Shown in pieces: positions 1 to 61,018 of a stretch of DNA of 61,018 nucleotides; positions within the stretch are counted from its first letter, which is position 1; each line of letters opens with the position of its first letter. The translations under genes and the position numbers were made by a program. This DNA comes from a virus (lineage: Duplodnaviria; Caudoviricetes). Location of the stretch: the IMG/VR virus record IMGVR_UViG_3300012209_000002, positions 1 through 61,018 of that record. The stretch is one strand, 5' to 3'. The notes below the pieces were generated by a model that was not told the DNA's origin, did no database searches, and saw only the letters and a program-made list of their open reading frames with translations.

Positions 1-123
1 ATCGCCAGCCCCTACGGCTGCACCTGGGAAGAGTTGCGCAACGATCTCAAGCTGATGTGGCGTGAAACCACCCGCGCGTCCAACTGGCTCATGACCGAAC
101 TCTACACGCGCGATTGCCGGCGC
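1..123. repeat. Terminal overlap (identical to 60896-61018); circular assembly
   Basis: First 123 nt ATCGCCAGCC...GCCGGCGC are identical to the last 123 nt, and an ORF reads through the junction. Confidence 0.97.
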
Positions 124-1035
124 GCGGGCGAGGAGAAGATGCCCCCGATGCAGCCCATCGACTTCTATACGGAGCTGAAGCGTTTCCCGGCATTGCCCCC
201 GCAGACCCGCGTGTCGCTGGCTCAAAGCTGCACCAAGAAATACAAAGCATTGCGTCGGGACGTGATCTGGACCTGTGCCAAGAGCCTGCCTAGTTTCCGT
301 TACCCCGTCCCTTTCCCCGTTCACAATCAGAGTTGGAGCGTGCGCATCGAAAAGGGACGGGCAATTCTCCGGGTGCGTATCGGCGAGGGCTGGCGCGAAC
401 TCCGTCTCAAGAGCGGCCCGCAATTCCGGCGACAGTACCGCTCCGTGCAACTGATAGCGAGAGGCGAGGCGATTACCGGCGAGGCAGCCATTTACCAGCG
501 TCAGTTCGAGGGGAAGTCCGCGCTCATGGTCAAGATGGTGGCTTGGTTGCCGCGTACTCCAGTCACGGGACTCAAGCCGGATTCGGTGTTACCGGTCTAC
601 ACACGGAAAGACGCGCTCCTGCAAGCGGTCAACACCGAGGACGAAGTACTGTGGACCTACAATGCGGATCACTTGCGGAGGTGGAGCGAGGAACATCGCA
701 AGACTCTTCAGAGATTGGCGGACGACAACAAATTCGAGGCCCGGCCAGTTCCGAGCTTCACGGATCGCCGTACCGCCCTGGTGCGGAAGTATCGCGACCG
801 CATGGACTCGGCCACGCACGAGATCGCCGCGCAACTTGCCTCGTACGCCGCCCGCCGCAAGTTCGCCGTAATGCGCTACGATGACACGGAGCGGGGGTTC
901 TGCGAGAGCCTGCCGTGGTACCGTTTAAAGCTACTGATCGAGCAAAAGTGCGAGGCGCTGGGGATACGATTTGAAGCAGCAGGCCCAAAAGAGTCGGAAA
1001 CGAAAGAATCGGAAGCGAGAGAAAACCAGCAGTGA
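1..1035 (+). CDS. 3' part of nuclease-dead TnpB/Cas12f-like RNA-guided DNA-binding protein (full gene 60680->junction->1035, 416 aa)
   Basis: C-terminal region follows the TnpB/Cas12f pattern: LVRKYRDRMDSATHEIAAQLASYAARRKFAVMRYDD (bridge helix/RuvC-II) and LPWYRLKLLIEQKCEALGIRF. The RuvC-I GxDxG is replaced by PVYTRKD, and the protein ends before the C-terminal Zn finger/RuvC-III. Confidence 0.75.
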   Translation: MASPYGCTWEELRNDLKLMWRETTRASNWLMTELYTRDCRRAGEEKMPPMQPIDFYTELKRFPALPPQTRVSLAQSCTKKYKALRRDVIWTCAKSLPSFRYPVPFPVHNQSWSVRIEKGRAILRVRIGEGWRELRLKSGPQFRRQYRSVQLIARGEAITGEAAIYQRQFEGKSALMVKMVAWLPRTPVTGLKPDSVLPVYTRKDALLQAVNTEDEVLWTYNADHLRRWSEEHRKTLQRLADDNKFEARPVPSFTDRRTALVRKYRDRMDSATHEIAAQLASYAARRKFAVMRYDDTERGFCESLPWYRLKLLIEQKCEALGIRFEAAGPKESETKESEARENQQ

Positions 1036-1083
1036 CGTGGATTGAAATCGTTGGCATCGTTTACCGCGATATACTGTTTTCGA

Positions 1084-1304
1084 AGGTCACCGAGGTTAGC
1101 AGACCTAGGGGCAGAAACGCTGAGAACGCTTGCCGACTCAGTATGTGATTGCCCAAATACCGTAAAGTGTTTCGGGATATCTCAGCAGTGTAAAAGCGAG
1201 CGGTCCTGGAAAACGGCGAAAGTCCAGAAGGCTTGAGACCTGCCGTTTCGGTGAAGCGAGAGGCCCGGCGGAAGAGAAAGAGCCGAAACCGCTCGCAAGA
1301 TCGG
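1084..1304 (+). ncRNA. Putative guide scaffold RNA copy 1
   Basis: Hairpin AGGTC/GACCT with loop ACCGA..; stem CTGAG/CTCAG enclosing invariant loop AACGCTTGCCGA (1125-1136); GGGATA; GCGAGCGGT (1196-1204) pairs with ACCGCTCGC (1288-1296). Confidence 0.65.
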
Positions 1305-1334
1305 AAAACAATGAGAAAGAATAGCTTTGAGATT

Positions 1335-1479
1335 ACTGTCCTACCGTACAGGACAGTTCCGACGACGCCGGGAACGCTTGCCGACCCGGTCGCTCGGATA
1401 GATGCTGGTAAGTCTTGGGATATGTGCGGCTTGCCGCGCCAGCCCTGAGAGCGAGCGAAAGCGAAAACGCTCGCTACGG
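1335..1479 (+). ncRNA. Putative guide scaffold RNA copy 2 with fused first repeat
   Basis: Hairpin ACTGTCCT/AGGACAGT with loop ACCGTAC; stem CCGGG/CCCGG enclosing AACGCTTGCCGA (1373-1384); GCTGG/CCAGC; GGGATA; anti-repeat GAGCGAGCG (1449-1457) pairing with CGCTCGC-TACGG (1468-1479). Confidence 0.75.
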
Positions 1480-1650
1480 GCCAAGAAATGGTCTTTCCGC
1501 CATCCACGCCAACGGACTGAGAGCGAGCGCAAACGAAAACGCCCGCTGCGGGTACCTGGCGAAAGCGTAAAACGCGCGTCGGATCGGCAGGAAGATCGCT
1601 ACGGGGTGCCAGCATTGGCCGCTCGCCGCGGGATGGAGAATTGAATTTAC
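1468..1650 (+). CRISPR. Non-canonical mini-repeat/guide array cognate to scaffold 2 (consensus CGCTCGCTACGG)
   Basis: Repeats at 1468 CGCTCGCTACGG, 1540 CGCCCGCTGCGG, 1593 AGATCGCTACGG and 1620 CGCTCGCCGCGG, separated by largely unique sequence. Confidence 0.5.
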
Positions 1651-1804
1651 AGCCCACCGATTAGGGCTAGGCTAGACATACGCTGGAAACGCTTGCCGAT
1701 TCAGTAGCTCTGGCGAAGGCTGGTCCCACTCCTCGGGTTAGTTCTCGTTGAGTGGGCGTAAACACTCCAGATACCTCTTGAAGGGAGCAGCCTGGGGAGC
1801 GACC
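1651..1804 (+). ncRNA. Putative guide scaffold RNA copy 3
   Basis: Hairpin AGCCC/GGGCT with loop ACCGATTA; GCTAGA/TCTGGC; stem CTGGA/TTCAG enclosing AACGCTTGCCGA (1688-1699); GGCTG/CAGCC; anti-repeat GAGCGACC (1797-1804). Confidence 0.75.
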
Positions 1805-1859
1805 TTTGACATTCCAGAGGCAGTTGCGGGGCACATCGCGGCTTGCGGCAACCTTGGCC

Positions 1860-2041
1860 GATCGCATCGGGACCGTCTCTATTTTCGAATCCCGGGAATG
1901 TCGCATCGGTTCAGGTCGCGTCGGGAGCCGCTTCGAGGCGCCGGTGCTATCCAACGCCAATCTATCTTTTCCCCGTCTCTTACTCCATACTTGCGGTTTT
2001 AGATCGTTAGGGTCGTTTCGGTCGGTTACGGGTCGCGTCGG
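1860..2041 (+). repeat. Cluster of GGTCGCNTCGG mini-repeats downstream of scaffold 3
   Basis: Copies at 1860, 1899, 1914, 2011 and 2031 (another at 2278), all on the + strand, irregular spacing. Confidence 0.65.
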
Positions 2042-2055
2042 GAGAGGTTGCCATC

Positions 2056-2277
2056 GTGTCGGTCAATGCGGATCTCTTGTGTCTATTCACCGAGTTGCGC
2101 CAGGAGATCCGCGATTCCAACCTCGAACGCCGGGAATCGGAGAGGGCCTTGGATCTTCGGTTGCGGCGGCTGGAAATTGCGCTAGTGCGGCATCGGGTGC
2201 GGGCGCGGATGTTAACAGCGGCGTGCGGGGCGGGAGCCAGCGCGGCCACGCACCTATTCGCGAAATATTACCATTAG
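2056..2277 (+). CDS. Small hypothetical protein, possibly lysis-associated
   Basis: 73 aa, GTG start after GGAGAGG; coiled N-terminus and weakly hydrophobic C-terminus. Confidence 0.55.
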   Translation: MSVNADLLCLFTELRQEIRDSNLERRESERALDLRLRRLEIALVRHRVRARMLTAACGAGASAATHLFAKYYH

Positions 2278-2327
2278 GGTCGCGTCGGGTAAGGTCACTC
2301 TGCGGAGTCGCCGAGGAGCATCTGAAG

Positions 2328-2588
2328 ATGAACATCGTGAATTCGGCAAAAGGCGAACTGGTGCAAACGGTTCTGCGCAAGATTGTCGACGGCAATACCG
2401 GCAGCACTCTGTTAGGCGGTGTGGCCGTGGCAATTCTGGCCTCGGGCGCCAGCTTTCCCGATTTGTTTTCGACGGATCAAAGTAAACTCGCGCATGCCTG
2501 GGGGCTGGCGATCGGCGGGGCGATTCTGGGCGTCTGGGGCTGGAAGATCGGCCGCAAGCCCGTCGCTCCCGCGCCGCCCGCTGTGTAG
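2328..2588 (+). CDS. Holin-like membrane protein
   Basis: 86 aa from ATG after GAGGAG; two hydrophobic helices (TLLGGVAVAILASGA, WGLAIGGAILGVWGW) and a basic C-terminus. Confidence 0.55.
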   Translation: MNIVNSAKGELVQTVLRKIVDGNTGSTLLGGVAVAILASGASFPDLFSTDQSKLAHAWGLAIGGAILGVWGWKIGRKPVAPAPPAV

Positions 2589-2870
2589 GTCGCTTCGGGG
2601 TGCGTCTGTCGCCTCGACATCGTCCTGATTTGCAGGTTGCTTCGTGCAAGGGCCGATTGGACGCAAAACTACTGTGATTTGGGCCGCTTCGGAATAAGCG
2701 TGCAGGTAACGTCGCTTCAGGATAATCCTCGCGTGGATTGCCGGTCGCCTCGGAGTATGCTGCCCGCCCCCGGTCGCTTCGGTGCTTTGATCGGCTTGGG
2801 TAGTCGCCTCGGGAACGAGGAATACGGGCCGCGCAGGTCGCTTTGTCTTAATGTACCGGCCATTGGACCG
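2588..2870 (+). CRISPR. Non-canonical array of nine 11-nt repeats (GGTCGCYTCGG) with mostly 17-23 nt spacers
   Basis: Repeats start at 2588, 2607, 2635, 2682, 2710, 2743, 2772, 2802 and 2836; spacers are 8, 17, 36, 17, 22, 18, 19 and 23 nt; intergenic between convergent genes. Confidence 0.65.
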
Positions 2871-2877
2871 ATAGCGG

Positions 2878-5202
2878 CTATTGAGCGGCGGCCTGCTTCG
2901 GTTCCGGTTGCTGCGATTTTGCCTCTTGTGCCACCCGCGCGGTTAGTGCCGTTGCTGCGGCGGTCCATGCTGGCGTGCGTACGGGCAGTGTCATAGCTTG
3001 AGTCAACAGTTTTGCTCCACCGGGGCTGAATAAGATCCGCGATCCCAACCAAGGCAAGCCGACGGCCCCGGTTATCTCCAATGCCGCTTGTCCCAATGCC
3101 GCTTGCTTAAACCCTCCGGTAATTGCCGTCACCAAAGCGTGCGCAACCGTTCCGTAAGCGCCTAATGCGTACCAACTGGAAGAAGTACCCGAAGGATTCA
3201 TAATCCGGCTGACCCGCTTGGATGCCAGCATGAACTTATCCAAATCCCCGGTGAGCTGCTTGCCGAACAACAGCTCCTTGGTTTCCGGCCCCAGTCTGTT
3301 CCAGTCGGCCGCAATCCCGGCGCTCCGTCCGAATCCGCCTTCTTTCGTGGATTTATCGATCAGCCCTTCCAGAAACGTGCGTCCGGTGGTTTTCAGTTCG
3401 TTTGGAGCGATCTTTCGCAACTCCCGCAAGGTATTCAACGAACGGTCGCCGCCTTGCACCAAGTTGTAGTAAAATTTCGCGGGCTCCTCGCTCATATCCT
3501 GAAACAGCTCATCCACGTTATGATAGGCACGCACCAATCGTCGGCCGGCTTGCAATTTGCCGAGAACGTCCGATCCCGCCCCCTGCACCGCTCGTTGGAA
3601 TTCGGTTTCTCCTTGCGCGATCGTCATCTTGGCGAGACGCTGCGATTGTGTGGAAAGATAAGGGCTGTCGCCATCGCGCGCCAGTGCTTTCACCGCGCTC
3701 AAGGTCCGGTCGAAATCCATGGCATTCATGAATTTCTTGTCCGAAGTCATCAATTCTTCGAGACTGCGCCATGCTGGGGAATTGGCCCGCCGCGCATCCG
3801 GCAAAGCCCGCTTCAGATCGTCGTAAACCGGCGCTAATCCTTGACGAATGGGCGCGAGATCGACGGGAGTTTCCAGAACGCTGTAAACGGGCACCTGGCG
3901 CGGCATTCCAGCGGGTGTCAGCGTGGCCAACGGGTTCGCTCCGGGCACCGTTTTCGTTCCGGTCTGCACGGTTTGTCGGTTAACCGCTGTCGATTGCCGC
4001 ACCTCGTTGTAGAGTCGATCGGCTTTCCCTTTTAACTGCGCGGTCAGACGAATTCGTCGCTGAATCAACGCCTGTCCCGCGCCGTAAGGATCGGTGACTT
4101 GTCCTCCTGCCCGCGCCGCCAGTTGCTTTTCTTTGCCGGCTAACGCTTCTTCGGTCGCCATACGGGCCTTACTGGCGCGGATGCCCGAGCCCGGCAGACT
4201 TTCCATAGTCTGCTCCACCCGCTTCAATCCGGGATGGCCCGTCCGCTGTCCAATGCTCAATGGCACGTCTTTCTCGATGGACTGAACGGCGGCTTCTTCC
4301 ACCGGGTTATAGACATTGCGCACGGCCGGTTCCAAACGGATTCCTTTGGGCAGCAATTTGGCCGCAGACGGCGCCAGCAATTCGAGCGTATGGGCCGCGC
4401 CCGCACCGTAGCGTCCTGCGCGAAAGTCTTCTCCGGCCTGTACCGCACCTGGACCGGCTATCGGCAAATACGATGCAGCGCGATATCCCAAACCGGCAAT
4501 CCCCGGCTCTTTCTTAGACTTCTCGTACATTTCCCGCTGCTGCCCGTACATCGCACGGCCGGCTTGAATCGGATTCTTCGCTGCCTCTCCGATCGCAGCC
4601 GGCAGATTGGAAATGTCCCCCCAGAGCGTACCCCAAAATCCTTTTGGCTGCATCGCTGTGTTTTGCAAGCCCAATTGCACGGCATTGGCTTTTTCCTTAA
4701 GGGGCAATGCTTTAAATGCCGGATCGTAGGCATCCAGCACCTTGATCTTTTCGATTCCAGGCAATTGCCGGAAGTTCGGGTCGGCGAAGATCTTACTCAA
4801 CTCGTCGGCCCCGCTTGACTGTTCGCCAGTTCTTTGCGTTTGATCCACGATTAGTTTGCCCGATTTGTCTACCAGCCGGTCGCCTTCCCAATGCGGCGCT
4901 TCCTCGGTCGCATACCGGGATTCTTTGGAAAAGTATCTGTGATACGGCGTTTTGTAGGTATCGGGGAAGTGTGCGCTGCCACCGCTCTTAACTCGCGTCT
5001 CCCGTTCCGCCATAGCTTTTGTGTCCCGAAAGAATCCGCGCATGTCGTAGTTAGAGGTCGGCGATTCGGTCCATGGGATCTTATTACTCTGCACCCAGAT
5101 TTGGAATTTCTTCTCTTCATCCGGCGGTAGTTTGGTGAGGTACGGTCCGGGTTTGGCAAAAGGAGACGGCGAAGTAAGTTGCTCGCTCAGTTCGTCAGCC
5201 AC
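2878..5202 (-). CDS. Putative virion ejection/internal (DNA transfer) protein
   Basis: 774 aa, A/G/Q-rich helical protein at the distal end of the virion operon, as in podoviruses. Confidence 0.55.
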   Translation of the reverse strand: MADELSEQLTSPSPFAKPGPYLTKLPPDEEKKFQIWVQSNKIPWTESPTSNYDMRGFFRDTKAMAERETRVKSGGSAHFPDTYKTPYHRYFSKESRYATEEAPHWEGDRLVDKSGKLIVDQTQRTGEQSSGADELSKIFADPNFRQLPGIEKIKVLDAYDPAFKALPLKEKANAVQLGLQNTAMQPKGFWGTLWGDISNLPAAIGEAAKNPIQAGRAMYGQQREMYEKSKKEPGIAGLGYRAASYLPIAGPGAVQAGEDFRAGRYGAGAAHTLELLAPSAAKLLPKGIRLEPAVRNVYNPVEEAAVQSIEKDVPLSIGQRTGHPGLKRVEQTMESLPGSGIRASKARMATEEALAGKEKQLAARAGGQVTDPYGAGQALIQRRIRLTAQLKGKADRLYNEVRQSTAVNRQTVQTGTKTVPGANPLATLTPAGMPRQVPVYSVLETPVDLAPIRQGLAPVYDDLKRALPDARRANSPAWRSLEELMTSDKKFMNAMDFDRTLSAVKALARDGDSPYLSTQSQRLAKMTIAQGETEFQRAVQGAGSDVLGKLQAGRRLVRAYHNVDELFQDMSEEPAKFYYNLVQGGDRSLNTLRELRKIAPNELKTTGRTFLEGLIDKSTKEGGFGRSAGIAADWNRLGPETKELLFGKQLTGDLDKFMLASKRVSRIMNPSGTSSSWYALGAYGTVAHALVTAITGGFKQAALGQAALEITGAVGLPWLGSRILFSPGGAKLLTQAMTLPVRTPAWTAAATALTARVAQEAKSQQPEPKQAAAQ

Positions 5203-5205
5203 GGT

Positions 5206-6957
5206 TTATTTTCCGATTCCACGCAGACGCAGGTACTCATCGGCGGTTTTGGGAGGTGGTCCCGGAGCACCCGTAGGTCCGCTCGGCCCAGATGGTCCTG
5301 TAGGTCCGCCCGGCCTTGGCCCCGCACCTTGCCCTGTATCTTGCGCCGGTCCCCCAATCTCCACCCCGCCTTCCGTCATCGCCGGACTGTTTCTGATCGA
5401 GTTCAGCCGGTATCCTAGGTTCTTGCGCGTCAAGTTCACCGCGGCCCGCAGCGTCTTGTCGTCCCAATCGCCGCTTAGAATCTTCATGGCCTGCCCGAGA
5501 CTTTTATCGGTAGGAGTGTTTCCTCCCTGATAGACTGTGGCGAGTTCGGATTGCAGATCGGTGATTTGGATATCGAGAAGCCGCGCTGCTTCCGCCGCCG
5601 GTTGCCCGAAAATTCCGCTTTTCGCCGTGTTCAATGCCAGTTTGTTGATAATCGGAAACTTGGTGCGCGGAACGGCATTGCGTAAATCTCCGAGCAAATC
5701 CTTACCCGGTTGTTGAGAATTGTCGATCAGGTCCAGACTTTCCACGGTGAAATCGACGGCTTGCCGCAATCGCACCTGCGTCGGTCCGTTCAAAGTCCGT
5801 ATCCAGATAGTTGTAGCCATCCAGTCTTTCTGGGCTTTGGCGAGATTGTATCCTTCCCTAGCCAGTTCGGCGGTCACGCGTCCCGCCATTCCTGTACGAC
5901 CCAACCCTGTCAGCATGGGCGACAGCAACCCATTTTTAATCCCTTGTGCGATGCTGGGCGCATCTTTCTCTGTCTGTTGCAAGTTGATGATGGACGCGGG
6001 CAGACGGTCGGCCTTGGTAATGGATTCCTGTCGCGCTTTGGCGTATGCCTCTGCAAACGGCATTCCTTTGGCCATGAATGCGTCGGTGCGAAATCTGGTA
6101 ATTGTAGCCATCTGATCGGATGCGTAATATTGGCGCGCCTGTTCTCCTTGTTCTGGAGTCAGCGGTAATTTCAATCCTGCCTTTTGTGCGTAAGCCTGAT
6201 GTAATTCCTCATCCTTCAGTTTGGCTTCGGACGGTACAGCGGGTTTATCGGTGCGAGTCCAGTTTTCCGGCGGTCGGAACGTTTTGCCCGCCATGCGATA
6301 CACATCGGGAGGATCGGTGGATAACTTGTCCAAAATTACGACGGTGCCATCCGGCTTGAGAAAATGCGCTTCCTTCTCGGAACCGGTTTTGGCCTCGACA
6401 TTGTACAGCTTGGCAATGCCGGTATCGTACTGATCCTTGGTAATTTGTCCGGTGCGTAGCGCCTCATCCAGCCGGTCCCGTCCCGTTTCGATTCCCATTT
6501 GCTGGGCAACGAACAAATCTTCGTCCGCCTGCCGCTGTACGATGCTTTTCTTTTGCGCTTCCCGTTGGGCTGTCTGCTGCGCGATTTCGTCGCGTTTGAC
6601 TCGTACCTGTTCCGGAGTAAGGCTGGCTCCCGCGGGCATGGGCGGCACCGCCGGTCCCTTCCCCACCGGGTCCAGTTGCCCTAGCCCCTTTCCCATGGCC
6701 TTTCCCGCGCCTGCCAATGTTCCCAACATGCCGAACAGCTTCCCCGAGTGCTGCTTCATCTGTGGGGGGCCTTCTTTCTGAAACAGCTTTTCGTAGTTCT
6801 GCAGCGCCCAGGCTTTGAGCACGGAAGGATCTTGACCGGCGGACAGCAATTCTTCGTCGGGCGCGGTGAACAGGTGTGTATACATCGCCGACTGGTTCAT
6901 CACGTCGCGTTGCTTGGACTCCTGATGCGTCCGAATCAGATTGGTGATGACACCCAT
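5206..6957 (-). CDS. Putative ejection/internal virion protein with collagen-like C-terminal GXX tract
   Basis: 583 aa; GPTGPSGPSGPTGAPGPPP near the C-terminus; operon position. Confidence 0.55.
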   Translation of the reverse strand: MGVITNLIRTHQESKQRDVMNQSAMYTHLFTAPDEELLSAGQDPSVLKAWALQNYEKLFQKEGPPQMKQHSGKLFGMLGTLAGAGKAMGKGLGQLDPVGKGPAVPPMPAGASLTPEQVRVKRDEIAQQTAQREAQKKSIVQRQADEDLFVAQQMGIETGRDRLDEALRTGQITKDQYDTGIAKLYNVEAKTGSEKEAHFLKPDGTVVILDKLSTDPPDVYRMAGKTFRPPENWTRTDKPAVPSEAKLKDEELHQAYAQKAGLKLPLTPEQGEQARQYYASDQMATITRFRTDAFMAKGMPFAEAYAKARQESITKADRLPASIINLQQTEKDAPSIAQGIKNGLLSPMLTGLGRTGMAGRVTAELAREGYNLAKAQKDWMATTIWIRTLNGPTQVRLRQAVDFTVESLDLIDNSQQPGKDLLGDLRNAVPRTKFPIINKLALNTAKSGIFGQPAAEAARLLDIQITDLQSELATVYQGGNTPTDKSLGQAMKILSGDWDDKTLRAAVNLTRKNLGYRLNSIRNSPAMTEGGVEIGGPAQDTGQGAGPRPGGPTGPSGPSGPTGAPGPPPKTADEYLRLRGIGK

Positions 6958-6966
6958 GGAACGCTC

Positions 6967-7164
6967 CTAATAGCGCTTGGCGGCTTGCCGTTTGCGGCGG
7001 CCGCTGCTCATATCGTAGGTGTCCCGGTATGCCTCGCCCAGCGGGTCTTCCGATGCCGGTTCCTGCCGCTTCTTGCCGAGTTTGTCCGCGATGCTGATGG
7101 CATCTCCAATGGCACCGCTGTCTTTTGCCTTTCCCATCGTTGCAATATCTCTCAGCGCACCCAT
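6967..7164 (-). CDS. Small hypothetical protein
   Basis: 65 aa MGALRDIATMGK..., RBS AAGGGAG, tightly packed in the operon. Confidence 0.55.
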   Translation of the reverse strand: MGALRDIATMGKAKDSGAIGDAISIADKLGKKRQEPASEDPLGEAYRDTYDMSSGRRKRQAAKRY

Positions 7165-7175
7165 AGTTGTCTCCC

Positions 7176-7916
7176 TTAAATCAGAGCGTTGATTCCCTGC
7201 GCGACCGTGTTGAAATTGTGCGCGGTCCCACCCTGAATATTGATTCCCATCTTTTCCAGAGCGGCCTGAATGGCGGATTCCAGTGAAGCCAACCCTTGCC
7301 CGGTCTGCTGCGAGCCGATCCCCGCTACGCCCAATCCCAATTGCCCTTGCAACCCGCCCAGTTGTCCCAATCCCTGCGCCGCCGCCGGTTGCAACCCCAG
7401 CACCGCGTTGCCCACCATGCCCGCCTGCGCGAACGGCAGCTCGCTCATGACCTGGCTCCGGTACCCGCCCATCGGCAGATTCGCATCGGCGCCCTGCCCC
7501 GCGCGCTGAAACTGTTGCCCGATCAGGGCCGAGGTCGGAGCCAGTGCCTCGGTCATAGTTTTGGGATCGCCGGAAAGCAGTTTCGTGTAAAAATCCACGC
7601 TGGGCTGCATGGTTTGGAAGCCCTGACCGACTCCGCCAAGTCCCATCGCGGTAGTAGCTCCTCCTTGATTGAGCAGGTTTTCGCCGGTTGTGCCCGTCAA
7701 ATTGGTTAAGGAGCGGAAGAACTGAGTTAGCGAATCTCCACTGACAGGTTGCGTGGCCACGTTGCCCACCATCGGATTGGCGGGAGTTGTGCCGCTTGGG
7801 AAGATTCCGAACGGATTTCGCCACCAGGGAGGACCGTAGTCACTGGGTTGAGAAGAAGGCAGCCCGCTCGATACGGGACTTCCGCCCAGCCCTTGTCCCG
7901 ACAATGGATCGGCCAT
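7176..7916 (-). CDS. Putative small ejection protein (G/Q-rich)
   Basis: 246 aa with GLGQLGGLQGQLGLG-type low complexity typical of podoviral DNA-injection proteins. Confidence 0.55.
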   Translation of the reverse strand: MADPLSGQGLGGSPVSSGLPSSQPSDYGPPWWRNPFGIFPSGTTPANPMVGNVATQPVSGDSLTQFFRSLTNLTGTTGENLLNQGGATTAMGLGGVGQGFQTMQPSVDFYTKLLSGDPKTMTEALAPTSALIGQQFQRAGQGADANLPMGGYRSQVMSELPFAQAGMVGNAVLGLQPAAAQGLGQLGGLQGQLGLGVAGIGSQQTGQGLASLESAIQAALEKMGINIQGGTAHNFNTVAQGINALI

Positions 7917-7959
7917 CGGACTCCTATCGGGGGAATTCCGATTTTATCCCGTTTTAGCC

Positions 7960-8475
7960 CTAAGTGCTTGATTTCGGCTGGTTCAGGCTGGACAACAGCC
8001 CGCCCCAGTTCGGTGTAGCCGCGGCAATCAGACGCTTGGCCGCCTTTTCGTACTTCTCCCGCAATCCGTCTACAACTGGGGAGTACCGCGCTGGATCGAG
8101 ATTATCCTCCAAATCGGCCAGCTTCACGATCATGGCATCGGGCATCGTGCAAATCAACTCAATGTACATTTCGTAGTTGCAATTATCGGCATTACGACTG
8201 AGACGCAATACCGTGTCTGTAATGCGTTTACTGAAGCCGATCTGCTTCAGAAGTTCATAAGTAACCCAAGTATCTTCAAGGGTGTCGTGCAGAACTCCGC
8301 AAATCTGCAGTTCTAGATCGTAGCCCTTTTCGGCCAAACGGCGCATCACACCGAGCGGATGCAGGATGAAGGGTTTGCCTTGCCCATCGACTTGCCCGGC
8401 ATGAGCAGCAGCAGCAAGTCCAATGGCAGTGCTTAACCAATCGACCGTGGTTCTAGGGGGATTGAAACCAGTCAT
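7960..8475 (-). CDS. HD-domain RelA/SpoT-type small alarmone hydrolase-like protein
   Basis: AHAGQVDGQGKPFILHP, VLHDTLEDT and VKLADLEDN motifs of the SpoT/Mesh1 HD domain. Confidence 0.85.
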   Translation of the reverse strand: MTGFNPPRTTVDWLSTAIGLAAAAHAGQVDGQGKPFILHPLGVMRRLAEKGYDLELQICGVLHDTLEDTWVTYELLKQIGFSKRITDTVLRLSRNADNCNYEMYIELICTMPDAMIVKLADLEDNLDPARYSPVVDGLREKYEKAAKRLIAAATPNWGGLLSSLNQPKSST

Positions 8476-8484
8476 TTTCAGATT

Positions 8485-8748
8485 TTACTGTACCGGCACA
8501 TATCCTCGTGGCCCGCCCCACTCCCGCTCAATGTGCCGTAGTCTTCGCCACTCCGCGTGCAGCCAGTCCTCACCCGGTATCCAGATGGCCTCGTGATCTG
8601 TCACCAGCCCCTTCCGATGCCGGTAAGCCGCTGCGCATCGCTGCCGGTTGAGCGCCGCGAAACAGTCCTCGCATAACCGTCCGATTTGCGCCCGGCGCCG
8701 CTTCGAACAACGGCCGCGCGCTCCGCACACCTTGCAACTTACCATCAC
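8485..8748 (-). CDS. Small Cys-rich hypothetical protein
   Basis: CKVC...CEDC pairs; coupled to the upstream stop. Confidence 0.5.
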   Translation of the reverse strand: MMVSCKVCGARGRCSKRRRAQIGRLCEDCFAALNRQRCAAAYRHRKGLVTDHEAIWIPGEDWLHAEWRRLRHIEREWGGPRGYVPVQ

Positions 8749-9524
8749 GGCAGTATGCAGTTGGCCGACACATCCGAGATCATGGACTTGCCGTCGGTGG
8801 AAAGCCGCCAGGTCGTACCCTGACCGCTACACGCGCTGTCCTTACGCAAGGAACCGACCAGAGGAAGGATCGCCACCATCGCGATGCGCTGCCACTTGGC
8901 ACCCGGCACGCAGTACCACAGCGCTGCGGCGTCCGGCGGAGTCACCGCGTAAAACGTCATTGGCGCGGAGGCCGGGCAGGCGGAAGGAAGCTGCACCGCC
9001 GGACCGCTCAGGAACCAGGCGTCGGCGGGGGGCGGGGGCACGCCGGGCTGCCCCGCGGGCTGCGCTGCCGTAAGTGCAATGGCCGCACATAATGCTGGAC
9101 AGGGAACCGCGGAACAACCGGCGTAGAAGTTGGTGGAAATCGGTGTAAAGGCCACAGCAATGGGACCGGTAGCGGTCACCGGAAAAGTCTTGTCGATAGA
9201 CTTGGACTGTCCTCCGGCCGCCGCGAAAATATCGAAGTTGGCCAGCACTTTGAGCCCGTTCACGGTCACGTCGAACACACGCTGCCCCGCCGCCGTCCGA
9301 TACGGGTCGAGGAAGGTAAGGGTTAAATTGTAGACCCCTGGCGCCGGCACGGGAATCGTGTAGATGAACGTCCCGATGCGCACGCTGGGCGGGCCTGGAA
9401 TGGCCTGCGTCGCCGGCGACGTGGAGTAGCCGCGGTCGCCGGCAGAACCGCAGAGCGTAGACCACACGGGGGCTTGCGCTTGAAGAAGCACAGCGATGAG
9501 CACGACCAAGAGAAGGAGTTTCAC
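8745..9524 (-). CDS. Secreted/virion malectin-like carbohydrate-binding protein
   Basis: Signal-like start VKLLLLVVLIAVLLQAQ; YNLTLTF..AGQRVFDVTVNG..VLANFDIFAAAGG malectin signature. Confidence 0.75.
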   Translation of the reverse strand: MKLLLLVVLIAVLLQAQAPVWSTLCGSAGDRGYSTSPATQAIPGPPSVRIGTFIYTIPVPAPGVYNLTLTFLDPYRTAAGQRVFDVTVNGLKVLANFDIFAAAGGQSKSIDKTFPVTATGPIAVAFTPISTNFYAGCSAVPCPALCAAIALTAAQPAGQPGVPPPPADAWFLSGPAVQLPSACPASAPMTFYAVTPPDAAALWYCVPGAKWQRIAMVAILPLVGSLRKDSACSGQGTTWRLSTDGKSMISDVSANCILP

Positions 9525-10012
9525 TGGCGCTTCCGTTCGGCAAATTCTGCCACCGCAGCTGCCATCCAGAATTCGTGCATTCCCTGGAGGCCAAGTGCAG
9601 TAAAAGCCTCTTCCATAGCATCTTCGAAATCCCAGCCATCGTGATGGATACGCCAGCAAGCGCATAGCGTGCCCGTGCGGTCGCTGCCGTGCAAGCAGTG
9701 AACGAATACAGGTGCGCCTCGCTGGATTACTTCTCCGCCAGTGCCGTCCATTTGGCCGAGGACAAATTGAACCTGCGCCACGCTGGGGGGAAGTATCCCG
9801 TTCCACTGGACCGCGAGGTAGCCGATACCCGCCGCTGTCGCTAAACCGCACTGACGCTGTGCTTGGTTTCGTGTGCTATTTAGGTCTATCGCCCGTTTGC
9901 AACCGGCAGCTGCCAGCAACGGCCAAGCCGCATCCTCAGGTTGTGCACCGCGCCACACGATGTCATCTACCCGATAGCCGTTGGCGATGCCGAGAATGTT
10001 TAAGGGAATCAT
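9521..10012 (-). CDS. Cys-dependent (dual-specificity/tyrosine) phosphatase
   Basis: Catalytic CX5R loop VFVHCLHGSDRTG; N-terminal YRVDDIVWRGAQP. Confidence 0.9.
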   Translation of the reverse strand: MIPLNILGIANGYRVDDIVWRGAQPEDAAWPLLAAAGCKRAIDLNSTRNQAQRQCGLATAAGIGYLAVQWNGILPPSVAQVQFVLGQMDGTGGEVIQRGAPVFVHCLHGSDRTGTLCACWRIHHDGWDFEDAMEEAFTALGLQGMHEFWMAAAVAEFAERKRQ

Positions 10013-10350
10013 GTTTTCCGGTACCAGGCCCGGTGCCAGGTCGCCAGCGCGGGCGCCGTCGTGTACACGATATCCGGCCCGGTCAGGGTGTAATCGATGC
10101 CTTGTAACAACAACAATCCGCCCAGAAACAACTGGAGAGAGGCGGGCGGGTTCGGGGCAAAAGCCAGTTGGAAGATTTTATTGGTTCCGTCCACGAGACC
10201 TCGCGGGGTCTCCGCGTCCACAAACGTCATTGCAAGCTGATCGCGCAGATCGTAGATTTTTTGAAAGGCGTTCCGTATACCTGTGCGAAGCTCTGGAGAA
10301 ATACCTGCTTGCTCAAGGGAAGGGAAATACCGGGGAAGGGGAGTGGCCAT
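10009..10350 (-). CDS. Putative minor tail/virion protein
   Basis: ETPRGLVDGTNKIF...LFLGGLLLLQGIDYTL is a small beta-domain motif common in phage tail proteins. Confidence 0.55.
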   Translation of the reverse strand: MATPLPRYFPSLEQAGISPELRTGIRNAFQKIYDLRDQLAMTFVDAETPRGLVDGTNKIFQLAFAPNPPASLQLFLGGLLLLQGIDYTLTGPDIVYTTAPALATWHRAWYRKT

Positions 10351-10353
10351 GGT

Positions 10354-10722
10354 CTATGCCTCGACCAGGAGCATCTCGACGATGACTGCGGCTGTGTGCG
10401 CCTTGGCGTTGGGAGCAGTGCATCCCAACCGGCCCATGAAGAACTCGCCAGGTTGCAGCCGAATGAATGGCACCGCGTCGGTGGAAACAGCGAAAAAGTC
10501 ACAGTAATTCGTGGCGTCGGTGTTGACAACAAAGAACCAGCCCAATGTGCCCACACCGCCCAGATTTACCACCGTCATCGTGGTAGCAATGCTCTGAGTG
10601 CTCTCCGAGAACGCACTCCCCGCTACCGTGAACTTCTTCTGGTTCTGCGGCGGCGCGTTGATCGGCCCAATGCCGCCCTTCAAAAAACTCATTGCTGCCG
10701 ATACTGTGAGTTCTGAGGCCAT
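10354..10722 (-). CDS. Hypothetical (putative structural) protein
   Basis: 122 aa, RBS AAGGA, operon context. Confidence 0.55.
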   Translation of the reverse strand: MASELTVSAAMSFLKGGIGPINAPPQNQKKFTVAGSAFSESTQSIATTMTVVNLGGVGTLGWFFVVNTDATNYCDFFAVSTDAVPFIRLQPGEFFMGRLGCTAPNAKAHTAAVIVEMLLVEA

Positions 10723-10757
10723 TTCAATCCTTCCGGGGGGAAGGGTTATTGTAACCG

Positions 10758-10964
10758 CTAGCCGGTAGCCGTATGGTTTCGCTTTTTAGCCTGCGCCGCC
10801 GCTTTCCGGATTCGCGCCTGGATCGCGAGAGGCCGGCAGTTTGGACAATACTTGCGCTGCCGGTGATACGTGTGAAATTCCTCGCCGCAACGAACGCAGA
10901 ATCTGGTTAGAATCTCGCCAAAAGCATCGTTCGGCGCTTCGTTGAGGAAAGAACTGCCGATCAT
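10758..10964 (-). CDS. Small zinc-ribbon protein
   Basis: CVRC...YCPNC; start overlaps the upstream stop (ATGA). Confidence 0.55.
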   Translation of the reverse strand: MIGSSFLNEAPNDAFGEILTRFCVRCGEEFHTYHRQRKYCPNCRPLAIQARIRKAAAQAKKRNHTATG

Positions 10965-12445
10965 CCCGGCCCACCGATATCCCCGGCCTGACAATCCCCA
11001 ATCGCAATGGAACACGTCACTTGAGCAATCGTGCTGGCCCCATCCACCGCGCGCACGACGAAAGTCCACGATCCATTGGCAATCGGCGTCCCCGCTATCG
11101 TGCCACTCATACTCAGGGTCAGGTTCGGCGGCAGGCTTCCCGACACCAGGCTCACTACGTAGGGTGCCGTGCCCCCGGTAATCGTCAGGGTGTGGGAATA
11201 GGCTGCGCCCACTGTGCCAGCCTGGGGATTGTTGCAGGAGATCGCCAGCGGAATTGCCGCCACTAACAGGTAGACTGACAACGAGGCATACTTTGCTCCC
11301 GGTGTAATGCCGGTGAACAACTGCGGATCGACCGTGCCCTGAATCGCCGCCCACGATGCCGAAGAGACCGCCACCGGGTACGGTGTCAATGCGTCTACGC
11401 CAAGGGTAGTGGTATAGGCCAGCGTAGGAGCAGACCATGCCCCGCACGCCGTCGAGGTCGCGTAGTACAAAAACCCCTGGTCGGTGGCATCGTAGTTCAG
11501 CGGCTTGGATACCACGTAGAAACAGTAAAGAGTGCCGCCCACATCCACCAAACTCGCGTCGTACCAGTCCAGCAGCGTGAAGGGAGAAAGCACGTAATCG
11601 GCGGGCAGGCCGGTTTCGGAAATCACCAACCGATCGGCAAGCGCAAGCGATCCGGAATCGGCGCCGGAACCGCAGATTACATGCAGCTCATCGTGTCCGC
11701 TAATCGTCATTTTGATGGCAAGAGCGACATTGCCGCCCGAGGCCGCGCCGGTTTCCACTTCCGCGAGAAACGGCGGGGCGGTAAAATTGTAGACCGTCTG
11801 CCATGTACCGGGAGTTAGAGTTGTGGCATCGATAGTGAGGCAACCTATTCTGGCTAATGCTGTAAGTACGCCCGTGACGAATAGATAAACCCGGTTGGCG
11901 TCCCAGGTTACCGATTTTAGTTTTGTGCCTGTATAAGGCGAAGCGCTCAGCGAAACCGGCGCATCCCATGTCACGCCATTGAACCGGGACACACTCGCGA
12001 GCGTAAGCAGGAGCGGCGTGCCGTCCGCCAGAATCGCCAGTCCTGCAGGATTGCTGGTAATGGCGCTGGCCGGATAACCGGTGGTAAATGTATCGGCCGC
12101 GGCGGTGTCGAGCGAGTAGATCGCCGTGCCGGGAGTGTGACCGCCGGTGCTGCTGAGATTTACCGTAATCCAGATTTTGGCGCCGGCCAGGGCAGCGGCC
12201 AGCACTTCGTAGCTGAGATATGTTGGCGGCGCGTAGTTCACGATGCGCGTCCAGGTTACCCCGCCGTCCGCCGATTTGAGAATCCAGAGATTGAACGTGG
12301 ATTCGGTAAGCGCATTGGCCCCCACTTCCGCGCCGGTCACATAGTAATAGCTCCCGTTTGGCGCATGAAACAGCAACCGGTTCTGAAGCGGCGTGCTCGG
12401 CTCCATGTACTGCGTGGGCGTGACCGGATGGACGGCGATAGGCAT
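10961..12445 (-). CDS. Putative tail/receptor-binding protein: Asp-box beta-propeller plus C-terminal Ig-like (He_PIG-type) domain
   Basis: KSADGGVTW Asp-box; GTVGAAYSHTLTITGGTAPY..SGSLPPNLTLS..GTIAGTP. Confidence 0.7.
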   Translation of the reverse strand: MPIAVHPVTPTQYMEPSTPLQNRLLFHAPNGSYYYVTGAEVGANALTESTFNLWILKSADGGVTWTRIVNYAPPTYLSYEVLAAALAGAKIWITVNLSSTGGHTPGTAIYSLDTAAADTFTTGYPASAITSNPAGLAILADGTPLLLTLASVSRFNGVTWDAPVSLSASPYTGTKLKSVTWDANRVYLFVTGVLTALARIGCLTIDATTLTPGTWQTVYNFTAPPFLAEVETGAASGGNVALAIKMTISGHDELHVICGSGADSGSLALADRLVISETGLPADYVLSPFTLLDWYDASLVDVGGTLYCFYVVSKPLNYDATDQGFLYYATSTACGAWSAPTLAYTTTLGVDALTPYPVAVSSASWAAIQGTVDPQLFTGITPGAKYASLSVYLLVAAIPLAISCNNPQAGTVGAAYSHTLTITGGTAPYVVSLVSGSLPPNLTLSMSGTIAGTPIANGSWTFVVRAVDGASTIAQVTCSIAIGDCQAGDIGGPG

Positions 12446-12448
12446 GAG

Positions 12449-12757
12449 CTAGGCTTCCTGCCGGACGAGGATCATCAGTCCGCGGGAGCGCGTCAGCCCC
12501 AATTCGTGCAGACCGAAGAGGGTGGCGGTTTGACGCACAAAGGTGGCGGCCATGTAGCGCTGCCAGAAATCCTCGGGCGCGGTAGGCAGGAGATCCTCTT
12601 GCTTCATTTCCTGAACTCGCACCACGATTGCGTCTTTCATGGCGTCCACGGATGGCGCGGAGATATTCAGGTCGAGACAGGTGTATGTGCCCGCGCGATC
12701 GAGCAGCAGATGCGCGACCTTCCACTTCCAGAGCGTGCGGTCGGGGAGCAGGCCCAA
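12449..12757 (-). CDS. Hypothetical protein (start uncertain)
   Basis: 102-aa ORF with a TTG start, ending 3 nt before the next start. Confidence 0.45.
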   Translation of the reverse strand: MGLLPDRTLWKWKVAHLLLDRAGTYTCLDLNISAPSVDAMKDAIVVRVQEMKQEDLLPTAPEDFWQRYMAATFVRQTATLFGLHELGLTRSRGLMILVRQEA

Positions 12758-13045
12758 GGCTCCTTCGAGTGCAGTAGACGGGGGTTCGGGCGTCAGTGGA
12801 AATCTCCAGCAAGCACGATTTCAGCGAAATCCCATTATATCTAAGGCTTGCAAAGAAAGACGATCGGGGCGTCGACGGCTTTTCCACGGGGTTTTCCACT
12901 GCTTCGATCCACGACGTAAATTGCGACAACAGCTCCGTGCGGTACACCCACACAGCCGATTGAAATGTGTCGCACTGCCGGGCTTTGCTCCACGCCTTGT
13001 CCGCAATATAAGCAAGCCGAAGAACCAGTCGCTCGCGCTCCGGGG

Positions 13046-16000
13046 TCAAATTCGCGCCCCGCGCTCGAAGTGCAGGTCGCCGTGGACGCGCACGATCTGG
13101 CACCCTTCGCTTGTGCCCCACTCCTTGACCGCCATAGCACAATCTTTTTGGAAGACTCGAAAGGGTTTACAGGCCAACAGCGTGTACTGAGACAACTTCG
13201 CTTTCATCGGCTGGAGCACTTCATAAGGCTTCCTGATTTCACCGCCCGTGGACGGAATGAGATAGGTGTACACGCGTCCGTCGTCCTGTGTCACGATCAG
13301 CTTCACGTCGGAGTAAGACTGCAAGGTCACGAAGCAATCCCGGTGCGAGTGATAGCCCCGAAATCCGTGCGAGGTCGTCTGCGTGATCCAGTATTTGGCA
13401 AGGTCCGGGTGCGGCTCCCAGATCCACTTGATGCGCCATGGGCCGATATAGCGCAGAGGGCCATCCGGGATTATGCGCACCTGATGCGCTACGAAGGGAA
13501 CCGGGAAAGAGTAGGCAAGCTGGAGATTGCCGGCGTGGTTGACTTTTGTGAAAACCCCGCCAACCTGTCCGCCGTCGTATTGCACGGTAAGAGTGCGGTC
13601 TTGCCCGAGAGTATCAGCCCATAGCACAAATCCTTGGAAGAATTTAGCCGCTTGCACTCCATCGTCGGTCCACTCCGAATACAAGGCGGCGAGGTCCGGA
13701 CGCGCATCGCCAATCCAACGCACTTTCCAATCGGCGTGCTGGCGCCACGGAGGATTGGGGAATCCTGGCTGATCGAGTGGAACCAGTTTGACTTCGGTAG
13801 AAGTGAATGCCTCGGCAAAGGAATACGCCTTTTGAACTCTACCGTTATGATTGCAGGTTAGCCGCCGAACCTCAATCCCCTCCGAAATCACCTGCACCGC
13901 AACATCTTGCCCGCCCGTGTCCGCCTCGATGGCCACGCCGCGATAGGCGATGGGGTCGGTGGGCGAGTAGTCGGGAACGAAAGAGGTTAACTCCGGTTGC
14001 AGGGTCCAGAACCACTTCACCGAGTAGAGCTGCCATGCCGATTCGTCGCGCGGGCTGATGCGCATGTGGTGCGTGATCAGGGGGTCCACAAAGTAATAGG
14101 GTTTGGTCTGCTGCCCGTCGTGCTGAATGCTCAGAGTGGCGATGAGCAAATCGCCGTCGCCCAGGATTTCCACCGTGCGCGGTACATTGTACGTGTCGGC
14201 TTCGATCAGACACCCGTACAGATATTTGTTCTGCGCGGTGCCTTCGTCCTCCCAGTCGGTTGCCCGCTTCACCGTGATCTCGGGTTTGGGCACCCAAGAG
14301 GGCTCCCATTCATAAAACAGCGAGGGCAATCCCCCGGAGACATTTTCCGTCCACGCGAAATCGAGCGCGAAGCTGGACGCGGGCCGGCCCAAACCGTCGG
14401 TCAGATCGAGCACCTGCTGTTTGCGTCCCGATCCGGCGCCGCTGCCAATGCCGTTAATGAGAATCGAGCCGATCGCGGCATCCATCTCCGGGGAGAAGCG
14501 CGGCGTCACCCCGATATCCACGCGCGGATCGAGATCGAGGTACGCGTCTCCCCAGATCTTCTGTGCACGCGGATCGCCCGCGTCGAACGCCGCCGTGACC
14601 AACCGGCAGGAGATGGGATTGCCGGCATCGCCCACCGTATATTTGTTGTAGTTGTAGACGATATTGCCCTGGGAGAACTTCAGATTGGATGCGGCGACTT
14701 CGTAGGCACGGCCCAGAGGGCGATTGCTGACGCCGTTGTACACATCGAACGCGATCCAACCGTTAGGCTCCTGCCGGCCTTCGTACACCAGGGTCGAATA
14801 ATGGCCCGTCGTTGCTGCCGGGTAGTCGTAAAACAGCACGCCTTCAAACCAGCACAAGTTGTGATATTGCGTGAAATTGGAGTAAGGACCTTGTTCGGTT
14901 CCGGTAATCGGCGGTCCGCAAACCGTGTCCTCGCCGGTCAGCCACGGATACAGCAGGCTCAACACCACGGGATTCTGGTTGTCATGGCTGAAAAACGGGT
15001 AGAGCGTGGCGTCGGTGAGCGACCGTAGACCGGCCCCCGAATAGTCGTAGATGCCGTCCTTGCTTCTCCAGGTCATGGACTGGTCCGAGATGCCGTTGGA
15101 GTGGACCGAGTGCGCGTAAGGCATCGCGAGGCCCTTGCCGCCGGGGATCTCTTCCACCAGGAATTGCCCCGCGACCGCCAGGCTCGGATACACGCGAAAC
15201 ATACGCTCCGTGCTCCACAGATACGGCGTGCCGTCGTAAATCGCCCCGCCCATTAGCGGCTCCGAAGGCGCGGTCACGATCACCGAATTGGCGGTGTCGG
15301 CGGAATCTGGATCGTTGCCGTTGGTCCAGTAGAGTGTGCCCGCGGTCAGATCGTTGCCGAGCCCGAAAATGTACGATCCACTCTGCCCGGTGCCGTAAAG
15401 CCCGAAGATGCAGCGCATGGGGGCACCCGCGGTCAACACGCCTAACCCGGTATCCCAATCGACAATATCCCCGCTGGCCATCCCCACGTTCGCCAAATTC
15501 TCGGTCAACTCGATGACCGCTCCCGCTCGCCCCGCTTGTCGCACCTGGTAAAGCGTGGTGTACGCCGTGGGATGCACCTTGAAAAACGAGCCCGGTGTCC
15601 AGCCGACATTGAACTCGTCGCCCGATTGCCAGACAATAATCCACACCCCGTTGGGAAGCTGTTCGATGATGCCGGTGCCCTTGCGCGGAATGTCGAGCAC
15701 GGGAAAAGGCTGAAATAAGTTGAACCGCGAGATGCCCGTGTCTGGATCGGTTACGGCGGGCGGTCCCGGCGCCGACAAGAGCGCGGAATCCGGCGTGGTA
15801 TCGACCATATTGCTGCCGGCCGGGGCGCTGCCCACGAATACCCAGCGCGGCAGCACGTCCGAGAAGCGATACACGTCCACCACGATATTGGTGTCCGGCA
15901 AGCCGGTCTGCGGATCGATGGGCGCGGGGGGCAGGTCAATGGAAGCGCTGGCATTATTGATGAAAATTGCAGGCGTGGCCCAGGTCGTGCGCGTGGCCGG

Positions 16001-16627
16001 CGAAGGATTCGAGCGTGCCCCGGTGTAGTACCGGCGATAGGCGAATCGCCATTGATAATTGCCGTTCAGCAGGCCGGGATCGCTACCGATCGCCGGCACG
16101 GTCAAGGAGGGTGGCGCAGGCAGCCCCATCGTAAACGCATGGGCCATTTGCGTGTCCGGATCGTCGAACGGGTAGTAGCCCACTGTCAGCAGAGTTTCGT
16201 GGTCGCCGATGTACTTCCAGCCCGGCGAACCCGAACGCGGCGCCGCGTCCACCATCGTCAGGGGTTTCCCCGAGAGCAAACCAGTCGTGGCACCGAACAG
16301 CGGCAGTTTGAGCGGGTTGAGCGCTGTGTTTTGCAAGTGCGCCTCGTCCACACCCATGTAGATCGAATCGTCCGCGCCTACCAAGTACGTGTGGGTGAGG
16401 TTGAGAGCTGGCGAAAAATTATTCAATCTTGAAATTGAATGAACCCAGGTCTTGCCGGGAATGGTGGCGAAGTGCTCCAAGCCGGATCGCGCGCCGACTA
16501 CGCCCTGCCGGGGACTGCGAATGTTGCGGCCGAACAAGATTTGGCCGTCGGGCAGGGTGTCCAGCGAGCGGTTGAAATTCATCCCGCCATTCGCAAAATT
16601 CATACGTTTGCGTGAGAAGGCAGCCAC
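13046..16627 (-). CDS. Large tail/head-closure (nozzle, tail tubular B-like) protein
   Basis: 1193 aa, beta-rich; N-terminal FANGGMN..D.LP...GRNI start typical of nozzle/stabilisation proteins; follows an adaptor-like gene. Confidence 0.6.
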   Translation of the reverse strand: MAAFSRKRMNFANGGMNFNRSLDTLPDGQILFGRNIRSPRQGVVGARSGLEHFATIPGKTWVHSISRLNNFSPALNLTHTYLVGADDSIYMGVDEAHLQNTALNPLKLPLFGATTGLLSGKPLTMVDAAPRSGSPGWKYIGDHETLLTVGYYPFDDPDTQMAHAFTMGLPAPPSLTVPAIGSDPGLLNGNYQWRFAYRRYYTGARSNPSPATRTTWATPAIFINNASASIDLPPAPIDPQTGLPDTNIVVDVYRFSDVLPRWVFVGSAPAGSNMVDTTPDSALLSAPGPPAVTDPDTGISRFNLFQPFPVLDIPRKGTGIIEQLPNGVWIIVWQSGDEFNVGWTPGSFFKVHPTAYTTLYQVRQAGRAGAVIELTENLANVGMASGDIVDWDTGLGVLTAGAPMRCIFGLYGTGQSGSYIFGLGNDLTAGTLYWTNGNDPDSADTANSVIVTAPSEPLMGGAIYDGTPYLWSTERMFRVYPSLAVAGQFLVEEIPGGKGLAMPYAHSVHSNGISDQSMTWRSKDGIYDYSGAGLRSLTDATLYPFFSHDNQNPVVLSLLYPWLTGEDTVCGPPITGTEQGPYSNFTQYHNLCWFEGVLFYDYPAATTGHYSTLVYEGRQEPNGWIAFDVYNGVSNRPLGRAYEVAASNLKFSQGNIVYNYNKYTVGDAGNPISCRLVTAAFDAGDPRAQKIWGDAYLDLDPRVDIGVTPRFSPEMDAAIGSILINGIGSGAGSGRKQQVLDLTDGLGRPASSFALDFAWTENVSGGLPSLFYEWEPSWVPKPEITVKRATDWEDEGTAQNKYLYGCLIEADTYNVPRTVEILGDGDLLIATLSIQHDGQQTKPYYFVDPLITHHMRISPRDESAWQLYSVKWFWTLQPELTSFVPDYSPTDPIAYRGVAIEADTGGQDVAVQVISEGIEVRRLTCNHNGRVQKAYSFAEAFTSTEVKLVPLDQPGFPNPPWRQHADWKVRWIGDARPDLAALYSEWTDDGVQAAKFFQGFVLWADTLGQDRTLTVQYDGGQVGGVFTKVNHAGNLQLAYSFPVPFVAHQVRIIPDGPLRYIGPWRIKWIWEPHPDLAKYWITQTTSHGFRGYHSHRDCFVTLQSYSDVKLIVTQDDGRVYTYLIPSTGGEIRKPYEVLQPMKAKLSQYTLLACKPFRVFQKDCAMAVKEWGTSEGCQIVRVHGDLHFERGARI

Positions 16628-16652
16628 TTATAACTCCTGGACGGGCGTCGCG

Positions 16653-16668
16653 AGTTTCACGTGAAACA
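16653..16668. promoter_or_regulatory. parS centromere-like site
   Basis: AGTTTCACGTGAAACA is 15/16 identical to the chromosomal parS palindrome TGTTTCACGTGAAACA; intergenic. Confidence 0.75.
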
Positions 16669-16671
16669 CTA

Positions 16672-16700
16672 TTGCGCACCACCTCTGAGTCTGATATAGT
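16672..16700 (+). promoter_or_regulatory. Sigma70-type promoter of the RAMP/Cas7-like gene
   Basis: TTGCGC (16672-77), 17 nt spacer, TATAGT (16695-700); followed by a 5' UTR hairpin and a GGAGGT RBS. Confidence 0.75.
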
Positions 16701-16768
16701 GCGGTGGTCCCCGTGCGGTTCAAGACACACGAGGACCAGCATCCTAGCCTTCTGGGAGGTAGGCCAAG

Positions 16769-17401
16769 ATGCCCAAAACAAAAGGTATCACAATACCACT
16801 GACCATTCTGGCTCCGGTTTCTAACGATGCCCAAGGCATCATCTCTTATGAACATCCGTACACTATTTCGGTAACGATTACCGGAGTTGCACCATTTCTG
16901 TTTCATCGCTGGAACATTGAAGTGGTGGAAGAAAAGAACAAAGCTGCCAGAGGAAGCCGAGCCCGCAAGGAAAACGATCTGGAAAGTTTCGTTCATCGCG
17001 ACGTAAAAGGGAATTTGGCAATACCTACCGAGTATTTGCGTCAAGCAATTATCGGCGCTGCCCGATACAAATCAGATCCACGAAGCCCCAAGAAAACCAT
17101 GATGGATCTAGTCAAGGCCGGAATCGTGGCCGCCGAAGAGTTTTGTAACTTTGGCGTTAAGGATTGGGACTACGTGGACCGGCGAAGAGTTTTGATCCAA
17201 AGAAACGCGATTACCAGGAGCAGGCCGGCAATGCACATCGGTTGGACGGTGACTGCTCTTTTCACCGTGATTACCGCTGAATACATTAGCCCAACCATGT
17301 TCAACGAGTTGATTCAGACAGCCGGAAAACTGATCGGCATCGGAAATTTCAGGCCAAGTTTCGGAAGATTTCAGGTTACGGTTTTCAAACTGTTAACCTA
17401 A
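16769..17401 (+). CDS. Standalone RAMP/Cas7-like protein (Vipr-like)
   Basis: 210 aa; N-terminal strand VTITGVAPFLFH, LAIPTEYLRQAI helix, and C-terminal G-rich loop AGKLIGIGNFRPSFGRFQV; no other cas genes adjacent; inverted relative to the surrounding operon. Confidence 0.8.
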   Translation: MPKTKGITIPLTILAPVSNDAQGIISYEHPYTISVTITGVAPFLFHRWNIEVVEEKNKAARGSRARKENDLESFVHRDVKGNLAIPTEYLRQAIIGAARYKSDPRSPKKTMMDLVKAGIVAAEEFCNFGVKDWDYVDRRRVLIQRNAITRSRPAMHIGWTVTALFTVITAEYISPTMFNELIQTAGKLIGIGNFRPSFGRFQVTVFKLLT

Positions 17402-17408
17402 CAAATGT

Positions 17409-17545
17409 GGCTCGCTATGGCTGCACAAGCTAAGGCTTGTCCATACTCGTCGCGACACTGCGGGGCAATGGCAGTGGCATGGTTTGGCCGCACACGGCAC
17501 GCTTCGGCAAAGGCAGTGACATGGTGTAGCGTGGCACGTCATGGA
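17409..17545 (+). ncRNA. 5-nt periodic GGY-NN tandem array (VIPR-like guide RNA), three units
   Basis: ggc TC gct AT ggc TG cac AA gct AA ggc TT gtc CA tac TC gtc GC gac AC tgc GG ggc | aatggcagt | ggc AT ggt TT ggc CG cac AC ggc AC gct TC ggc | aaaggcagt | gac AT ggt GT agc GT ggc AC gtc AT gga. Confidence 0.8.
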
Positions 17546-17583
17546 AACCCGGAAGCGTTCGATTGTCGGACGCTTTCCGGGTT
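17546..17583. terminator. Strong hairpin closing the array, between convergent transcription units
   Basis: AACCCGGAAGCGTTCGA-TTG-TCGGACGCTTTCCGGGTT. Confidence 0.7.
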
Positions 17584-17586
17584 CAA

Positions 17587-18900
17587 TTACATTCTGACCG
17601 CTTCTGCTGATTGAAGCCGAGCAGGTTTTTCCAAGGATGGCCGGAAGAAAGCTAAATTGCGAAGTCTTGAGTTTTGTTCAGCGGCGGCGGTCATGAAATT
17701 TGCGCGAAGTCTTGCCGTTGCCGCAAATTCAGATCCGCCCATTCTGAATGATGCAATGTGTTGGGCATAATCCAGTAGTGGATCTATTGCGTCTTTTGTA
17801 ATTTGTAGATAGTCCGAGTCATTTGCTGGCATTATTGCATTTCTTGTTACGTCCATGGTCACCGTGTACGTGCCATCAGCCACCGGCCCCATCGCTACCA
17901 GGTTGCGCCCCGCCATGCCCGCGAAGGACGGCGTGCCCGTAGTCGCTTCCCACGAGGTGCTGAAGGCGTCCAGTTCGAACACGGAACCGCTCCAGACCGG
18001 CGCACTTGCCACTTGAGTCATGAGCACGGTGGGGTTCATGCGAGCCGCCTGCACCGCCTCTGCATACCGGGATTCGGCGTACTGCGCGCGCGGAATGTCC
18101 TTCCCCGGCCCGTCGAGCGCCAACAGGTCGGCGAGCGCGCCCCAGGTCACCGCCCACGCAAAATCGTCGGGGATGCCCAAGATCGCAGAAGTATTATAAA
18201 CTGTGGCCGGGGAACCCCCAACTGTAACCACGGGCGCCACCGCAATCAGTTCCACAGTGCCCGTGGCTAACGGGGGCGGATACATCTCGATGGCGACCGG
18301 GGCCAGATCGAACTGCGCATAGACTACGGGCGTGGTAACCGGAGCAGCGTTGAAGCGAAAACTCTGCGCACCGTACTCGTCGTCACGCCACAAAACCGAT
18401 GCTCCACCGGTTAACCACGCCACGCGCCGGATATCCGTAATCGAGTCCGCCAGCGCGGTGCGGCCCGCCCCTACGCCGGCCTGGGTGATGCGCGTTAAGC
18501 AGACGCCCGAATCGCCCTGAAATCGATTTAAACGCGCCTGGATAGCCCCGGCGATGGCAGCAAAGGTGAACTGCCCGGTGCCGGTCCAGATGGCGGACAG
18601 GGCGGGTTCGAGTAAATGGGCGAGGACGGCGTCCACCGCGTCGCGGTCGGTAACCGTGTACGCAAGCAAAGAGGAAAGGACTGTAGGTAAGTCGTAAAAT
18701 GCCTGGTTGGCGACAGTATTAAACGTGCCACGGTCTTTATAGGACGCTGTGAGCGCCTGCCACGTCCGAAGACTTTCCTGAATCCAGCGATTGGCATTGG
18801 CCGGGGAACCGCCATCGCCAAAATAAACCGCGTTGGGATCTTCCAAACGCTCTAGAAGTTGAGCACGTGCAGAGGCGAGCGTGGTGGTCGAGTACGGCAT
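17587..18900 (-). CDS. Putative head-tail adaptor (tail tubular A-like) protein
   Basis: 437 aa; TTLASARAQLLERLED..ANRWIQESLR..YDLP and IEMYPPP..IPDDFAWAV motifs of adaptor families. Confidence 0.6.
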   Translation of the reverse strand: MPYSTTTLASARAQLLERLEDPNAVYFGDGGSPANANRWIQESLRTWQALTASYKDRGTFNTVANQAFYDLPTVLSSLLAYTVTDRDAVDAVLAHLLEPALSAIWTGTGQFTFAAIAGAIQARLNRFQGDSGVCLTRITQAGVGAGRTALADSITDIRRVAWLTGGASVLWRDDEYGAQSFRFNAAPVTTPVVYAQFDLAPVAIEMYPPPLATGTVELIAVAPVVTVGGSPATVYNTSAILGIPDDFAWAVTWGALADLLALDGPGKDIPRAQYAESRYAEAVQAARMNPTVLMTQVASAPVWSGSVFELDAFSTSWEATTGTPSFAGMAGRNLVAMGPVADGTYTVTMDVTRNAIMPANDSDYLQITKDAIDPLLDYAQHIASFRMGGSEFAATARLRANFMTAAAEQNSRLRNLAFFRPSLEKPARLQSAEAVRM

Positions 18901-18920
18901 TCCCGCCCCCGCGAGTCAAA

Positions 18921-19124
18921 CTAGCGTCCGTACTTTACGATGTTGCCACCCGACATCGGGGATCTTATCGGGGCCGACTGCTTGGAGATGCCCGAAGTCG
19001 TGGTGTTTGCCGCTATTGAAGGGTGCAAATTGGGCTTCGCGGGCAGGCACCCAGCCATCGGACTCCTGAGCGGACCGTTCATAGTGGCAACACGCCGTCC
19101 CTTGCTGCTGTTTCCGTTGTACAT
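18921..19124 (-). CDS. Small hypothetical protein
   Basis: 67 aa, strong RBS GAGGAGG. Confidence 0.6.
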   Translation of the reverse strand: MYNGNSSKGRRVATMNGPLRSPMAGCLPAKPNLHPSIAANTTTSGISKQSAPIRSPMSGGNIVKYGR

Positions 19125-19138
19125 GTTTCCTCCTCGAA

Positions 19139-19384
19139 CTACTTTACCGCGTGCGAGAGCGCCCCCGCCGCACTTAGGCTCCCCACGACCGCGTCCACCG
19201 CCGCCGAGACCGCCTTCACATGCGCTTCCGGGATTGCCTGTCCGGCGTGTCCTGCGGCTTCGAGCGCGCTCATCAGCACGGTTTTCTTGACAGACCCCGG
19301 CTGGCCCGGCAGCGCGGCTTCAATAGCCTGAACCGCTTGGAGGATGTACGGGAGAATTTGCAAGATAAGAACGACGATGTTCAT
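19139..19384 (-). CDS. Holin-like small membrane protein
   Basis: N-terminal TM MNIVVLILQILPYIL followed by EAALPGQPGSVKK...AAVDAVV. Confidence 0.5.
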   Translation of the reverse strand: MNIVVLILQILPYILQAVQAIEAALPGQPGSVKKTVLMSALEAAGHAGQAIPEAHVKAVSAAVDAVVGSLSAAGALSHAVK

Positions 19385-19746
19385 GCCCACAACTCCAAAT
19401 GCAAAGTCGCAGCGGCGCTGGCAAAAATTTGGATAGGACCGATCGGAGCCGAGATGCCACCGCCCGAAGAATTGCGGTAACTCGATCCGCCGGGGACCAG
19501 TTCAAAGCCGTAATTCGTATCGGAAAGTGCCCCGGCAATCTTGGTCGGACAACCGATCTTCACGGACACCGTGTTGGCGCTGTCGGCTTGCAAGTTGAAA
19601 TACAAACCCGCCCCCGGCGTATTGGGTTCTAATTGGGCTATGGCAAGCGCCAGGAGGTTCTGCGGCACACCGATCTGTCCACCGGACACGGTAATCGTAC
19701 CTGCGATGTACTCCGGGGCTTGAAGCGGATTGTATGCGGAACCCAT
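19381..19746 (-). CDS. Hypothetical structural protein
   Basis: 121 aa, beta-rich, RBS GAGGA. Confidence 0.55.
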   Translation of the reverse strand: MGSAYNPLQAPEYIAGTITVSGGQIGVPQNLLALAIAQLEPNTPGAGLYFNLQADSANTVSVKIGCPTKIAGALSDTNYGFELVPGGSSYRNSSGGGISAPIGPIQIFASAAATLHLELWA

Positions 19747-19764
19747 ACGAATCCTCAGTTTAGC

Positions 19765-19947
19765 CTAGTTTGGGGGAAGTCGGCGCTGTTCCTCGGCGTC
19801 TTTTTTGCGCTGCTTCCGCGCCTGCGCGATGTCCACCGCCATGGCAACCGCGCCCGCTATCAGCAAAAACAACACGACCACACCCACCGCGCTCCAGAGC
19901 AGGATCGTGAAATTCCAGAACCAGTCTTGGGGAGAGGGAGGAGTCAT
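19765..19947 (-). CDS. Small single-pass membrane protein
   Basis: Hydrophobic segment followed by a basic tail. Confidence 0.55.
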   Translation of the reverse strand: MTPPSPQDWFWNFTILLWSAVGVVVLFLLIAGAVAMAVDIAQARKQRKKDAEEQRRLPPN

Positions 19948-20285
19948 TTGGATGGCGGCGCAGGAGTTACGGACTTAACCGCGGCAGGTTCCGCTTTAGG
20001 CGCACAGCTCGCCTTCCCCTTTTCGTCCACGGCAAGGTCGTATTTGTCGCCGCAGACCGCGATCAGCTTGTTGCGCACGGCCTCGAAAGCGCGGAGAGCG
20101 CGTTCGGCGGCAAGCGCGGCCGCGGCCTGGTCGCCAAACGCTTTCAGAAACTCGATTTGCTGGTCGGTGGAGATCGTGGGCGTCACGGCGCCGAGAATCG
20201 CGGCGGGCTTACCCGGTGCGTTCGCATTGGCATTGGGGCTTTGCGCCAATAGGGGAAGTGTAAGGAATAAAAGTAGAGTTCTCAT
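19944..20285 (-). CDS. Small secreted hypothetical protein
   Basis: Signal peptide MRTLLLFLTLPLLAQ; ATGA coupling at both ends. Confidence 0.55.
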   Translation of the reverse strand: MRTLLLFLTLPLLAQSPNANANAPGKPAAILGAVTPTISTDQQIEFLKAFGDQAAAALAAERALRAFEAVRNKLIAVCGDKYDLAVDEKGKASCAPKAEPAAVKSVTPAPPSK

Positions 20286-21775
20286 GGTGTTGAATGGGCA
20301 TCGTAACCCAAAGCCTTCCACTGCGCGTAGGTTTTTGTGACGCCATTCACGGTAAATGCCGCCGCACCTGTCCCGAAGTCGTTGTTGTCCGAGACCGCCG
20401 TAAAAGCGCTTCCAAAGTGGTAATACTTGCTCGTAACCCCAGACAGATTCAGCCCGCTCGCGTTCAGAGTAACGCCCGATCGCGTTTGCACCACGCCGGA
20501 TTCTCCAGCCAAAGTTATGCCAATCAGATTCAGAGTCGCATTGTTCACTGCCCCATTGAAAATCGCATTGGAGCCGCTACCGGAAACTGTCACGGAACCA
20601 TTGTTCACCGTGAGAATCAGCGATTGCGGACTGGCTTCGAACGCATCGGCCTGAATGTCGATTCCGCGGCTGGCCCCCGAAGAAAGCGCGATAGACGAAT
20701 CGCCGATCGTCACCGCAGAGCCGCCCAACTCGGAAGACATCTGAATTCCCGGCGTAGTAGCCGTTACTGTCACATTCTGAAGATACGCATTGGCCACTTG
20801 CGAAAACACGATTCCCGCCGGTCCCATGAACTGCGAATCGACGATGGATAGATTTCCCAAGTTGCCGGTGCCGTGCGCCAGCATCGCATCTCCGGCAGTG
20901 GGCATGACCGTGAAATGCGAGTACACGTTGCTCAAAGAGATCGAGTCGCCCGCTCCCCAAGTGTCGTTTAGGACCAACGGGCTAGGCCCTCCCACGGTGC
21001 CCCAGTAACCGTCCAATAACTCAACATGAGTGAGAGCGGCGTTTTTCTTGACATAGCAGGAGTGCTTGCTGCCCTGCGTGACCAAACTATGCGCCAGAGT
21101 GCAATACGAGCCAAGGACCGTGCTGCCATCGGTATGCAGATTGCGCCTGGTCCATGCACCCGAGATCGTCACGCCCGTGACACTCCGGGTTGTAATGCCA
21201 AATGGCCGCGTGGAGACTTCGATCCAGCCATCGGCTTTTGCGGTCGGGTCTGCATCGCCCGTCAGATGCACGTAGAGCGTGATGGTTCCCAAATCGGCAC
21301 TGGGATAATAACTGCCTGCCGTAGACTGACAAGCAACCAGCGAGGCCGCCCGCACCGCCACTGTGCCGTTTTCGTAAGAGGTCACGAATCCGCCGCCGCT
21401 CGATACCGATGGATCGAGAACAACGGCGGCCTGATATACATTCGCCTGCCCGTCTGTTGCCGTCCAGGATGTCGCGGCTACTGCGTCCGAGGCATCGAGC
21501 AGATATTTCAGCCCCGAACCCATCGGGTCCCAGGCATCGATGGTCATGTTGTTGCGCGGTACCGTTACCGCTTCGCGCCACTGCCGCTGCGTGGCCGGAT
21601 GCGCAGCGGACGACACCGCAAAACGCCAACGGCTCTTGTTCGCCCCGGTATCTACCGAAACCAGATGCGCCACGGTCTGAAAAGGCTGATTGTAAGCACC
21701 GGTGTTGCTATTGGAGCCATCCAGCACGTCCACATAATAAGCGTCCACCGTGGGAATAACTGCACCGAAATGCAT
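20282..21775 (-). CDS. Right-handed beta-helix tailspike/depolymerase-like protein
   Basis: YYVDVLDGSNSNTG..QPFQTV start and repeated beta-helix turns; ends WKALGYDAHS. Confidence 0.7.
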   Translation of the reverse strand: MHFGAVIPTVDAYYVDVLDGSNSNTGAYNQPFQTVAHLVSVDTGANKSRWRFAVSSAAHPATQRQWREAVTVPRNNMTIDAWDPMGSGLKYLLDASDAVAATSWTATDGQANVYQAAVVLDPSVSSGGGFVTSYENGTVAVRAASLVACQSTAGSYYPSADLGTITLYVHLTGDADPTAKADGWIEVSTRPFGITTRSVTGVTISGAWTRRNLHTDGSTVLGSYCTLAHSLVTQGSKHSCYVKKNAALTHVELLDGYWGTVGGPSPLVLNDTWGAGDSISLSNVYSHFTVMPTAGDAMLAHGTGNLGNLSIVDSQFMGPAGIVFSQVANAYLQNVTVTATTPGIQMSSELGGSAVTIGDSSIALSSGASRGIDIQADAFEASPQSLILTVNNGSVTVSGSGSNAIFNGAVNNATLNLIGITLAGESGVVQTRSGVTLNASGLNLSGVTSKYYHFGSAFTAVSDNNDFGTGAAAFTVNGVTKTYAQWKALGYDAHSTP

Positions 21776-23575
21776 TTACGTGCCTACGCACGCGGCTGCG
21801 CTCGATACCAGTTTCCCCGCAGTGTCGATACAAACGTACCGCTGGCCAGTGCTGGCCTTCTGTCCCGTAATCGTTACATCGTAGCTGGCATCGATGTAGG
21901 TCTGTGCCGTGCCGGAATTGTTGTCCACGTGAAATAACTGGGTGGTGCTCTGCGCCTGTCCCGCCACTATGCCGACGGATGCGGTGGTTGCCGAGGTATG
22001 GATGCCCGTAAACGTGCCGCTGCCGTCCTGTCCCACTACAAGCTTAGATGCGCCCGTGCTGGAAGTGCTGTCAATGACGCAGGCCGTACCCGTGCAGGAC
22101 GCGCCGCCGCTGGTGGTTTTGCCGATAAACACGCCCCCGCCTACAATAGCCACCCCGTTGCTGCCATTGTCCCAGTCCATGCGGCCCGATAAGCTACCGA
22201 ACAACCCGGACGCCCCCGTGTCTGGAGCTACCTTGAAATCTACGATCCGGTTGCCGGAACTGAAGGTATTGCGGACTCGAATCTGCACCGCGGAATTGGC
22301 GGCGTTTTCCACCTGCAACGGAGACACGGGGCTTACTGTCCCAATCCCTAGCCTGTGATTGGTAGAGTCCCAGAAGAATTGCCCGCCGGAGGTCTGATCC
22401 TGCTGCAAGGTGCCGGAAACCGAGACGTACGGAATCGCGCCTACCGTGGTAATGTTGCTGCCGCCCGTTACCAACGTGCCTGAGACCGGGAGAGTTACAG
22501 ACGTGGTAGCCGTTTGTGTCAGCGTCAGTGCGAAGTTACCCGCCGTGGTGAAGCTGTTCGCCAGCGTCACTGTCTTGCCGCCGATGGCCCCTACCGTAGT
22601 TGCCAGCGATCCGGCAGAATTGGTCATGTCTCCGGTATGCGCCGGCTCCGCCCCCGCCGTTAGTACCGCTGACAACGACGCCGCGCTCCCCGTGGTGTTC
22701 TGGTTGAGCGTGGGGAAATCGGCCGCCACCGCAATGCTCGGAACCCCCGTGGTCGTCGTGTTTTTAAGAATGCCCGTAGCCAATCCCGAGAGCGCCGTAC
22801 CATTCAATGAAGTGGCGTCGATCGTTCCTGTACCGGAAACGGTCAAGGAACCGCTAGAACCGATTACCAGCGCCGTTGCGTTGGTGCCCGCAGTCACTGT
22901 CGAGAACGCGCTGGAGATCGCCGCGCAAGTCCCGTCGCCCATCAGCACATGGGAGGAGTCGCAGGTACCCGACCACTTCCCGATAATGATGGCCGAAGTC
23001 AGCGCTCCGCCCAGCTCGATATCCACAATGACCGAGGAGTTGTTCTTGCGCTGTAGATGATGCGTCGTCGGATCGAGAAACAGGCTTTGCGTCGTGGCCG
23101 AAGGAACGAACGCAGGCGTGCCTTCGTAAGCCGTAATCGTTCCCGCTACCGCGCTGGTGCCGACCGTGAACCGGGGGCTCTTCACGCCATCCGATCCCAT
23201 GGTGGAGCCTTCCGTGGGGGCGCCGCCGGGAGGAGCCACATAGAACACGCTGGGATTGGCAAGGTTCGCATTAACGCTCGCATCCAACACCAACGGCCCC
23301 AACGCCGCATTGGGGAGGGCAAATGCCGGATTGGGGTAGGTTCCAGCCAGCGCACCGCCCGCCGTGCCTGAGGCTGCCCCGCCCGCCGCCGCCGTCCACA
23401 CGCTCGCCCGGCACGTCGTAATCACGCCCGTAGTGCGATTCACCGTGATATAGGCCGCGCTGCACGCTCCCGTGGGATCGGTCGCGACATAGCGCACCTC
23501 GGGGTTGCGCACCTGCGCTGCCAGATCCGTGCCCCAGATCGCCGCGAGAACTACGCCGATGGAAAGAAGCTGCAT
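21776..23575 (-). CDS. Tail fibre-like protein
   Basis: ~600 aa, T/G/S/A-rich; GGALAGTYPNP, DFPTLNQNTTGSA and FFWDSTNHRLGIGT fibre motifs. Confidence 0.7.
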   Translation of the reverse strand: MQLLSIGVVLAAIWGTDLAAQVRNPEVRYVATDPTGACSAAYITVNRTTGVITTCRASVWTAAAGGAASGTAGGALAGTYPNPAFALPNAALGPLVLDASVNANLANPSVFYVAPPGGAPTEGSTMGSDGVKSPRFTVGTSAVAGTITAYEGTPAFVPSATTQSLFLDPTTHHLQRKNNSSVIVDIELGGALTSAIIIGKWSGTCDSSHVLMGDGTCAAISSAFSTVTAGTNATALVIGSSGSLTVSGTGTIDATSLNGTALSGLATGILKNTTTTGVPSIAVAADFPTLNQNTTGSAASLSAVLTAGAEPAHTGDMTNSAGSLATTVGAIGGKTVTLANSFTTAGNFALTLTQTATTSVTLPVSGTLVTGGSNITTVGAIPYVSVSGTLQQDQTSGGQFFWDSTNHRLGIGTVSPVSPLQVENAANSAVQIRVRNTFSSGNRIVDFKVAPDTGASGLFGSLSGRMDWDNGSNGVAIVGGGVFIGKTTSGGASCTGTACVIDSTSSTGASKLVVGQDGSGTFTGIHTSATTASVGIVAGQAQSTTQLFHVDNNSGTAQTYIDASYDVTITGQKASTGQRYVCIDTAGKLVSSAAACVGT

Positions 23576-23652
23576 CGAAACACCCGTCCGTTTCAGGGGG
23601 AGCTGGGAAAACCGGGAAAGCCTGTAGAGATTGGCGTACATGGTAACACCGC

Positions 23653-24450
23653 TCACGAGGGGAGTGGAATCGCTGAACAAAACCGTTTGAGCTTAGCTCC
23701 CCTTGTTTCTTTCCCGCCAGGGTCCATCCAAGGAATACCGTGATAATTCAAGCGGTGTTTTAAGTTCGCCAGCGGGATATCGAAGATCTCCGCGACCTTA
23801 CGGCAGTTGTTCTGAAAGGTTTCCATCGCCGCCACAATGTCTTCCAATGAAGTATGCGCCCGTAGAATGTTGGATTCCGCAGTAGAATTCACTTTGTACC
23901 CGAACCGTTTCGCCTTGATCCACACCGAAGAATAGTCCATACCATGTATTCGGGCGATGTCCGCAATACTTTTGCCGGAAGCCATCAGGTTAAAAAACAC
24001 GTCCCGACGAAGCTTGATCTGGCTGGTGTTGTTTAATCCGTTGAGAGGCTGAAATAGGATGGCGTACCTGCGATAGTCCTCGGCACGTTGCTTTTTGATG
24101 CGCAGATAGGGAAGCATCCCCTCAATGAACAAGCGAATTGACCGTTGTTGGGTAATCCAGAGGTTCCACATCGGTTTGCGCCTGCCGGGATGCTCACGCT
24201 GCTCTTTTCGGTTGTGGTGAGCACAGATGTAAGCAAAGATTCCTTGTGCCGTTAGAAAATCAGCAATCTCTTGAAGAGTTCTCTTCCCAAGATCTTCCGC
24301 CTGCGAGATAGTGGCTCGAAACCTTCCGTTTCCCTCGCCTCCAGCTCCAAGAGCGTGAAGACAACCCTCTCCATCGAAGAAACCAGCGATATACGCCCAT
24401 GTTATTTTCATGAGCCGTATCGTTTCGCATTTCCATTCGGCGGTCAACAT
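23653..24450 (-). mobile_element. Free-standing LAGLIDADG homing endonuclease with C-terminal HTH region
   Basis: WAYIAGFFDGEGC motif; LPYLRIKKQRA. Confidence 0.85.
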
Positions 24451-24461
24451 GGCAATGTCTT

Positions 24462-25517
24462 TTAGTATGAAGGAAATAGAGACGAAATATCATGACCTTG
24501 AATAAATGCGCCGCCGAGGGGAAAAATAAAACCAGCGCCTTGCGTCAGCATGCCCCACGGCAGAATTTCGTCGTCCATTTTTATCGAGAGTTGCAAGCTC
24601 TCTTTCGCCTCCGCTTTCATCGCGGCCATGTACGCGATCCAGTTGACTGTGCCAAGCTCCTGGAAAGTGGCGACGTTTGCTGTGGCCCACTGCGCCGCGT
24701 ATACCTTCGCCAAATGAATGACGCAGTCCGAAAGCGAGTAGGGCATAACTGGCAAATCTTGCGCGGGCGAGAGATCGGGCCAACGAGTAAGATAAACAGC
24801 ATTGTACACGCAAGATTTCACCGGATTGGGGTACAGCTCAAATATGGGCACCCCTGCCGCACCGCGACTGTAGTTGGCTTGCAGATACACATCGCCTTGA
24901 CCGCCACGCTGTGGATCGAGCGTATTCAACTGCTCTTGACTGCGGTTGAGATTTTTCCCGGAAAAGGCATAACCGTTAAAACGATTGACGATGGAAATAA
25001 ACTTGATGAGACTCCGGTCGCTCGATCCAGCTACGAACGGCAAATTGGGCGCGTTGTAGTAAACCTTCAGAACCTGGTAGAGAGCGTTGCTGGCAGTAGC
25101 TTCCCCATAGGGCTTATCAATGGTAATTGTCCCAATTCCCGCGCTATAGACCCAGCTAAGAATGGTGTAGTATGGCCCGTTGGAACTGTTGACTCCCGAT
25201 GCCGAAGTAACACGGATTTGACGGCCAATGCCCAAGACACCCGCCAGAGGAGGCGTGGCTGCCGCTACGGCATTGAGAGCGGTTCCGGCTGTGGCATCGG
25301 TTGTGATTGCAGTGGAACCGTTGGTGGTGTTGATATGGCCGGCGGAGATTGCATCGGGCACCCAAATCTGCGCATCCGAAATCAGGTTGAAGGACCAGAG
25401 GCGGTAGTCACGAATACGGCCCCAGGCGCGGTTTAAAATCTGCTGGGCATGCAACGCCGAGAGTTTGGGCACGGTCCCAACCAGCTCCGCCACTCCCGAC
25501 ACGAAATCAGCAGCCAC
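24462..25517 (-). CDS. Putative head-tail connector/structural protein
   Basis: 351 aa; AQQILNRAW...ELYPNP adaptor-like motifs; downstream of the capsid genes. Confidence 0.55.
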   Translation of the reverse strand: MAADFVSGVAELVGTVPKLSALHAQQILNRAWGRIRDYRLWSFNLISDAQIWVPDAISAGHINTTNGSTAITTDATAGTALNAVAAATPPLAGVLGIGRQIRVTSASGVNSSNGPYYTILSWVYSAGIGTITIDKPYGEATASNALYQVLKVYYNAPNLPFVAGSSDRSLIKFISIVNRFNGYAFSGKNLNRSQEQLNTLDPQRGGQGDVYLQANYSRGAAGVPIFELYPNPVKSCVYNAVYLTRWPDLSPAQDLPVMPYSLSDCVIHLAKVYAAQWATANVATFQELGTVNWIAYMAAMKAEAKESLQLSIKMDDEILPWGMLTQGAGFIFPLGGAFIQGHDISSLFPSY

Positions 25518-25529
25518 ACATGTACCATC

Positions 25530-25901
25530 CTACCGGCCAATCGCCAAGATCCGCACTGTCCGAGAAGATAGATCCGTGGCCGCCGTGACTTCCGCTCCAG
25601 TCGCCGCCACGATCCATTGCAGGATAATCCCTGTGAGCGATCCGGCGCCCGCATTGAACGGAGACAAGATCGGCACCGCGCGATACTGTCCGTTATCGGA
25701 AACCATCGACGTAGTTGCAAAGATCACCGACACGGGCAAGCCCATGGTCGAGCACGAGATGGCTTGGCCACCTGTAGGCGGACTTCCTGTGGTAATAACC
25801 GTGTACGAAGCGGGCCCGGCCACGTCAAACACTGACCACGGACAGTTCCCAGGCACACATGGGAATTGCTCTTGGGTGAGAACCTGTGTCACTCCAGCCA
25901 T
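25530..25901 (-). CDS. Putative head decoration/structural protein
   Basis: 123 aa; GPASY..GG and GAEVTAATDLS..VRILAIG pattern. Confidence 0.55.
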   Translation of the reverse strand: MAGVTQVLTQEQFPCVPGNCPWSVFDVAGPASYTVITTGSPPTGGQAISCSTMGLPVSVIFATTSMVSDNGQYRAVPILSPFNAGAGSLTGIILQWIVAATGAEVTAATDLSSRTVRILAIGR

Positions 25902-25910
25902 GTCGCTCCT

Positions 25911-26558
25911 TTAGAAGATCTGTTTCAGTGCCAGCCAAACGGGACTCACGGTGCTCGCTGCCGGTGCCGCCGTCAAAGCCACGCCGATAAATTTTCTGAG
26001 CAGGATCGTGCTCACCGTGCTTCCTTCCATGTCGTCGGCCAGTTGCGGATTGGCATTGGTCCCGACAAAGATGGCGTCGCCGATAGCGGGCGTTGCGGCG
26101 GTAATGGATGCCTGCACCTTGACCTGCGCGATGCCTTGGGTTTGGATGAAGTCATAATTTCCCTTGGTGGTCGCGTTCAACGCCACGCCCGCGCAGGAGT
26201 TGTCCCCCGTCGCGCTGCCGTCCGGCGTGACCACATACAGCGCCGTCGCCACCGTGGGAGTCACCCAGCGCACCAGGCAGCCGCGCGCCGCCGTCGCTGT
26301 CGAGGTCAAGAGAAACCGCACGTACTGGTAGACGCCGCCGTAGAGCGCGCCCGTGGCCGTGTCCGAGAGCACCGTGGCATCGGCCGCGGAAAGCGTCAGC
26401 TTGCCGCCCAGCATCCCCGAATAGGGCTGCACGATGGAGCCGGAGACATTGGCGGTCGAGACCACCACGCCGGGGGCCGGGTCGCCCACGCGCCCCACGG
26501 AGTTGAGCGCCGCGGTGGTCACGCGGGGAGATTGGTTTGCACTTTGAATCGCTGCCAT
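25911..26558 (-). CDS. Putative capsid cement/decoration protein
   Basis: 215 aa directly after the MCP; YQYVRF..AGVALNA..GNYDFIQTQG. Confidence 0.6.
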   Translation of the reverse strand: MAAIQSANQSPRVTTAALNSVGRVGDPAPGVVVSTANVSGSIVQPYSGMLGGKLTLSAADATVLSDTATGALYGGVYQYVRFLLTSTATAARGCLVRWVTPTVATALYVVTPDGSATGDNSCAGVALNATTKGNYDFIQTQGIAQVKVQASITAATPAIGDAIFVGTNANPQLADDMEGSTVSTILLRKFIGVALTAAPAASTVSPVWLALKQIF

Positions 26559-26593
26559 GATATCCTCTTAAATAACTGAAAACAAAAGACTTC

Positions 26594-27736
26594 TCAACTA
26601 TTCCAACCGTACCCCTGCACGTTGGCCCAGGGCGCGGTGCATTCCAGGTTCACGGCGGCCTTGAGCTGACTCGCCACACGGGTCGAGTCGGGCGCCCGGA
26701 TGAAATCGGTGCAATTGAAACCGAACTCCGAATCGTTCGAAACCCGGAACCTCCATCGGCTCGTGTTCAGCATGAGCAGCACTTCGCCGACCGTCAGCGT
26801 CACGTTGCTGGTGGGGAAATTGTTGATCTGGTTCGAGGCCGTGGACACGTAGGCGATGGTGCCCGTGAGGTTGTTCCCCAAGCCCGCATTCGAGGCGTCG
26901 GCGTAGCCGGCCAATGCCGATGGGAAATAATCGTCCATCATGACCATGGCGTTTTTGAAGCGGAAGCCGACCGCGCCGAAATACGGATCGCGCACGCTGG
27001 CCCCGTCCTGCCCGAAGCGCTGCTGCGCCTGAATGCGGTTCTCGACGAAGCTCACGATGGGCTTGTTGCCGACGATCAGATCCGCCTCATCGCCGCCGCG
27101 CTTGCCCAGGTTGTACATCGCGTTGAACGCCGGATAGGTGATCGTGGCGCAGCCGCCGGCCGCGTTGCCGCCCCAATAGACGTTGCCGTTTAGGGTCTTG
27201 CGCACGTTGCCGTTGCGGGCCGCGGTGCCGTAGCTGGTGTAGATGCCGCCGTCCCACGAGGGATTGAGTCCGTCGTTCACCGCCTCCACCCAGCCGTTGA
27301 TGTTGATCGCGCGCGCCCCGGTTACCCCGTTCTGCTGAAGATCGAGCGCCATGATCGCCGAGATGGTCTGGTAGGCGTTCGCCATGTCTGTTTCGAGGAG
27401 ACTGAAAACGGCGAGGTCGCCCGTGTTCAAGACGGAGATGTCTTCCAAGTACTCGATAATCATGACCACGTAGTAGCGCGGATCGAACACCGTCGAGGAG
27501 AGCGTGTTGGGCTTGGTCAGATTGAACCCGCCGATGCCTTTCGGATACGCGCCTCCGTTCAGCGGATTGTATAACTGAAGGTTCCGGCTGAAAGCGCCTC
27601 CCTTGAACGGGACAAGTGCTTTGGCCCGCAAATGAGCTTGAAACACAGAGCCCAAAAAAAATGTGTCCTCGATCGCCGCGTCATTGATTTCCGGGAGAGT
27701 GGTCGAGTTTATCTCGTCAAGTAGTGGGTCGGCCAA
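26594..27736 (-). CDS. Major capsid protein
   Basis: 380 aa after the scaffold; HK97-like size and composition (AIEDTFF, GFRFKNAMVMMDDY, LMLNTSRW). Confidence 0.8.
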   Translation of the reverse strand: MADPLLDEINSTTLPEINDAAIEDTFFLGSVFQAHLRAKALVPFKGGAFSRNLQLYNPLNGGAYPKGIGGFNLTKPNTLSSTVFDPRYYVVMIIEYLEDISVLNTGDLAVFSLLETDMANAYQTISAIMALDLQQNGVTGARAININGWVEAVNDGLNPSWDGGIYTSYGTAARNGNVRKTLNGNVYWGGNAAGGCATITYPAFNAMYNLGKRGGDEADLIVGNKPIVSFVENRIQAQQRFGQDGASVRDPYFGAVGFRFKNAMVMMDDYFPSALAGYADASNAGLGNNLTGTIAYVSTASNQINNFPTSNVTLTVGEVLLMLNTSRWRFRVSNDSEFGFNCTDFIRAPDSTRVASQLKAAVNLECTAPWANVQGYGWNS

Positions 27737-27760
27737 AGTACTTTACCTCGTAAAGTCCCA

Positions 27761-28255
27761 TCAGTTTAAGACAACGGGACCCGATTTTTCTTTTGTGTAA
27801 TCCATGGGCTTGTTGCGCCTGTTCATGGACTTGGAGGCTTCGTAAAAACCTTCAAGCATCGCTACTGCTTCAGGATCGCGAGCTTCGTAACGAGCCGGTT
27901 GAGACGTCTCCACTAACGTTTGGAACGCTATACCAAGCTGGGCGTTCGCCTTTTTTAAAACCAAATACGGCAACAGCTTTTTGAGAACGATTACCGCTTT
28001 CTTGCCGTGAATCCGATACCACCAGTAGGTCCAGCCGTGAGTTTTTAGCTTCGACAGATGACCGCCGAAAACCTTCACTAGCATGTCCATTGGAAGCCGA
28101 GAGCGCTGGCAAATAACAACTTGCAACTGATATCCCGGATAGCAAGCAATGCTTCCGTCTTTACGCTGTTGGCGAGTGATCGGCTTGGAGATGCTGACGC
28201 AGCCCTCTCCATCGAAGAATCCGGCCGCCCAAACGAGTTGTTCATGTTTCGTCAT
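27761..28255 (-). mobile_element. Free-standing LAGLIDADG homing endonuclease
   Basis: WAAGFFDGEGCVSI; LLPYLVLKK. Confidence 0.88.
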
Positions 28256-28264
28256 GGACCGATT

Positions 28265-29299
28265 CTACGCGCTCTTCACCGCGTCGGGCTGCCCCATCTG
28301 GATGCCGTTCGCCCTTCTCTCCAGGAACCGTTTCGCCGCCCGCTCGGCCCCGGTCAATGCCTGTCGCTGCTCCCCGCTGGGCATGGTCCGCACGTGCTCG
28401 CCGGGTTTGACCTCTCCCGGCGTCTGCGGCACGGTCTGCCCCGGATCGACCCCGCGCTCCGCGAACTGCTTCTTCAGCACGGGAGAGAGCCGGAGCCCCG
28501 TCTCGTCCGCGGCGCCCGGCCGTACGCCTTCGAGCGCTTCCTGGGATCGCTTGGCCGTCTGCTCGGCGTCCCATTTGCCCCTGGCCTCTTTCTCCCAGGC
28601 GGCGTATTCCTGCTTCTTGCGGGCATCGGGGATGGCGAACTTCTCCTCCCACACGTCCACCAGCTTCCGGCCCTTCTCGCGCGCTTCCTTGAGAATGGCC
28701 CGCTGGTCGTCGGCGGACAGCCGCTTGCCGGTCAGTTCCCGATGCTCGTCCCGCATGTTGGCCCAGATGATGTCCAGGTCCGTCATGGAGGACAGCTCGG
28801 GAAGCAGGCGCTCGGCAATGGTCTTCTCGAAGTCCTTGCGAAAGGCGTCGAGGCGCGCGTCCAGATCGGCGGTCGAGTCCTGTGGCTTCTCGGTCTTCCG
28901 GGTGGCGATCAGATCGCGCATCGGGGGTATGTCCTCGTCCGAGAGCTGGTAGGTCTCTTTCACGGCTTGGAGTCTGGCCTGGGCCTCGGCCGTGGTGACT
29001 TTGTGCTGCGCCAAGTCCCGCAAAATCTTGGCCTTTTCGGTTTCCGCGGCTTCGAGCGCAGTCCGATACTGTTCCATCTGGCCTTCGATCTTCTTGCGGT
29101 CCTCGGCCAGCCGGTTCCGGTCGTCGGCCAGCGCTTGCGATTTGCGCGTGTAATCGGCGGTGCGCGTGAACCCGCCGGTGAACGAAGCCGCCAGCGAGTC
29201 GTTGGCCGCGAGCTTCTGTTTTAGAAGCGCTGCCAGCTCGGCATCGCCGTGTACGGCCTCCTGGATCGTTTGTTCGAGTAGCTGTGCGTCTACGGGCAT
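28265..29299 (-). CDS. Capsid scaffolding protein
   Basis: Coiled-coil with the GFTRTADYTRKSQALA scaffold motif; upstream of the MCP. Confidence 0.8.
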   Translation of the reverse strand: MPVDAQLLEQTIQEAVHGDAELAALLKQKLAANDSLAASFTGGFTRTADYTRKSQALADDRNRLAEDRKKIEGQMEQYRTALEAAETEKAKILRDLAQHKVTTAEAQARLQAVKETYQLSDEDIPPMRDLIATRKTEKPQDSTADLDARLDAFRKDFEKTIAERLLPELSSMTDLDIIWANMRDEHRELTGKRLSADDQRAILKEAREKGRKLVDVWEEKFAIPDARKKQEYAAWEKEARGKWDAEQTAKRSQEALEGVRPGAADETGLRLSPVLKKQFAERGVDPGQTVPQTPGEVKPGEHVRTMPSGEQRQALTGAERAAKRFLERRANGIQMGQPDAVKSA

Positions 29300-29317
29300 T
29301 CTGGATTTGTCCTCGCC

Positions 29318-29629
29318 TTATCCACCGATCGGTGGGGCTGCGGGTTCCGGCTGTCCGGGGTTCGCAATGATCGCGCGCAGTGCTGCGCGAATGTTAGTAG
29401 TCGCCTGCCGCAAGGACGAGGCCGCGGCGGGAAATCGCCCAGCCATCTCCTGCATTTCCATCTCGGCGGAACGGAGTTTTTCGACGGCCTCCTTGAGCGC
29501 CGATCGAGGTCCGCCCGCTTCCTCTCCGCCCGCCTGGGGAGACGGTGGCGAAGAAGGCCCCGCGCCGGCCAGGACGGATGGACCGGCCGGCGGTGCGGGG
29601 CTCGCGGATGGCGATTGGACAGGTGACAC
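29318..29629 (-). CDS. Pro-rich hypothetical head-module protein
   Basis: GTG start after GGAG; 103 aa. Confidence 0.55.
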   Translation of the reverse strand: MSPVQSPSASPAPPAGPSVLAGAGPSSPPSPQAGGEEAGGPRSALKEAVEKLRSAEMEMQEMAGRFPAAASSLRQATTNIRAALRAIIANPGQPEPAAPPIGG

Positions 29630-29723
29630 AAAACCACTCCATCGAAACCCCAACCTCCGCTCGGAATGCCGGCGCCGGGCGTTGGGCTTCCCTGGCGCCG
29701 CCTCTGGGGATGAATCGCGCCCC

Positions 29724-29786
29724 TTACCGTTTCTTGTGGCGCCGGCCGCCGCGGCGGTAGGCAACCTGGGTGAGTTCGTTCAGCAT
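29724..29786 (-). CDS. Possible 20-aa basic peptide MLNELTQVAYRRGGRRHKKR
   Basis: Purine-rich leader GGAGAAAGGAAG; below the ORF-track size cutoff. Confidence 0.4.
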   Translation of the reverse strand: MLNELTQVAYRRGGRRHKKR

Positions 29787-30068
29787 GCTATCGGTCTTCC
29801 TTTCTCCGGGGTTTGCCCGGACTACTCGGGTCGCGCTTCCTCTGAAAAAGTGCTTAAAAACGCCAAAAGCCCGCAGTCCACCACCTCCCCCGAGAATGGC
29901 TGGCTACGGGCCTTGTGCGTATCCGCCCGGATTAAGAGCGAAGCACCGTAAAGACGAATCGCGTTCCTGAGAAGCACAGTATCATCAGTACTTGCGGAAA
30001 ACAAGGGGAAAAACGGACTATAATCGACGAAGACCCCTATTCACTCCCAAAGGAACGGGCCGGGAAGC

Positions 30069-30347
30069 ATGGAACCGGCCCGTAAGACCCTGCCGATGAA
30101 CCTCAACCAGACGCTGCGTTTGCGCCGGAGAGCGATGCGGCGGGAAAAATCCCCGGTCGCCATCGAGCGCATCGAAGTCCGCGCAAACGGCGTGCTCCTG
30201 CATCTTTCGCACGGGGAGCCGCTGGCGGTGGACGCAGACTGGGTCGTGCGGGAAGAGCCGCGGCCGGGCGGCTACCTGCTGATCGGGCGCGACGGGCAGA
30301 TGCAGTTTCGGGCCAGGGAAGCGCTGCACGATTCGACTGCGATCTAG
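30069..30347 (+). CDS. Hypothetical protein
   Basis: 92 aa; first gene of a small plus-strand island. Confidence 0.5.
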   Translation: MEPARKTLPMNLNQTLRLRRRAMRREKSPVAIERIEVRANGVLLHLSHGEPLAVDADWVVREEPRPGGYLLIGRDGQMQFRAREALHDSTAI

Positions 30348-30359
30348 CTTGGCTTTGCG

Positions 30360-30788
30360 GTGCGCGGCCTGCTAAGATTCGCGGTGTCCCTATTCGGCAA
30401 CTCGTCCATCGTCCTGAAAGCCATCGTGCAATTGCAGGCAATGGTTTTGGACGCGGCGGTAGAGCTGCGCGATGTGCGAACGTTGCTCAAGGGTCTCGTG
30501 GAGAAAGGAAATCGCATGGCAGTGGATCTGGCGCAATTGAAAACGGATTTGGCCGCTTTGGTAGCGTCCGAAAAAGCGGCGGAAGCAGCGGAGAAAGCCG
30601 ATCTGGCTTTGATTTCGGATAACATCGCCGCATTGAAAGCGCAACTGGCGAACGGCGGACCGGTCACCCAAGCCGATCTGGACGCCCTCGATTCTCAAGT
30701 GCAGACGGTGTCTAGCGGATTGCAAACCATCGTGAGCAATCTGGACACGGCGGCGAAACCGGCAGTAGCGCCGACACCGCTGCCCTAA
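30360..30788 (+). CDS. Coiled-coil hypothetical protein (start may be later, at MAVDL)
   Basis: Ala-rich heptads; internal AAAGGA RBS. Confidence 0.55.
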   Translation: MRGLLRFAVSLFGNSSIVLKAIVQLQAMVLDAAVELRDVRTLLKGLVEKGNRMAVDLAQLKTDLAALVASEKAAEAAEKADLALISDNIAALKAQLANGGPVTQADLDALDSQVQTVSSGLQTIVSNLDTAAKPAVAPTPLP

Positions 30789-30797
30789 ACGGCACGT

Positions 30798-32021
30798 ATG
30801 GTTCAGGCCGAATTTCTTTTTCTACTGGACCGTTCCCGCGAAGCCCGTCTCAGCGGAAACCCCACAGAAGCCCTGCGATTGGCCTGCTGCGCCAATCGTC
30901 TTTTACCCAACGAACCCGCCGGACACCATACCGTTGCCCTGGCACTCTCCGATTTAGGCAGCCACGATCGTGCGTTTTTCGCATGGGAAAGGGCCATGCG
31001 TCCTCTTCAAGATCCTGTCCCCGACAACCTCTTAGACAGCTACCAGAAAATTGTTTTCGCCTTTGCCTGGGCATTGCTGCGACGCGGCGAATGGCGACGC
31101 GCCTGGCCTTACTGGGAAGCCGGACGCATTTTGGCTGCTTGGAGTCCCTTTCCCGGCACTGAGCCCTGGAATGGCGAATCCGATGGCAACTTGCTGATTT
31201 TGCCCGAGGGCGGCTACGGCGATCTCTTCTGCTTCTCCCGTTTTCTCCGCACCTTGCACCGTTCCCCGATCCGTCCTCCTCAAATCGGACTCTGCGTGCC
31301 TCCGGCTATGCAATGCGCGCGCAACTGGCAAGACCTGGGGGTCGATGCAGTGTACGAAATCGGCGGTGCAGTGCCCATGGGCCAATACCGCTATTCGATT
31401 TCTTTACTCAGCCTGCCGGGATTGCTGGGAATCGGCTCCCCGGTCGATATGCCTATGGATTGCCAATGGCCGGATACCTTGCATATACGACGACGGCGGC
31501 CATGGTTCGCTGCGGCACCGCGGCCCCGGCGTATCGGATTCTGCTGGCGGGCCGAAGAAGCGGGAGAATCCGGCGGGCGCAAAGTGCGGTCCCTGCCGCC
31601 TCCAACTGCCGGAGAGATCGTCGCCAAGCTATCGAAACTATCCAGCGTTTTCGATCTTTGCCCCCACGCGGAAGGACAACCCGTTTCCTGGGGGTTCATT
31701 CACGAGGAAGACTGCATGAAGACCTGGACGGACACTGCAGATTATCTAACCACAATGAACCTGATCCTCACCGTGGACACCGCCGTGGCGCATCTAGCCG
31801 GATTGTTGGGACTCGATACGCTGTGTCTGCTGCCGGTCAACTCGGATTGGAAATGGCTGCTCGACCGCGAGGATACAGTATGGTATCCGGGCAATTTCAA
31901 GTTATTTCGCAATGCGACGACGGCGTGGGAAGCGGAGCCGATTGTGGAAGCGGCCATCGCTACCCTTTCTTCGAGGTGCGCCACTCGACTTCCCCGGCCA
32001 CACTGCCATTCAAAAAGCTGA
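30798..32021 (+). CDS. TPR + GT9-like glycosyltransferase
   Basis: N-terminal TPR-like helices; EGGYGD, IGFCW, ILTVDTAVAHLAGLLG and DWKW..DTVWYP motifs. Confidence 0.85.
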   Translation: MVQAEFLFLLDRSREARLSGNPTEALRLACCANRLLPNEPAGHHTVALALSDLGSHDRAFFAWERAMRPLQDPVPDNLLDSYQKIVFAFAWALLRRGEWRRAWPYWEAGRILAAWSPFPGTEPWNGESDGNLLILPEGGYGDLFCFSRFLRTLHRSPIRPPQIGLCVPPAMQCARNWQDLGVDAVYEIGGAVPMGQYRYSISLLSLPGLLGIGSPVDMPMDCQWPDTLHIRRRRPWFAAAPRPRRIGFCWRAEEAGESGGRKVRSLPPPTAGEIVAKLSKLSSVFDLCPHAEGQPVSWGFIHEEDCMKTWTDTADYLTTMNLILTVDTAVAHLAGLLGLDTLCLLPVNSDWKWLLDREDTVWYPGNFKLFRNATTAWEAEPIVEAAIATLSSRCATRLPRPHCHSKS

Positions 32022-32193
32022 GAGAGAGCGAGCCGGTCGAGCCCAGGCTCTTGATGGTGCGCAGAACTTCGTCCAGATTGCGAGCGTTGAACGAGACCGA
32101 TTCCACGGTCTTCACGCGGGCGCCGGCCAGAGATGCCAGGGAAGCGCGGGTGCGTTCCGCGCCATTACTCGTGCCATTGCTACCGTTTTCCAC
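31960..32193 (-). CDS. Small hypothetical protein
   Basis: 77 aa, GTG start after AAGGAAGG. Confidence 0.45.
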   Translation of the reverse strand: MENGSNGTSNGAERTRASLASLAGARVKTVESVSFNARNLDEVLRTIKSLGSTGSLSLSFLNGSVAGEVEWRTSKKG

Positions 32194-32323
32194 AGCCTTC
32201 CTTGCGGTGTTCCGACATAAGGATCGCTAATGCCTGGCGATGAGAGCGCACCTTGGGGCCGCCCTTAGACCCACTGCGCAGCGTCCCCTTCGAGAACTCG
32301 CTCATGACTCGATCGGATGGCAT
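32180..32323 (-). CDS. Small DUF6496-like protein
   Basis: 47 aa MPSDRVMSEFSKGTLRSGSKGGPKVRSHRQALAILMSE; not in the ORF track. Confidence 0.65.
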   Translation of the reverse strand: MPSDRVMSEFSKGTLRSGSKGGPKVRSHRQALAILMSEHRKEGCGKR

Positions 32324-32423
32324 TCTATTCTCCCTCTCGCATGACCGACAGCAAAATCAACAGCATGAGAACCCCGAAGGCCAACAACGCGCCGACAATG
32401 GCGCAAATCACGCAAGACATGGC

Positions 32424-34601
32424 TTATCCCGGTCTATGTTTGGATTCACGAATAATCGATGCTCCACCCGGTCGTGCTTCTAATGTCGGAGGCTGTTGAG
32501 CGGTTCCCGGCCTGCCCGCTCCCGGCCTTTGCCCCCCCGCACCCATCGCGCCCTGCATGGCTTGCGCCACCGCAGCTTGCACACGTGTCCAAACTTGCCA
32601 TCTTTCAAATCCGGTACGGGGCTCCCGCCACTCACCTGTTTCTGGATCTTGAATACGGGGCGGATCGCCGAAGTTGCGGTCGTCGAAGAGTTCCGCCTCG
32701 GTCCACGGATCGAGCGGGAACCCGGCCTTCTTGCGCTGCATCCAGATCAAACGCCGGGTGATCGAGTTCATCTCGTGCAGGGAATACGGGGTTACCGAGA
32801 ACTGAAAAGTGTCTTTGTGCCAGCGCGCCCGCTCGAACTGCGGGATCACGCTCGATGCGCCCTGGTCGAACGGAGCGAACATATCCCAGGTGTCGGGAGT
32901 CTTCTCGCGCTCGCGCATTTGCAGGAGCCGGGGATCGGACGATGCGGGAATCAGCGTGCCTGGATCGTAATCGAAATCTTCGTCAGCCAGTCCCTCAAAA
33001 CCCTGAATCTCCAGGCGTCGTGCAGCCGTGATGAACTGGAAGAAGTTGGATTTCCAGAACTCCCCAAGCCAGCGGATGGACTGCTCCATATTGCGGGATT
33101 GGTCTTTGATTAAGGGCCCGAGCGATTCCATCAGCTTCTCCTGCGAGTCGCCGGAGGGGAGCTGGCGGGCGCGGGCGAGAGCCGCCACATCGGCGGTGCC
33201 CATCTGATCTTTCACCATGCTTTTCAGTTGGTCTTGCGCTTGCAGATAGTGCGGCGGGTAGTCGTACCACTGGAACGGGAGTAAGGGTTTCGGTAAAGCA
33301 GCATCGCCAAGCATTCCCAGATCCAGACCGACATATTGATTAGGAATGCGAGTATTGATAGCGGCAGCAAGACCACCCGAAGTATTTGTTCGATCATAAG
33401 CTCGGGGCGGCGACAGGCGGCAGTTCATCGCGTCCACCATTCCCCGCCACATCTCAATGCTGGCCTTCTCCAAACTCTGTCCGTAGCGCGTCAGCGGGAA
33501 CCCCAGGAAGTTCCAAGCCCAGTCGTCGGCGCGAAACTGGATCGCCGGGACGCGCGCGTGCCAATAAGGGCTGGCCTGGCACTCAGGATCGGGATTGACA
33601 ATGGTATCGGCGGCGAAAATCAGCAGACGGCGATTCGGGTACAACAGGCAATCGGCGCGATTGGCTTTGCGCACGATGGGGTTGCCGTTCTTCTTGCCTA
33701 CCTGGATTTCTTGCCCAATAAAAGGTACGCGATAAGCCCAAGAAGTGCCATACTGACCATCTGGCCCACGCATTTCGACGGGGACTCCGGTATCGTTGAC
33801 AGAATCGTCGTCAATGTAGATGTAATAAACATCGACCATCTCCCACGGAACCGCTTCGCGCTCGTGCCGCGTGCCTTGGCCGAACCGCTTGAGCGCCGCC
33901 GTGGCGAACTTCACAGCCTGGGCGATGACCGTGCCCCGACCCATCGTTTGCGAGCGCTCCGGGGCGATCTTGTCCACGTAATCGGGGAAAAGCCGCCAGG
34001 CTTCGTGCAGCGGCGTCTCCACGCGCATCGCCACCGCGTAGGCTTTCTGCAAGTCGTGCTGGCGGCCCATGCCGAGCGGTAGCACATCGAGCGGCCCATA
34101 GGCATCCAGCACGATATCGCCGTGACCCTTGTAGTAATAGTTGGGGTCGTAGCGGACGCCGAGATAGCCCGTGCCTGCCGCGACCGCATATTGCCATGTC
34201 TTGCGAATGGAGCGGTCGGCGAAGGTCATGCCCTGCCACGCCATAAACCCCTTATTGAGAATCTGGGTCTGGTGGCGGAATTCGGGGATGTCCGATTTGA
34301 ACGCGGGGATGATCCGGATGTTCGTTTGCGCGGCGACGATTTCCTTTACATTGCGGACAGTTTGTTCGGTGCGAACGCTGGAGAGGGTTTGGATATGGGC
34401 AGGCGCCCAATCGCCGTTGACTATGTCAATGCCATCGCTTATATAGCGGTAGGCTGGCTGGAGACGCAAGTAGCTTTTGCCGTCCGCGATGCAATCGCGC
34501 GCCCAGGCAGCGAGCGAGTCCGGGGTGCAGATGGCGTCAGGAGTGGCGCCGAAGGGCAGGGGCGCGAGATAACCGCGGTCACGGGGCATTAGAACCACCA
34601 C
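32424..34601 (-). CDS. Portal protein
   Basis: 725 aa between the terminase and scaffold; YAVAAGTGYLGVRYDP; Q/G/P-rich C-terminus. Confidence 0.8.
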   Translation of the reverse strand: MVVLMPRDRGYLAPLPFGATPDAICTPDSLAAWARDCIADGKSYLRLQPAYRYISDGIDIVNGDWAPAHIQTLSSVRTEQTVRNVKEIVAAQTNIRIIPAFKSDIPEFRHQTQILNKGFMAWQGMTFADRSIRKTWQYAVAAGTGYLGVRYDPNYYYKGHGDIVLDAYGPLDVLPLGMGRQHDLQKAYAVAMRVETPLHEAWRLFPDYVDKIAPERSQTMGRGTVIAQAVKFATAALKRFGQGTRHEREAVPWEMVDVYYIYIDDDSVNDTGVPVEMRGPDGQYGTSWAYRVPFIGQEIQVGKKNGNPIVRKANRADCLLYPNRRLLIFAADTIVNPDPECQASPYWHARVPAIQFRADDWAWNFLGFPLTRYGQSLEKASIEMWRGMVDAMNCRLSPPRAYDRTNTSGGLAAAINTRIPNQYVGLDLGMLGDAALPKPLLPFQWYDYPPHYLQAQDQLKSMVKDQMGTADVAALARARQLPSGDSQEKLMESLGPLIKDQSRNMEQSIRWLGEFWKSNFFQFITAARRLEIQGFEGLADEDFDYDPGTLIPASSDPRLLQMREREKTPDTWDMFAPFDQGASSVIPQFERARWHKDTFQFSVTPYSLHEMNSITRRLIWMQRKKAGFPLDPWTEAELFDDRNFGDPPRIQDPETGEWREPRTGFERWQVWTRVQAAVAQAMQGAMGAGGQRPGAGRPGTAQQPPTLEARPGGASIIRESKHRPG

Positions 34602-34718
34602 CCGTTCATCACAAATTCGTGAATGCCAGAAAGCTTACCGCAATTGTCACAGCGAAACCCAACCATGAGAAGGTGTTGCGGCTCGACCCACCATGTTTCC
34701 ACTTGTCGGGGCTGTAGC

Positions 34719-34976
34719 TCATTGCCGGTCTTTTTCTTCAAGAATCCATTCCGTGGCCATACGCAACGCCACGGAAACCGCTTGCGCTTGTTTAATCGTC
34801 ATCGAAGTGGCGCGGGCTTGAATCCGATACATAGGAACCTTTGGCCAAGTCCATGCCTGGCAACACATCCACGGTACTGAATCATAATAAATCAGAAACT
34901 CGGCTTCGGCCCCATCCTTTCCCCGGCGCACCACCCGCTCAATCTTTAATTCGACAGTGGTAATGCTAACACTCAT
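34719..34976 (-). CDS. Hypothetical protein
   Basis: 85-aa ORF in operon. Confidence 0.5.
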   Translation of the reverse strand: MSVSITTVELKIERVVRRGKDGAEAEFLIYYDSVPWMCCQAWTWPKVPMYRIQARATSMTIKQAQAVSVALRMATEWILEEKDRQ

Positions 34977-34982
34977 CGACTC

Positions 34983-35522
34983 TTAGGCTTTCCGATCTTT
35001 CCACCCGGTCTCCCGCGAGGAGTATCCCTGCCGATTGCCCGCGTCGAACTCCAGCGGTTGCAAATGGAAATTGGGCTCGATCTTCTGTCCGTACTTCCGC
35101 TCCCGCTTGGCATCCCGGTACCGCGCTATGGCTTCCATCAGGGCCAACGCCTGCGGGTTGTGCCCCAATCTCGCGCGGCGATCGGAGCGAGATTGCTTAA
35201 TGCGATCGTCCCAGTAGGCTTTTTCCATGGCCCGTTCGCCGCTCAGCCGCTCCCGCTCCTGCGCATTGAACTCGCGCGTGAAGCGCTCAGCTTTGCTTAA
35301 AGTGTCCAGCACCACGGGCCGGTAACCGGCAGGACAGGGTTCAGAGGAGGAGCCAGGAAAAGAATATTGACCCGGATTAGAGACGGATTGCCAGACCACT
35401 GCCGGGTCGAAAGAGAGGGCGTCCTTGGCGTAAACGGAAGCATGGCCTCCGGGTGCGGAGCAAAAAGGATACGAGCCGATTTCCAGTTCCTCGCCGCACT
35501 CGGGGCAAATCGTCGCGCTCAT
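34983..35522 (-). CDS. Hypothetical protein with N-terminal Zn ribbon
   Basis: MSATICPECG..YPFC; RBS GGAGAGGAG. Confidence 0.6.
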   Translation of the reverse strand: MSATICPECGEELEIGSYPFCSAPGGHASVYAKDALSFDPAVVWQSVSNPGQYSFPGSSSEPCPAGYRPVVLDTLSKAERFTREFNAQERERLSGERAMEKAYWDDRIKQSRSDRRARLGHNPQALALMEAIARYRDAKRERKYGQKIEPNFHLQPLEFDAGNRQGYSSRETGWKDRKA

Positions 35523-36040
35523 CTCCTCTCCGGCACCGTCCAATTCCCGATGTACTGCCAGCTCATGATCAGCTCGCCGTCGGCGGCATAAGCGAAGATA
35601 TTCCGCACGCCGCTATAAGTTTCCCGGAACGATACGTCCAAAGTCAATTCCAGGACGTCGCGCGAGATGCGCCTGGCTCGCGAACGCAACATGTGAAACG
35701 CGCATTGCCGGTTGGCGACATCCGGCAGTTTGCCGAGATTGCCCATGATCCACTGCTCTCCGGCATCGTCTTGCACGAACACATTGGCCGGGGCATTGTA
35801 CTCCGCGCGGCAGTTGCCCGGCCCCGCCACCCGCGAGCCGAAACAGATATCCAGCTCCTGCACGCGGGCGGCGCCCTGCGAGCTGGACACATAGAAGCGG
35901 AACGTTTGCGACCAGCCCGCGCCGCTTCGAGGCTCCACGCGAACGGTCAGGGAAGGCAGAACCGCGCGAACGGCGAAATACATGGTAAGCGGAGCCAGCA
36001 AGATGACCAGGCTGGCCAGGATAGTCTCGCGAAGAGTCAC
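35519..36040 (-). CDS. Membrane-anchored beta-sandwich protein
   Basis: N-terminal TM; P.SGAGWSQTFRF...LTLDVSF...RNIFAYA...WQYIGNWTV. Confidence 0.6.
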   Translation of the reverse strand: MTLRETILASLVILLAPLTMYFAVRAVLPSLTVRVEPRSGAGWSQTFRFYVSSSQGAARVQELDICFGSRVAGPGNCRAEYNAPANVFVQDDAGEQWIMGNLGKLPDVANRQCAFHMLRSRARRISRDVLELTLDVSFRETYSGVRNIFAYAADGELIMSWQYIGNWTVPERR

Positions 36041-36258
36041 CGGCCCCGGCTTCCCATCGCGGGCTTACGAATATCCGTCCGGTCCGCCGCCATCAGCTGG
36101 TCCGTATTCGCATAGCACTCCCTGCATTCGCGATTCTCATCCAGGCGAACGCGCCAGTCCGTCCGGCTCAACCCTTGCCCGAACGCAACCAGCGTTCCCT
36201 CGCATCCCGCGTACTGGTGCTTCCGGTCGGCGATGAACACGCGATCTCCCGGCTTCAT
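36037..36258 (-). CDS. Small SH3/KOW-like protein
   Basis: MKPGDRVFI..YAGCEGTLV. Confidence 0.5.
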   Translation of the reverse strand: MKPGDRVFIADRKHQYAGCEGTLVAFGQGLSRTDWRVRLDENRECRECYANTDQLMAADRTDIRKPAMGSRGR

Positions 36259-36497
36259 CGGCCTCGGCTCCGCATCGCGGGTAGCACCCGCGAGCCCTTG
36301 CCGAACGCCGGAATAATGTAAGCGTGCAAGTGCGTGCCCTTGGAGCCCGCCTGCGCGAACCGGTCGTACTCCGCCTGGGGCACTCCCGCGTAACTGTAAA
36401 CGGACCCGTTGACGAACTCTACCGTGAGCGTGCTCGATTCCGGGTCGTACGAAAAATGCTGGATATGGCTGGATTGGGCCACCGGCATAGTTTTCAT
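36255..36497 (-). CDS. KTSC domain protein
   Basis: SSHIQHFSYDPESSTLTVEFVNGSVYSYAGVP..AGSKG. Confidence 0.88.
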   Translation of the reverse strand: MKTMPVAQSSHIQHFSYDPESSTLTVEFVNGSVYSYAGVPQAEYDRFAQAGSKGTHLHAYIIPAFGKGSRVLPAMRSRGR

Positions 36498-37027
36498 GAT
36501 AGCGCAAGACATTTCCAGCATCTGCCCCTAACGATATTGGCAATGTGCCCCGCGCTAACGTTCAGAGACTTTGCAATAGAGATCTGAAGTTCACCATCCC
36601 GCACCCTTCGAATAACTTCACGAACCTCATGCTCATGGAGTTTAGCGGCATAATGCTGTTCGCCGGAACAGGCTTTGCCAATTTTCTTCCGGCCCTTTTG
36701 AATCATGTCCGTCGTGTTATCTTGTTTTGTGCCGAGAAACAAATGGTATGGTTTAACGCAATCGCGTTGATCGCATTTATGTAGCACACACAAACCTTTT
36801 GGAATTTTCCCAAACACTAAATACCAAGCAACCCGATGGGCCGCTACTGGTCTTCCCTTCAAATGAACGCTGCCGTATCCAGCTTGTGGATGTTTGTACG
36901 CTGTCCAAATCCAGCATCTCCCCAATTCCGGACAGTGTTTCGGTGTGGGACCATTCAATCGAACTTTGGTCCAAAACCGATCCTCGACGGAACCGTCAAT
37001 GCGCGGGCTATACTGACGTTTGGACAT
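36494..37027 (-). mobile_element. HNH homing endonuclease
   Basis: RFWTKV..CWIWT..AHRVAW..VLHKCD..CVKPYHLFLGT..DN; C-terminal HTH. Confidence 0.9.
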
Positions 37028-37092
37028 TGCGAGACTCCCGTTCTCGTAGTGTTCGTGGAGCGATTGTGTCTAGCAGTCGCTCCACAAAAATT

Positions 37093-39324
37093 CTATCGGG
37101 GTTCGACGATTTTTGGAGTAGCCCCGCTGAATTCCTGCGCTCCGTAACGCCAAGTTGCGTATTGTTTGATCCGCGCGGGTTTATTGACCGGCGAACGGCC
37201 AGAATAGGCGGCGATCTTGGCGGAACGGTAATTTTCAGCATCGAATTTGAGGAGGGATACCAAAATGAAGCCCAGCGCAAGCACCCTGTCATCGTGTCCG
37301 CCGTAAGCCGCCCGCAAACTTTGCACAGCCTCTTGCCCCTCAAGCGACGCCATTTCCTGGACAAACCAAGGGGAACAAATCTCGACCTCCGCATCCCGCA
37401 GCATTTTCACAAGAAGCGAGATCATGCCGTCTCGGAACCATCCCGCCGCTGTATAGATTCCGATCTTATTGTACTTGCTAAGATTCGGTATTCTTGCATC
37501 CAACTGTTTATCGACCCAGGGATGGAAGTTGCTCCACCCGCACATTCTGATGATGTTCTGCGGTAGATCCCCCTGGCCCTTGCACTCGATGGCCATTCTG
37601 GGTTGTTGGATTTGCCCTCGATCGTCGGGGACGGAGTACAGCGTACCCAGTGCCAGCAGGAAGGGCCAGCTATCGAGCGCGCTGCACTTGCCCGACGCAT
37701 ATTCGGCGATTTGCTTGTTCGGCCCGTCGATCGAGTACTTCCTCAATCCCTCGATGACGGTGCGGTCCTTGTCGATGCCGTCGGCGGTGTCCATGCCGAA
37801 GCCGTAGGTTTCGCCCTCCACGGGCATTTCGTAGATGTAGATTTTGTCGAGCCCGTCGTCCAAGGCCACCGGACGCAGCGGGACGAGATCGAACTGGATG
37901 GGGTAGCCGGTGGAGTTGGCGGCGTTGACGGTAAGCGCGGGCTTGTTGGGATCGCGGGCGAGGCGGTCCGGTTGGAGGCGGGGATTGACGATTTCAGGGG
38001 GACCGACTAAGCCATAGATGCCCACGGTATTTTGGGCCGCAGCGTTATCGCGGTAGTAGGTGATGGTTTCCGTGCTGAATACTGAGATGTTCGTACTTTG
38101 GAAGGCTTCGTCATCGGTGCAGGGCATCTCCTGGAGAAAGCGATTCAGCCGGTTTTCGTTGATGGCCTCTTCGCGTTCGCACTCGTAGTACCAGATTTGC
38201 CAGAGAGACATTTCCCAGTTCGAGCCCAGGCGCTTTTGCAAATAGTCGGTCTTTTCCACGTAGCTTTTGGCCATGCGGGCGTGAGTCTCGGCCCATGGCG
38301 CCATGCCGGTCGAGTAATCGGCGGGGATCGGGTGCGCCGTTTTCCATCCGGGATCGGGGTAGAGCTCGCCCACAAACCAGGGAAGAAACAGAGGACGCAA
38401 ACGCGAGCGACCGGCCCTCCATCCGTCTTTGGAGCTTACCCACTTTTTGTTCCACCAGTTGTTCATGCCCTTGGCCGTGCCTTCGAGCGCGAGAAAGTTG
38501 GTGGGCGCATTGTGCATGGCTTTGAGAAGAGAGGAGTCGATCAGATCTGAGACTCGGCCTTCATCGAATTCGGCCAGCTCCGAGATATGGGCTTTGGTAG
38601 GAGAAGTGCCGCGAGCGATGCCGGTCGCCTGTTGTCCATGCTGCAAGGTCACGGCGGAATCATTGCCGAATTCCAGAAATTTGTTCTCGCGGCGATGAGT
38701 TTCTTCGGGGCGCATCCAATAAGGCAGCCGCTCCAGAGAGAAATCGTAAAGATCCCAAAGCAGATTGGTTTTGTCTTCGGTGCAGGAGGCAACGAAAGAA
38801 TTGATATGCGGCTGAAACACGATTTCGTGCAGGATGATGAGGGAGATTTCACGGGAGAGGCCGAGTTGGCGGGCCTTCAGCAAAATCAGAAGAATGGCAA
38901 TGTTCAATTCTTGCGACTCGGCGCAGATGTCCAGGAAGATTTTCTGGCTATCCCACGGCGACATACGAACCACGCGATCGTCGGGATTCTTAATATAGCA
39001 ATAACGGGTCTGCCAGTAGTCGAAATCGAAGCGGCACATCGCGCGCTCATTGCGAATCCATTGCGCCTCCTCGGCGGTAAGCGTCTTTTTCCAATGCTTG
39101 GTGAAATCGCGCCGGGAAATCCAGTCCTGGCGATCCCCGTTCTTTCCGTAGATCGTGAAAATCGTCAGACCCGGTATGCGGGTGCCGTCCCAGGGCTCGA
39201 TCAATCCCTGCAAGTGCCGCTGCATCGAGTCGCACTGGACAATGGAATGAGGCTCGGGGATGAAAGAGCCCGCCAGAGTGGCAAAGGACTCCAGGGATTG
39301 AGAGATTATTTTTGGGCTGAACAT
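37093..39324 (-). CDS. terL: Terminase large subunit
   Basis: Walker A LKARQLGLS, Walker B AHISE, coupling motif EGT, nuclease motifs FGMDTADG and GHDDRVLA. Confidence 0.9.
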   Translation of the reverse strand: MFSPKIISQSLESFATLAGSFIPEPHSIVQCDSMQRHLQGLIEPWDGTRIPGLTIFTIYGKNGDRQDWISRRDFTKHWKKTLTAEEAQWIRNERAMCRFDFDYWQTRYCYIKNPDDRVVRMSPWDSQKIFLDICAESQELNIAILLILLKARQLGLSREISLIILHEIVFQPHINSFVASCTEDKTNLLWDLYDFSLERLPYWMRPEETHRRENKFLEFGNDSAVTLQHGQQATGIARGTSPTKAHISELAEFDEGRVSDLIDSSLLKAMHNAPTNFLALEGTAKGMNNWWNKKWVSSKDGWRAGRSRLRPLFLPWFVGELYPDPGWKTAHPIPADYSTGMAPWAETHARMAKSYVEKTDYLQKRLGSNWEMSLWQIWYYECEREEAINENRLNRFLQEMPCTDDEAFQSTNISVFSTETITYYRDNAAAQNTVGIYGLVGPPEIVNPRLQPDRLARDPNKPALTVNAANSTGYPIQFDLVPLRPVALDDGLDKIYIYEMPVEGETYGFGMDTADGIDKDRTVIEGLRKYSIDGPNKQIAEYASGKCSALDSWPFLLALGTLYSVPDDRGQIQQPRMAIECKGQGDLPQNIIRMCGWSNFHPWVDKQLDARIPNLSKYNKIGIYTAAGWFRDGMISLLVKMLRDAEVEICSPWFVQEMASLEGQEAVQSLRAAYGGHDDRVLALGFILVSLLKFDAENYRSAKIAAYSGRSPVNKPARIKQYATWRYGAQEFSGATPKIVEPR

Positions 39325-39602
39325 GATGCTGGCGCGATTCCGTAAGGCAGCGTCAGGTTCGTCCAGCCGAACCTGGTAACACTCAAGCTGGAGCCGTGCC
39401 CGTAAGCGCCGATAATGAGCATAACGCCATCGTTGACCTCTTCCATCCATCCGCTCATTGCGGCGATACGAGGCTCCAGACGCAATTTCGGAATCGAGAT
39501 CGACTTGCGCCCCGGCTCCCACAGCAAACGCTCGGGGTCCAGAATAGCGCCAGCCAACAGTGACAAGAACGCGCGACGATCCATCTCAGATAGTATAGAC
39601 AA
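39306..39602 (-). CDS. Hypothetical protein
   Basis: MDRRAFLSLLAGA twin-arginine-like start. Confidence 0.5.
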   Translation of the reverse strand: MSILSEMDRRAFLSLLAGAILDPERLLWEPGRKSISIPKLRLEPRIAAMSGWMEEVNDGVMLIIGAYGHGSSLSVTRFGWTNLTLPYGIAPASCSAQK

Positions 39603-39637
39603 TGGATCTGCGAAAGGCCGAATTGCAGATGCGCTGG

Positions 39638-40345
39638 CTAATCGCCGTCCTCTGCCTCGTCTTCGTTTTCCTCGCCGTTATTTGGCTCCTCGGTTTCTGG
39701 TTCGGGTACTGGGGCGGCGGCAACCTCGATCGCGGCGGCAGGAGATAGACGTCTCGCCAAGCTCACCGATTCTTCGTCGAAGCTTTCGAGTTCTCCGGAA
39801 AATGTGGGCAGGTTCGGCATGGGCGTGCTTCCCAGATTGATGTTGACCGAGGGCATCACACTGTTTCCTTTCCGGTCCGGCAGGCTTCCACTGAGACGGA
39901 AAAAGAGTTCCCGGTCCTTGAAATTCGCCTCCTTATGCGCCAGCTTCACGGTGCGCTCGATCAGGTTGGGATGCGACATGGCGGAAATCATCTTGGATTC
40001 GCCGCTGCCGGTTTCCCACATGCCTTTGGACACCGCCGCCATCAGATCGCCAGGAGTCATCTGAGCCATATCGCAGAGTTGCTCGGGCTTGTGCTCGAAG
40101 CGCTGCTTGTTCGTGAGAGACGCGAAGATTTTCACGAAGCGGTCGCAGTCCTTGTCGCCGTTGCGCGCACAGTAATCCACGAAGTCGATGTAGTTTCTCC
40201 AGGAAGGTTTGATGTGGCGGAAAGCAATCACCATGGGGGTATCGTTGTTTTTGCGGGTAAGGAGCGGGTGGCCGAGCGGGCCGGTGAGCGGACGCGGGGG
40301 CAGGACTGGGGGCGGGTTCTCGGTAAACGGCTTATTGGTTGACAT
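39638..40345 (-). CDS. Hypothetical protein, possible terminase small subunit
   Basis: Helical protein with an acidic tail, two genes upstream of terL; assignment by position only. Confidence 0.45.
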   Translation of the reverse strand: MSTNKPFTENPPPVLPPRPLTGPLGHPLLTRKNNDTPMVIAFRHIKPSWRNYIDFVDYCARNGDKDCDRFVKIFASLTNKQRFEHKPEQLCDMAQMTPGDLMAAVSKGMWETGSGESKMISAMSHPNLIERTVKLAHKEANFKDRELFFRLSGSLPDRKGNSVMPSVNINLGSTPMPNLPTFSGELESFDEESVSLARRLSPAAAIEVAAAPVPEPETEEPNNGEENEDEAEDGD

Positions 40346-40501
40346 GGGGCTTACGGGCAACGGCGCCGGCGAACGATTGGGCGACCAACTCCGTTATCAG
40401 CTTTTTTAGGCCATCGATTTGAGCCTGCATCCGATAGCACCAGAAAATCAAACCCAAAAAACTACCCGTTAGCATTAAAAAAGCGGCTATCGTATCGGGA
40501 C

Positions 40502-40879
40502 TCATAGTTTCCTGGCGGCAACGAATGCCTCGAAGGTGGCAGCATTGACTTGAGCGAACGCCTCGTCCCAATTCACCGTTCCCGCGTCTCCATGCAATCG
40601 TCGCATTTCCGCCTCGTATTCCCGAAGCGCGGCCTCGAACGCGGGCGAGTCCGGGACGACGCCGAAGCGCGCGGCCAGCTCCCGCCGCTGCTCCTTCTCC
40701 CGCTCCTGTGCCTCGGAATCGATCGTGCGCAGGTCTTCGAGCGTGGCCTGGCGAATCTCGGGGGCGTCGGCGAGGGGCGGAAGGAGACGTTCGGCCACTT
40801 CCACGAGACGTTCCACTGCATCCGCGAGACGGGTAACCTGGCCAACGAGACGGGCAAGGTCAATGGGAAAATCGAGCAT
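40502..40879 (-). CDS. Hypothetical protein
   Basis: 125 aa, RBS AAGGA. Confidence 0.6.
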   Translation of the reverse strand: MLDFPIDLARLVGQVTRLADAVERLVEVAERLLPPLADAPEIRQATLEDLRTIDSEAQEREKEQRRELAARFGVVPDSPAFEAALREYEAEMRRLHGDAGTVNWDEAFAQVNAATFEAFVAARKL

Positions 40880-40882
40880 GGG

Positions 40883-41371
40883 CTAGTCCTTGGAATCGAG
40901 CGGGGGCGGAATCGAGCCGCCCATCGCCGCGCGGGCGCGCTGGGGATGCTTGCGCACGGGTAAGAAAGATTCGTCCTCCGGCAACTTCGGCGCTTGTGTA
41001 GGAGTCATGTCCCAATAGAGCGGATCGGTGCCGGTTTTCTCTAACTCCGATAGTCGGACAGCGGGAGATAAACGCTCCACAATCTGAAGTAGCGCATCGA
41101 TCTCCCGTTGCATGCGAGCGACGGTTTGGATCAGCCGTTCGATCTCGCCGGGCCGGTACAGCACCTGCCATTGAGCGGCGGTCGCGGCGAGCACAATCTG
41201 CTGAAACTGGCCCTCGAAGTGGAGCACGAACAGTTTAATGGCTTCGTCGGAGAACTGGCCGAGCACCACGGCGGGAACCGGGTGGGGCTCGCCGTCGTCG
41301 CCGTGCCAGGAACTGAAGCGAGTGCCGGGGACGGGGTAAGCGAGAATCGTGCCGATGGGGAAATCGGGCAT
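40883..41371 (-). CDS. Hypothetical protein
   Basis: 162 aa, coupled to the upstream stop. Confidence 0.6.
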   Translation of the reverse strand: MPDFPIGTILAYPVPGTRFSSWHGDDGEPHPVPAVVLGQFSDEAIKLFVLHFEGQFQQIVLAATAAQWQVLYRPGEIERLIQTVARMQREIDALLQIVERLSPAVRLSELEKTGTDPLYWDMTPTQAPKLPEDESFLPVRKHPQRARAAMGGSIPPPLDSKD

Positions 41372-42150
41372 CAGCGCGACCTCACGTTCTTAAAGATACC
41401 CAAAGACGCGCGCTCTCCGCCCTGGCGCAAGCCCGCCGGCCCTTGGTCCATGTCCACCACGGTCGCATTCTGCATTTTTGCGATTCCCGCGCCGGTGAGG
41501 CCGCCCGAGCCGGTGCGGTCGATGGAAAGGCCGGGGACGGCTTCCACCACGCGGTTCTCCAGCGGATCGGGGGCAATGGGTTCGCCAGTAAAACGCTCAC
41601 CCCCGCCAAATACACGAACATGCGCCTCGAAAGGATTCGGGGCGGAAGCAGCGGGTCTGGAGGTGGCCCCGCCGCTCCCTGCCGGCCGCGCTTCCGACAT
41701 CGCGGCCGGATTCGGAGAAGATGGAACTCCTTCACTATACTCCATCCTCCTGGCGCCATAGTACACCGGAACGATATCGACCGCAGCCGGTACACGTGCC
41801 GCCCCGAAGATAAACGGATGTGCGCCGATCTTCTTGTCCCCATGGTGCGGGGCGGGGATCGCGAGCCCGTGCTCGTCGCGCACCCGGTCGGGCGGGTGAC
41901 CGTCGGGGGTGGGGGCGGCCGAGATGCGGTTTTCGAGAGTCACCGAATCCACGATTTCCAGACGCTCGGGGGTCTGCTGGTCGGCCCATTGGTCCAGATG
42001 CACGGTGAGATGCATGGAAACGCGAGGAAGGGTGAGATGGGGCTGAAGGAAGGGGACTTGGTCCAGGATCTGCGCAAACCGTTGCTTCAAAACAGCTTTG
42101 ATCTCCTCACCGTTGAGATCGTTGTACACCAGGCTGGAAGGGAGCTGCAT
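41371..42150 (-). CDS. Hypothetical protein
   Basis: MQLPSSLVY start after the TAAGGA RBS. Confidence 0.6.
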   Translation of the reverse strand: MQLPSSLVYNDLNGEEIKAVLKQRFAQILDQVPFLQPHLTLPRVSMHLTVHLDQWADQQTPERLEIVDSVTLENRISAAPTPDGHPPDRVRDEHGLAIPAPHHGDKKIGAHPFIFGAARVPAAVDIVPVYYGARRMEYSEGVPSSPNPAAMSEARPAGSGGATSRPAASAPNPFEAHVRVFGGGERFTGEPIAPDPLENRVVEAVPGLSIDRTGSGGLTGAGIAKMQNATVVDMDQGPAGLRQGGERASLGIFKNVRSR

Positions 42151-42177
42151 AAACTCTATCCTTATATGATAAGGGTC

Positions 42178-43275
42178 ATGCAAGCAACCCCCGATCTCGA
42201 ATCTTTAGAGCGCCCCGGCCCCTATTCCCGCCCCATCCGCGAGCTTCTGGATTTTCTGGCCGTGGAGTTCGGAATCGCCGAAGAGGCTCCCGTGCGCGTG
42301 CTTCTCGGCGCGCTTTTGCCCCTGGACGGGTTTCGCCCCCCGCGCCTCACCCTGGAAACCGACTGGTTATCCCGCTATTTCGATACTAGCGCGTGGTTTA
42401 CCTTGGGCGGTCTGGTGCATCCCTACTCGCTCGGCATGGTGCGGGCGCCGGGGATATGGCGGCGGGCGCAGCATGTGCTGGCCGAGGCCAACGACCGCGA
42501 GCGGGCCACGGGGATCGCCAGCGTGTTCGTGGAGCCGGACTGGCACGAGCCGGTGCGCTGGCAAGCGCACGCCAAGCAATACGCGGAGAACTATCTGGCC
42601 GAGAGCTTACGGGTGCGGGTGCACCAGCCGAAGAGAGTGGAGACCCTGGACCGGCAGAAGCAGGAAGCGCGGACGGCGCAGATGCAATTCCTGGTCAAGA
42701 ACGTGTTACAGCTGGGATTGCGAAGCTGGAAAGCGCCCGAGGCTCGGTTTCCCCCCAATTACGCATATTGGTGCGAGCTGGCGCTGAAGCTCGTGCCGCC
42801 TTGGCCCCCCATAGCCTGGCAATGGCTAAGCGCCGCGATCGCGGAAACGGCTGTGAGAAGCGCGGCTCTGGAGGGGCGGGCCAGGGCCAACGAGCGAGAT
42901 TGGAGTCTGGCGGGGAAGGCGCTGTCCTGGCAAGTGCCGGCGTGGACCGCGGGGCTTCTCCAGACGCTCGGGGAAGGGCATACGCAAAAGCGCGGGGCGA
43001 CCTCGATCGACCGGAAGCAGCTTAGCGAACGAATAGGGACCGCCGAATCCCAAAGAACGCGGGAACGCAAGCGCGCGGAAGCGCGGGCGGAGGCCAAACG
43101 TTTGGAGCGAGAGGGCGCGCTCAAATACCGGCCCGCGGGGAAAGAGTGGCGTCTGGCCAATCCTCCTACGTGCTGCCATGTCTTGCGGGTGCTGGAGGGA
43201 AGGGCGTTCGACGGAGACAGCCAGGAGGCCGTGGGGCCGCACCAGCGGGGCTGGAACCCGAGCGGAAAGGATTAG
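42178..43275 (+). CDS. Hypothetical protein (365 aa)
   Basis: MQATPDLE... after TAAGG; the upstream part of the track ORF overlaps a real minus-strand gene. Confidence 0.6.
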   Translation: MQATPDLESLERPGPYSRPIRELLDFLAVEFGIAEEAPVRVLLGALLPLDGFRPPRLTLETDWLSRYFDTSAWFTLGGLVHPYSLGMVRAPGIWRRAQHVLAEANDRERATGIASVFVEPDWHEPVRWQAHAKQYAENYLAESLRVRVHQPKRVETLDRQKQEARTAQMQFLVKNVLQLGLRSWKAPEARFPPNYAYWCELALKLVPPWPPIAWQWLSAAIAETAVRSAALEGRARANERDWSLAGKALSWQVPAWTAGLLQTLGEGHTQKRGATSIDRKQLSERIGTAESQRTRERKRAEARAEAKRLEREGALKYRPAGKEWRLANPPTCCHVLRVLEGRAFDGDSQEAVGPHQRGWNPSGKD

Positions 43276-43472
43276 CGGCGCAGATTCTTTTTCAGAGACT
43301 CGAAACAATCGGGGCACTCCCCGGAACGATACAGGAAACTGGCGGGCACTCCGCAAATCCGGCACACGCCTTCTTCCATGGGCACGGAAAATCGGTTAGG
43401 CGCCTCTTCGATACTGGCAGCATGTTCCTGTTCGATGGACTCCTGCCATGACTCAATCTCGAACTCTTCCAT
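43272..43472 (-). CDS. Small zinc-finger protein
   Basis: CRICG...CPDC; RBS GGGAG. Confidence 0.55.
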   Translation of the reverse strand: MEEFEIESWQESIEQEHAASIEEAPNRFSVPMEEGVCRICGVPASFLYRSGECPDCFESLKKNLRR

Positions 43473-44534
43473 GCGGATAGTTTCTCCCGAATTCCTGCGC
43501 GGCTCCGGGCTCAAGCGCACGGTTCCAACTTGCATCGGCAGGAGCAATGCAATTACACGTGGGGGGTGGCGGGCGGGCGTGGCCTCTTTAGCTACTAGTA
43601 GCAGTTACTGCCGGGGGTAAGTGTCTGAGCAGAAGATAACGCGCGCACGGCGCGCTTTATCTTCGCAGCTCCAACGAGAGCGCGCAGCGCGAACGGGGGA
43701 GCGGGCTCCAGGACCGGCGCTCCGGGCACCCCCGCACTCGCTCCCGCACCGACACCGAACCCGCAATCCGCCGGAGGCCCGGACTCGCTTCTCCGCTTTG
43801 CCCCTTGCAGGGTCAAATGCTCGAATGCTCGCCCTCCCCTGCCCCTGCGCCGATTTCCAACGGAATTCCCTGAATTTGAAAATTCGATTTTTCCCTTTTC
43901 CCAAAAATGGAGACGCGGAGTCAGCCCGGGCCCCCCGCGCCCCACCCCTGCCACAACCTGCGCCGGCGCCGACCGCACGCAGGGCATGGGGGCAGCACCG
44001 GGCTGCGGTGTACGGCGCCGGCATGGGCCCAGGGAGCGAGTACGGGTGGGAGTCGGGATACCGGAGATCCAGATGTGCCACGGAAGCGAGGCGAAGGCGG
44101 GGTTACATATACACCGATTATCGGAAGCAGGGCGCAGCACTGGTGCATGGGTGCACAGGCAGACGCGCATTGCGAGGAGCTGGTGACGCGTACCCGAAAG
44201 GGTACGAGGCCCAGGTCCGAGCCTAAGACGCACGCGCGAAAGCGTTGGTAGCAGGGCGTGCGCGCGCGTTGTCGCAGCATGTGCAGGGGTGCAGGGGGGG
44301 GAGATGGCGGATCGGGGAGTAAGGCGAGAGCGGGGAGTGGGAAGGGCCCCCTACCCCCGGGAGGCAGGAAGGGGAACCCAGGGGCGAGCGTAGCACGAAT
44401 GCGAGAAATCGTGCTACGAGTGCGTTGGGAAACGCGGGAGGGAAAATAACGTTTGACGTGTGTCGGTGCAGCGGCTACGATGGGATTGCTGGCTGAGGCT
44501 GGCGCCGCTCCGACAAGCGGCGATGGAGGAAACG

Positions 44535-44840
44535 ATGGAACGAGCGCAAACACAGACCTGGTGGGACGCCCACCGGGAACCCGTAGAGCTGGACTCGCCG
44601 AGAGACTTACGCGAAGCCGGCGCCAGGCTCCAGCCGGCGGCCAAGCCCGCGCGCCGGATCCGCTTGTCGCTTGCCCGTGTCATGGACGCGGCCGAGTCCG
44701 GCGAGTACCTGGGCTTTTGCCTGGCTTGTGGGGCCGAGGCTAGTGGAGTGGAGCCCGATGCCCATGAGTATCCGTGCGAGTGCTGTGGGGAGGCTCGCGT
44801 GTACGGAGCCGAGGAGATTCTCGTCATGGGGCTGGGGTAG
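44535..44840 (+). CDS. Small zinc-finger early protein
   Basis: GFCLACG..VEPDA..YPCECCG; RBS GGAGG. Confidence 0.7.
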   Translation: MERAQTQTWWDAHREPVELDSPRDLREAGARLQPAAKPARRIRLSLARVMDAAESGEYLGFCLACGAEASGVEPDAHEYPCECCGEARVYGAEEILVMGLG

Positions 44841-44926
44841 CTCGCAATTCCGCGGGGGCCGTGACAGGCTCCCCCAAACCCTGAACCTGCACTGAACCTC
44901 AAATGCCTATGGGCAGGAGAAAGACA

Positions 44927-45233
44927 ATGGCACGATATCGCATGGAAGACGGCTGTGTCCTGGACACGGCCAACGCTACCGCTGAGTGGGAAGAGGACAC
45001 CTATTTCGATGGACATAACCGAATCGGCGTGGCCACGGGCTCCCAGTGGAACCACGAGACCCTGTATCGCTCGCGGAAGGGCCGATACTTACATCGAGCG
45101 CACCGGCCAGTGGCAGGGCAGCGCGAATTATGCCGCGTGGATCGGCAAGCGCGCGGCCGTAGCGTGGCTGCTGGCCAATAACCGGGAGCTGCCGGAGGAC
45201 CTGGCGGAGCTCGAAGCGGAGATCTCGGAGTAA
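44927..45233 (+). pseudogene. Hypothetical gene split by a +1 frameshift
   Basis: Removing one T at 45089-90 joins ...LYRSRKGRY to YIERTGQWQGS...EISE. Confidence 0.6.
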
Positions 45234-45293
45234 CTCCCCTGACGAGCCCGTGAGAAGCGGGCGAAACTCACGGCTTATCCCGTGAGTCGGGAG
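45234..45293 (+). ncRNA. Type I hammerhead ribozyme
   Basis: Stem I CTCCC/GGGAG; core CTGACGA; stem II GCCCG/CGGGC; GAAA; stem III CTCACGG/CCGTGAG; GUC cleavage triplet at 45286-45288. Confidence 0.92.
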
Positions 45294-45302
45294 GTAGTCG
45301 CA

Positions 45303-45428
45303 ATGACGAACGCACTACGCACTGCAACCGCATTGACGAACGAACGGATTTTCCGGCCGAATCGAGCGCTGTGGACGCTGACCGCGCGCATGGCCGAGCT
45401 GGTTTCGGGGGTGTCCCATGCTGCTTAA
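45303..45428 (+). CDS. Possible 41-aa peptide downstream of the ribozyme
   Basis: ATG follows GGGAGG, which includes the 3' strand of hammerhead stem I. Confidence 0.4.
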   Translation: MTNALRTATALTNERIFRPNRALWTLTARMAELVSGVSHAA

Positions 45429-46107
45429 CCGGCATAACCTGAACATTGCCGCGCTGTGCTCCAAAGAGGCTTCGCGGTTTAGCCTGCAAGCGCTATACGT
45501 GACTCCGCAAGCCACGGTCGAAACGGACGGACACCAATTGGTGTCCGTTACCCTGGCGCCGGGATTGCAAGCGGAATCGTTTCCCGAACCCCCCAACACG
45601 CCGAAAGCGGTAGACGAGTGGAAGCCGTTTCTGCTGCCCGCGTCCGAAGCGCTGGCCATTGCCAAGGCGCTTCCCAAAAAGTCTAAGATTCCCGCATTGG
45701 AATGCGCGGCCGTGACGGACGAAACCGATGGCCACGGGCATTCCGCCATTTCCGTGACGGATCTGGAGTTCGCCCGTGTGTTCCGCACTCGCAAGCCCGA
45801 AGGGAATTTCCCGGATTACGAACGCATTATGCCCAAACTGAAGAACGCCACGTTCCAGGTGGCCTTCGATGCCGCGCTGTTGGTCCGCGTGCTGAACCGG
45901 ATTGTCGCGTTCCAGCAAGGGCAGGGCAACGCCAAAGGCGGCAATCCCGCTACCGTCACATTCTCGTTTACGGATAAAAACCATGCGGTGAGGCTGGATG
46001 CCAAGGGGGGTGAGGACCAGCAGCTCACTGCGGTCGTGATGCCGTGCAGTCTGCCGAAAGACAGCAAAGGCAAGAGTGCCGCAGACGGTGCAGGGGGTGC
46101 CCAATGA
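45418..46107 (+). CDS. Truncated DNA polymerase III beta-clamp-like protein (domains 2-3)
   Basis: SKEASRFSLQAL, VETDGHQL, EGNFPDYERIMP and AVVMP match DnaN motifs; only 229 aa. Confidence 0.8.
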   Translation: MLLNRHNLNIAALCSKEASRFSLQALYVTPQATVETDGHQLVSVTLAPGLQAESFPEPPNTPKAVDEWKPFLLPASEALAIAKALPKKSKIPALECAAVTDETDGHGHSAISVTDLEFARVFRTRKPEGNFPDYERIMPKLKNATFQVAFDAALLVRVLNRIVAFQQGQGNAKGGNPATVTFSFTDKNHAVRLDAKGGEDQQLTAVVMPCSLPKDSKGKSAADGAGGAQ

Positions 46108-46538
46108 GCACCCGCTCTACTACTCACTTCATGGACTCGGGGCACTCTCAAGGAGGGTGCCCCATCGTCTACCGCCACACCGACGGTTACCCGGAAGGCG
46201 CGGGTAAAGATCTAATCCGCTTCCTGGAAATCTGCCGCTCGCTGAACGATTCGCGCCTCGAAGATCCCGAATACCTGGCGGCGCGCTATGTCGTGTTTCT
46301 CGCCGGAATCTACACGCACGGTTCCGAGCGGCTGGATTTCCTTTCCGTAGGCGTAGTGTCCGAAGATCCCGGCGATATCGAGTACCGCGATGTCGTGGAT
46401 TGCAGGGAAATCGGTAAGAACGGACTGCCGGAAGTGACGTGCTGGCACATCGAACGCACAAACCGCAGAGAACATTTACAGATGGCGGCAATTCCCGGCT
46501 ACCGCGCAAACGGGAAGGGGAAAGGGGGCGCCCCATGA
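46104..46538 (+). CDS. Conserved phage hypothetical protein
   Basis: MSTRS...VYRHTDGYPEG motif. Confidence 0.65.
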   Translation: MSTRSTTHFMDSGHSQGGCPIVYRHTDGYPEGAGKDLIRFLEICRSLNDSRLEDPEYLAARYVVFLAGIYTHGSERLDFLSVGVVSEDPGDIEYRDVVDCREIGKNGLPEVTCWHIERTNRREHLQMAAIPGYRANGKGKGGAP

Positions 46539-46789
46539 GCACCTCGATCTCCGTCACCGCCGAGGATATCGCCAATGGACGGCCGAAGCATCTGAGTCGA
46601 TGTCCGGTGGCGCTGGCCTTGGCACGCACGTTCTACACCGAAACCGTGCGGGTCTATGAAGACTACTATGCGCTGAACGATTACCCGCGAAATTGGCCCG
46701 TGAGCGTGACCGTGTGGATCGAGCGGTTCGACAAGGGAAAGCCCGTGAAGCCGTTCGCGTTCGATCTGGAAGTGGAGATAGACGCATGA
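46535..46789 (+). CDS. Hypothetical protein
   Basis: ISVTAEDIANG..CPVALAL; ATGA-coupled. Confidence 0.6.
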   Translation: MSTSISVTAEDIANGRPKHLSRCPVALALARTFYTETVRVYEDYYALNDYPRNWPVSVTVWIERFDKGKPVKPFAFDLEVEIDA

Positions 46790-47010
46790 GCGCACAATCG
46801 CACTACGACTTGGTCATCGAGAACCCCGGCTTATCGGGGTTCTTCATCGTCTCCGCGCAATCGGCGCGGGGCAAACGCTGGCTCGCGCGCAACGTGCAAG
46901 ACGCAAAGCACGGCACGGCTTACTCGGACGATCGCAAGTGCGCCTGGAACATCTACCGAGGCGCGATTGCAGACGGGCTCAAAGTGGACGCGAGCAATCG
47001 GGAAGGGTAA
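46786..47010 (+). CDS. Hypothetical protein
   Basis: ATGA-coupled, RBS GGAG. Confidence 0.55.
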   Translation: MSAQSHYDLVIENPGLSGFFIVSAQSARGKRWLARNVQDAKHGTAYSDDRKCAWNIYRGAIADGLKVDASNREG

Positions 47011-47794
47011 GCTGACGGTGCCCCCTTCCAGGCATTCGAACCCGTGTGGCTACCGAGCGGTGGGAGATTCGGTAGCACCCTCTCCTGCCGTCCACTCCCC
47101 GCGCCGCTTCTCCAGCTCTCCCCGATACCCCGCTAGCGCCCGCATTTCCCCCGCGAACGCTTCCCGCAGATCGGAGAACCCATCGGGCGCGGGAAGGCCG
47201 TGCGCGCGATCCTGGGCCTCCAGACGCGCAATCCGGGCCTGTCTGTAGAGTTCGTAGGCAAGGTTGAGTCCGGTGAGCGTGCGCTCGATGCGGACGCGGT
47301 CCTCGGCGAGGGCAACGAGACACGGATTGGCGGTCAGGGAAATTCCCAATTTCGCAGTAAATCTGACTTCTGAGTCCGAAACTCTGCTTCCAGTATGGGC
47401 GCCGGGGAGAGATCGCACAATCGGACATTTGCGCGAGGGGATGGAAGCACACTATGGATTCGCACAATCGGCGCACAACGAGCAAAACGCCTTGGGGGCT
47501 GCGCAATCCGCACAAATGCCCGTTGACAGAGCGGGAGTGCGGGCCGCACAATGCCCGGCTGGAGGTGGAACCATGACCGATGAAGAACCCCAGACACTGG
47601 AAGATGACCGCACAATCGACTGTTACGACCGCAAAACCGGCTGGAGCCGGGTGCCCGATCCGTTTACCGCGGAAGGCGAGGAATACGAGGTCAAAAGAGC
47701 GGCTGGTTTTTACTGATTTGGAAATATTGGCGGAGAAGCCGGTTTCGAGATCCAAATTTGGACTGGTCCCTATGCCCAACAATACAACGTATTA

Positions 47795-48058
47795 TTGAGC
47801 GCTTCTTTTCAGGGTCACGATATTTCGGTGGCCGATTTTCCGTCTCTGGTCGAGTTGATGGAAAAACTGGCTCCCACGATTGCCGCATCGGAGTTGAGTT
47901 GGATTCGGGAGATCGCGTCCGATTTGAAAGAGTTGCTCACCGATCGGGAAGGGCCGCTGGCCGAAGCGGCATCGCTGCGGCGGCGCATCGAGAAACAGGA
48001 ATATGAGGCTACTGTGAAACGTCAAGCGGCCAGGGTTAAGACTCAGGGAAATCCCTGA
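47795..48058 (+). CDS. Hypothetical protein
   Basis: 87-aa helical ORF; start uncertain. Confidence 0.4.
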   Translation: MSASFQGHDISVADFPSLVELMEKLAPTIAASELSWIREIASDLKELLTDREGPLAEAASLRRRIEKQEYEATVKRQAARVKTQGNP

Positions 48059-48114
48059 GAAAACTGTGTCGGGAAAACAGTAGCTGGAAACCAAGTTATT
48101 TGTTTGCAACAAAA

Positions 48115-48386
48115 GGTGTAGGGTGGGTGTAGGGGTGGGTGTAGGGGGCTACACCCTTTTTCCACAGCCTATCGCCATGATTAAAATAGACTTACAAAAA
48201 GGTGTAGGGTGGTGTAGACTTAACCCCAACATATATTGACGCGCGCGCATATGCGCACATAAGAGAAAAGGTGGGCGAAAAAGCTACACCACCCTACACC
48301 CGATAGATAAACGATTGAGGAATAATGACTTAAGTGGGTGTAGGGGTCTACACCCGCTCTACACCGACCCTACACCACCCTACACC
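48115..48386. repeat. Putative replication origin with GGTGTAG/CTACACC iterons
   Basis: Six GGTGTAG (48115, 48126, 48138, 48201, 48211, 48337) and seven CTACACC (48149, 48284, 48294, 48348, 48359, 48370, 48380), with AT-rich spacers, abutting the helicase stop. Confidence 0.8.
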
Positions 48387-49877
48387 TCATGCCTCGACAA
48401 TGGGCGGGCGATTGGCGCAAACGCCCTGATAATTCAGACACTTCTTGCTGCGGGTTTGTTCGTATCCCTTCTTGCGCATGGCTTCCTTGAAAGCGGACTC
48501 GTTCATGATCCGGTCGCGGGCTGCCTCCGCCCACTCGATATAGTTCAGGAATAAATCGTGTGCCGGATGCTTGAAGCCCGGCGCAATGCGACAGCGTTGT
48601 TCCACGAAATGCTGAATGATGTCGCTATCGGATCGCCATTGTGCACGAGCGGTCTCCACGATTTCCGGTCGGTCCAGTCCTTGCAGGTACCAGCGCACAG
48701 CCCCCAGTGCGGCCCATGCGAAAATCCCTTCTGCCTCTTCCGCCAGTTTGTGCGGTAGATCCCTGTCGATCTCTTCTTTTGTCAGGCTTCGGTTGAATGG
48801 CACGAGATGTAGTCGATTCCAGATCGCATTGTCGGTTCCCCGCACAATCGGCTTGTGATTGCCGTCGATCCAGAGCTTGTGCGTTTCGTAAAACTGAATC
48901 GGATTCTCATATTTGCGGACAGCCTTGATTTTGCCCATGCCCTGTGTAATGCGCTTGAGGCGGCTTTCCGCCAACTCCCGGTTTTCCTCTGTCTCGCTGG
49001 TCATGACGAATCGGACGCCGCGCAAGTCCGCAAGATCGGCTTGGCTATTGTTGTTCTCCTGCTTGGTGAGCAGGCTTTCGATTTGGATAACGATGGCGTA
49101 GTCGTCGCCCAGCAACTCGCGCACGGTGGAAAGCAGAGTAGTTTTGCCGTTGTCGCCCGTGCCATGGCAAACGAACACCGCCTTCTGAATCGTCTCGCCG
49201 GTCAAGCTGTAACCGATCGCGGTTTGCATATGTTTTTCCAGCCCCGGCAGGATCTCCGCCAGAAATTGCAGGAATCGCGGGCACTCGGCATCCAGCCGGA
49301 ACTCGTGCTTCACCGATTTCGTGATGAAGTCCGCGGGCGAGTGCGGCCGCAATTCCAGCGTCCGCAGATTTAACGTGCCGTTCCGAAAATTTAACAAATG
49401 TTTCGCGGTGTCGAGCTGGTCGGGATGAATGGTGAGGTGCGGTTGCGCTTCCCGGAGCAGGTTCGTGATGCGCCCGGTATTCTGGAAGGTTGCCATCAGT
49501 TTGGCGCTTTTGTCCCCTGTACAATTGGCCTGCCGTAAGCATTCCGTGACCGTGGCTTGCGCCAGCTCGCGCGCGAGGTCTGCCCTATCCGCCAGCCATT
49601 GCACGCCGTCCCAGACCATCCAGGACTCCAACAAATGGCAATAGCGGGCCTCCTGGCCATGCGCGGCAACGAACCGCTGCGCGTTACCCAGATCGTTAAG
49701 AGGGTAATTGAGAAGATTGATACAGTCGAGTCCAATCCGCGGTTCAACGATTGTACCGTCAATTACTATTGCATGCCCATTGACCTTCTGTTCCGTCTTG
49801 GTTGTTCCGGAAATCACTTTATCCGCAACAGCCTCTTTATCACTGTGAATATGTGCTGTATTCTTGTTTGTAGACAT
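48387..49877 (-). CDS. P4/D5-family SF3 helicase (primase C-terminal type)
   Basis: NDLGNAQRF, WMVWDGVQW, LLNFRNG, Walker A GTGDNGKT, KRITQG, AIWNRL. Confidence 0.92.
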   Translation of the reverse strand: MSTNKNTAHIHSDKEAVADKVISGTTKTEQKVNGHAIVIDGTIVEPRIGLDCINLLNYPLNDLGNAQRFVAAHGQEARYCHLLESWMVWDGVQWLADRADLARELAQATVTECLRQANCTGDKSAKLMATFQNTGRITNLLREAQPHLTIHPDQLDTAKHLLNFRNGTLNLRTLELRPHSPADFITKSVKHEFRLDAECPRFLQFLAEILPGLEKHMQTAIGYSLTGETIQKAVFVCHGTGDNGKTTLLSTVRELLGDDYAIVIQIESLLTKQENNNSQADLADLRGVRFVMTSETEENRELAESRLKRITQGMGKIKAVRKYENPIQFYETHKLWIDGNHKPIVRGTDNAIWNRLHLVPFNRSLTKEEIDRDLPHKLAEEAEGIFAWAALGAVRWYLQGLDRPEIVETARAQWRSDSDIIQHFVEQRCRIAPGFKHPAHDLFLNYIEWAEAARDRIMNESAFKEAMRKKGYEQTRSKKCLNYQGVCANRPPIVEA

Positions 49878-50129
49878 CCAGGATTCCTTTCCAAAAAGAC
49901 TTCAAGCCCTTGGGATCGTGCGTCTTGGATGGCTTCCGGCTCTCCCGAGGCTGGGTTTATCCCCCGCGGCTTCGGCAGGCTCCGGCTCTCTCTCAGGTAA
50001 GAGACCTCACGGGTCTGGCACGCAAATGTCAGGCCCGTCTCGGTTTTCTCACCCGCTTGTCATCGAAGGCACACGCGCTGTAGTCTAACACCGGGCATGC
50101 GTGTCTTACGGTGTTTTTCCGCCCGCCTC

Positions 50130-50158
50130 TTGACACCAATCGATACACTCTGTAAGAT
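50130..50158 (+). promoter_or_regulatory. Sigma70 promoter for the RHH gene/early operon
   Basis: TTGACA, 17 nt spacer, TAAGAT; ATG only 9 nt downstream (near-leaderless). Confidence 0.75.
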
Positions 50159-50167
50159 AGACAGCGT

Positions 50168-50446
50168 ATGAGTAGATCGGCTCAACCGGTACGCCAGAGA
50201 AAGCCGAGCAAGTGGCATCACATCACGCTCCGATGCCCGTTGGATCTGGATCGGGCGCTTGAGATCCGCTGCACCGCGCTGGATATCACCAAGGCAACGG
50301 CATGTCAGCAGGCTTTGCGGCGCTGGCTGGGTAAGCACGCGCCGCCCCCCTCGCCCGATCCCCCGGTGCCGGACCGGCGCGTACCCACGGACGAGGAGCT
50401 GGACCGGCGGGCCCTGGAGCTGGAGTTGGGCGAGCCCGTGGCGTAA
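50168..50446 (+). CDS. Ribbon-helix-helix transcriptional regulator
   Basis: HITLRCPLDLDRALE..LDITKATACQQALRRWL. Confidence 0.7.
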   Translation: MSRSAQPVRQRKPSKWHHITLRCPLDLDRALEIRCTALDITKATACQQALRRWLGKHAPPPSPDPPVPDRRVPTDEELDRRALELELGEPVA

Positions 50447-50487
50447 AACGATCTCAAGGAAACGGATAAAACGAAAGCGAGAGGTGT

Positions 50488-50760
50488 ATGCCCATCGAGT
50501 CGGACCCCGAAATCGTCGCCATCGCCCAGCGAATCCTGGAGGAGCGCGGCTATCTGATTATCGGACGCCGCTACCGCGAATTCTCCCTTGGCGAAATCCT
50601 GCCTCATGCGGACCGGGGTGACCTTCCCGGTCCGCTGGTCGTGGTGGGATTTACCGATTACCGGGAATTCCGACAGCAATATCGCGATTACGCGCTGCCT
50701 GGAATGAAAATACCCGATTCCAGGGAATGCGTGGGGTTCGCGAAAGTGGTGGCCGAATGA
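50488..50760 (+). CDS. Hypothetical protein
   Basis: RBS GAGGT; 90 aa. Confidence 0.6.
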   Translation: MPIESDPEIVAIAQRILEERGYLIIGRRYREFSLGEILPHADRGDLPGPLVVVGFTDYREFRQQYRDYALPGMKIPDSRECVGFAKVVAE

Positions 50761-50930
50761 GTGAGACCCTGAAATCCATAGCCGCCGCCATCGCCGTTGG
50801 ATTGGTAGCGAATGCCGACTATTTCAACAGCCATAGCGAAGACCAACTCGTACAATGCGCGCTCCGCTTAGCCGTTGCCGTAAACGACGAAGCGGACGCG
50901 TGCGGGTTGGGCGAATTGGGCGAAAAATGA
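50757..50930 (+). CDS. Small hypothetical protein
   Basis: ATGA-coupled on both sides. Confidence 0.5.
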   Translation: MSETLKSIAAAIAVGLVANADYFNSHSEDQLVQCALRLAVAVNDEADACGLGELGEK

Positions 50931-52474
50931 CCGCCGCCAAAATCCTCACTCCCGCCTCCCTCGGCTTGCCCCCGCACTTCTCCGCGTTTCGCCCGCACCA
51001 GCTCTCCGCGATCGACTATGTTCTCGCTTCCTCCAAGCGCTTTCAGGGACTCTCGCTCCCGACCGGCAGCGGCAAGACACTGATCGCCATGGCCGTCGCC
51101 CGCGCGCTCGGCGTCAAAACCGTCTATCTCACCTACACCAAGGCCCTGCAGCGGCAAATCGTGGATGAGTTCGGCTGCATCGGGGCGGTGTCGGTCGAAG
51201 GCCGCGCCAATTACTCTTGCCGAACGCTGCTCGCCGGCTCTTGCGAAGAAGGCGCCCAAGCCAATTGCCCCCTACTTGCCTCCAGCCCCGAGTGCCCGTA
51301 CCGCGCCGCCGTTCTCGCCGCCCAGCGCTCCCGTCTCATTGTCGCCAACTATGCCTATTGGTTGCGCGTGCGAGCCGATCGGAGCGATGCGCTGGAGTCG
51401 GGGGAAAAGGTGGGCCGCTTAATCTGCGACGAAGCTGGGGAGGCCCCCAAGGCCCTCTGCGGGCATCTTTCGCTGGAGTTTGCCATGGATCGCTCCGGCT
51501 CGGGCTCTGGACACATGCCCAATCCGGTCTGGTTCGAGTGGGGGAACCGGGAAGCGTTGCGCACGATCCGGGAACGGGCGAACGTGGCGCAAGGTACCCC
51601 CCAGTACTACCGGCTGACCCGCACGCTCGAAGACCTGGCCCAGATCCCGGCAATGGACTCGAACTGGATCTGGGAGCAGGACCGACACGCGGTGCGTTTC
51701 GACGCCATTTGGCCCGCATCCTACGCCGAGTCCCTATGGTCGAACGTGCCTCGCGTGCTCATCCTCTCCGCGGCCTTGCGCCCGTACACCCTCCAACTCC
51801 TGGGACTGGAGCCTGCTTCCTACGATTTTCGCGAGTGGCCCGCCGTCTTCGCCCCGCACCTCGGCCCGGTTTACTACCACCCGCCGTCTCCGCCCGTTCG
51901 CATGACCGCCAAAACCAAGCCCGCCGACCGCGAGCGCGTCTGGAGCCTCATGGACGACTGGCTGGAAGCCCGCCGCGACCGTAAAGCTTTGATTCAAACG
52001 AATTCCTACGACAGAATGCGCGAGCTGGCCGCGTATTCCCGCCATGCCGGCCGCATGATCTTCAACGACTGCGCCGGCGAGAGCGGTCCCGCCGCCGAGT
52101 ATTTTCGCTCGGCCTCTCCCGGTACGATCCTGGTCTCCCCCTCGTTCGGCACCGGATGGGATTTCCCCGGCAGCCAATGCGAGCTGATCCTCATTCCCAA
52201 AATTCCTTACGCCTCGAAATCGTCCGCCGTGGAAGCCGAGCGTCTGCGCTCTTCCGAATACCTGCAAAACGCCGCCGTCCAAACGCTTGTGCAGCAGGCC
52301 GGCCGCGCCCGCCGTCACGAGCGAGACCGGTCGGAGACGGTGATCTTCGACTCGATGCTGAAGTGGGCCATGGGCAGCCCCAGAGAGCCGTGGCGGGGGC
52401 ACGCGCCTCGTTGGTTCCGGGTGCATGAGATCGCGGAGATTCCCCCCGCGCCGCCCAGACTGGAGACCGTGTGA
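50927..52474 (+). CDS. DinG/Rad3-like SF2 helicase
   Basis: Q motif FRPHQ, PTGSGKT, four-Cys putative Fe-S region, DEAG, SAAL, GWDFPG, QQAGRARRHERD. Confidence 0.88.
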   Translation: MTAAKILTPASLGLPPHFSAFRPHQLSAIDYVLASSKRFQGLSLPTGSGKTLIAMAVARALGVKTVYLTYTKALQRQIVDEFGCIGAVSVEGRANYSCRTLLAGSCEEGAQANCPLLASSPECPYRAAVLAAQRSRLIVANYAYWLRVRADRSDALESGEKVGRLICDEAGEAPKALCGHLSLEFAMDRSGSGSGHMPNPVWFEWGNREALRTIRERANVAQGTPQYYRLTRTLEDLAQIPAMDSNWIWEQDRHAVRFDAIWPASYAESLWSNVPRVLILSAALRPYTLQLLGLEPASYDFREWPAVFAPHLGPVYYHPPSPPVRMTAKTKPADRERVWSLMDDWLEARRDRKALIQTNSYDRMRELAAYSRHAGRMIFNDCAGESGPAAEYFRSASPGTILVSPSFGTGWDFPGSQCELILIPKIPYASKSSAVEAERLRSSEYLQNAAVQTLVQQAGRARRHERDRSETVIFDSMLKWAMGSPREPWRGHAPRWFRVHEIAEIPPAPPRLETV

Positions 52475-52634
52475 CCGTATACATAGAGTGCGCCGATTGC
52501 CAGAAGCGTTATCCGGTTTTCCTCGACGGCAGCTTGCCTAGCGAGTTGATCTTGCAATGGAAATGCGATTGTGGGTTTCGCGGCGAATATACCGTGCGAA
52601 CCGCTTCCCCGGTTTCGCCGGGACTGGAGCGCGC

Positions 52635-52985
52635 ATGAGCGTCGTGCTTCTGTTCCACGAACTGGCCGCGACCGGCGAGCGCACCGAGTATACCGACCGC
52701 TATCTGGTCTCCTACGATCCCTCGCACCACTGGGCCAACGGCGATTACGACGGCGGCCTGCCGGTCACTACTCCCGATCCCCGCGACGCCATACAATTCG
52801 CCGATGCCGGAGCGGCCATGGAGATGTGGAAACGAGGGCCGTCTTGTCGTTGCCATCGTCTGCGTCCGGACGGAGAGCCCAACCGCCCCTTAACCGCGTA
52901 TACGGTGAGCGTCGAACCTGTGTCCGCCGTCAATCGAGGCACGTCCGGGGAAACAGTTGAGAAAAAGAGAGGAGAACCGAAGTAA
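52635..52985 (+). CDS. Hypothetical protein
   Basis: RBS GGAG; LRPDGEPNRPLTAYTV motif. Confidence 0.6.
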   Translation: MSVVLLFHELAATGERTEYTDRYLVSYDPSHHWANGDYDGGLPVTTPDPRDAIQFADAGAAMEMWKRGPSCRCHRLRPDGEPNRPLTAYTVSVEPVSAVNRGTSGETVEKKRGEPK

Positions 52986-54017
52986 ATGAGTAAAGTCAGT
53001 TTCGCCCCCGAAGACTTTTATCAGCCCCAATCCCTCGGTTTTGTCGAGATTGTGGGCTCCCCGCGCTTAGGCGAAGTCGTAGACATTGTCGCCCGCTATC
53101 ATCAATGGCAGCCCAGCAAATCGACCGGCGAGCAGCAGCCCCCGCTCACCGGCGTGTTTCTGAGTATTCTGCCGGTCGACGAGCACGGCAATGCGCTCGG
53201 CGTGGACGCCGTGGACCAAGAACTCGTGGCCCAGTGGGGCGACTGGCAGAAGCCCCTGCCCGCGATCCGCCCCGGCCGCATGGAAACGCGCGAAAGCGAT
53301 CCTCAGGACACGGCTGTGGGAGGCACACTGGTGCTGGGCGCAGAAGGCAACAGCCTGTATGCCGATGACAACACCCTGTTAAGCGGCATTGCCCCCTGGG
53401 GCGTGTTGCTCAAGTCCCTGGAAAATTGCGGGTTCTCCGTAGAAGTCCTGCGCGCGGGATATCTGCCGGATTTCGTGGGCCTGCGCGCGAGATTCGACCT
53501 GAAGCCGCGCGAGTACATAGACCGGCGCACGAGCCAGAAGAAGGCCGCAACCGATTTCGTGTGCGTGGAGATCGCGCGCTTGCCCTACGCCACGCGATTC
53601 ACGGAAACTCCGAAAGCGCCTTCCGCCCCGCCGTTGCCCACTCCTATCAAGGGCCGGGGGAGAACGACATCCGCGGACCGCGAGAAACCAACCGTTTCCC
53701 CGGCGGATGTGGGCACCGTGCCTGCTTCGGCGCTCAACGGCCCGCCCGTTATGCCCGGCGCGGACGCCATCGTGGAAGCCGCCGCGCTCGACGCGCTTTC
53801 CAGGGTCGCCACAACCTGCGCCGGCCAGCGCCTCAATGTCAAGCAACTGTTCGTGTACGCGCTCCAGTTCGCCATGCAGCGGGACAATGCCTCGGCGCTC
53901 TACGATCCGTTGGTGGCTCTGTTAAACGGCAAGGGCGCGCAGACATGGCTTACGGCCCATGCGCCCGATTTCCACGCGGCCCCGGTGCCCAATGGCGGCT
54001 TTTTAATGGTGGGGTAA
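52986..54017 (+). CDS. Hypothetical protein of the recombination module (possible SSB-like)
   Basis: 343 aa, RBS GAGGAG, beta-rich N-domain plus Pro/Ala linker; function by context only. Confidence 0.5.
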   Translation: MSKVSFAPEDFYQPQSLGFVEIVGSPRLGEVVDIVARYHQWQPSKSTGEQQPPLTGVFLSILPVDEHGNALGVDAVDQELVAQWGDWQKPLPAIRPGRMETRESDPQDTAVGGTLVLGAEGNSLYADDNTLLSGIAPWGVLLKSLENCGFSVEVLRAGYLPDFVGLRARFDLKPREYIDRRTSQKKAATDFVCVEIARLPYATRFTETPKAPSAPPLPTPIKGRGRTTSADREKPTVSPADVGTVPASALNGPPVMPGADAIVEAAALDALSRVATTCAGQRLNVKQLFVYALQFAMQRDNASALYDPLVALLNGKGAQTWLTAHAPDFHAAPVPNGGFLMVG

Positions 54018-54023
54018 GGGGCC

Positions 54024-54251
54024 ATGAGCCCGGAAACCAAGGATCTTCTTCCGCGCGAACGGGCGAAAGAGTTAGTGCTGGCGGCCATCGGGCGCATCGA
54101 AACCAGCCGCGCCCAATATCTGAAGATGAACGCGGATGCAAGAATCGGTCCGGTAGATCTGCAAAAACAGAAAGCGCAAATCCGACAGTTCGAGAACGAG
54201 TTTGGCTGGCAGTGGCAGAACGTGAAGCGGCTGCTGACGGAAATGGACTAA
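54024..54251 (+). CDS. Hypothetical protein
   Basis: 75-aa helical ORF. Confidence 0.55.
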   Translation: MSPETKDLLPRERAKELVLAAIGRIETSRAQYLKMNADARIGPVDLQKQKAQIRQFENEFGWQWQNVKRLLTEMD

Positions 54252-54258
54252 GTGCAAA

Positions 54259-54885
54259 GTGCAAATCTTGGAAGATGTCACCGTAAATCTCGATCGCCTG
54301 GACCTGGCCGGCCGCACTTCCCCGATCCGGTGCATGTCGGCCCCGCGTTCCCCAGGCCCGCACTTATCCGGCGTATTGCGTTACATCCTGCGTACCGCGC
54401 GCCTGCCGGGATGGGAGCGCTACGACGAGGAGATCGATGCGGATTCGGTCCCGCTCCTCTGGTGTATGGGAATCATGTGGGAGGAGTTCGTCCTGAGCCT
54501 CTACCCCGGTCTGATCTGGCAGCCGGGCGAGCGTTGTCTGAGCGGTGTGTTTATGACGTGCGATGCGCTGAACTGGTTGGACGGCGAAAACGAAATGATT
54601 CTCGAAGAGGCCAAGTACACTTCCGCCAAACCGCGCACCGGGGAAGAGTTCTGTCAGGACTGGCTGAAGCAGATGCAGGGGCGGGGCTATTGCGCGGGCT
54701 ACCAATTGCGCGTGTGTCGCTGGCACGTGCTGTACAACTACAACCCGCGCGAGCCCGTGTACAAACGGTTCGCGATCCGGTACTCGGACCGGGAAATCGC
54801 GGACACCGAACGCACGGTGCTGGCGAACCGGGACGCAGCGGTAAAGGCGGGATACGCGGAGGGAGTGACGGCATGTTCAGCGTAA
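54259..54885 (+). CDS. PD-(D/E)XK exonuclease-like protein
   Basis: HLSG..GIMWEE..TCDAL..LEEAKYT..QGRGY. Confidence 0.75.
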   Translation: MQILEDVTVNLDRLDLAGRTSPIRCMSAPRSPGPHLSGVLRYILRTARLPGWERYDEEIDADSVPLLWCMGIMWEEFVLSLYPGLIWQPGERCLSGVFMTCDALNWLDGENEMILEEAKYTSAKPRTGEEFCQDWLKQMQGRGYCAGYQLRVCRWHVLYNYNPREPVYKRFAIRYSDREIADTERTVLANRDAAVKAGYAEGVTACSA

Positions 54886-55100
54886 GCCAGAAGCGCGAGA
54901 TCGCGGAAAAGGTTCAGCGAATCCTGCGCGCAACCGATCGCCCGGAACTGCCGGAAGGCGAGATCCGGTTTGTCTTGCATGTGGAAGGCGCGGAATCCTG
55001 GAGCTGGGCGGACATCCGCAATAACGGGAGTGTCGATTTCCCTTCCATCAATCCCTGGAACGAGCGGCAAGATGGCGCGCAAAAACAGGAGAAATCGTGA
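54873..55100 (+). CDS. Hypothetical protein
   Basis: MFSVSQKREIAEKVQ...; RBS GGAG. Confidence 0.6.
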   Translation: MFSVSQKREIAEKVQRILRATDRPELPEGEIRFVLHVEGAESWSWADIRNNGSVDFPSINPWNERQDGAQKQEKS

Positions 55101-55211
55101 AAACCGCGCGACGGAGGCGGAGATCGCGGCCCACGGCTTTAAAGGGGAAAGGTTGACATTGTGCCGCGGCTGGGATTCCGGAAACGGAATCGGGAACGTA
55201 ACCGAAACGCT

Positions 55212-55430
55212 ATGACCGTCCAAGAGTACGCCCGCGAACGCTTCCGGAAATGGATCGAGAAAATAGACGCCGAAAACGCGCTGCCTCTGTTTGTGTACGC
55301 AACCGATGCGGGCGGAAGACCGCTGCTGCTGGGAGACGGCAACATGTCCATGGAAGAACTCCGCGCGCTGGTGCGGGATCTGGCGCAGATTATCGAGCAC
55401 GCGCAGTTCGTGAAAGGAATCGTGCAATGA
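55212..55430 (+). CDS. Hypothetical protein
   Basis: MTVQEYARERF..., coupled to the next gene. Confidence 0.5.
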   Translation: MTVQEYARERFRKWIEKIDAENALPLFVYATDAGGRPLLLGDGNMSMEELRALVRDLAQIIEHAQFVKGIVQ

Positions 55431-56299
55431 AGACAGTCCAGCAATCCGAGCCGGTCGAGATCCAGTCCGCCCCCGCGCTGGACGGCCCCGGGGAAACTTT
55501 CCCTGCCGTCCAGCAATTCAAGCAGGAGTTAGACAGATACGACCGCGCCGAGATCCTGAGTACGATCCGCCAGACCGTCTGCCGCGGAGCCTCGGACCCG
55601 CAGTTTCGCATGTTCATCGAGGTCTGCAAAAGCACCGGGCTCGATCCGTTTCTCAAAGAGATCTGGTTCGTACCCGGCGTTGGCATCATGGCCGGCCGCG
55701 ACGGTTACCTGCGCGTGGCCAACCGGCACCCCCAATTCGACGGCATGAAAACGGTGGTCGAGCGGGATGCCAAGAACGTGCCCATTAAGGCCGTGTGCGA
55801 GGTCTGGAGAAAAGACAGGGCGCACTCGGTCTCGTGCGAAGCGTATTTCAACGAGTACGTAAAACCGACACCCTCCTGGAAGCAGTATCCGAGCGCGATG
55901 ATCGGCAAAGTCGCGGAGGTCATGGCCCTGAAGCGGAGTTTCAGCATCAACGGGGTGGTGACCGAGGAGGAGATCGGCAGAAACCCGCCCGCGCCCGTGG
56001 GAGTGCCCGTGGAGATCGAGGCTGCGCCGGAGCCACCCGTGCAAATACCGTCCGATTGGACTGTCGGTCGCGAACCGGCTTACACAGTCGCTTCAGAGAA
56101 ATCGGAAGAACCGCGCTCTCAATGGGGCAACCGTGGCGCCATGCGAAAAGCGTTCGCCGCCGAACAGACGCGCGTGGGCGAGGAAGTCTACCGCGCCGCG
56201 CTCGACAAATGGCGCGCGCGCGATCTGCTCTGGCCGAACGCCCAAGCCGCGGAAGAGTGCTATCGCTGGCTGAGGGAGCAACCGGAGAAATCTGCATGA
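55427..56299 (+). CDS. bet: RecT/Bet single-strand annealing protein
   Basis: FIEVCKSTGLDPFLKEIWFV..GRDGYLRVA..HPQFDGM..WKQYPSAMIGKVAE..LKRSF. Confidence 0.9.
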   Translation: MKTVQQSEPVEIQSAPALDGPGETFPAVQQFKQELDRYDRAEILSTIRQTVCRGASDPQFRMFIEVCKSTGLDPFLKEIWFVPGVGIMAGRDGYLRVANRHPQFDGMKTVVERDAKNVPIKAVCEVWRKDRAHSVSCEAYFNEYVKPTPSWKQYPSAMIGKVAEVMALKRSFSINGVVTEEEIGRNPPAPVGVPVEIEAAPEPPVQIPSDWTVGREPAYTVASEKSEEPRSQWGNRGAMRKAFAAEQTRVGEEVYRAALDKWRARDLLWPNAQAAEECYRWLREQPEKSA

Positions 56300-56718
56300 A
56301 CCGGCATCAGAAGATTGCGCTGGAAAATCATTGCCGCCTAGCGGTGGAGTGCCTGCACCCGCGTTTTCACTGGATACGCAGCGGATTTTCCGTCATTCTT
56401 ACCGTTAACTCGGGTTACGAATGACAAGAAGCGGGTTTTGGCGGGCCGGTCTGGCACGTCTCGGTAAGAGGTTATGGGGACTTGCGAAAACAAGCGTTTT
56501 TAACGCTGGAAGGCGTTGGCGACGAGCAAAAGGGACAATGGGAAGAACATGGACAAGATTTGAAAGCTTATCACCTGCGCCGGCGGTTGTCCGATGCGGA
56601 GCAAAAACTGGCGGGCGGGCTCGTGGACGTGGATATTCGGAATTCGCCGGAATACGGAATCCGCCGCGCCGCCATGCAGCCTTATCTTCCCCCGCAATAT
56701 GCGGATTGGCAGGAGTGA
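56296..56718 (+). CDS. Hypothetical protein interrupted by an in-frame TGA at 56422-56424
   Basis: MNRHQK...NSGYE*QEAGFGGPVWHVSV...DWQE reads in one frame. Confidence 0.55.
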
Positions 56719-56733
56719 TGCCGGAATAACGTT

Positions 56734-57216
56734 ATGACAATTGCATTGCTGGCTGCCAAATTGATACAGAGCTTCGAGGGGGTCAAGCTGCGTTCGTATT
56801 TCGATAAAACCGGGAAAGTATGGACCGTGGGCTGGGGTCATACGGGTTTCGATGTCGAGCCGGGCATGGAAATCACTTTAGAGGAAGCAACAGGATATTG
56901 GATGGATGACAGCGCTCCCCTGATTGCGTTAGTCGAAGACCGCCCCTTGATCGAGGCCGCGGCTTTAGTCAGCTTTGGCTATAACTGCGGGATCGGAGCC
57001 TTGAAGCGCGTGCTCTCGGGCGAGATCGAGGTCACCCACGAGGAGTTCACGGTGCGCGACTCGCGGGCGCCCTATGGCGAGTTGTCGGGCGGGGTGAAAC
57101 TGGCGGGGTTGTACGCGCGGCGGCAACTGGAGGCGGCCTTGATCGAGGCGAGCCGGGAAATGCTGAGCCAGGAACCGATCCGCGAAATGCTACGGGGCGG
57201 GAAGGGGCCGACATGA
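56734..57216 (+). CDS. Endolysin, GH24 lysozyme
   Basis: FEGVKLRSYFD..VWTVGWGHT, ALVSFGYNCG, GLYARRQLE. Confidence 0.9.
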   Translation: MTIALLAAKLIQSFEGVKLRSYFDKTGKVWTVGWGHTGFDVEPGMEITLEEATGYWMDDSAPLIALVEDRPLIEAAALVSFGYNCGIGALKRVLSGEIEVTHEEFTVRDSRAPYGELSGGVKLAGLYARRQLEAALIEASREMLSQEPIREMLRGGKGPT

Positions 57217-57635
57217 TCCGCCCATTGACCCGCGCCGAAATCCGCCGCATGAAAAAGCTCTGGGCCAAAGTGCCGCCGATTACCGGCTGTAAGGGCCTCT
57301 GTTGGGAATCCTGCGCCAACGCTCCCATGCATCCCGTCGAAGCGCGGTATCTGGGAGCGAAGTATCCACGGCAAACTGGAGGCGTGGAACGGCTGTTGGA
57401 ACTGCCGATTTTGGGGCCGCGCGCCGAGACGCTGGAACCGGCCGACTGTCCGTTTCTCGTGAACCGGCGATGCTCGATCTACGAAGATCGCCCGCTAGTG
57501 TGCCGATTGTTCGGCCAGCCTTTATTGGGTCACTTGCGATGTCCATACGGCTGCGACACGACGCATAAGCTAACCGCACAGCAAGGCGCGGATTTGATGA
57601 CAGCGATGGCGCAAGCGGGAAACGAGGTTTCGTAA
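57213..57635 (+). CDS. YkgJ-like CxxCxxCC metal-cluster protein
   Basis: CKGLCWESC..CPFL..CSIYEDRPLVCRLFG. Confidence 0.85.
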   Translation: MIRPLTRAEIRRMKKLWAKVPPITGCKGLCWESCANAPMHPVEARYLGAKYPRQTGGVERLLELPILGPRAETLEPADCPFLVNRRCSIYEDRPLVCRLFGQPLLGHLRCPYGCDTTHKLTAQQGADLMTAMAQAGNEVS

Positions 57636-57637
57636 CA

Positions 57638-57859
57638 ATGCCTGGATATACGCGGGGAGGGTCGATGAGCACCTGGGAATCCTCCTGCGAGCTGGAGCCC
57701 GGCACGCCTCTGCCCCCGCCCTTCGAGCTGCTGAAGATCGGCGAGCTGCTGGGACGCACACCCGCAGGCAACTATCTCTACCGGGTGGGAATTGAGGGAG
57801 AGCCGGTTGCGGACAACGAAATGGAGTTTAGCAGAGAGGCGAAAGAGGTGCAGGAGTGA
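57638..57859 (+). CDS. Hypothetical protein
   Basis: Operon context. Confidence 0.5.
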   Translation: MPGYTRGGSMSTWESSCELEPGTPLPPPFELLKIGELLGRTPAGNYLYRVGIEGEPVADNEMEFSREAKEVQE

Positions 57860-58098
57860 AAATCGCCGTCTGGATTCACCGTCAAGGCCGCCACGAAACC
57901 CAATGGGGCACCTTGCGCGCCTGGATCCTGCAGGATGGCAGGCGTGGCGTAAATCTGCTGGCCGAGCATAAGCCGACCGATCTGGAAAACGCCAAACGGC
58001 AGATCCGGCACGCGCTGGAGCAAAAGCTGGGAAGCGTGGAAATCGAGTGGATGGGCGAGGGAGCGGAATCGCCAGTAACGAAGGAGGCGCATGAGTGA
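57856..58098 (+). CDS. Hypothetical protein
   Basis: GTGA-coupled. Confidence 0.55.
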   Translation: MKIAVWIHRQGRHETQWGTLRAWILQDGRRGVNLLAEHKPTDLENAKRQIRHALEQKLGSVEIEWMGEGAESPVTKEAHE

Positions 58099-58330
58099 TC
58101 CTCATCGACCGGAGATTTCATTAGTTGCCGATGAAGGCAGAGCATTTAGTTATATGGCAATTGAGTTGGACATGGGCGATCTCGATCGGTTATGCGCTCT
58201 CGGTTCGGTGGGATGGCATTGCATTGCCATCGACAAAGATTATGCCTTGTTGGAACGGGAAATACCGAAGCATCGGATTCAAGCAGTGAGACAGTATTAC
58301 GAAGAACGAAAAACAGAGGTAGGTCAATGA
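58091..58330 (+). CDS. Hypothetical protein (inserted cassette)
   Basis: AT-richer than neighbours; bounded by 21-nt near-identical direct repeats. Confidence 0.6.
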   Translation: MSDPHRPEISLVADEGRAFSYMAIELDMGDLDRLCALGSVGWHCIAIDKDYALLEREIPKHRIQAVRQYYEERKTEVGQ

Positions 58331-59110
58331 ATGATCCTCATCGACCGCCGCGAAGACGAGCAATTGACCCGCGAACTGGCTCGCTTCCACTTGCCCTTCG
58401 CCTGCGTCGAGTTGCCCTGGGGCGATTGCTCGTTCGCGGGCAAAGGGCCGGACGGTCCGCTCCTGATCGGCTTCGAACGCAAGCGCCTGCCCGATCTGAT
58501 CCATTCCATGCAGGACCGCCGCCTTGCCGGTTCCCAGCTCGTGGGCATGCGCCAGCTCTATGCCCGTGTCGGCCTGGTGGTGGAAGGACTGTGGCGCCCC
58601 GGCCAGGAAGGCACGATCGAGGTGCAGGATGGGCATGGAGAATGGGTCGAGTATTATCATCGGAAAAAGCAGGGGATTGCCTGGCGCCAGATCGACTCGT
58701 TCCTGCAATCGCTGGTGGAGCTGTGCGGGGTGGAGGTATGGCGCACGGCCACCGTGCGGGAGACGGCGCACTTGTACTGTTCCCGGTACCGCTGGTGGCA
58801 GAAAGACTATGCGCTACATCGCAGCCACCGGCAGATCCACGCGCTCGATCCACTGGCGGCGCGCGGGGGAAGAGTGGAATTCGGGCGCGAACCCAATGCG
58901 ATCGTGCGAGTCGCGGCGCAGATCCCCGGCATCGACCGGAAGGCGTGGTCAATTGGGGAACAGTTTGGGTCGGTGTGGGAAATGACCGATGCTTCGATAG
59001 AGCGCTGGGAAAGCGTGTGGTGGGACGACGGCAAAGGGAAGCGCAAACAGTTCTCGCGGGAGAGCGCGAGAAAGATCGTAGCGTGGTTGCGGGGATTGGA
59101 AGTCGCATGA
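58331..59110 (+). CDS. ERCC4-family structure-specific nuclease
   Basis: ILIDRRE, GDCSF, FERKRLPDL..S, LVVEG, HhH-like QIPGIDRKA. Confidence 0.88.
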   Translation: MILIDRREDEQLTRELARFHLPFACVELPWGDCSFAGKGPDGPLLIGFERKRLPDLIHSMQDRRLAGSQLVGMRQLYARVGLVVEGLWRPGQEGTIEVQDGHGEWVEYYHRKKQGIAWRQIDSFLQSLVELCGVEVWRTATVRETAHLYCSRYRWWQKDYALHRSHRQIHALDPLAARGGRVEFGREPNAIVRVAAQIPGIDRKAWSIGEQFGSVWEMTDASIERWESVWWDDGKGKRKQFSRESARKIVAWLRGLEVA

Positions 59111-59114
59111 GATC

Positions 59115-59192
59115 GGTCGCGTTGGTGTATCGAGCCGTGGACGGAGCAGAAGTCGCGTCGGAAAGTTCTCGGATGGAATTTGGTTGCGTCGG
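59115..59192 (+). repeat. Mini-repeats upstream of scaffold 4
   Basis: GGTCGCGTTGG at 59115, AGTCGCGTCGG at 59151, GGTTGCGTCGG at 59182. Confidence 0.55.
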
Positions 59193-59244
59193 GTTGATCG
59201 AGGAACGGATTTCGGGGAGCGAAGCAAGGATATTTACGGACTAC

Positions 59245-59392
59245 GGGCTACCGAACAAGCCCAGGCCGACTAACGCCGGGAACGCTTGCCGACCCGGTCG
59301 CGTTGGCGAAGGCGGTTCTCCGGAAAACCGGGGATGAAACGCTTGGGATAACCCGGCTGGAACCAACGCCGGGTCCGCCCCAGGAGTGACTG
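59245..59392 (+). ncRNA. Putative guide scaffold RNA copy 4
   Basis: Hairpin GGGCT/AGCCC with loop ACCGAACA; GCCGAC/GTTGGC; CCGGG/CCCGG enclosing AACGCTTGCCGA (59281-92); GGCGG/CCGCC; GGGATA; anti-repeat GAGTGACTG (59384-92). Confidence 0.75.
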
Positions 59393-59528
59393 ACTACCTC
59401 GCGGGAGGATTCGGCAGTGAACTCGGGTTGGAGTGTGGTATCGAAGAACGAGTTGAGTCGGGACCAGTAACGAGTCGCTAAGATTTAGTTACTTCGGAAT
59501 GTTCGTTCAAGTGCAAAAAGGAGAGCGC

Positions 59529-59921
59529 ATGGCATCGCCATCGAAAGACAGATTGAGACGCGCGAACGCGAGCAAACTGACTCCTGTCGAGTCCATGGAG
59601 AATCTGGAGACGCGCAAGCGCCTGGAGTCCCTGTTGCGGGAAGCGCTTGTCCTCAAGGTCCGTATGTCCGCCGACGAGGAGGATTTGGAGCGCATCAAGA
59701 CCGAGCTGGGCGGTCTCGTGCAAGCGCTCAATCTGGCTGGGGTGCGCTCGGGCCTGGTCGGGTTCGAGTGCTCGGGATGGCAGCGGCGCAGCAATCTGCA
59801 AAAGTCTCTGCTGGTGGATCTGCTCTCGCGTTATGGAGCCCCGCTGGAGGAGCTGGAGCGGTGCTACACGACCGGGGAGCCGTATCTGATGACCAGATTG
59901 CATGTGTTCGATGCGGAGTAG
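59529..59921 (+). CDS. Hypothetical protein
   Basis: RBS AAGGAG; 130 aa. Confidence 0.6.
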   Translation: MASPSKDRLRRANASKLTPVESMENLETRKRLESLLREALVLKVRMSADEEDLERIKTELGGLVQALNLAGVRSGLVGFECSGWQRRSNLQKSLLVDLLSRYGAPLEELERCYTTGEPYLMTRLHVFDAE

Positions 59922-59925
59922 AAAA

Positions 59926-60183
59926 ATGAACATTGAAAACATAAAACCTGGCGAGAAACCCGATTGTGTGATTGCGTTAAATAAAGACGATCCGTGTTAT
60001 CGGCCATCCGAGGGCGTAATCGACAATAAGTGCTTGCTATGCGAAGCCACTGTAGCACTGGATCGGGCTAGCCAAGCATTGATGCCTTTGCCGGTTTATT
60101 GTTTGACATGTTTCATGCAATTCAGAAACGCCAATGTTGTGATTAGAAGAGCAGCACCCGTGCATGTGTTCGATGCGGAGTAA
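59926..60183 (+). CDS. Small Cys-rich protein (inserted cassette)
   Basis: CLLC..CLTC; AT-rich; bounded by 22-nt direct repeats. Confidence 0.55.
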   Translation: MNIENIKPGEKPDCVIALNKDDPCYRPSEGVIDNKCLLCEATVALDRASQALMPLPVYCLTCFMQFRNANVVIRRAAPVHVFDAE

Positions 60184-60184
60184 C

Positions 60185-60228
60185 AGTCGCTTCGGTAAAA
60201 ACGATGTGGAGTAGGACAGTCATTTCGG
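60185..60228 (+). repeat. Two mini-repeats cognate to scaffold 4
   Basis: AGTCGCTTCGG at 60185 and AGTCATTTCGG at 60218, 22-nt spacer. Confidence 0.55.
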
Positions 60229-60250
60229 AACCGGAAAGTAAGTGAACGAT

Positions 60251-60511
60251 ATGCCCATGAAATCCCCCGCTGAAGATCAAGAAGAAGCTGCTCGGCTGAT
60301 TGGTTACGGGGCAATCTGGCTACGGCGCGTGGACAATTATGCCGTTGTGGAGATCGAACATGGCGGAGAATGGCATGAAATCGTTCGAGTAGCGATTGAC
60401 GAGAATTTCTCGCATTCGATTTATCCGGTTGGCATAATCTCGGTACTGGCGCGTAAGGGAGTATTGGAAACTAAGTTAGGCCAGCGATTGTGCAAGGCGG
60501 GACTGTTGTGA
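60251..60511 (+). CDS. Hypothetical protein
   Basis: 86-aa ORF. Confidence 0.5.
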   Translation: MPMKSPAEDQEEAARLIGYGAIWLRRVDNYAVVEIEHGGEWHEIVRVAIDENFSHSIYPVGIISVLARKGVLETKLGQRLCKAGLL

Positions 60512-60678
60512 TGCGGTTGAAGCGTTTATGGAACCGCCGGTTAGAGAATGTCCGGCTGCGTTTCAAACGAATCGCGGTCTGCCGCTGGAAAGGGCACCGC
60601 TGGATTCAGACTTACCGGCATCTGGAAGATTTGGAGCCTTTGTTCGTGTGTACCCGCTGTTACGAAGAGATGGATTGA
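60511..60678 (+). CDS. Small Cys/His protein
   Basis: CRWKGHRW..CTRC. Confidence 0.5.
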   Translation: MRLKRLWNRRLENVRLRFKRIAVCRWKGHRWIQTYRHLEDLEPLFVCTRCYEEMD

Positions 60679-60679
60679 T

Positions 60680-61018
60680 ATGTCCGTGAAATCCCCCGAA
60701 TCCCCCGAGCCCGATGTCGTCGCAGTCGAAGTCGTCTGCTGCGATTGCCGGAAGCGCCGCAAGACCAAACTCACCCCGGCCGGCAATCCGCGCACGCCCA
60801 TGGGCTGGCACAAGCACGACAAGGACGCCGAATCCGTGGTCTATTGCCCCGACTGCTGGGCCAAGCGCTATCTGCTCCGCGCCGTCGCCATGCCCATCGC
60901 CAGCCCCTACGGCTGCACCTGGGAAGAGTTGCGCAACGATCTCAAGCTGATGTGGCGTGAAACCACCCGCGCGTCCAACTGGCTCATGACCGAACTCTAC
61001 ACGCGCGATTGCCGGCGC
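60680..61018 (+). CDS. 5' part of the nuclease-dead TnpB/Cas12f-like protein, with N-terminal zinc finger
   Basis: MSVKSPESPEPDVVAVEVVCCDC...YCPDCWAKRYLLRAVAMPIASPYG runs in frame into position 1; missed by the ORF track. Confidence 0.8.
   Translation, partial: MSVKSPESPEPDVVAVEVVCCDCRKRRKTKLTPAGNPRTPMGWHKHDKDAESVVYCPDCWAKRYLLRAVAMPIASPYGCTWEELRNDLKLMWRETTRASNWLMTELYTRDCRR
60896..61018. repeat. Terminal overlap identical to 1-123
   Basis: Exact 123-nt match. Confidence 0.97.

Follow-up and report, generated by a model that had tools for sequence, protein, structure and literature searches.

It was shown only recently that nuclease-dead relatives of TnpB and Cas12f serve bacteria as natural RNA-guided transcription factors. 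Among the described systems, the sigma-E-linked dCas12f lineage is reported, in the available parts of the two sources, to have lost RuvC-III and to carry "half DR" remnants and duplicated scaffold-guide units (PMC10691335; PMC13472631), and for an rpoE-free dCas12f cluster the available text of one of them proposes repression from a spacer match near an efflux operon (PMC13472631). The sequence-only reading of the DNA analysed here had presented its architecture as undescribed, a claim that has to be narrowed, since RuvC-III loss, half DRs and duplicated units had already been described; the phage setting and arrays densely packed with 12-nt half repeats did not come up in the literature searched.

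Our main reading of the window, that is, the whole stretch of 61,018 nucleotides, is that a soil phage carries a self-contained RNA-guided DNA-binding module with silencing as the outcome, and we give this whole explanation a probability of roughly 0.65. The phage genome in the window is complete and circularly permuted, about 60.9 kb long: its two ends overlap by 123 bp, bases 60896-61018 being identical to positions 1-123, an overlap left by the assembly of a circular genome. The open reading frame at 60680..61018 (+) runs on as 1..1035 (+) across the junction, giving a joined protein (P0001) of 416 aa; both the end identity and a copy of the same phage in which the gene is contiguous (L013) bear out this junction-crossing gene, as had been claimed. 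The features considered are the following, all on the + strand but one:

60680..61018, +: dCas12f-like gene, 5' part (residues 1-113), with a CxxC...CxxC zinc ribbon
1..1035, +: remainder of the dCas12f-like gene, with the WED/REC/RuvC-like fold
1067-1212, +: scaffold copy 1 (55 bits, the weakest)
1321-1451, +: scaffold copy 2 (82 bits), its last helix extending into the first full repeat
1443..1552, +: mini CRISPR array, with full repeat R1 (1443-1480), a 34-nt spacer (1481-1514) and full repeat R2 (1515-1552)
1553..1632, +: degenerate units with half-repeat-like ends, GATCGCTACGGG at 1594 and GCTCGCCGCGGG at 1621
1634-1799, +: scaffold copy 3 (62 bits)
1860..2042, +: half repeats at 1860, 1899, 1914, 2011 and 2031, with unique sequence between them
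2056-2277 and 2329-2588, +: two small ORFs, of 73 aa and of 86 aa (hydrophobic)
2031, 2278 and 2588, +: half repeats before the first small ORF, between the two and at the stop of the second
2682..2847, +: half-repeat array B, with starts at 2682, 2710, 2743, 2772 and 2802 and a degenerate unit near 2836
2878-5202, -: convergent gene bounding array B
55250-56299, + strand block: RecT recombinase gene
58331-59110, + strand block: ERCC4-like gene
59115..59193, +: three half repeats (59115, 59151 and 59182) preceding scaffold copy 4
59228-59386, +: scaffold copy 4 (78 bits), intergenic, with the ERCC4-like gene on one side and ORF 59499-59921 on the other
60185..60196, +: a lone half repeat directly behind the stop codon of ORF 59902-60183

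Family searches of the window gave no match for Cas1, Cas2, Y1_Tnp (Y1 transposase) or tyrosine integrase, and none for Sigma70_r2 in the whole phage genome, with control matches in 10/14 genomes; the claimed absence of cas1/cas2, transposase and sigma factor was therefore confirmed. ORF 2056-2277 had no Pfam or PHROG match. The effector gene is the sole gene common to the window and the other loci, and its neighbours are not conserved.

When the joined protein was modelled with AlphaFold (pLDDT 92.1) and compared by Foldseek, as had been suggested, the best matches were Cas12f proteins. Model, Foldseek and profiles all show a bilobed WED-REC-RuvC fold with an RNase H-like RuvC core. Foldseek retrieved 82 chains at E<=0.001, the leading ones all Cas12f (TM 0.60-0.65), with AsCas12f as the best (8j12_A, E 5.2e-19, TM 0.64); the nuclease-deactivated dCas12f 9n9c_A was matched at E 1.9e-15, and TnpB (8iaz, 8h1j) more weakly. 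A profile built from 55 homologues matched Cas12f 9nzq_A (E 8.8e-8; profile 109-379 on chain 80-369 of 433), 9i8y_A (E 8.4e-5) and 9n9c_A (E 0.0048), and the Cas12f model of PADLOC was matched at E 1.6e-6 over its positions 5-345 of 399; no Pfam family was matched. The sequence-only reading had placed a TnpB/Cas12f-type half at the C terminus: the likeness to Cas12f stands, but it extends to the whole protein. The N-terminal CxxC..CxxC finger was read correctly, its cysteines C20, C23, C56 and C59 being kept in 53-55 of the 55 homologues. The family is large (1216 cluster representatives at E<=0.001), and the 150 matches listed are mostly about 400 aa long, none of them with a functional name or a Pfam domain.

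The catalytic positions of the protein were also studied. The RuvC-I position is occupied by Y272 and the RuvC-II position by D366. Among the homologues, the RuvC-I column holds R in 29, H in 9, Y in 4, S in 3, V in 3 and A in 2 (together 50 of the 55, with no Asp or Glu among the residues listed), and the RuvC-II column D in 45, N in 9 and E in 1. The C terminus lies 49 aa past D367 (median of 48 residues after it in the 55 homologues), and this tail has no CxxC pair, no zinc ribbon (TNB) and no RuvC-III segment; the alignment with 9nzq breaks off 14 positions before the end of the profile, at residue 369 of the 433-residue chain. The columns and the alignment end agree with the claimed loss of the RuvC-I Asp and of the RuvC-III/Zn-ribbon end, in such a way that neither the RuvC Asp-Glu-Asp triad nor the C-terminal TNB of an active Cas12f nuclease is found. 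These data support that the protein is a predicted nuclease-dead, C-terminally truncated effector of Cas12f/TnpB type which, having lost these elements, should bind DNA and not cut it; D366 and D367 are conserved acidic residues, so that residual chemistry is possible, as judged by sequence.

A structured RNA element of ~130 nt with strong covariation is present in four copies in the window, three of them downstream of the gene. The sequence AACGCTTGCCGA occurs four times, always on the + strand (1125, 1373, 1688 and 59281; 0.44 expected), and a covariance model recovers exactly four window copies. In relatives, nhmmer places the scaffold just 3' of the gene and on its strand in 20 of the 21 that could be tested, and the covariance model, run over 292 kb, gave 25 matches, every one in that 3' position. 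In the scaffold alignment 86.2% of the cells pair (62.7% when shuffled), compensatory changes are present in 26 of 28 pairs, and the covariation score is 0.600 vs 0.195 shuffled, with 0/500 shuffles reaching 0.600 and slid controls at or below 0.14. Searched against Rfam 15 at gathering scores, the whole window gave no match. These data support a genuine, covarying scaffold RNA that accompanies the gene throughout the family. The structured elements claimed, three after the gene and a fourth at 59245, are real by covariance model, and the stretch described as non-coding is not entirely so, as it contains the two small ORFs.

The short repeats show a marked polarity. GTCGCNTCGG was found 10 times, all on the + strand (1.36 expected), and TCGCNTCGG 12 times, likewise on + only. 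Allowing up to 2 mismatches, GGTCGCNTCGGG has 29 matches on + and 13 on -, of which 21 and 1, respectively, fall within 59100..2900 (7.8% of the genome); its whole-genome + count is not above that of block shuffles (mean 19.8, maximum 29), and the signal is one of clustering and strand bias, not of total count. In total, about 18 of the 12-nt half repeats lie in the window, with some 12-40 nt of unique sequence downstream of each, and those of array B are spaced 28, 33, 29 and 30 nt, its end adjoining the convergent gene. The more than 20 short + strand repeats claimed in advance are thus upheld in their clustering at the locus and their strand bias, but they are not all ultra-short, since two full 38-nt hairpin repeats are present (R1 folding at -18.0 kcal/mol and R2 at -11.2).

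Relatives place these repeats in context. Nine of them (L005, L006, L007, L009, L011, L012, L015, L020 and L025) carry beside the effector, as in type V-F, an ordinary CRISPR array of 4-9 hairpin repeats of ~36 nt with a period of 65-75, the window having half repeats besides its two full ones. Three loci, and the window too, carry arrays built of ~12-nt half repeats, and the half repeat corresponds to the 3' arm of the full hairpin repeat. Half repeats are confined to the strand of the gene (32 + / 0 - in L004, 14 + / 0 - in L003), mostly at intervals of 24-33 nt; in the dense arrays of L004 and L003, which lie in non-coding DNA, most intervals are 20-33 nt. The 3' side of the scaffold is complementary to the half repeat, and the duplexes reach -14 to -18.5 kcal/mol, a value equalled by 0-11 of 500 shuffles. 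The half-repeat motif varies between lineages in step with the anti-repeat, and in three of four lineages the cognate pair outscores all others in its row; the half repeat of the window pairs equally well with the anti-repeats of L004 and L017 and with its own. The same scaffold arm is also paired within the scaffold (helix 6), and the strongly covarying helix P5 uses 5 bases of the proposed anti-repeat, so the two pairings are mutually exclusive. In L027, a block of three spacers has been duplicated and has diverged.

Because of the 3'-arm identity, the single strand, the regular arrays (L003, L004 and the window) and the complementarity to the scaffold-adjacent arm, the short repeats are best read as putative minimal crRNA-type handles. 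They could instead be cis signals of the phage's own operon, such as processing or stability elements, binding sites of the RNP on the mRNA or promoter/terminator-like motifs, guides being made from the scaffold-linked full repeats only. Such signals would explain why several half repeats lie at gene boundaries (26 nt before GTG 2056, at stops 2277 and 2588, and after stop 60183) and why no target was found for the sequences that follow them in the phage itself or in the bin holding it. We consider this improbable, having in mind that the motif is the 3' arm of the family repeat and forms dense one-strand arrays in L004 (32 copies) and L003 (14 copies), that array B (2682-2847) has the same regular build, that the motif shifts between lineages together with the anti-repeat, and that a simple promoter/terminator scan gave nothing at half-repeat sites.

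The target evidence comes from one relative, L015, an island in an Acidobacteriota genome of 8.1 Mb. Its spacers 3 and 4 match their own genome at 36/36 positions, and a further, third unit shows a partial match (24/28) located 0.8 kb from the first target. The 5' flanks are TTT, TTC and TTC, that is, TTY at 3/3 sites, so that a T-rich 5' PAM is seen for this relative only. One target lies within an HTH gene that heads a defence operon of HTH, Cas4-like nuclease (E 1.8e-92) and pAgo (E 8.7e-59), and the others adjoin an excisionase-like gene and a tyrosine integrase. That this genome tolerates exact self-targets fits a non-cutting effector. The guides of the window gave no target beyond chance in the phage itself, nor any in the bin holding it or in 137 genomes of L015's order, and two full spacers had none in viral and metagenome collections; the genome-borne arrays of L020 and L025 had no self-genome match, and that of L011 no match in the 137 genomes.

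The module could also activate transcription, recruiting RNA polymerase to promoterless sites of the phage programme or of host genes as sigma-E-dCas12f does. The truncated dCas12f is of the same kind and tandem scaffold-guide units are also present in the sigma-E system, as far as the available parts of the sources describe it (PMC13472631; PMC10691335), but this is quite unlikely: Sigma70_r2 has no match in the window, whose guides do not match their own genome beyond chance, the exact targets of L015 lie inside coding regions and not upstream of genes, and the protein resembles the solved dCas12f only weakly (profile E 0.0048; 15% identity by fold). A decoy against host CRISPR, in which the dead effector and repeat-like RNAs titrate away the host's type V tracrRNA, crRNA or Cas proteins in the way of RNA anti-CRISPRs made from single repeat units, would fit the many solitary repeats of the window and is less probable still: in the one host genome examined, that of L015, the repeat is confined to the two arrays of the element itself, with no host cas locus adjoining, relatives keep diverse spacers with exact TTY-flanked protospacers, and four conserved scaffold copies would not be required. 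Finally, cutting or recombination in trans by another enzyme, such as the neighbouring ERCC4-type nuclease or RecT, guided by the dead effector is the least credible option, since, even with both genes in the same + block (58331-59110 and 55250-56299) and scaffold copy 4 directly after the former, the effector's neighbours are not conserved between the window and other loci and a relative coexists with its exact self-genome targets.

Returning to RNA-guided silencing, the module is probably a natural multiplexed silencer, as far as can be told from sequence. In type V systems the crRNA carries its handle at the 5' end and the guide at the 3' end. In the proposed mechanism, the Cas12f-type effector would bind DNA without cutting it, and the ~130-nt scaffold, in its four diverged copies, would be transcribed and processed to serve as tracrRNA or omega-RNA, its 3' side bearing the 5' arm of the family hairpin repeat as a putative anti-repeat. 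Guides would come in two forms, classic repeat-spacer units (1443-1552) and half repeats followed by 3' unique sequence; the half repeat would pair with the anti-repeat arm supplied by the scaffold, leaving the unique sequence as guide. By analogy with L015, the complex would recognise DNA beside a 5'-TTY motif and, once bound, may block transcription of host defence genes or competing mobile elements. The multiplexed RNA-guided system of the sequence-only reading is partly supported, as regards the dead effector, the covarying scaffold and the putative crRNA-type handles; transcription control is what we infer from the absent nuclease residues and from the matches of one relative to its own genome, no target having been found for the window.

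A broader proposal, more tentative and somewhat less likely to be right than wrong, is that dead Cas12f effectors borne by phages and islands form a large unnamed family that performs natural multiplexed CRISPRi, in some lineages with arrays reduced to half repeats whose 12-20-nt guides rely on a scaffold arm in trans, the arrays growing by duplication and drift and not by Cas1-Cas2, and the guides silencing host defence operons (Argonaute, in one case) and rival mobile elements without cutting. The principle of guided transcription factors would then extend to abundant soil bacteria, through their phages and genomic islands. If half-repeat arrays do guide, they would, at about 25-30 nt per guide, be more compact than any other natural guide array known, would explain why CRISPR finders miss such loci, and might serve, with a 416-aa DNA binder, as a model for very dense multiplexed guide designs. 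The L015 spacer against an Argonaute defence operon points to counter-defence, and phage-borne CRISPRi that silences host immunity is hardly documented.

Compared with known systems, the phage module shares with the dCas12f-sigma-E of Bacteroidota ("Sigma-TnpB" in PMC10691335), as described in the available parts of the sources, the loss of the zinc-ribbon/RuvC-III end, a guide 3' of the scaffold, tandem scaffold-guide units and, in its proposed history, half-DR remnants (PMC13472631), and by fold the phage protein has the solved dCas12f 9n9c as one of its best matches. That system has an rpoE operon with a special C-terminal domain, whereas the phage genome has no sigma factor. The phage family, in contrast, is phage- or island-borne in Acidobacteriota-type genomes, has many members with true CRISPR arrays and an extra N-terminal zinc ribbon in the phage protein, shows low similarity (profile E 0.0048), and its targets (L015) lie inside defence-operon and mobile-element genes. 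With the rpoE-free CRISPR-associated cluster (a Chitinophagaceae example in PMC13472631) it shares, by description, a dead Cas12f beside arrays and a covarying RNA upstream of the array; the accessible portion of that description mentions neither a phage setting nor half-repeat arrays, and on this comparison by description the same cluster and an independent inactivation are both possible.

TldR is likewise a compact RNA-guided repressor derived from a TnpB-type nuclease with RuvC function lost, in some cases prophage-encoded and with short effective guides, according to the available parts of its sources (10.1101/2023.11.30.569447; PMC13622181); as described there, it uses one omega-RNA-type guide for fixed targets (flagellin, oppA), whereas the phage system has arrays and multiple scaffolds. 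Identity with TldR, which is characterised by descent from TnpB, a lone omega-RNA overlapping or trailing the 3' end of its gene and linkage to fliC or opp, was rejected: fold and profile both place the phage protein closer to Cas12f than to TnpB, and no fliC or opp neighbours were found among the annotated window ORFs. An IS200/IS605 TnpB transposon was also rejected, with no Y1_Tnp match in the window. Cas12m uses ordinary arrays and is not known to use a tracr-like scaffold; it is larger and its fold match to the phage protein is distant (E about 1e-7, TM about 0.35). Together with the type IV systems of plasmids and prophages, Cas12m (V-M) shares with the phage module an interference-defective effector on a mobile element and, as proposed for that module, the DNA-bound block of rivals' transcription, in the available text of PMC11656645. 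Cas12f (V-F) nucleases share the fold, a putatively tracr-type scaffold with ~36-nt repeats and the T-rich 5' flank (TTY at 3/3 sites in L015); unlike them, the phage system has an incomplete triad, lacks TNB and RuvC-III and has no cas1, cas2 or cas4 (for the first two by family search). Virus-borne mini-arrays and single repeat units, as far as the available part of PMC11656645 covers them, also involve short or solitary phage repeats in conflicts between mobile elements, but they borrow host Cas and the host repeat, whereas the phage studied here brings its own effector, scaffold and half repeats.

The first 123 bases of the window are the same as its last 123 (1-123 and 60896-61018, direct comparison), and since this overlap lies inside the effector gene we take it as an overlap left by assembly, the genome being circular or circularly permuted and around 60.9 kb long; in IMG/VR the record counts as a complete virus, with direct terminal repeats. 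The ORF at 60680..61018 runs on as 1..1035, and the joined 416-aa protein (P0001) was recovered by homology search. In L013, the same phage from another assembly (100% identity, 61,037-bp contig), the gene is unbroken. Pfam gave no match for the main part of the protein and only a sub-threshold zinc-ribbon match at its N-terminus. A profile of 55 homologues matched in the PDB Cas12f 9nzq_A (E 8.8e-8), 9i8y_A (8.4e-5), the nuclease-deactivated Cas12f 9n9c_A (E 0.0048) and AsCas12f entries (0.03-0.07), and the PADLOC Cas12f model matched with E 1.6e-6 over its positions 5-345 of 399. The AlphaFold2 model was confident (pLDDT 92.1, pTM 0.83), and its Foldseek comparison with the PDB returned 82 chains at E<=0.001, with AsCas12f as the leader (5.2e-19, TM 0.64), followed by other Cas12f, dCas12f (1.9e-15), TnpB (3.4e-11 and 1.8e-9), Cas12k and further Cas12 types.

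The catalytic positions were read from a HMMER alignment, in which the Asp of the RuvC-I 'GVDMG' motif of OsCas12f falls on residue 272, a Tyr in the window, in a column with R29, H9, Y4, S3, V3 and A2 over the 55 homologues. The RuvC-II Glu aligns to D366 (column D45, N9, E1). The alignment to the Cas12f nuclease ends at residue 369 of 433 of the latter, and the homologues have a median of 48 residues beyond D367, in such a way that it lacks both the zinc ribbon and RuvC-III. At the N-terminus, the cysteines C20, C23, C56 and C59, conserved across homologues, form a zinc ribbon of their own, upstream of the region that aligns with AsCas12f and dCas12f. A predicted nuclease-dead, Cas12f-like effector is thus well supported by alignments and model.

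The family is large, with 292 clusters (90% identity) at E<=0.001 among the candidates scored, and 1216 representatives (50% identity) at E<=0.001, 673 of them at E<=1e-30. Proteins are mostly around 400 aa long among the 150 matches listed, and none of the family proteins listed carries a functional name or a Pfam domain. Relatives with 31-64% identity are encoded on ten viral contigs and twelve further genome contigs, the latter mostly labelled Acidobacteriota (Bryobacterales, Paludibaculum, Solibacteraceae and others). The effector gene is all that the window has in common with the other loci, the neighbours being different, which argues that the module moves between elements. One relative (L015) comes from an 8.1-Mb Acidobacteriota genome, where it lies close to the end of a 508-kb contig. 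Its island also holds two tyrosine integrases, an XRE regulator and toxin-antitoxin genes (a BrnA-type antitoxin and a HigB/HigA-like fused ORF; 4704-8532) and is not part of any obvious phage, so more than one kind of mobile element carries the family.

The window itself encodes a large terminase and a primase/helicase, and the + strand block across the junction includes a helicase, a RecT-type annealing protein, a lysozyme and an ERCC4-domain protein. Tyrosine integrase, Cas1, Cas2, Sigma70 region 2 and Y1 transposase had no match anywhere in the window, and a tRNA scan of it was empty. Near-identical phage DNA was found in soil metagenomes from four studies; no array variants were detected among those contigs, and none of the sequencing runs listed was an RNA run containing the phage. 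That the phage sits in a bin labelled as an actinomycete genus is probably due to misbinning, as the relatives all point to Acidobacteriota. A 140-aa ORF (57213-57635) with a putative CxxCxxCC metal-binding domain has a 4-base overlap with the end of the lysozyme gene.

A structured element behind the gene had been proposed from the sequence, and it turned out to be real, being conserved 3' of the gene in relatives, covarying, and folding in the same way in single sequences. A profile made from post-gene sequence places this scaffold directly 3' of the gene, on its strand, in 20 of 21 testable relatives, all but L025 (L008, which ends inside the gene, and L013, the same phage, are not counted). 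A covariance model (131 positions, 28 pairs), searched against 292 kb, gave 25 matches, all 3' of the gene and on its strand, with two in L004, a relative with many short repeats, and four in the window.

Scaffold copies in the window (covariance model)
1067-1212, + strand, scaffold
1321-1451, + strand, scaffold
1634-1799, + strand, scaffold
59228-59386, + strand, scaffold

Support for the scaffold helices in the model-fitted alignment, which is biased towards the covariance model
Cells paired: observed 86.2%; shuffled 62.7%; slid controls 26.6-45.6%
Covariation score: observed 0.600; shuffled 0.195, with 0/500 reaching the observed value; slid controls <=0.14
Pairs with compensatory changes: observed 26/28; shuffled mean 18.8; slid controls 11-18

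Independent single-sequence folds of all 25 copies show the same build: from the 5' end, a hairpin P1 with an ACCG loop, a long-range helix P2 enclosing a hairpin P3 whose loop, ACGCUUGCCG, is conserved, an A-rich linker, and a helix P5 enclosing a hairpin P6. On the raw MAFFT alignment RNAalifold recovered helix P1 only; the remaining helices were out of register there and were recovered after realignment with the covariance model. Compensatory changes in P2 are seen even among the four copies of the window (GGGCAG/UUGCCC, UCCGA/UCGGA, GCUAGA/UCUGGC and GCCGAC/GUUGGC). An Rfam scan of the window found no matching family for the scaffold, and a simple promoter/terminator scan of the locus gave no signal beyond shuffles.

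Behind the scaffold, nine relatives (L005, L006, L007, L009, L011, L012, L015, L020 and L025) carry a CRISPR-like array of 4-9 repeats of around 36 nt, with unrelated spacers and a period of 65-75. All of these repeats but that of L025 form a hairpin, with ...CGGG, GAGG or similar at the end of the 3' arm. Seven of eight array-less loci can be read as one such hairpin with unique sequence behind it, a natural single guide. In L004, L003 and L017, many copies of a 10-12-nt unit equal to the 3' arm of the hairpin were found, a unit that we call the half repeat. That of L004, GGTCAC[CT]TCGGG, occurs 32 times on the + strand and 0 on the -, and that of L003, GGAAGCTGCGGG, 14 and 0 times, with a spacing of mostly 20-33 nt in both. 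Full repeats are also kept, at 8395-8560 in L004 and at 7290-7470 in L017. The first scaffold copy of L004 is followed by its 32-copy half-repeat array and a second copy, 2 kb downstream, by full hairpin repeats (second copy and its repeats at 8268-8560), in such a way that one genome holds both array types. In L003, a short tandem repeat of GTGTATGTT-like units (6935-6965) stands right behind the last repeat unit.

The window belongs to this half-repeat type. Its unit, GGTCGCNTCGGG (<=2 mismatches), is found 21 times on the + strand and once on the - from 59100 to 2900 across the junction, against 8 and 12 times, respectively, in the other 56 kb.

Repeats of the window
1443-1480, + strand, full 38-nt hairpin repeat, fold of -18.0 kcal/mol
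1515-1552, + strand, full 38-nt hairpin repeat, fold of -11.2 kcal/mol, separated from the former by a 34-nt spacer
2682, 2710, 2743, 2772 and 2802 (starts), + strand, regular half-repeat array, copies of GGTCGCNTCGGG

As the sequence-only reading had stated, these 10-12-nt units, clustered on one strand, are too short for CRISPR finders, and by their sequence they are recognisable as remains of a normal repeat. Half repeats are also located at gene boundaries (2031, 2278, 2588 and 60185), a placement that would allow a cis-regulatory role of these four copies. Two small + strand ORFs are embedded among the half repeats: 2056-2277, for which a family search gave no match, and 2329-2588, with a GAGGAG site upstream and a hydrophobic product, likely a membrane protein.

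In each scaffold, the 5' arm of the first repeat stands directly after P6. This arm is complementary to the half repeat of the same lineage, and both vary together between lineages.

Half repeats and scaffold-adjoining 5' arms
L003: half repeat GGAAGCU.GCGG; 5' arm CCGC.GUA.AGCUUCC
L004: half repeat GGUCAC.UU.CGGG; 5' arm CCCG.UAGG.GUGACC
L017: half repeat GCUUCGGG; 5' arm CUCGGAGC
Window: half repeat UCGC.NU.CGGG; 5' arm CCCU.GAGA.GCGA

The duplexes have energies of -14 to -18.5 kcal/mol, with 0-11 of 500 shuffled half repeats being as good (the L017 unit was offset by a few bases in this test). In cross-pairing, the cognate 5' arm was the best in its row for three of the four lineages; the half repeat of the window pairs equally well with the arms of L004 and L017, two lineages that it resembles. 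The first 5-6 bases of the arm double as the 3' strand of helix P5 (strong covariation, 94% paired), so P5 and the half-repeat duplex are mutually exclusive: either the half repeat displaces the 5' strand of P5, which is similar in sequence, or the real scheme differs.

The array of L015 was compared with its own 8.1-Mb genome. Spacers 3 and 4 each match elsewhere over 36/36 positions, and a third site, 0.8 kb from the first, matches the unit behind the last repeat over 21/23 (24/28 when realigned). The 5' flanks of the three sites in spacer orientation are TTT, TTC and TTC, so the guide lies 3' of the 3' arm of the repeat; flank side and kind of motif fit what is expected for a type V effector. 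The site of spacer 4 is inside an XRE/capH-like HTH gene, the first of an operon (L030 3-1818, G001:C6) that also encodes a Cas4-like PD-(D/E)XK nuclease (PADLOC E 1.8e-92) together with a class II prokaryotic Argonaute (E 8.7e-59). This operon adjoins a truncated integrase N-terminus and a DUF6431 gene, and by its gene content the region looks like a defence island. The remaining two sites are in genes that have no annotation; a tyrosine integrase and an excisionase-like HTH gene stand next to them. Exact targets that coexist with the system in this one genome bin, from which the self-target evidence comes, fit a protein that binds without cutting, and, by their kind, the targets fit counter-defence as well as rivalry among mobile elements.

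The L015 array (2887-3280) has a second, longer copy at a contig start (L027 1-540, G001:C11), with a duplicated three-spacer block whose copies have diverged and with variants of spacers 4 and 5, so arrays change by duplication and drift, in agreement with the absence of cas1 and cas2. The true array there is probably longer and broke the assembly. The arrays of L020 and L025 matched only themselves in their own genomes, and that of L011 had no match in 137 genomes. Against 401 genomes, the L007 array gave one 33/37 match, between its last, irregular unit (6834-6887) and an Acidobacteriota-class genome (L058, G377:C159:780-816), starting 17 nt away from the end of the repeat; either a degraded protospacer or a gene fragment that was captured could explain it. 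The sequence directly after the repeat is near-identical in three single-guide loci, each from another genome, L016 (~7393-7412), L019 (~7415-7434) and L022 (~7393-7412): (T)GATCGCAATCAGG, with GATCGGAATCAAGG in L019, and this common guide start suggests that they may share a conserved target. In their three genomes it gave 13-nt matches without extension and no TTY among the 20 flanks read, and the excess of matches over a reversed-pattern control looks like coding bias.

For the window, self-targeting was rejected: for the 32-nt stretches behind 22 repeat ends, the longest matches were 10-14 nt, against a peak of 10-12 nt for 2000 random 32-mers, and both 14-nt matches were repeat-to-repeat. 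Fifty-six spacers (from the arrays of the nine relatives and the two of the window) had only chance-level matches of 11-18 nt in the window and the collected loci. The two full window spacers gave 0 exact matches in viral contigs and 0 in metagenome contigs. The candidate guides of the window had no significant match in the bin to which the phage was assigned (best non-self E 0.81) or in 137 related genomes, of the order of a relative (best E 9.3e-4 per genome). Guides of 12-20 nt can be placed by search only when the host is known.

Altogether, the dead effector, multiple scaffolds and short-repeat arrays described in the sequence-only reading were all found again, and its core interpretation has good support in the fold, the family-wide conservation of the RNA and the comparative anatomy; silencing as the function, and its targets, we infer. 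That half-repeat arrays are a new compact guide format by which phages silence host immunity is a tentative reading, to which we give a probability of around 40%. In the literature searched we found no phage-borne dead Cas12f family in Acidobacteriota-type genomes, no dense arrays of 12-nt half repeats relying on the arm of a separate scaffold, and no spacer aimed at an Argonaute operon.

The family belongs to an established kind, the nuclease-dead TnpB/Cas12f RNA-guided regulators. RNA-guided transcription factors derived from nuclease-dead TnpB relatives are established as TldR (PMC13622181), and RNA-guided transcription by dCas12f with sigma-E is likewise established (PMC13472631). The latter source also mentions a further, separate dCas12f cluster that is associated with CRISPR and has a covarying RNA upstream of the array; a target is predicted for it near an efflux operon, in a genome of Chitinophagaceae. 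In the lineage linked to the sigma factor, RuvC-III is reported to have been lost and the array to have shrunk to a half DR adjoining the tracrRNA, with fusion and with duplication of entire scaffold-guide units (PMC10691335); the paper also notes large inactivated branches inside Cas12f. PMC11656645 reviews interference-defective, transcription-blocking CRISPR systems on mobile elements (type IV and Cas12m) as well as CRISPR systems that phages direct against host defence. The present family is not a member of the sigma-E dCas12f system, as the window has no sigma factor, nor of active type V-F, as it lacks the triad, the TNB and adaptation genes. The Chitinophagaceae-type cluster was compared by its published description. 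Unlike TldR, of which it is not a member either, the family is Cas12f-like and has arrays.

Follow-up and report, generated by a model that had tools for sequence, protein, structure and literature searches.

A complete 61-kb soil phage genome carrying a dCas12f-like CRISPR module and a VIPR module, both putatively RNA-guided and nuclease-free

Introduction

Does a single phage carry two unrelated RNA-guided systems that bind DNA and do not cut it, and what might they be used for? The question is raised by the complete 61-kb genome of a soil phage (IMG/VR record IMGVR_UViG_3300012209_000002), which carries both a dCas12f-like CRISPR module and a VIPR module. Throughout, "the window" denotes the whole analysed stretch of 61,018 nucleotides. 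An earlier note on this DNA had located the two systems between positions 1 and 17583. That interval does touch both modules, but 2878-16627 consists of ordinary tail and structural genes outside both systems, and part of module 1 lies elsewhere, at 59.1-61.0 kb. Dead Cas12f and VIPR are both already in print, but no description seems to exist of a dCas12f variant that is carried by a phage and has many scaffolds and truncated repeats. With a probability of about 60%, we read the modules as two independent accessory cassettes, each specifying a complex that is directed to DNA by RNA and binds there without cleavage. Probably, they let the phage silence genes of rival mobile elements without DNA cleavage.

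Results and Discussion

The effector of module 1

The IMG/VR record belongs to the direct terminal repeat class and is rated 100% complete, positions 1-123 of the window being a repeat of 60896-61018. Module 1 straddles this contig junction, from ~59.1 kb to 2.9 kb. Its effector gene, on the + strand, runs from 60680 to 61018 (5' part, residues 1-113, including a CxxC...CxxC zinc ribbon with a weak Zinc_ribbon_6 match, E=2.8e-4) and then from 124 to 1035, yielding the 416-aa protein P0003. Counted with the duplicated bases, the 3' part (1-1035) encodes residues 73-416 and the stop. P0003 is predicted to adopt a Cas12f-like fold with a WED/REC/RuvC core. Using Foldseek, its AF2 model (pLDDT 89.9) matched AsCas12f (8j12_A, E=4.3e-18), OsCas12f (1.3e-16) and dCas12f (9n9c_A, 1.4e-15), and more weakly TnpB (7.6e-10), Cas12k (5e-9) and Cas12m2 (6e-7). 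The family profile compared with the PDB found OsCas12f at 3.6e-8 and 9n9c weakly (E=2.5e-3), and PADLOC reported Cas12f (1.6e-6) and Cas12u3 (1.7e-5).

In the HMM alignment to OsCas12f the columns of the GVDMG Asp (RuvC-I) and the MED Glu (RuvC-II), which we take to be RuvC catalytic motifs, were compared across the family. The Asp column held R, Y, H, N, S, V, A or T and never D or E (35 of 35 members); the Glu column held D, N or E, with an acidic residue kept in most members. P0003 stops ~15 residues past the last matched Cas12f position, leaving 54 of 399 PADLOC model positions and the last ~64 residues of OsCas12f unmatched. This C-terminal truncation is family-wide, and RuvC-III is missing with the C-terminus. 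Judged from the sequence, the RuvC site would be inactivated, the truncation included, as expected of a dCas12f. An active type V-F system was rejected: P0003 lacks the intact D-E-D RuvC triad and the C-terminal zinc-finger (TNB) domain of active V-F effectors, and no Cas1, Cas2 or Cas4 was found among 59 ORFs scanned with PADLOC, in agreement with the lack of adaptation genes noted before. The effector family comprises 670 clusters (50% identity, E<=1e-30), mostly from phages and prophages of soil Acidobacteriota, and no conserved gene neighbour was found across 32 loci.

Scaffold RNAs and arrays

A structured, tracr-like RNA scaffold of 122 positions is present in four copies, all on the strand of the effector gene (+). 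Copy A (1078-1202; covariance model R1, 63.0 bits, E=1.1e-11) lies directly 3' of the gene, followed by copy B, the best one (1326-1447; 92.4 bits, E=4.8e-18), and copy C (1640-1764; 61.8 bits, E=2e-11); copy D (59233-59382; 61.6 bits, E=2.3e-11) is found ~1.3 kb upstream of the gene. The minimum-energy fold of copy B alone contains P1, P2(P3) and P4(P5), and the P2 helix of copy D is preserved through compensatory changes relative to copies A-C. R1 matched 34 times, in 29 of 32 sources and invariably on the strand of the gene. In the scaffold alignment 85.9% of the cells were paired, versus 65.9% in shuffles, and 23 of 24 pairs were changed on both sides. The covariation score was 0.509, compared to 0.18 for shuffled alignments (0 of 500 reached 0.509) and 0.04-0.15 with slid partners.

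Behind the scaffolds we found a mini CRISPR array with two 36-nt repeats and ~20 truncated repeat ends of 10-12 nt with short spacers. The full repeats are 89% alike at a spacing of 72 nt (1445-1552) and belong to unit B (1445-1607, + strand), which reads repeat (1445-1480), 36-nt spacer (1481-1516), repeat (1517-1552), spacer (~1553-1590) and truncated repeat end (~1591-1607). Further downstream on the same strand, 1791-2288 starts with a repeat-like element (~1791-1831), and truncated ends follow at 1860, 1900, 1915, 2012, 2032 and 2279, separated by spacers of 5-240 nt. Interleaved with these ends are two small ORFs (2056-2277 and 2328-2588), for which no Pfam match was obtained. A further array (2589-2850, + strand) contains about nine truncated ends of the GTCGCNTCGG type with spacers of ~10-70 nt and stops where the convergent structural operon ends. 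GTCGCNTCGG occurs 10 times, always on the + strand and within 59152-61018/1-2812; 1.36 occurrences were expected by chance, and the maximum in 100 shuffles was 4.

In the window and in two relatives (L003, L009), the truncated ends match the full repeat of the same locus at its 3' end. Truncated-repeat arrays recur in relatives L001 (14 copies), L004 (19 copies) and L009. In 16 of 23 viral loci the gene is followed by a regular array with 36-39-nt repeats; the arrays of relatives have varied spacers of 33-41 nt and up to 14 repeats. As in type V-F, a CRISPR array and a putative tracrRNA lie beside the predicted effector in the window. Some truncated repeats are placed directly in front of small ORFs; they could be DNA or mRNA signals instead of working guides, or they might couple guide processing to the expression of these genes. 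Consensus promoter scans, relevant to the different temporal windows that the earlier note considered possible, found nothing above chance. The dead RuvC effector with multi-scaffold arrays described in the earlier note was recovered as Cas12f fold, replaced RuvC-I Asp, four scaffolds and repeats.

The vipr gene and its pentamer array

In module 2 (16769-17583) a vipr gene is followed by a pentamer array, which is degenerate, and by a hairpin. The gene (16769-17401) encodes a 210-aa RAMP protein and forms a + strand island within the - strand structural operon. The Vipr family profile (A2, 32 relatives) matched Vipr of SUSP1 in the PDB (36pp_D, E=1e-11, positions 31-201). The structure model (pLDDT 73.5) gave type VII Cas7 (2e-5) and Csm3 (1.4e-4) as top Foldseek matches, and the product matches phrog_4652 (6.2e-18). 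There are 680 relatives of the protein. The C-terminal G-rich motif is invariant in the family. By these homologies, 16769-17401 encodes a minimal RAMP protein (RRM core, G-rich loop, thumb) related to Vipr.

The candidate vrRNA array follows at 17406-17545 (+ strand). It comprises 13 in-frame 5-mers, all pyrimidine-first (17406-17470), and two further pentamer tracts (17473-17507 and 17520-17544) set off by 1-nt phase shifts. In 17406-17545, 17 of 43 GG pairs fall at lags that are multiples of 5, a value reached by 19 of 2,000 shuffles. There is no run of four perfect YNNGG units; the best run has 5 of 8 GG in phase, while most relatives have 7-8, and at least 5 in-phase GG also occurred in 5 of 62 background segments. 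Clear GGY/NN arrays (at least 6 of 8) were found at the same place in 69 of 80 related loci versus 1 of 62 background segments. The VIPR report asks for at least 4 tandem YNNGG (GGY/NN) units, with internal degeneracy allowed (10.64898/2026.04.26.720920). The VIPR of this phage may be weakened. The array closes with a hairpin (17546-17583, + strand), which adjoins the stop of the adaptor gene encoded on the opposite strand; the arrays of relatives likewise end in a hairpin. This hairpin was not called in the terminator scan. No vap gene was found, the island 16628-17586 holding vipr and array only, and no conserved neighbour of the Vipr clade was detected in 80 related loci. The same report states that VIPR loci "typically" carry vap (10.64898/2026.04.26.720920); vap is therefore not strictly required. 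The RAMP with pentamer array claimed before is borne out by the SUSP1 Vipr match and the Cas7/Csm3-like fold, with a 5-nt periodicity weaker than that of the relatives.

Both modules are accessory cassettes. A survey of related genomes, suggested in the earlier note, showed that the closest TerL relative has neither module and that Vipr co-occurs in 2 of 25 dCas12f-bearing viral records. The two systems are unrelated, one stemming from the Cas12f/TnpB lineage and the other from the RAMP lineage.

One or both cassettes might be decaying relics without present function, the CRISPR array having shrunk and the pentamer array degenerated. Two full repeats only in the window, a pentamer array of 5/8 and the failure to find guide targets (see below) would fit, but we consider this explanation unlikely. 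Neither ORF is disrupted or has lost any residue that is invariant in its family, the four scaffold copies hold their helices by compensatory changes, truncated-repeat arrays recur in three relatives, and the truncated repeats are strand-specific and far more frequent than expected.

Search for targets

The guides of this phage had no match in its own genome, chance-level matches only in 301 Bryobacterales genomes and no target in exact searches of IMG/VR and metagenomes. For VIPR, a target search with the skip rule over 0.8 Mb did not outperform shuffled controls. Protospacers were identified in only one relative of the dCas12f-like locus, L110, in which 2 of 6 spacers (3 and 4) match 36/36 in integrated elements of the same MAG. 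The 5' flanks are TTT and TTC (TTY), and the sites are located in a gene for an XRE-type regulator and in an ORF between excisionase and integrase, within coding regions and not upstream of genes. The array of another relative, L114, had no self-match. Competition between phages or other mobile elements, as proposed before, is consistent with these L110 spacers and with published VIPR silencing, though no target of the phage's own guides was found; for host takeover, the other role suggested, there is no evidence.

Cassette 1 could also be an anti-CRISPR decoy that mimics a type V system of the host and soaks up crRNA, tracrRNA or Cas12f. Such a role has been proposed for phage-encoded dead Cas9 and solitary repeat units, and mimicry by phage dead Cas9 has been described (PMC10910872, PMC11656645). 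A sponge function would go well with the many truncated repeats and their very short "spacers", and with guides that have no targets in the searches run. A decoy, however, has no need of the long regular arrays with varied spacers kept in relatives, and two L110 spacers have perfect protospacers with a consistent 5' flank. Moreover, no host array with the repeat of the phage was found in the 301 genomes; one weak match (G169) came without array or scaffold. We regard the decoy as improbable, and as less probable than decay.

Comparison with known systems

TldR proteins, some of them prophage-encoded, are likewise nuclease-dead members of the TnpB/Cas12 lineage on phages and act in RNA-guided repression. 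Their guides are short, and to our knowledge each works with one omega-RNA-like guide and is not accompanied by a CRISPR array. TldRs are defined as TnpB-derived, with a fixed host target gene next door. TldR identity was rejected: arrays are present, a conserved neighbour gene is missing, and the fold is nearer to Cas12f (4e-18) than to TnpB (7.6e-10). Cas12m (V-M) and Cas12k (V-K) resemble P0003, as interpreted here, in being type V effectors that are carried by mobile elements and bind but do not cut, and the "delocalised" crRNA of V-K has a truncated repeat. They differ in a weaker fold match; the phage locus has no transposition genes, and its effector is inactivated by truncation rather than by point changes. 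A CRISPR-associated transposon (V-K, CasMu-V) was rejected, with no transposase among the PHROG or Pfam matches of the window and no conserved neighbour. Cas12m is described as blocking transcription of rival plasmids (PMC11656645).

Phage CRISPR mini-arrays and solitary repeat units are also short phage arrays without cas adaptation genes, aimed at related viruses (PMC11656645); they borrow host Cas proteins, whereas this phage supplies its own dead effector and tracr-like scaffold. VIPR (Viral Interference Programmable Repeat; types I-VII, the characterised example being type II of Escherichia phage SUSP1; bioRxiv 10.64898/2026.04.26.720920, 10.64898/2026.04.26.720927) is likewise a phage-encoded single RAMP, profile-homologous, with a pentamer-periodic non-coding tract directly downstream that ends in a structured 3' element, and without nuclease or adaptation genes. 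The phage differs in having no vap, one array only and a degenerate GG motif whose phase shifts by 1 nt.

Among characterised dead Cas12f proteins, dCas12f-sigmaE is the closest; it shares with P0003 the Cas12f fold and a C-terminal truncation removing part of the RuvC site (Nature 2026, PMC13472631). In its subfamily, as described there, the operon includes rpoE (sigmaE extended at the C-terminus), frequently joined by an HTH gene. The phage effector has no sigmaE or HTH partner, is weakly similar in sequence to 9n9c, is phage- or prophage-borne in Acidobacteriota with an N-terminal zinc ribbon, and has several scaffold copies and truncated-repeat arrays. Membership was rejected, as the ORFs flanking the effector gave no sigma or HTH Pfam match and the 32 loci no conserved neighbour. 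That report also mentions a distinct dCas12f cluster adjoining CRISPR arrays and proposed to repress (PMC13472631); the phage family, which may belong to it, is likewise proposed to repress.

That cassette 1 activates, with its bound complex attracting RNA polymerase or a sigma factor and so switching on genes of the phage or of the target, is suggested by the way dCas12f-sigmaE works (PMC13472631) and by the truncation common to both proteins. We rate activation slightly below even the decoy, since the small ORFs next to the effector are without Pfam match, no sigma or HTH gene adjoins it, no neighbour is conserved, the phage's own genome holds no guide match, and the L110 protospacers fall inside coding regions.

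Integrity of the contig

Finally, a chimeric contig drawing its two modules from different genomes is highly improbable: no evidence in favour was found, the record has direct terminal repeats and is rated complete, the dCas12f-like gene is unbroken across the junction in a separate, independent 61,037-bp assembly (L108), a Logan contig of 60,787 bases from runs X1 and X2 covers 946-18500 plus 1-836 with 2 differing letters, and runs X3 and X5 from other studies contain pieces at at least 99% identity (44 of 48 and 46 of 51 records). Support by X1 and X2 is not independent, as these runs are possibly the source samples of the record. A MAG bin assigns the same contig to an actinomycete, whereas the relatives sit in Acidobacteriota; this points to mis-binning, not chimerism.

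Proposed mode of action and implications

Our preferred reading, two cassettes that bind DNA without cutting, is based on homology, folds, lost catalytic parts, conservation of RNA structure, array anatomy, accessory status and the protospacers of one relative; from these we infer expression, RNA loading, cleavage-free binding, repression and target class for this phage. Family homology suggests RNA-guided DNA binding without a nuclease for both modules, as had been claimed. Cassette 1 would be a reduced type V (Cas12f-derived) CRISPR locus, in which each scaffold would run straight into repeat-spacer units, most of which apparently retain, besides a short spacer, no more of the repeat than the 10-12 nt next to the guide. 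The nuclease-dead protein would load scaffold and crRNA, recognise a T-rich 5' PAM and form an R-loop, which would keep the target from being transcribed or replicated. Cassette 2 would be a vap-less VIPR, with Vipr protomers polymerising on the pentamer-repeat vrRNA and reading DNA by the published one-base-skip code, so that the target would be silenced. VIPR is reported to silence rival phages and satellites (10.64898/2026.04.26.720920). The likeliest targets of both cassettes would be resident prophages, satellites and other mobile elements in an Acidobacteriota (Bryobacterales-like) host.

Tentatively, and with clearly less confidence, one may see here a sizeable branch of dead Cas12f systems that is carried by phages, has so far gone undescribed and follows a new array grammar; together with the VIPR of the same genome it would form a two-layer, programmable silencing arsenal against resident prophages and satellites. 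In this grammar several paralogous tracr-like scaffolds would each head a transcript, full repeats would be replaced by series of 10-12-nt repeat ends that alternate with 10-30-nt spacers, and dozens of short guides would be held without adaptation machinery.

As predicted from sequence, a 61-kb phage thus stacks two evolutionarily unrelated, nuclease-free RNA-guided DNA binders. The analysis exposes a very large, seemingly uncharacterised family whose members, dead Cas12f-like effectors of ~400 aa, are accompanied by a well-defined scaffold RNA. The L110 protospacers, in the XRE-type regulator and beside integrase/excisionase, make the targets of phage dead effectors directly testable. Should the truncated-repeat units prove to be genuine guides, they would extend the range of known CRISPR array forms and represent a compact natural module for multiplex CRISPRi.

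Genome, integrity and host of the phage

A repeat search showed that the last 123 bases of the window equal its first 123 bases, and in IMG/VR the record is listed as a complete (100%) virus of 61,018 bases bounded by direct terminal repeats. By its PHROG and Pfam matches, the virus is assigned to the tailed phages. Genes were predicted for an unusually long large terminase of 809 aa (37093-39522), a major head protein (26594-27736), an SU10-type adaptor (17587-18900), a primase/helicase (48387-49877), RecT (55250-56299) and an endolysin (56734-57216). Three HNH homing-endonuclease-like ORFs on the minus strand (23653-24450, 27761-28255 and 36494-37027) are scattered among the head and packaging genes, two of them being paralogues (both phrog_5046). 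Within the replication block, some 8 kb away from the dCas12f-like cassette, a gene for a DinG/XPD-type helicase (50855-52474, plus strand) matched Pfam Helicase_C_2 and the PADLOC model for the DinG associated with type IV-A CRISPR (E=8.1e-42, C-terminal half); its product may simply serve replication or repair. In the tail gene region, ORFs on the minus strand (7960-10012) encode an HD phosphohydrolase, a malectin-domain protein and a dual-specificity/tyrosine phosphatase; the annotated malectin and phosphatase ORFs overlap, and their start sites therefore have to be called again. At 57841-58347 (plus strand) a 32-nt element with ribosome binding site and start codon occurs in three copies about 238 nt apart, a pattern that points to three small paralogues in tandem and not to the long ORF 58192-59337.

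No sign of a chimeric contig, which would have undermined the claim of two guide systems in one phage, was found. The gene across the contig junction is uninterrupted in an independent assembly of 61,037 bp (L108; 100% identity, residues 1-416). A single Logan contig of 60,787 bases in the sequencing runs X1 and X2 differs from the window by 2 letters across 946-18500 and 1-836; as possible source samples, these runs were not counted as independent. Two runs from other studies, X3 and X5, yielded pieces at ≥99% identity (44 of 48 and 46 of 51 records, respectively). The long X1/X2 contig breaks at 807-975, where short alternative contigs of the same runs carry several substitutions in the RuvC-II region of the dCas12f-like gene. 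This variation looks like strain micro-heterogeneity.

The terminase of the nearest isolate phages, those of Tunturiibacter, shares only 32% identity. Relatives of P0003, the 416-aa protein encoded across the junction, were found on 10 genome contigs, 8 of them from Acidobacteriota (Paludibaculum, Bryobacterales, Solibacteraceae), and the host is therefore probably a Bryobacterales-like acidobacterium. One of the ten, L108, is the same phage as a k141 contig in an actinomycete MAG labelled Rugosimonospora. It was probably mis-binned, as all relatives point to Acidobacteriota.

A family of Cas12f-like proteins with a dead RuvC domain

The ORF of P0003 starts at 60680 and ends at 1035. Single-sequence annotation using Pfam, NCBIfam and PDB searches remained blank, and tblastn against isolate phages gave no match. 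A word-indexed search found 292 relatives, and an exhaustive search with a 35-member profile yielded 1219 representatives at E≤1e-3, 986 at 1e-10 and 670 at 1e-30, nearly all of 390-440 aa. Compared with the PDB, the family profile matched OsCas12f (3.6e-8), another Cas12f1 (4.2e-5), a "nuclease-deactivated Cas12f" (9n9c, 2.5e-3) and AsCas12f-type chains (0.006-0.016). PADLOC assigned P0003 to Cas12f (1.6e-6) and Cas12u3 (1.7e-5). The AlphaFold model (pLDDT 89.9) resembled AsCas12f (Foldseek E=4.3e-18) and dCas12f (1.4e-15), followed by TnpB (7.6e-10), Cas12k (5e-9) and Cas12m2 (6e-7).

In the HMM alignment to OsCas12f the column of the GVDMG Asp was non-acidic in 35 of 35 aligned members, and that of the MED Glu held D, N or E; we take these motifs to be RuvC-I and RuvC-II of Cas12f. 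The family ends about 15 residues past the last matched Cas12f position, leaving approximately 64 OsCas12f residues and 54 of the 399 PADLOC model positions unmatched. The absent tail presumably comprises the zinc finger and RuvC-III. The Cas12f matches, the lost Asp and the missing tail together show that the earlier note was right to call the protein a class-2-like dead RuvC effector.

P0003 carries an additional N-terminal CxxC...CxxC ribbon. A helical insert that separates the RuvC-I from the RuvC-II strands contains two motifs with little or no variation in the family alignment A1, NGDHLRRW (residues about 292-300) and DxKxE (about 314-318); they may serve in RNA processing or partner binding. 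A conserved C-terminal peptide (EPLAEE-like) is encoded by CCGCTCGC in the window (about 1000-1035) and in relatives. The same motif recurs in the scaffold RNA right behind hairpin P3, so that conservation at the 3' end of the dCas12f-like genes may act at the RNA level, by analogy with omega RNAs overlapping tnpB. Relatives of P0003 are also encoded by two IMG/VR contigs of jumbo-phage size (L016, 229 kb; L025, 214 kb).

No neighbouring ORF family was common to more than 3 of 32 loci, and the small flanking ORFs showed neither a Pfam match nor a sigma factor. The cassette is composed of the gene and its RNAs. Two small plus-strand ORFs (59499-59921 and 59902-60183), both without a Pfam match, share a peptide end (HVFDAE, stop) stemming from a repeated stretch of about 21 nt, and the second contains a cysteine-rich motif. 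Promoter and terminator consensus scans scored at or below chance; therefore the -10-like boxes read by hand upstream of each scaffold and of vipr are only an impression.

A structured scaffold RNA

Both the window and many relatives carry a 10-nt core, ACGCTTGCCG, 50-90 nt 3' of the stop codon. Single-sequence folds shared a hairpin P1 and a long-range helix P2 around hairpin P3 with the core as its loop, followed by a small hairpin and a helix P4 around hairpin P5. As MAFFT and RNAalifold alone recovered only 9 pairs, the structure was set by hand and a covariance model was built from 18 copies. Using a cutoff of E≤0.01, this model gave 34 matches in 29 of 32 sources, every one on the strand of the gene; no scaffold was found in L005, L025 and L117. 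In the alignment, whose fitting to the model favours the structure, 85.9% of cells pair versus 65.9% in shuffles, and 23 of 24 pairs vary on both sides. The covariation score was 0.509 compared to 0.18 for shuffled alignments (reached by 0 of 500) and 0.04-0.15 with partners slid, and these slid controls argue that the signal is real. Four structured copies are present in the window (1078-1202, 1326-1447, 1640-1764 and 59233-59382), in agreement with the multi-scaffold feature claimed before, and P2 is kept in all four by differing base pairs, as read from the sequences. Two copies were found only in L004 and L016.

Regular arrays and putative truncated repeats

At 16 of 23 viral loci with at least 200 nt downstream the scaffold leads straight into a regular array of up to 14 repeats. 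In these arrays of relatives the repeats are 36-39 nt long and partly palindromic, and the spacers measure 30-41 nt. Three loci (L001, L004 and L009) contain strings of 9-12-nt repeats with short irregular spacing, the commonest 9-mer occurring in 14, 19 and 14 copies, respectively. At L003 and L009 full repeats are followed by short ones identical to the 3' end of the full repeat; no regular array was found at L016. In the window, two full repeats (89% alike) behind the scaffold copy at 1326-1447 flank a 36-nt spacer (1481-1516), with a truncated end after them. The copy at 1640-1764 is followed by a single repeat-like element and then truncated ends, and about nine further truncated repeat ends lie in 2589-2850. 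Exact GTCGCNTCGG occurs 10 times (1.36 expected by chance), all on the plus strand and all within 59152-61018/1-2812. Of the 12 nt at the 3' end of the full repeat, it shares 10. From these sequences we infer that the short elements are truncated repeats retaining the guide-proximal handle. No array and no known RNA came up when the window was scanned with Tandem Repeats Finder and for Rfam families and tRNAs; for these methods the arrays are too short or degenerate. In the MAG containing the relative L110, another contig starts with a further copy of the array region at 91% identity (G330:C11:1-598; L132, L133), which could represent a second prophage or a variant from another strain.

A minimal VIPR locus

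The vipr ORF (16769-17401) lies on the plus strand within a minus-strand structural operon, in a stretch of lower G+C content (0.54). Its product has 680 relatives, and 350 of 365 candidate stretches from IMG/VR encode one. A profile of the family hit the solved structure of SUSP1 Vipr (E=1e-11), and the predicted fold (pLDDT 73.5) is similar to those of Csm3 and the Cas7 of type VII. As described in 2026, VIPR is a system whose Vipr RAMP polymerises on vrRNAs of 9-16 YNNGG units with a conserved tail, reads DNA via the NN dinucleotides with one base skipped, and silences rival phages, satellites and prophage regulators; the loci, of seven types, typically consist of vipr and a vap gene (10.64898/2026.04.26.720920).

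At least 6 of 8 in-phase GG units within 450 nt downstream were present at 69 of 80 loci of relatives versus 1 of 62 background segments. The tract of the window (17406-17545) is weaker than these arrays, with a best run of 5 of 8 in-phase GG: 13 consecutive pentamers start with a pyrimidine, GG is kept in only some of them, and later parts are shifted by single-base steps. Its 5-nt periodicity was matched by 19 of 2000 shuffles. A hairpin (17546-17583) closes the array. No vap was found at the locus and no conserved neighbour in the Vipr clade. The former label of a class-1-like RAMP with a pentamer array is therefore right, and the system can be named VIPR; this locus is a new member, minimal and degenerate, and its candidate array may be less than fully active.

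Targets of the guides

The spacers of this phage had no match in its own genome. Comparison of its guides with the host MAGs of relatives (n=4) and 301 Bryobacterales genomes gave nothing convincing: at E≤0.01, 11 of the 301 genomes had a match, a number at chance level. The two top matches overlap the repeat or fall in unrelated genes, and a weak match of repeat 2 in one genome (G169) came with neither array nor scaffold. Exact searches for two spacers in IMG/VR and two in metagenome contigs found none. VIPR target patterns with 1-nt skips, searched over 0.8 Mb, did not outperform shuffled controls.

A search with some 90 spacers from relatives against 0.9 Mb of sequence gave just duplicates and one 16-nt chance match. 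At L110 (51% protein identity, MAG G330), spacers 3 and 4 of 6 match 36/36 elsewhere in the same MAG. One protospacer falls within the gene of a 127-aa HTH_31/XRE-type regulator, whose neighbours encode a PD-(D/E)XK nuclease, a primase and part of an integrase. The second falls within an ORF of 214 aa that is flanked by an excisionase-like HTH_17 gene and an integrase gene, with a replication initiator and a DnaB helicase nearby. A T-rich 5' PAM is usual for Cas12. The 5' flanks in spacer orientation, TTT and TTC, fit this type (n=2). These matches, from one locus, are the best evidence of the family aiming at resident mobile elements. The array of L114 had no target in its own MAG. Two of the 301 Bryobacterales genomes contain a match to 53 nt of the L002 array region (5404-5456), a stretch longer than one spacer, with 81-85% identity (E=1.2e-8 and 2.3e-5).

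Two accessory guide systems in one phage

Among 25 viral records with a dCas12f-like gene 2 also encode a distant Vipr (2 of 10 among those ≥90% complete), and both modules are absent from the single close TerL relative (71% identity; 58.6 kb, 97% complete). Both are therefore accessory, being independent cassettes that happen to co-occur in this phage. PADLOC found no Cas1, Cas2 or Cas4 among the 59 ORFs, consistent with the stated absence of adaptation genes.

Dead Cas12f proteins with a C-terminal truncation have been published, most of them together with sigmaE (PMC13472631). Compared with those described there, the P0003 family lacks sigmaE, is phage-borne and has multiple scaffolds and truncated-repeat arrays. 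Keyword searches of the open-access literature found no description of this phage dCas12f family; the extended data or supplements of PMC13472631 and the VIPR preprints may include it or the VIPR clade. TldR, Cas12m, Cas12k and phage mini-arrays are functional analogues of the dCas12f-like module from different families. Both systems are of kinds already in print, the dCas12f-like cassette being a variant with new features.

The earlier note had proposed programmable DNA binding for host takeover or interphage competition. This stands in part: non-cleaving, RNA-guided silencing is the favoured mechanism (probability roughly 0.6), and targets of this phage's own guides were not found. The underlying observation is confirmed. 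The stacking of two unrelated, nuclease-free guide systems in one 61-kb phage is real, and both are accessory.

Follow-up and report, generated by a model that had tools for sequence, protein, structure and literature searches.

What are the four similar elements that recur in this phage genome, and what do they serve? The window, 61,018 nucleotides, is the whole stretch of DNA that was analysed. An exact scan of it found the 12-mer AACGCTTGCCGA at 1125, 1373, 1688 and 59281, on the + strand only, in agreement with the original prediction of an identical 12-nt loop at these positions. Since the window is the entire virus record, these four exact loop sites account for all copies in the record. 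When up to two mismatches were allowed, there were 16 matches versus 7.6 expected, and none of 100 shuffles reached 16. The four copies, c1 to c4, consist of the following parts (bit scores are for models R1 and R2).

1084–1229, + strand: copy c1 (R1, 80.9 bits; R2, only 35.7 bits)
1084–1088/1102–1106, + strand: c1 P1 stem (from sequence)
1109–1113/1150–1154, + strand: c1 outer stem (from sequence)
1125–1136, + strand: c1 invariant loop (from sequence)
1170–1180, + strand: c1 TTTCGGG-ATAT (from sequence)
1253–1305, + strand: inferred c2-type repeat, degenerate and interrupted by an insertion, GAAGCGAG...CGAAACCGCTCGCAAGATCGG (families D6 and D11)
1335–1444, + strand: copy c2 scaffold (R2, 87.9 bits; alignment)
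1335–1342/1350–1357, + strand: c2 P1 stem (alignment)
1358–1362/1394–1398, + strand: c2 outer stem (alignment)
1373–1384, + strand: c2 loop (alignment)
1413–1419, + strand: c2 anti-repeat, TCTTGGG (alignment)
1419–1423, + strand: c2 GATAT (alignment)
1424–1439, + strand: c2 hairpin (alignment)
1440–1444, + strand: c2 CAGCC (alignment)
1651–1830, + strand: copy c3 including its repeat (R2 match 1651–1815, 45.3 bits; alignment)
1651–1655/1664–1668, + strand: c3 P1 stem (alignment)
1671–1676/1709–1714, + strand: c3 outer stem (alignment)
1688–1699, + strand: c3 loop (alignment)
1718–1752, + strand: c3 inserted hairpin (alignment)
1765–1770, + strand: c3 anti-repeat, CTCCAG, with ATAC (alignment)
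1775–1787, + strand: c3 hairpin (alignment)
1788–1792, + strand: c3 CAGCC (alignment)
1791–1830, + strand: c3 cis repeat, guide from 1831 (repeat search)
59245–59405, + strand: copy c4 (R1, 93.3 bits; R2, 69.9 bits)
59245–59249/59258–59262, + strand: c4 P1 stem (alignment)
59265–59270/59302–59307, + strand: c4 outer stem (alignment)
59281–59292, + strand: c4 loop (alignment)
~59317–59334, + strand: c4 inserted hairpin (alignment)
59342–59347, + strand: c4 anti-repeat, CTTGGG, then GATAA (alignment)
59352–59373, + strand: c4 hairpin (alignment)
59379–59405, + strand: c4 cis repeat, guide from 59406 (repeat search)

The stems that had been predicted to vary in a compensatory manner are all present. 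From c1 to c4, they read AGGTC/GACCT, ACTGTCCT/AGGACAGT, AGCCC/GGGCT and GGGCT/AGCCC in P1; GGGCA/TGCCC, TCCGA/TCGGA, GCTAGA/TCTGGC and GCCGAC/GTTGGC in the outer stem; and CTGAG/CTCAG, CCGGG/CCCGG, CTGGA/TTCAG and CCGGG/CCCGG around the loop. The last set had been counted as four versions. However, a 29-nt core is identical between c2 and c4 (1365–1393 = 59273–59301), so there are three independent versions of the loop-closing stem. A GATA motif had also been assigned to every copy, and in c3 its position needed correction: the sequence GGGTTAG at 1735 was rejected because the family alignment places the consensus GATA of this copy, CCAGATAC, at ~1768–1774, 3′ of the inserted hairpin at 1718–1752. 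The 3′ module of c1 is divergent, and the assignment of a repeat there is uncertain. Given its weak score on the 3′ half of the model (35.7 bits), c1 may be decaying or working differently.

Covariation carries the case that selection acts on RNA structure. Among c1–c4 and one relative, 92.7% of cells in 17 pairs were paired, versus 70.3% in shuffles. Thirteen of the 17 pairs showed two-sided change, a result matched by none of 500 shuffles, and pairing with slid partners was at most 47%. The pattern held in larger covariance-model alignments, which are biased towards the modelled structure: 39 copies from viral and genome loci were 87.7% paired (59.4% in shuffles; at most 50% with slid partners), with two-sided change in 27 of 28 pairs, and 76 metagenome copies from loci kept out of model building were 89.0% paired (68.6% in shuffles), with two-sided change in 26 of 28. 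These further copies from other loci bear out the original prediction of selection on structure. The modelled pairs also came out at the top of the ranking in an all-against-all column scan. The P4 hairpin was left out of the pair counts because its register shifts, though it appears in single-sequence folds of most copies.

G-U pairs were about twice as frequent as A-C pairs (62 vs 26 and 77 vs 41), which we count as support for the strand. Folding energies were unremarkable, with z-scores from −0.8 to −2.2 for the + strand and from −0.6 to −2.2 for the − strand. Since the opposite strand does equally well, the case for structure stands on covariation and not on energy.

What lies 3′ of the conserved structure is a CRISPR repeat. 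The anti-repeat sits just 5′ of GATAT, and its partner is formed by the first bases of the repeat; in c2, the helix joins 1413–1419 to 1443–1450. In the same model-biased alignments, this 6-bp helix was 98.2% paired in the 39 copies and 99.7% paired in the 76 copies, with two-sided change in five of its six pairs. The data support the conclusion that, in the manner of a natural single-guide RNA, every scaffold is joined in cis to a CRISPR repeat, the connection being a covarying helix of anti-repeat and repeat. The motif RAGYGA, previously taken for the end of the RNA, is in c2–c4 the 5′ strand, and hence the start, of the repeat hairpin, with the guide lying 20–30 nt beyond it. The units overrun the end of the interval first given for them, 1084–1804, c3 with its repeat extending to 1830. 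After c2, the scaffold continues into a small array.

1445–1588, + strand: mini CRISPR array after c2 (family D3; two 36-nt copies, 72 nt apart)
1445–1480, + strand: first repeat of the mini-array (family D3)
1481–1516, + strand: spacer
1517–1552, + strand: second repeat of the mini-array (family D3)
From 1553, + strand: second spacer

The two mini-array repeats are 89% identical, and the repeat search placed one further full repeat at 1516. In most viral relatives, the scaffold runs into arrays with 36–37-nt repeats and a period of ~72 nt, containing up to 14 repeats. At least one additional full repeat was present within 2.5 kb after 44 of 109 uncut scaffold copies.

The record is circularly permuted (60896–61018 repeats 1–123), and the gene adjacent to c1 is divided between its two ends.

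60680–61018, + strand: 5′ part of the effector gene, which encodes the 416-aa Cas12f-like protein P0001 (ORFs)
1–1035, + strand: 3′ part of the effector gene, stop codon at 1033–1035 (ORF)

RNA and protein occur together across loci. Our first covariance model had matches in 22 of 29 viral loci and 11 of 12 genome loci; the second had matches in 35 of 38 viral and genome loci with effector homologs and in 68 of 80 metagenome loci. All RNA matches (39/39 and 76/76) are on the strand of the effector gene, and the scaffold starts no more than ~100 nt from the end of the protein match in most loci. Most of the loci that had no match end within ~200 nt of the gene. The carriers are soil phages and Acidobacteriota. 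The exact core pattern of the four copies had no match in IMG/VR, where the sequences of relatives differ.

This association bears directly on the idea that the elements are structured RNA or ssDNA (for example a ribozyme, a replication element or a regulatory sRNA) with no connection to the protein. Rfam offers such an idea nothing beyond weak sub-threshold matches: the two in 1000–2100, hammerhead type III (15.4 bits against a cutoff of 48.5) and SOX2OT, were dismissed, and there were no gathering-score matches in the whole window, so that no unrelated Rfam family intrudes on the original prediction. Same-strand co-occurrence with the protein gene (35/38 and 68/80 loci) persists down to ~30% protein identity, and the helix to the CRISPR repeat covaries. 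We consider an unrelated element very improbable.

The kinship of the protein with Cas12f and TnpB (WED-REC-RuvC core) is evident in both sequence and fold. P0001 itself gave no Pfam, NCBIfam or credible PHROG match. Profile A2, searched against the PDB, matched the solved Cas12f 9nzq (E = 6.6e-7), and profile A9, with matches covering profile positions ~57–407, reached 9nzq (E = 1.4e-13), 9i8y (7e-12) and 7wju/8j12 (~2e-9). The family profiles also match AsCas12f-type and TnpB chains, and the ESM Atlas model has TM scores of 0.63–0.71 to TnpB/Cas12f clusters over residues ~60–410. Together with the co-occurrence, these matches to Cas12f/TnpB structures uphold the predicted identity of the RNAs as omegaRNA- or tracrRNA-like scaffolds of an RNA-guided protein. 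At the N-terminus of P0001 is a CxxC...CxxC zinc ribbon; the zinc_ribbon_6 match is weak (E = 6.6e-4), and its four cysteines are conserved at 90% or more among 49 diverse relatives. The family comprises 1194 clusters at 50% identity, at E up to 0.001, and has no annotation.

The C-terminus is different. P0001 ends with a RuvC-II-like segment (...RYDD...LPWYRL...GIRFE) followed by an acidic tail. Profile alignments to Cas12f chains end at chain residue 373–375 (in chains of 433 and 500), and the last 60–125 residues of Cas12f have no counterpart in the family. There is no RuvC-III, and the Pfam search of P0001 for the TNB zinc finger (PF07282) found no match; among the 49 relatives, there was one weak match to PF07282 (E = 0.0068). 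The RuvC-I Asp (GVDxG in Cas12f) aligns with a variable position, Y272, and the RuvC-II Glu aligns with D/N/E366. In the 49 diverse relatives, neither column reaches 90% conservation, and the complete RuvC triad (D, E, D) was not found in the family's alignments. Without the C-terminal part (zinc finger and RuvC-III) and without conserved acidic residues in RuvC, the effector is probably nuclease-dead, as judged from its sequence.

Could this nevertheless be an ordinary cleaving miniature type V-F (Cas12f) system of a phage, in which the scaffolds are tracrRNAs and dimerisation or a second protein makes up for the missing RuvC parts? Its kinship with active Cas12f in sequence and fold would fit, as would the genuine arrays of relatives and the acidic residue often retained at 366. 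An ERCC4-family nuclease gene (58331–59110, E = 1.2e-8) even lies just upstream of c4. However, the RuvC-I Asp position is unconserved, and all 34 and all 49 aligned relatives end at about one point, without RuvC-III/TNB. Nor is there a partner gene: in an all-against-all comparison of the viral and genome loci (L005–L046), with frames overlapping the effector gene itself set aside, no neighboring ORF of at least 60 aa, the ERCC4 gene included, was common to more than four loci. A cleaving system is therefore unlikely.

The same ORF comparison, with no transposase or other common neighbor, speaks against the suggestion that these are omegaRNAs of a TnpB-type (IS200/IS605-like) transposon multiplied in the phage. 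The protein is related to TnpB and the guide is 3′ of the scaffold, as expected for such an element. But c1 begins 48 nt past the stop codon and does not overlap the 3′ end of the gene, only one of the four copies comes with a gene, and the scaffolds are fused to CRISPR repeats with arrays after them. We give this suggestion very little credence.

The most likely interpretation, in which we have considerable confidence, is that the four elements are paralogous guide-RNA scaffold genes of the adjacent 416-aa phage-borne Cas12f/TnpB-like protein, each amounting to a natural single-guide RNA that carries its own guide. As proposed, the RNA would be read on the + strand and open with the P1 hairpin (ACCG loop), followed by AG. 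The outer stem would enclose a hairpin with the near-invariant ACGCTTGCCG loop, and GAA and the short P4 hairpin would come next. Towards the 3′ end, the order would be the anti-repeat (nnnGGG), GATAT, a small hairpin and CnGCC, with the CRISPR repeat directly after. The first six bases of the repeat would pair with the anti-repeat, and the remainder would form its own hairpin, ending ...CGGG, with the guide next; c2 would carry an additional repeat and spacer. The protein would bind these RNAs, probably via the invariant loop and the ACCG and GATAT motifs, and the RNA would lead it to matching DNA, where it would bind without cutting. The bound protein could block transcription or replication of a target in the host or in a rival element. 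Through compensatory change the stems would have drifted apart, with the motifs that probably contact the protein held constant, and this divergence would keep four copies in a 61-kb genome from recombining.

Searches for targets and expression signals gave little. The exact 12-mers that guides have in common with the remainder of the window appear to be chance matches (~17 expected, a rough estimate). A self-target scan with 23 guide starts (16 nt, up to two mismatches) returned four non-self matches, two of which were the half-repeat itself (see below), and reversed guides returned none. BLAST of 1476–1640 against 301 Bryobacterales genomes revealed no convincing host target; the best match (27/29 nt) was rejected as a protospacer, as it crosses the spacer-repeat border. 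Spacers represented by their first 20–23 nt (one each from the window, L026 and L006) matched only their own IMG/VR records, and cross-BLAST of array regions against all loci in the set found duplicates only. The chromosomal single guide of L045 had one site in its own genome with 17 contiguous matches (21 nt, up to three mismatches), and under the same settings those of L039, L035, L040 and L036 had none in theirs. In six loci (L037, L041, L043, L096, L103 and L104) the family lies directly behind an AcrB-type RND gene, and the conserved efflux-linked guide matches a TolC-like gene of its own operon at 10–12 of 14 positions, which alone is not significant. A 13-nt match in L050 was discarded because it falls within an unrelated intergenic region.

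A sigma-70 promoter scan found no promoter-like sites in 1–3000 or 58900–61018. The terminator scan found none in 1–3000 and two in 58900–61018, neither at a copy. Four DNA runs contained this phage in short pieces of low depth, which were essentially identical to it and showed no variant arrays.

The surroundings of the scaffolds contain a second kind of repeat. This half-repeat is 12 nt long, GGTCGCnTCGGG, and corresponds to the 3′ half of the repeat hairpin plus the CGGG tail. A motif scan located it as follows.

1860–2846, + strand: half-repeat cluster
1861, 1900, 1915, 2012, 2032, 2279, 2589, 2608, 2683, 2711, 2744, 2773 and 2803, + strand: cores of the cluster
59115–59193, + strand: three half-repeats immediately 5′ of c4 (cores at 59116, 59152 and 59183)
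60186–60195, + strand: isolated exact core of the half-repeat, GTCGCTTCGG, in the gap that follows an ORF ending at 60183

Beyond the guide of c4, on its 3′ side, more ...TCGGG motifs extend as far as ~59494. Some half-repeat units are found in leaders and gaps of small phage genes, and the small ORFs 2056–2277 and 2328–2588 sit between half-repeats.

These half-repeats may be phage DNA or RNA signals (promoters, processing sites or terminators between small genes) and not guide units, their likeness to the repeat coming from common descent or from decay of an old array. We regard this as a fair candidate that falls short of being probable. Several half-repeats are located exactly at gene borders: 2279 follows the stop of ORF 2056–2277, 2589 is at the stop of ORF 2328–2588, 2032 is ~13 nt before a GTG start and 60186 follows the stop at 60183. 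The gaps between them are also uneven, some containing whole ORFs and others just 12–15 nt, and the 16 nt after each had no target in the self-target scan of the phage. On the other hand, 18 of 28 + strand matches fall within 3% of the window, around the scaffolds (the − strand has only three matches), and spacing is regular, at ~30 nt, from 2683 to 2837. Similar clusters of short repeated words occur near the scaffold in five other phage loci (L005, L008, L013, L024 and L031), and in the four compared (all but L031) the word matches the 3′ half of the locus's own repeat hairpin.

More doubtful, and offered tentatively, is a split-repeat guide system. In it, the scaffolds would supply the 5′ half of the repeat hairpin, and dozens of half-repeats with ~18 nt each would be minimal crRNAs pairing in trans, so that phage messages would feed guides to a cleavage-dead Cas12f. 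By eye, the 5′ and 3′ halves are complementary in the window (GCGACC/GGTCGC), L005 (AGCTTCC/GGAAGCT), L008 (GGTGACC/GGTCAC), L013 (ACGATC/GATCG) and L024 (GGCTACC/GGTAGC). Such complementarity would also be expected from plain descent from a hairpin repeat. If real, a split-repeat system would surpass all known natural CRISPR-type arrays in compactness, at ~30 nt per guide.

There is current interest in RNA-guided proteins, such as TldR and dCas12f-sigmaE, that bind DNA but leave it uncut. Here, a large family of ~400-aa proteins without a Pfam or NCBIfam model gains a guide-RNA architecture defined by covariation. Use by phages of CRISPR-type silencing against hosts or rivals is now testable, as are the joining of a scaffold to a hairpin repeat and the function of half-repeat arrays as guides. 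For programmable repression, a protein of 416 aa that comes with a natural single-guide RNA would offer a compact candidate. The divergence among the four copies also provides a natural mutational map, separating the fixed ACCG, ACGC, 12-nt loop and GGGATA from positions that need only pair.

Among known systems, type V-F Cas12f (9nzq, 9i8y, 7wju, 8j12) is the closest solved relative by sequence. As far as the published accounts describe it, it shares the miniature effector and a long scaffold RNA whose anti-repeat pairs with the repeat. It differs in having a full RuvC and TNB and cutting DNA, both parts being missing here, and in our family the first repeat is attached in cis to the scaffold, with the anti-repeat pairing with the 5′ end of a hairpin-forming repeat. 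A preprint on a "Cas12 hacker" was set aside as a comparison, since it concerns an active nuclease. TldR proteins, TnpB-like repressors that have lost RuvC and are in some cases phage-borne, are likewise described as small RNA-guided proteins with the guide 3′ of the scaffold. They derive from TnpB with omegaRNAs and, in those descriptions, have no CRISPR arrays, unlike the present family, and their linkage to flagellin or opp genes was not seen here.

Cas12m and type IV systems interfere by DNA binding only, silencing rival elements uncut. Their proteins are unrelated or distant, and the likeness would lie in a possible mode of action and not in membership. Engineered non-repetitive sgRNA arrays use guide scaffolds that differ in sequence and are alike in fold.

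Closer comparisons are found in the main text and legends of Hoffmann et al. (Nature 2026, PMC13472631). The dCas12f-sigmaE system (structure 9n9c) is a nuclease-dead, truncated Cas12f relative with the guide at the 3′ end of the scaffold, like ours, and some of its loci have several tandem guide RNAs. It is reported there to be without a tracrRNA-like species and mostly without arrays, whereas arrays are common in the present family. We also found no common rpoE (sigmaE) or HTH neighbor in the ORF comparison of L005–L046, and our family profile is closer to active Cas12f 9nzq (1.4e-13) than to 9n9c (3.8e-7).

The same paper briefly mentions a CRISPR-linked nuclease-dead Cas12f cluster, left uncharacterised in that account, with few neighborhoods and one Chitinophagaceae example in an extended-data figure. 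Its putative guide RNAs, upstream of the arrays, were derived from covariance. Like our family, it is Cas12f-like, has a C-terminal truncation that removes part of RuvC and is located beside CRISPR arrays; the six relatives behind an AcrB-type RND gene are a further likeness. Judged from the main text and legends, the two may or may not be the same family; set apart here are the N-terminal zinc ribbon, the four diverged scaffolds and half-repeat clusters in one genome, and carriers that are phages and Acidobacteriota.

The 12-mer AACGCTTGCCGA occurs exactly at 1125, 1373, 1688 and 59281, on the + strand each time, and all four sites share a fold that contains the stems listed in the original prediction. 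These scaffold copies (c1–c4) and the repeats that follow them are arranged as follows:

1084–1229, + strand, c1, beginning 48 nt past the stop of the gene for P0001, the Cas12f-like effector protein
1335–1444, + strand, c2
1445–1480, + strand, repeat of the array downstream of c2
1481–1516, + strand, spacer of that array
1517–1552, + strand, second repeat of that array
1651–1830, + strand, c3, with its cis repeat (the repeat fused to the scaffold) at 1791–1830
59245–59405, + strand, c4, with its cis repeat at 59379–59405

When the four copies are aligned with one relative, pairing holds in 92.7% of cells, and both sides are altered in 13 of the 17 pairs, so the stems are compensatory as claimed. 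None of 500 shuffles reached this, and slid partners were at most 47% paired. The folding energies of the copies by themselves were little informative. An identical 29-nt core is common to c2 and c4, and c1 fits the 3′ part of the covariance model poorly. In c2–c4, the RAGYGA with which each copy was said to end belongs to the repeat hairpin, as its 5′ strand. The original observation is confirmed, and its interpretation, that RNA structure is under selection and that these are paralogous omegaRNA/tracrRNA-like scaffolds, is supported.

A word-indexed search gave 292 relatives of P0001 at E up to 0.001, and an exhaustive search gave 1194 clusters at 50% identity. The loci retrieved were 29 viral ones, 13 from genomes (one of them this phage itself) and 80 from metagenomes. 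A first covariance model, built from five sequences, matched 22 of the 29 viral loci and 11 of the 12 other genome loci. The second, built from 29 sequences, matched 35 of 38 loci (viral 23/26, genome 12/12) and 68 of the 80 metagenome loci; of the 12 metagenome loci with no hit, 8 break off no more than about 200 nt from the gene. The RNA does co-occur with the protein gene: every hit in both sets (39/39 and 76/76) lay on the strand of the gene, nearly always just downstream of it. Stray hits of the second model numbered only three in about 370 kb, all weak (E 0.6–0.9).

The covariation persisted in these larger alignments. In the 39 copies, 87.7% of cells were paired against 59.4% after shuffling, with 27 of 28 pairs altered on both sides and slid partners at most 50% paired. 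In the 76 metagenome copies, the values were 89.0% against 68.6%, with 26 of 28 pairs altered on both sides and slid partners at most 48% paired. Both alignments were fitted to the model, which biases them in its favour, but the slid and shuffled controls speak against an artefact, as does a blind scan over all column pairs, in which the modelled pairs rank top. G-U pairs are about twice as frequent as A-C pairs, the imbalance expected for an RNA of + strand sense. Outside the modelled helices there is one strong pair (alignment A7, columns 12 and 171; C-G or U-A, 92% paired), joining a P1-loop base to the base just 5′ of the anti-repeat, and it may be a tertiary or pseudoknot contact.

From 5′ to 3′, the scaffold consists of the following elements:

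P1, with an ACCG loop, then AG
P2, an outer stem enclosing P3, whose loop is ACGCTTGCCG
GAA, then P4, a short hairpin with an nTAAA loop
the anti-repeat, nnnGGG, then GATAT
P6, a small hairpin, then CnGCC and the CRISPR repeat

A helix of six pairs links the anti-repeat to the very 5′ end of the CRISPR repeat; it is 98.2% paired in the 39 copies and 99.7% paired in the 76, and five of its six pairs are altered on both sides. The rest of the repeat forms a hairpin (…AAGTGACC…GGTCACTT…) with a CGGG end, after which the spacer begins. In one viral locus (L006), the scaffold continues into an array comprising the cis repeat and 13 more 36-nt repeats, and most viral relatives have arrays whose repeats recur about every 72 nt. 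At least one more full repeat lies within 2.5 kb of 44 of the 109 uncut copies; the remainder have a cis repeat only and would thus be natural single-guide RNAs. Upstream of the effector gene, L012:11–440 (16 copies) and L125:11–101 (5 copies) hold a tandem repeat of 18/36 nt that contains the word AGGTCTGCG and is unrelated to the CRISPR repeat.

Several scaffolds per locus were also seen in L074 (three) and in L008, L081 and L098 (two each). L138:815–1816 holds four near-identical units of scaffold, repeat and guide in tandem, recurring about every 251 nt; units one and two are duplicates of each other, including the guide. The window is unusual among such loci because its four copies have diverged.

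Beside the scaffolds of the window, the 12-nt motif GGTCGCnTCGGG, made up of the repeat hairpin's 3′ half and the tail that follows, forms + strand clusters. Eighteen of its 28 + strand matches fall within 3% of the window, the other strand has only 3 matches, and the spacing is about 30 nt from 2683 to 2837. Similar clusters matching the local repeat occur in L005 (14 copies), L008 (21), L013 (14) and L024 (9); L031 has a similar short-word cluster (6 copies), with the match to the local repeat claimed for the other four only. One possibility is that these half-repeats serve as minimal guide units, pairing in trans with the 5′ half-repeat of a scaffold; another is that they are signals or remnants. 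Two small ORFs, 2056–2277 (73 aa) and 2328–2588 (86 aa), fit exactly between the half-repeats at 2032, 2279 and 2589. Neither has a Pfam match, and the 86-aa product resembles a membrane protein.

As a virus record, the window is complete and carries direct repeats at its termini (bases 1–123 are identical to 60896–61018); its genes include a terminase large subunit and a helicase. The P0001 gene (416 aa) spans the record ends, running from 60680 to 61018 and then from 124 to 1035; since the terminal repeat splits it, gene prediction on the linear record would yield two fragments. An ERCC4-family nuclease gene at 58331–59110 (E 1.2e-8) stops about 135 nt upstream of c4 and is not shared with the related loci. 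The same phage is present as a 61,037-nt contig (L034) binned in a public MAG labelled Rugosimonospora, a host label that is doubtful because the other genome relatives are nearly all Acidobacteriota (Bryobacterales).

P0001 has no match in Pfam or NCBIfam, and its only PHROG match, to an endolysin family, was weak (E 0.016) and was disregarded. Profiles built from the family hit solved structures of Cas12f and TnpB, including 9nzq (E 6.6e-7; 1.4e-13 with a wider profile), 9i8y (E 7e-12), AsCas12f-type chains (E about 2e-9) and the dead Cas12f 9n9c (E 3.8e-7), and the ESM Atlas model gave TM scores of 0.63–0.71 against TnpB/Cas12f clusters. The profile alignments stop near residue 373 of Cas12f chains that are 433 and 500 residues long, so the P0001 family lacks any equivalent of the TNB zinc finger and of RuvC-III. 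The RuvC-I Asp aligns to a variable position and the RuvC-II Glu to D/N/E. In 49 diverse relatives, both positions fall short of the 90% conservation that four N-terminal cysteines reach. We infer from sequence that P0001 binds without cutting. Comparison of the viral and genome loci L005–L046 revealed no shared neighbouring gene, so P0001 probably needs no partner other than its RNA.

Functionally, the system most likely silences a target through RNA-guided binding and does not cleave it. No targets of the window's own guides were found in the phage itself or in 301 Bryobacterales genomes, or for one spacer in IMG/VR. In six chromosomal relatives (L037, L041, L043, L096, L103, L104), the locus immediately follows an AcrB-type RND efflux gene; their guides have the first 13–15 nt in common (GATCGCAATCAGGG, just after the cis repeat) and then diverge completely, which suggests that the functional guide is short. 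In the three operons available in full (L055, L056, L057), the TolC-like gene of the operon itself resembles this guide at its FDRNQGE codons (10–12 of 14 positions), which is not significant alone; the site has a T-rich 5′ flank. The single guide of the chromosomal relative L045 has 17 contiguous matches, antisense to the mRNA, within a gene for an MFS transporter that lies 3.4 Mb from it in that genome (L068:1504–1520), with a chance expectation estimated at about 0.001. Searches with four other chromosomal guides in their own genomes found nothing.

The closest published description that we found is that of a cluster of dead Cas12f adjoining CRISPR arrays, mentioned by Hoffmann et al. (PMC13472631), which may be the same family. 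The portion of that text consulted makes no mention of phage carriage, an N-terminal zinc ribbon or half-repeat clusters, features of the window and the P0001 family. The same portion describes sigmaE-linked loci with tandem guide RNAs that are similar in scaffold and guide sequence, whereas the four scaffolds of the window have diverged.
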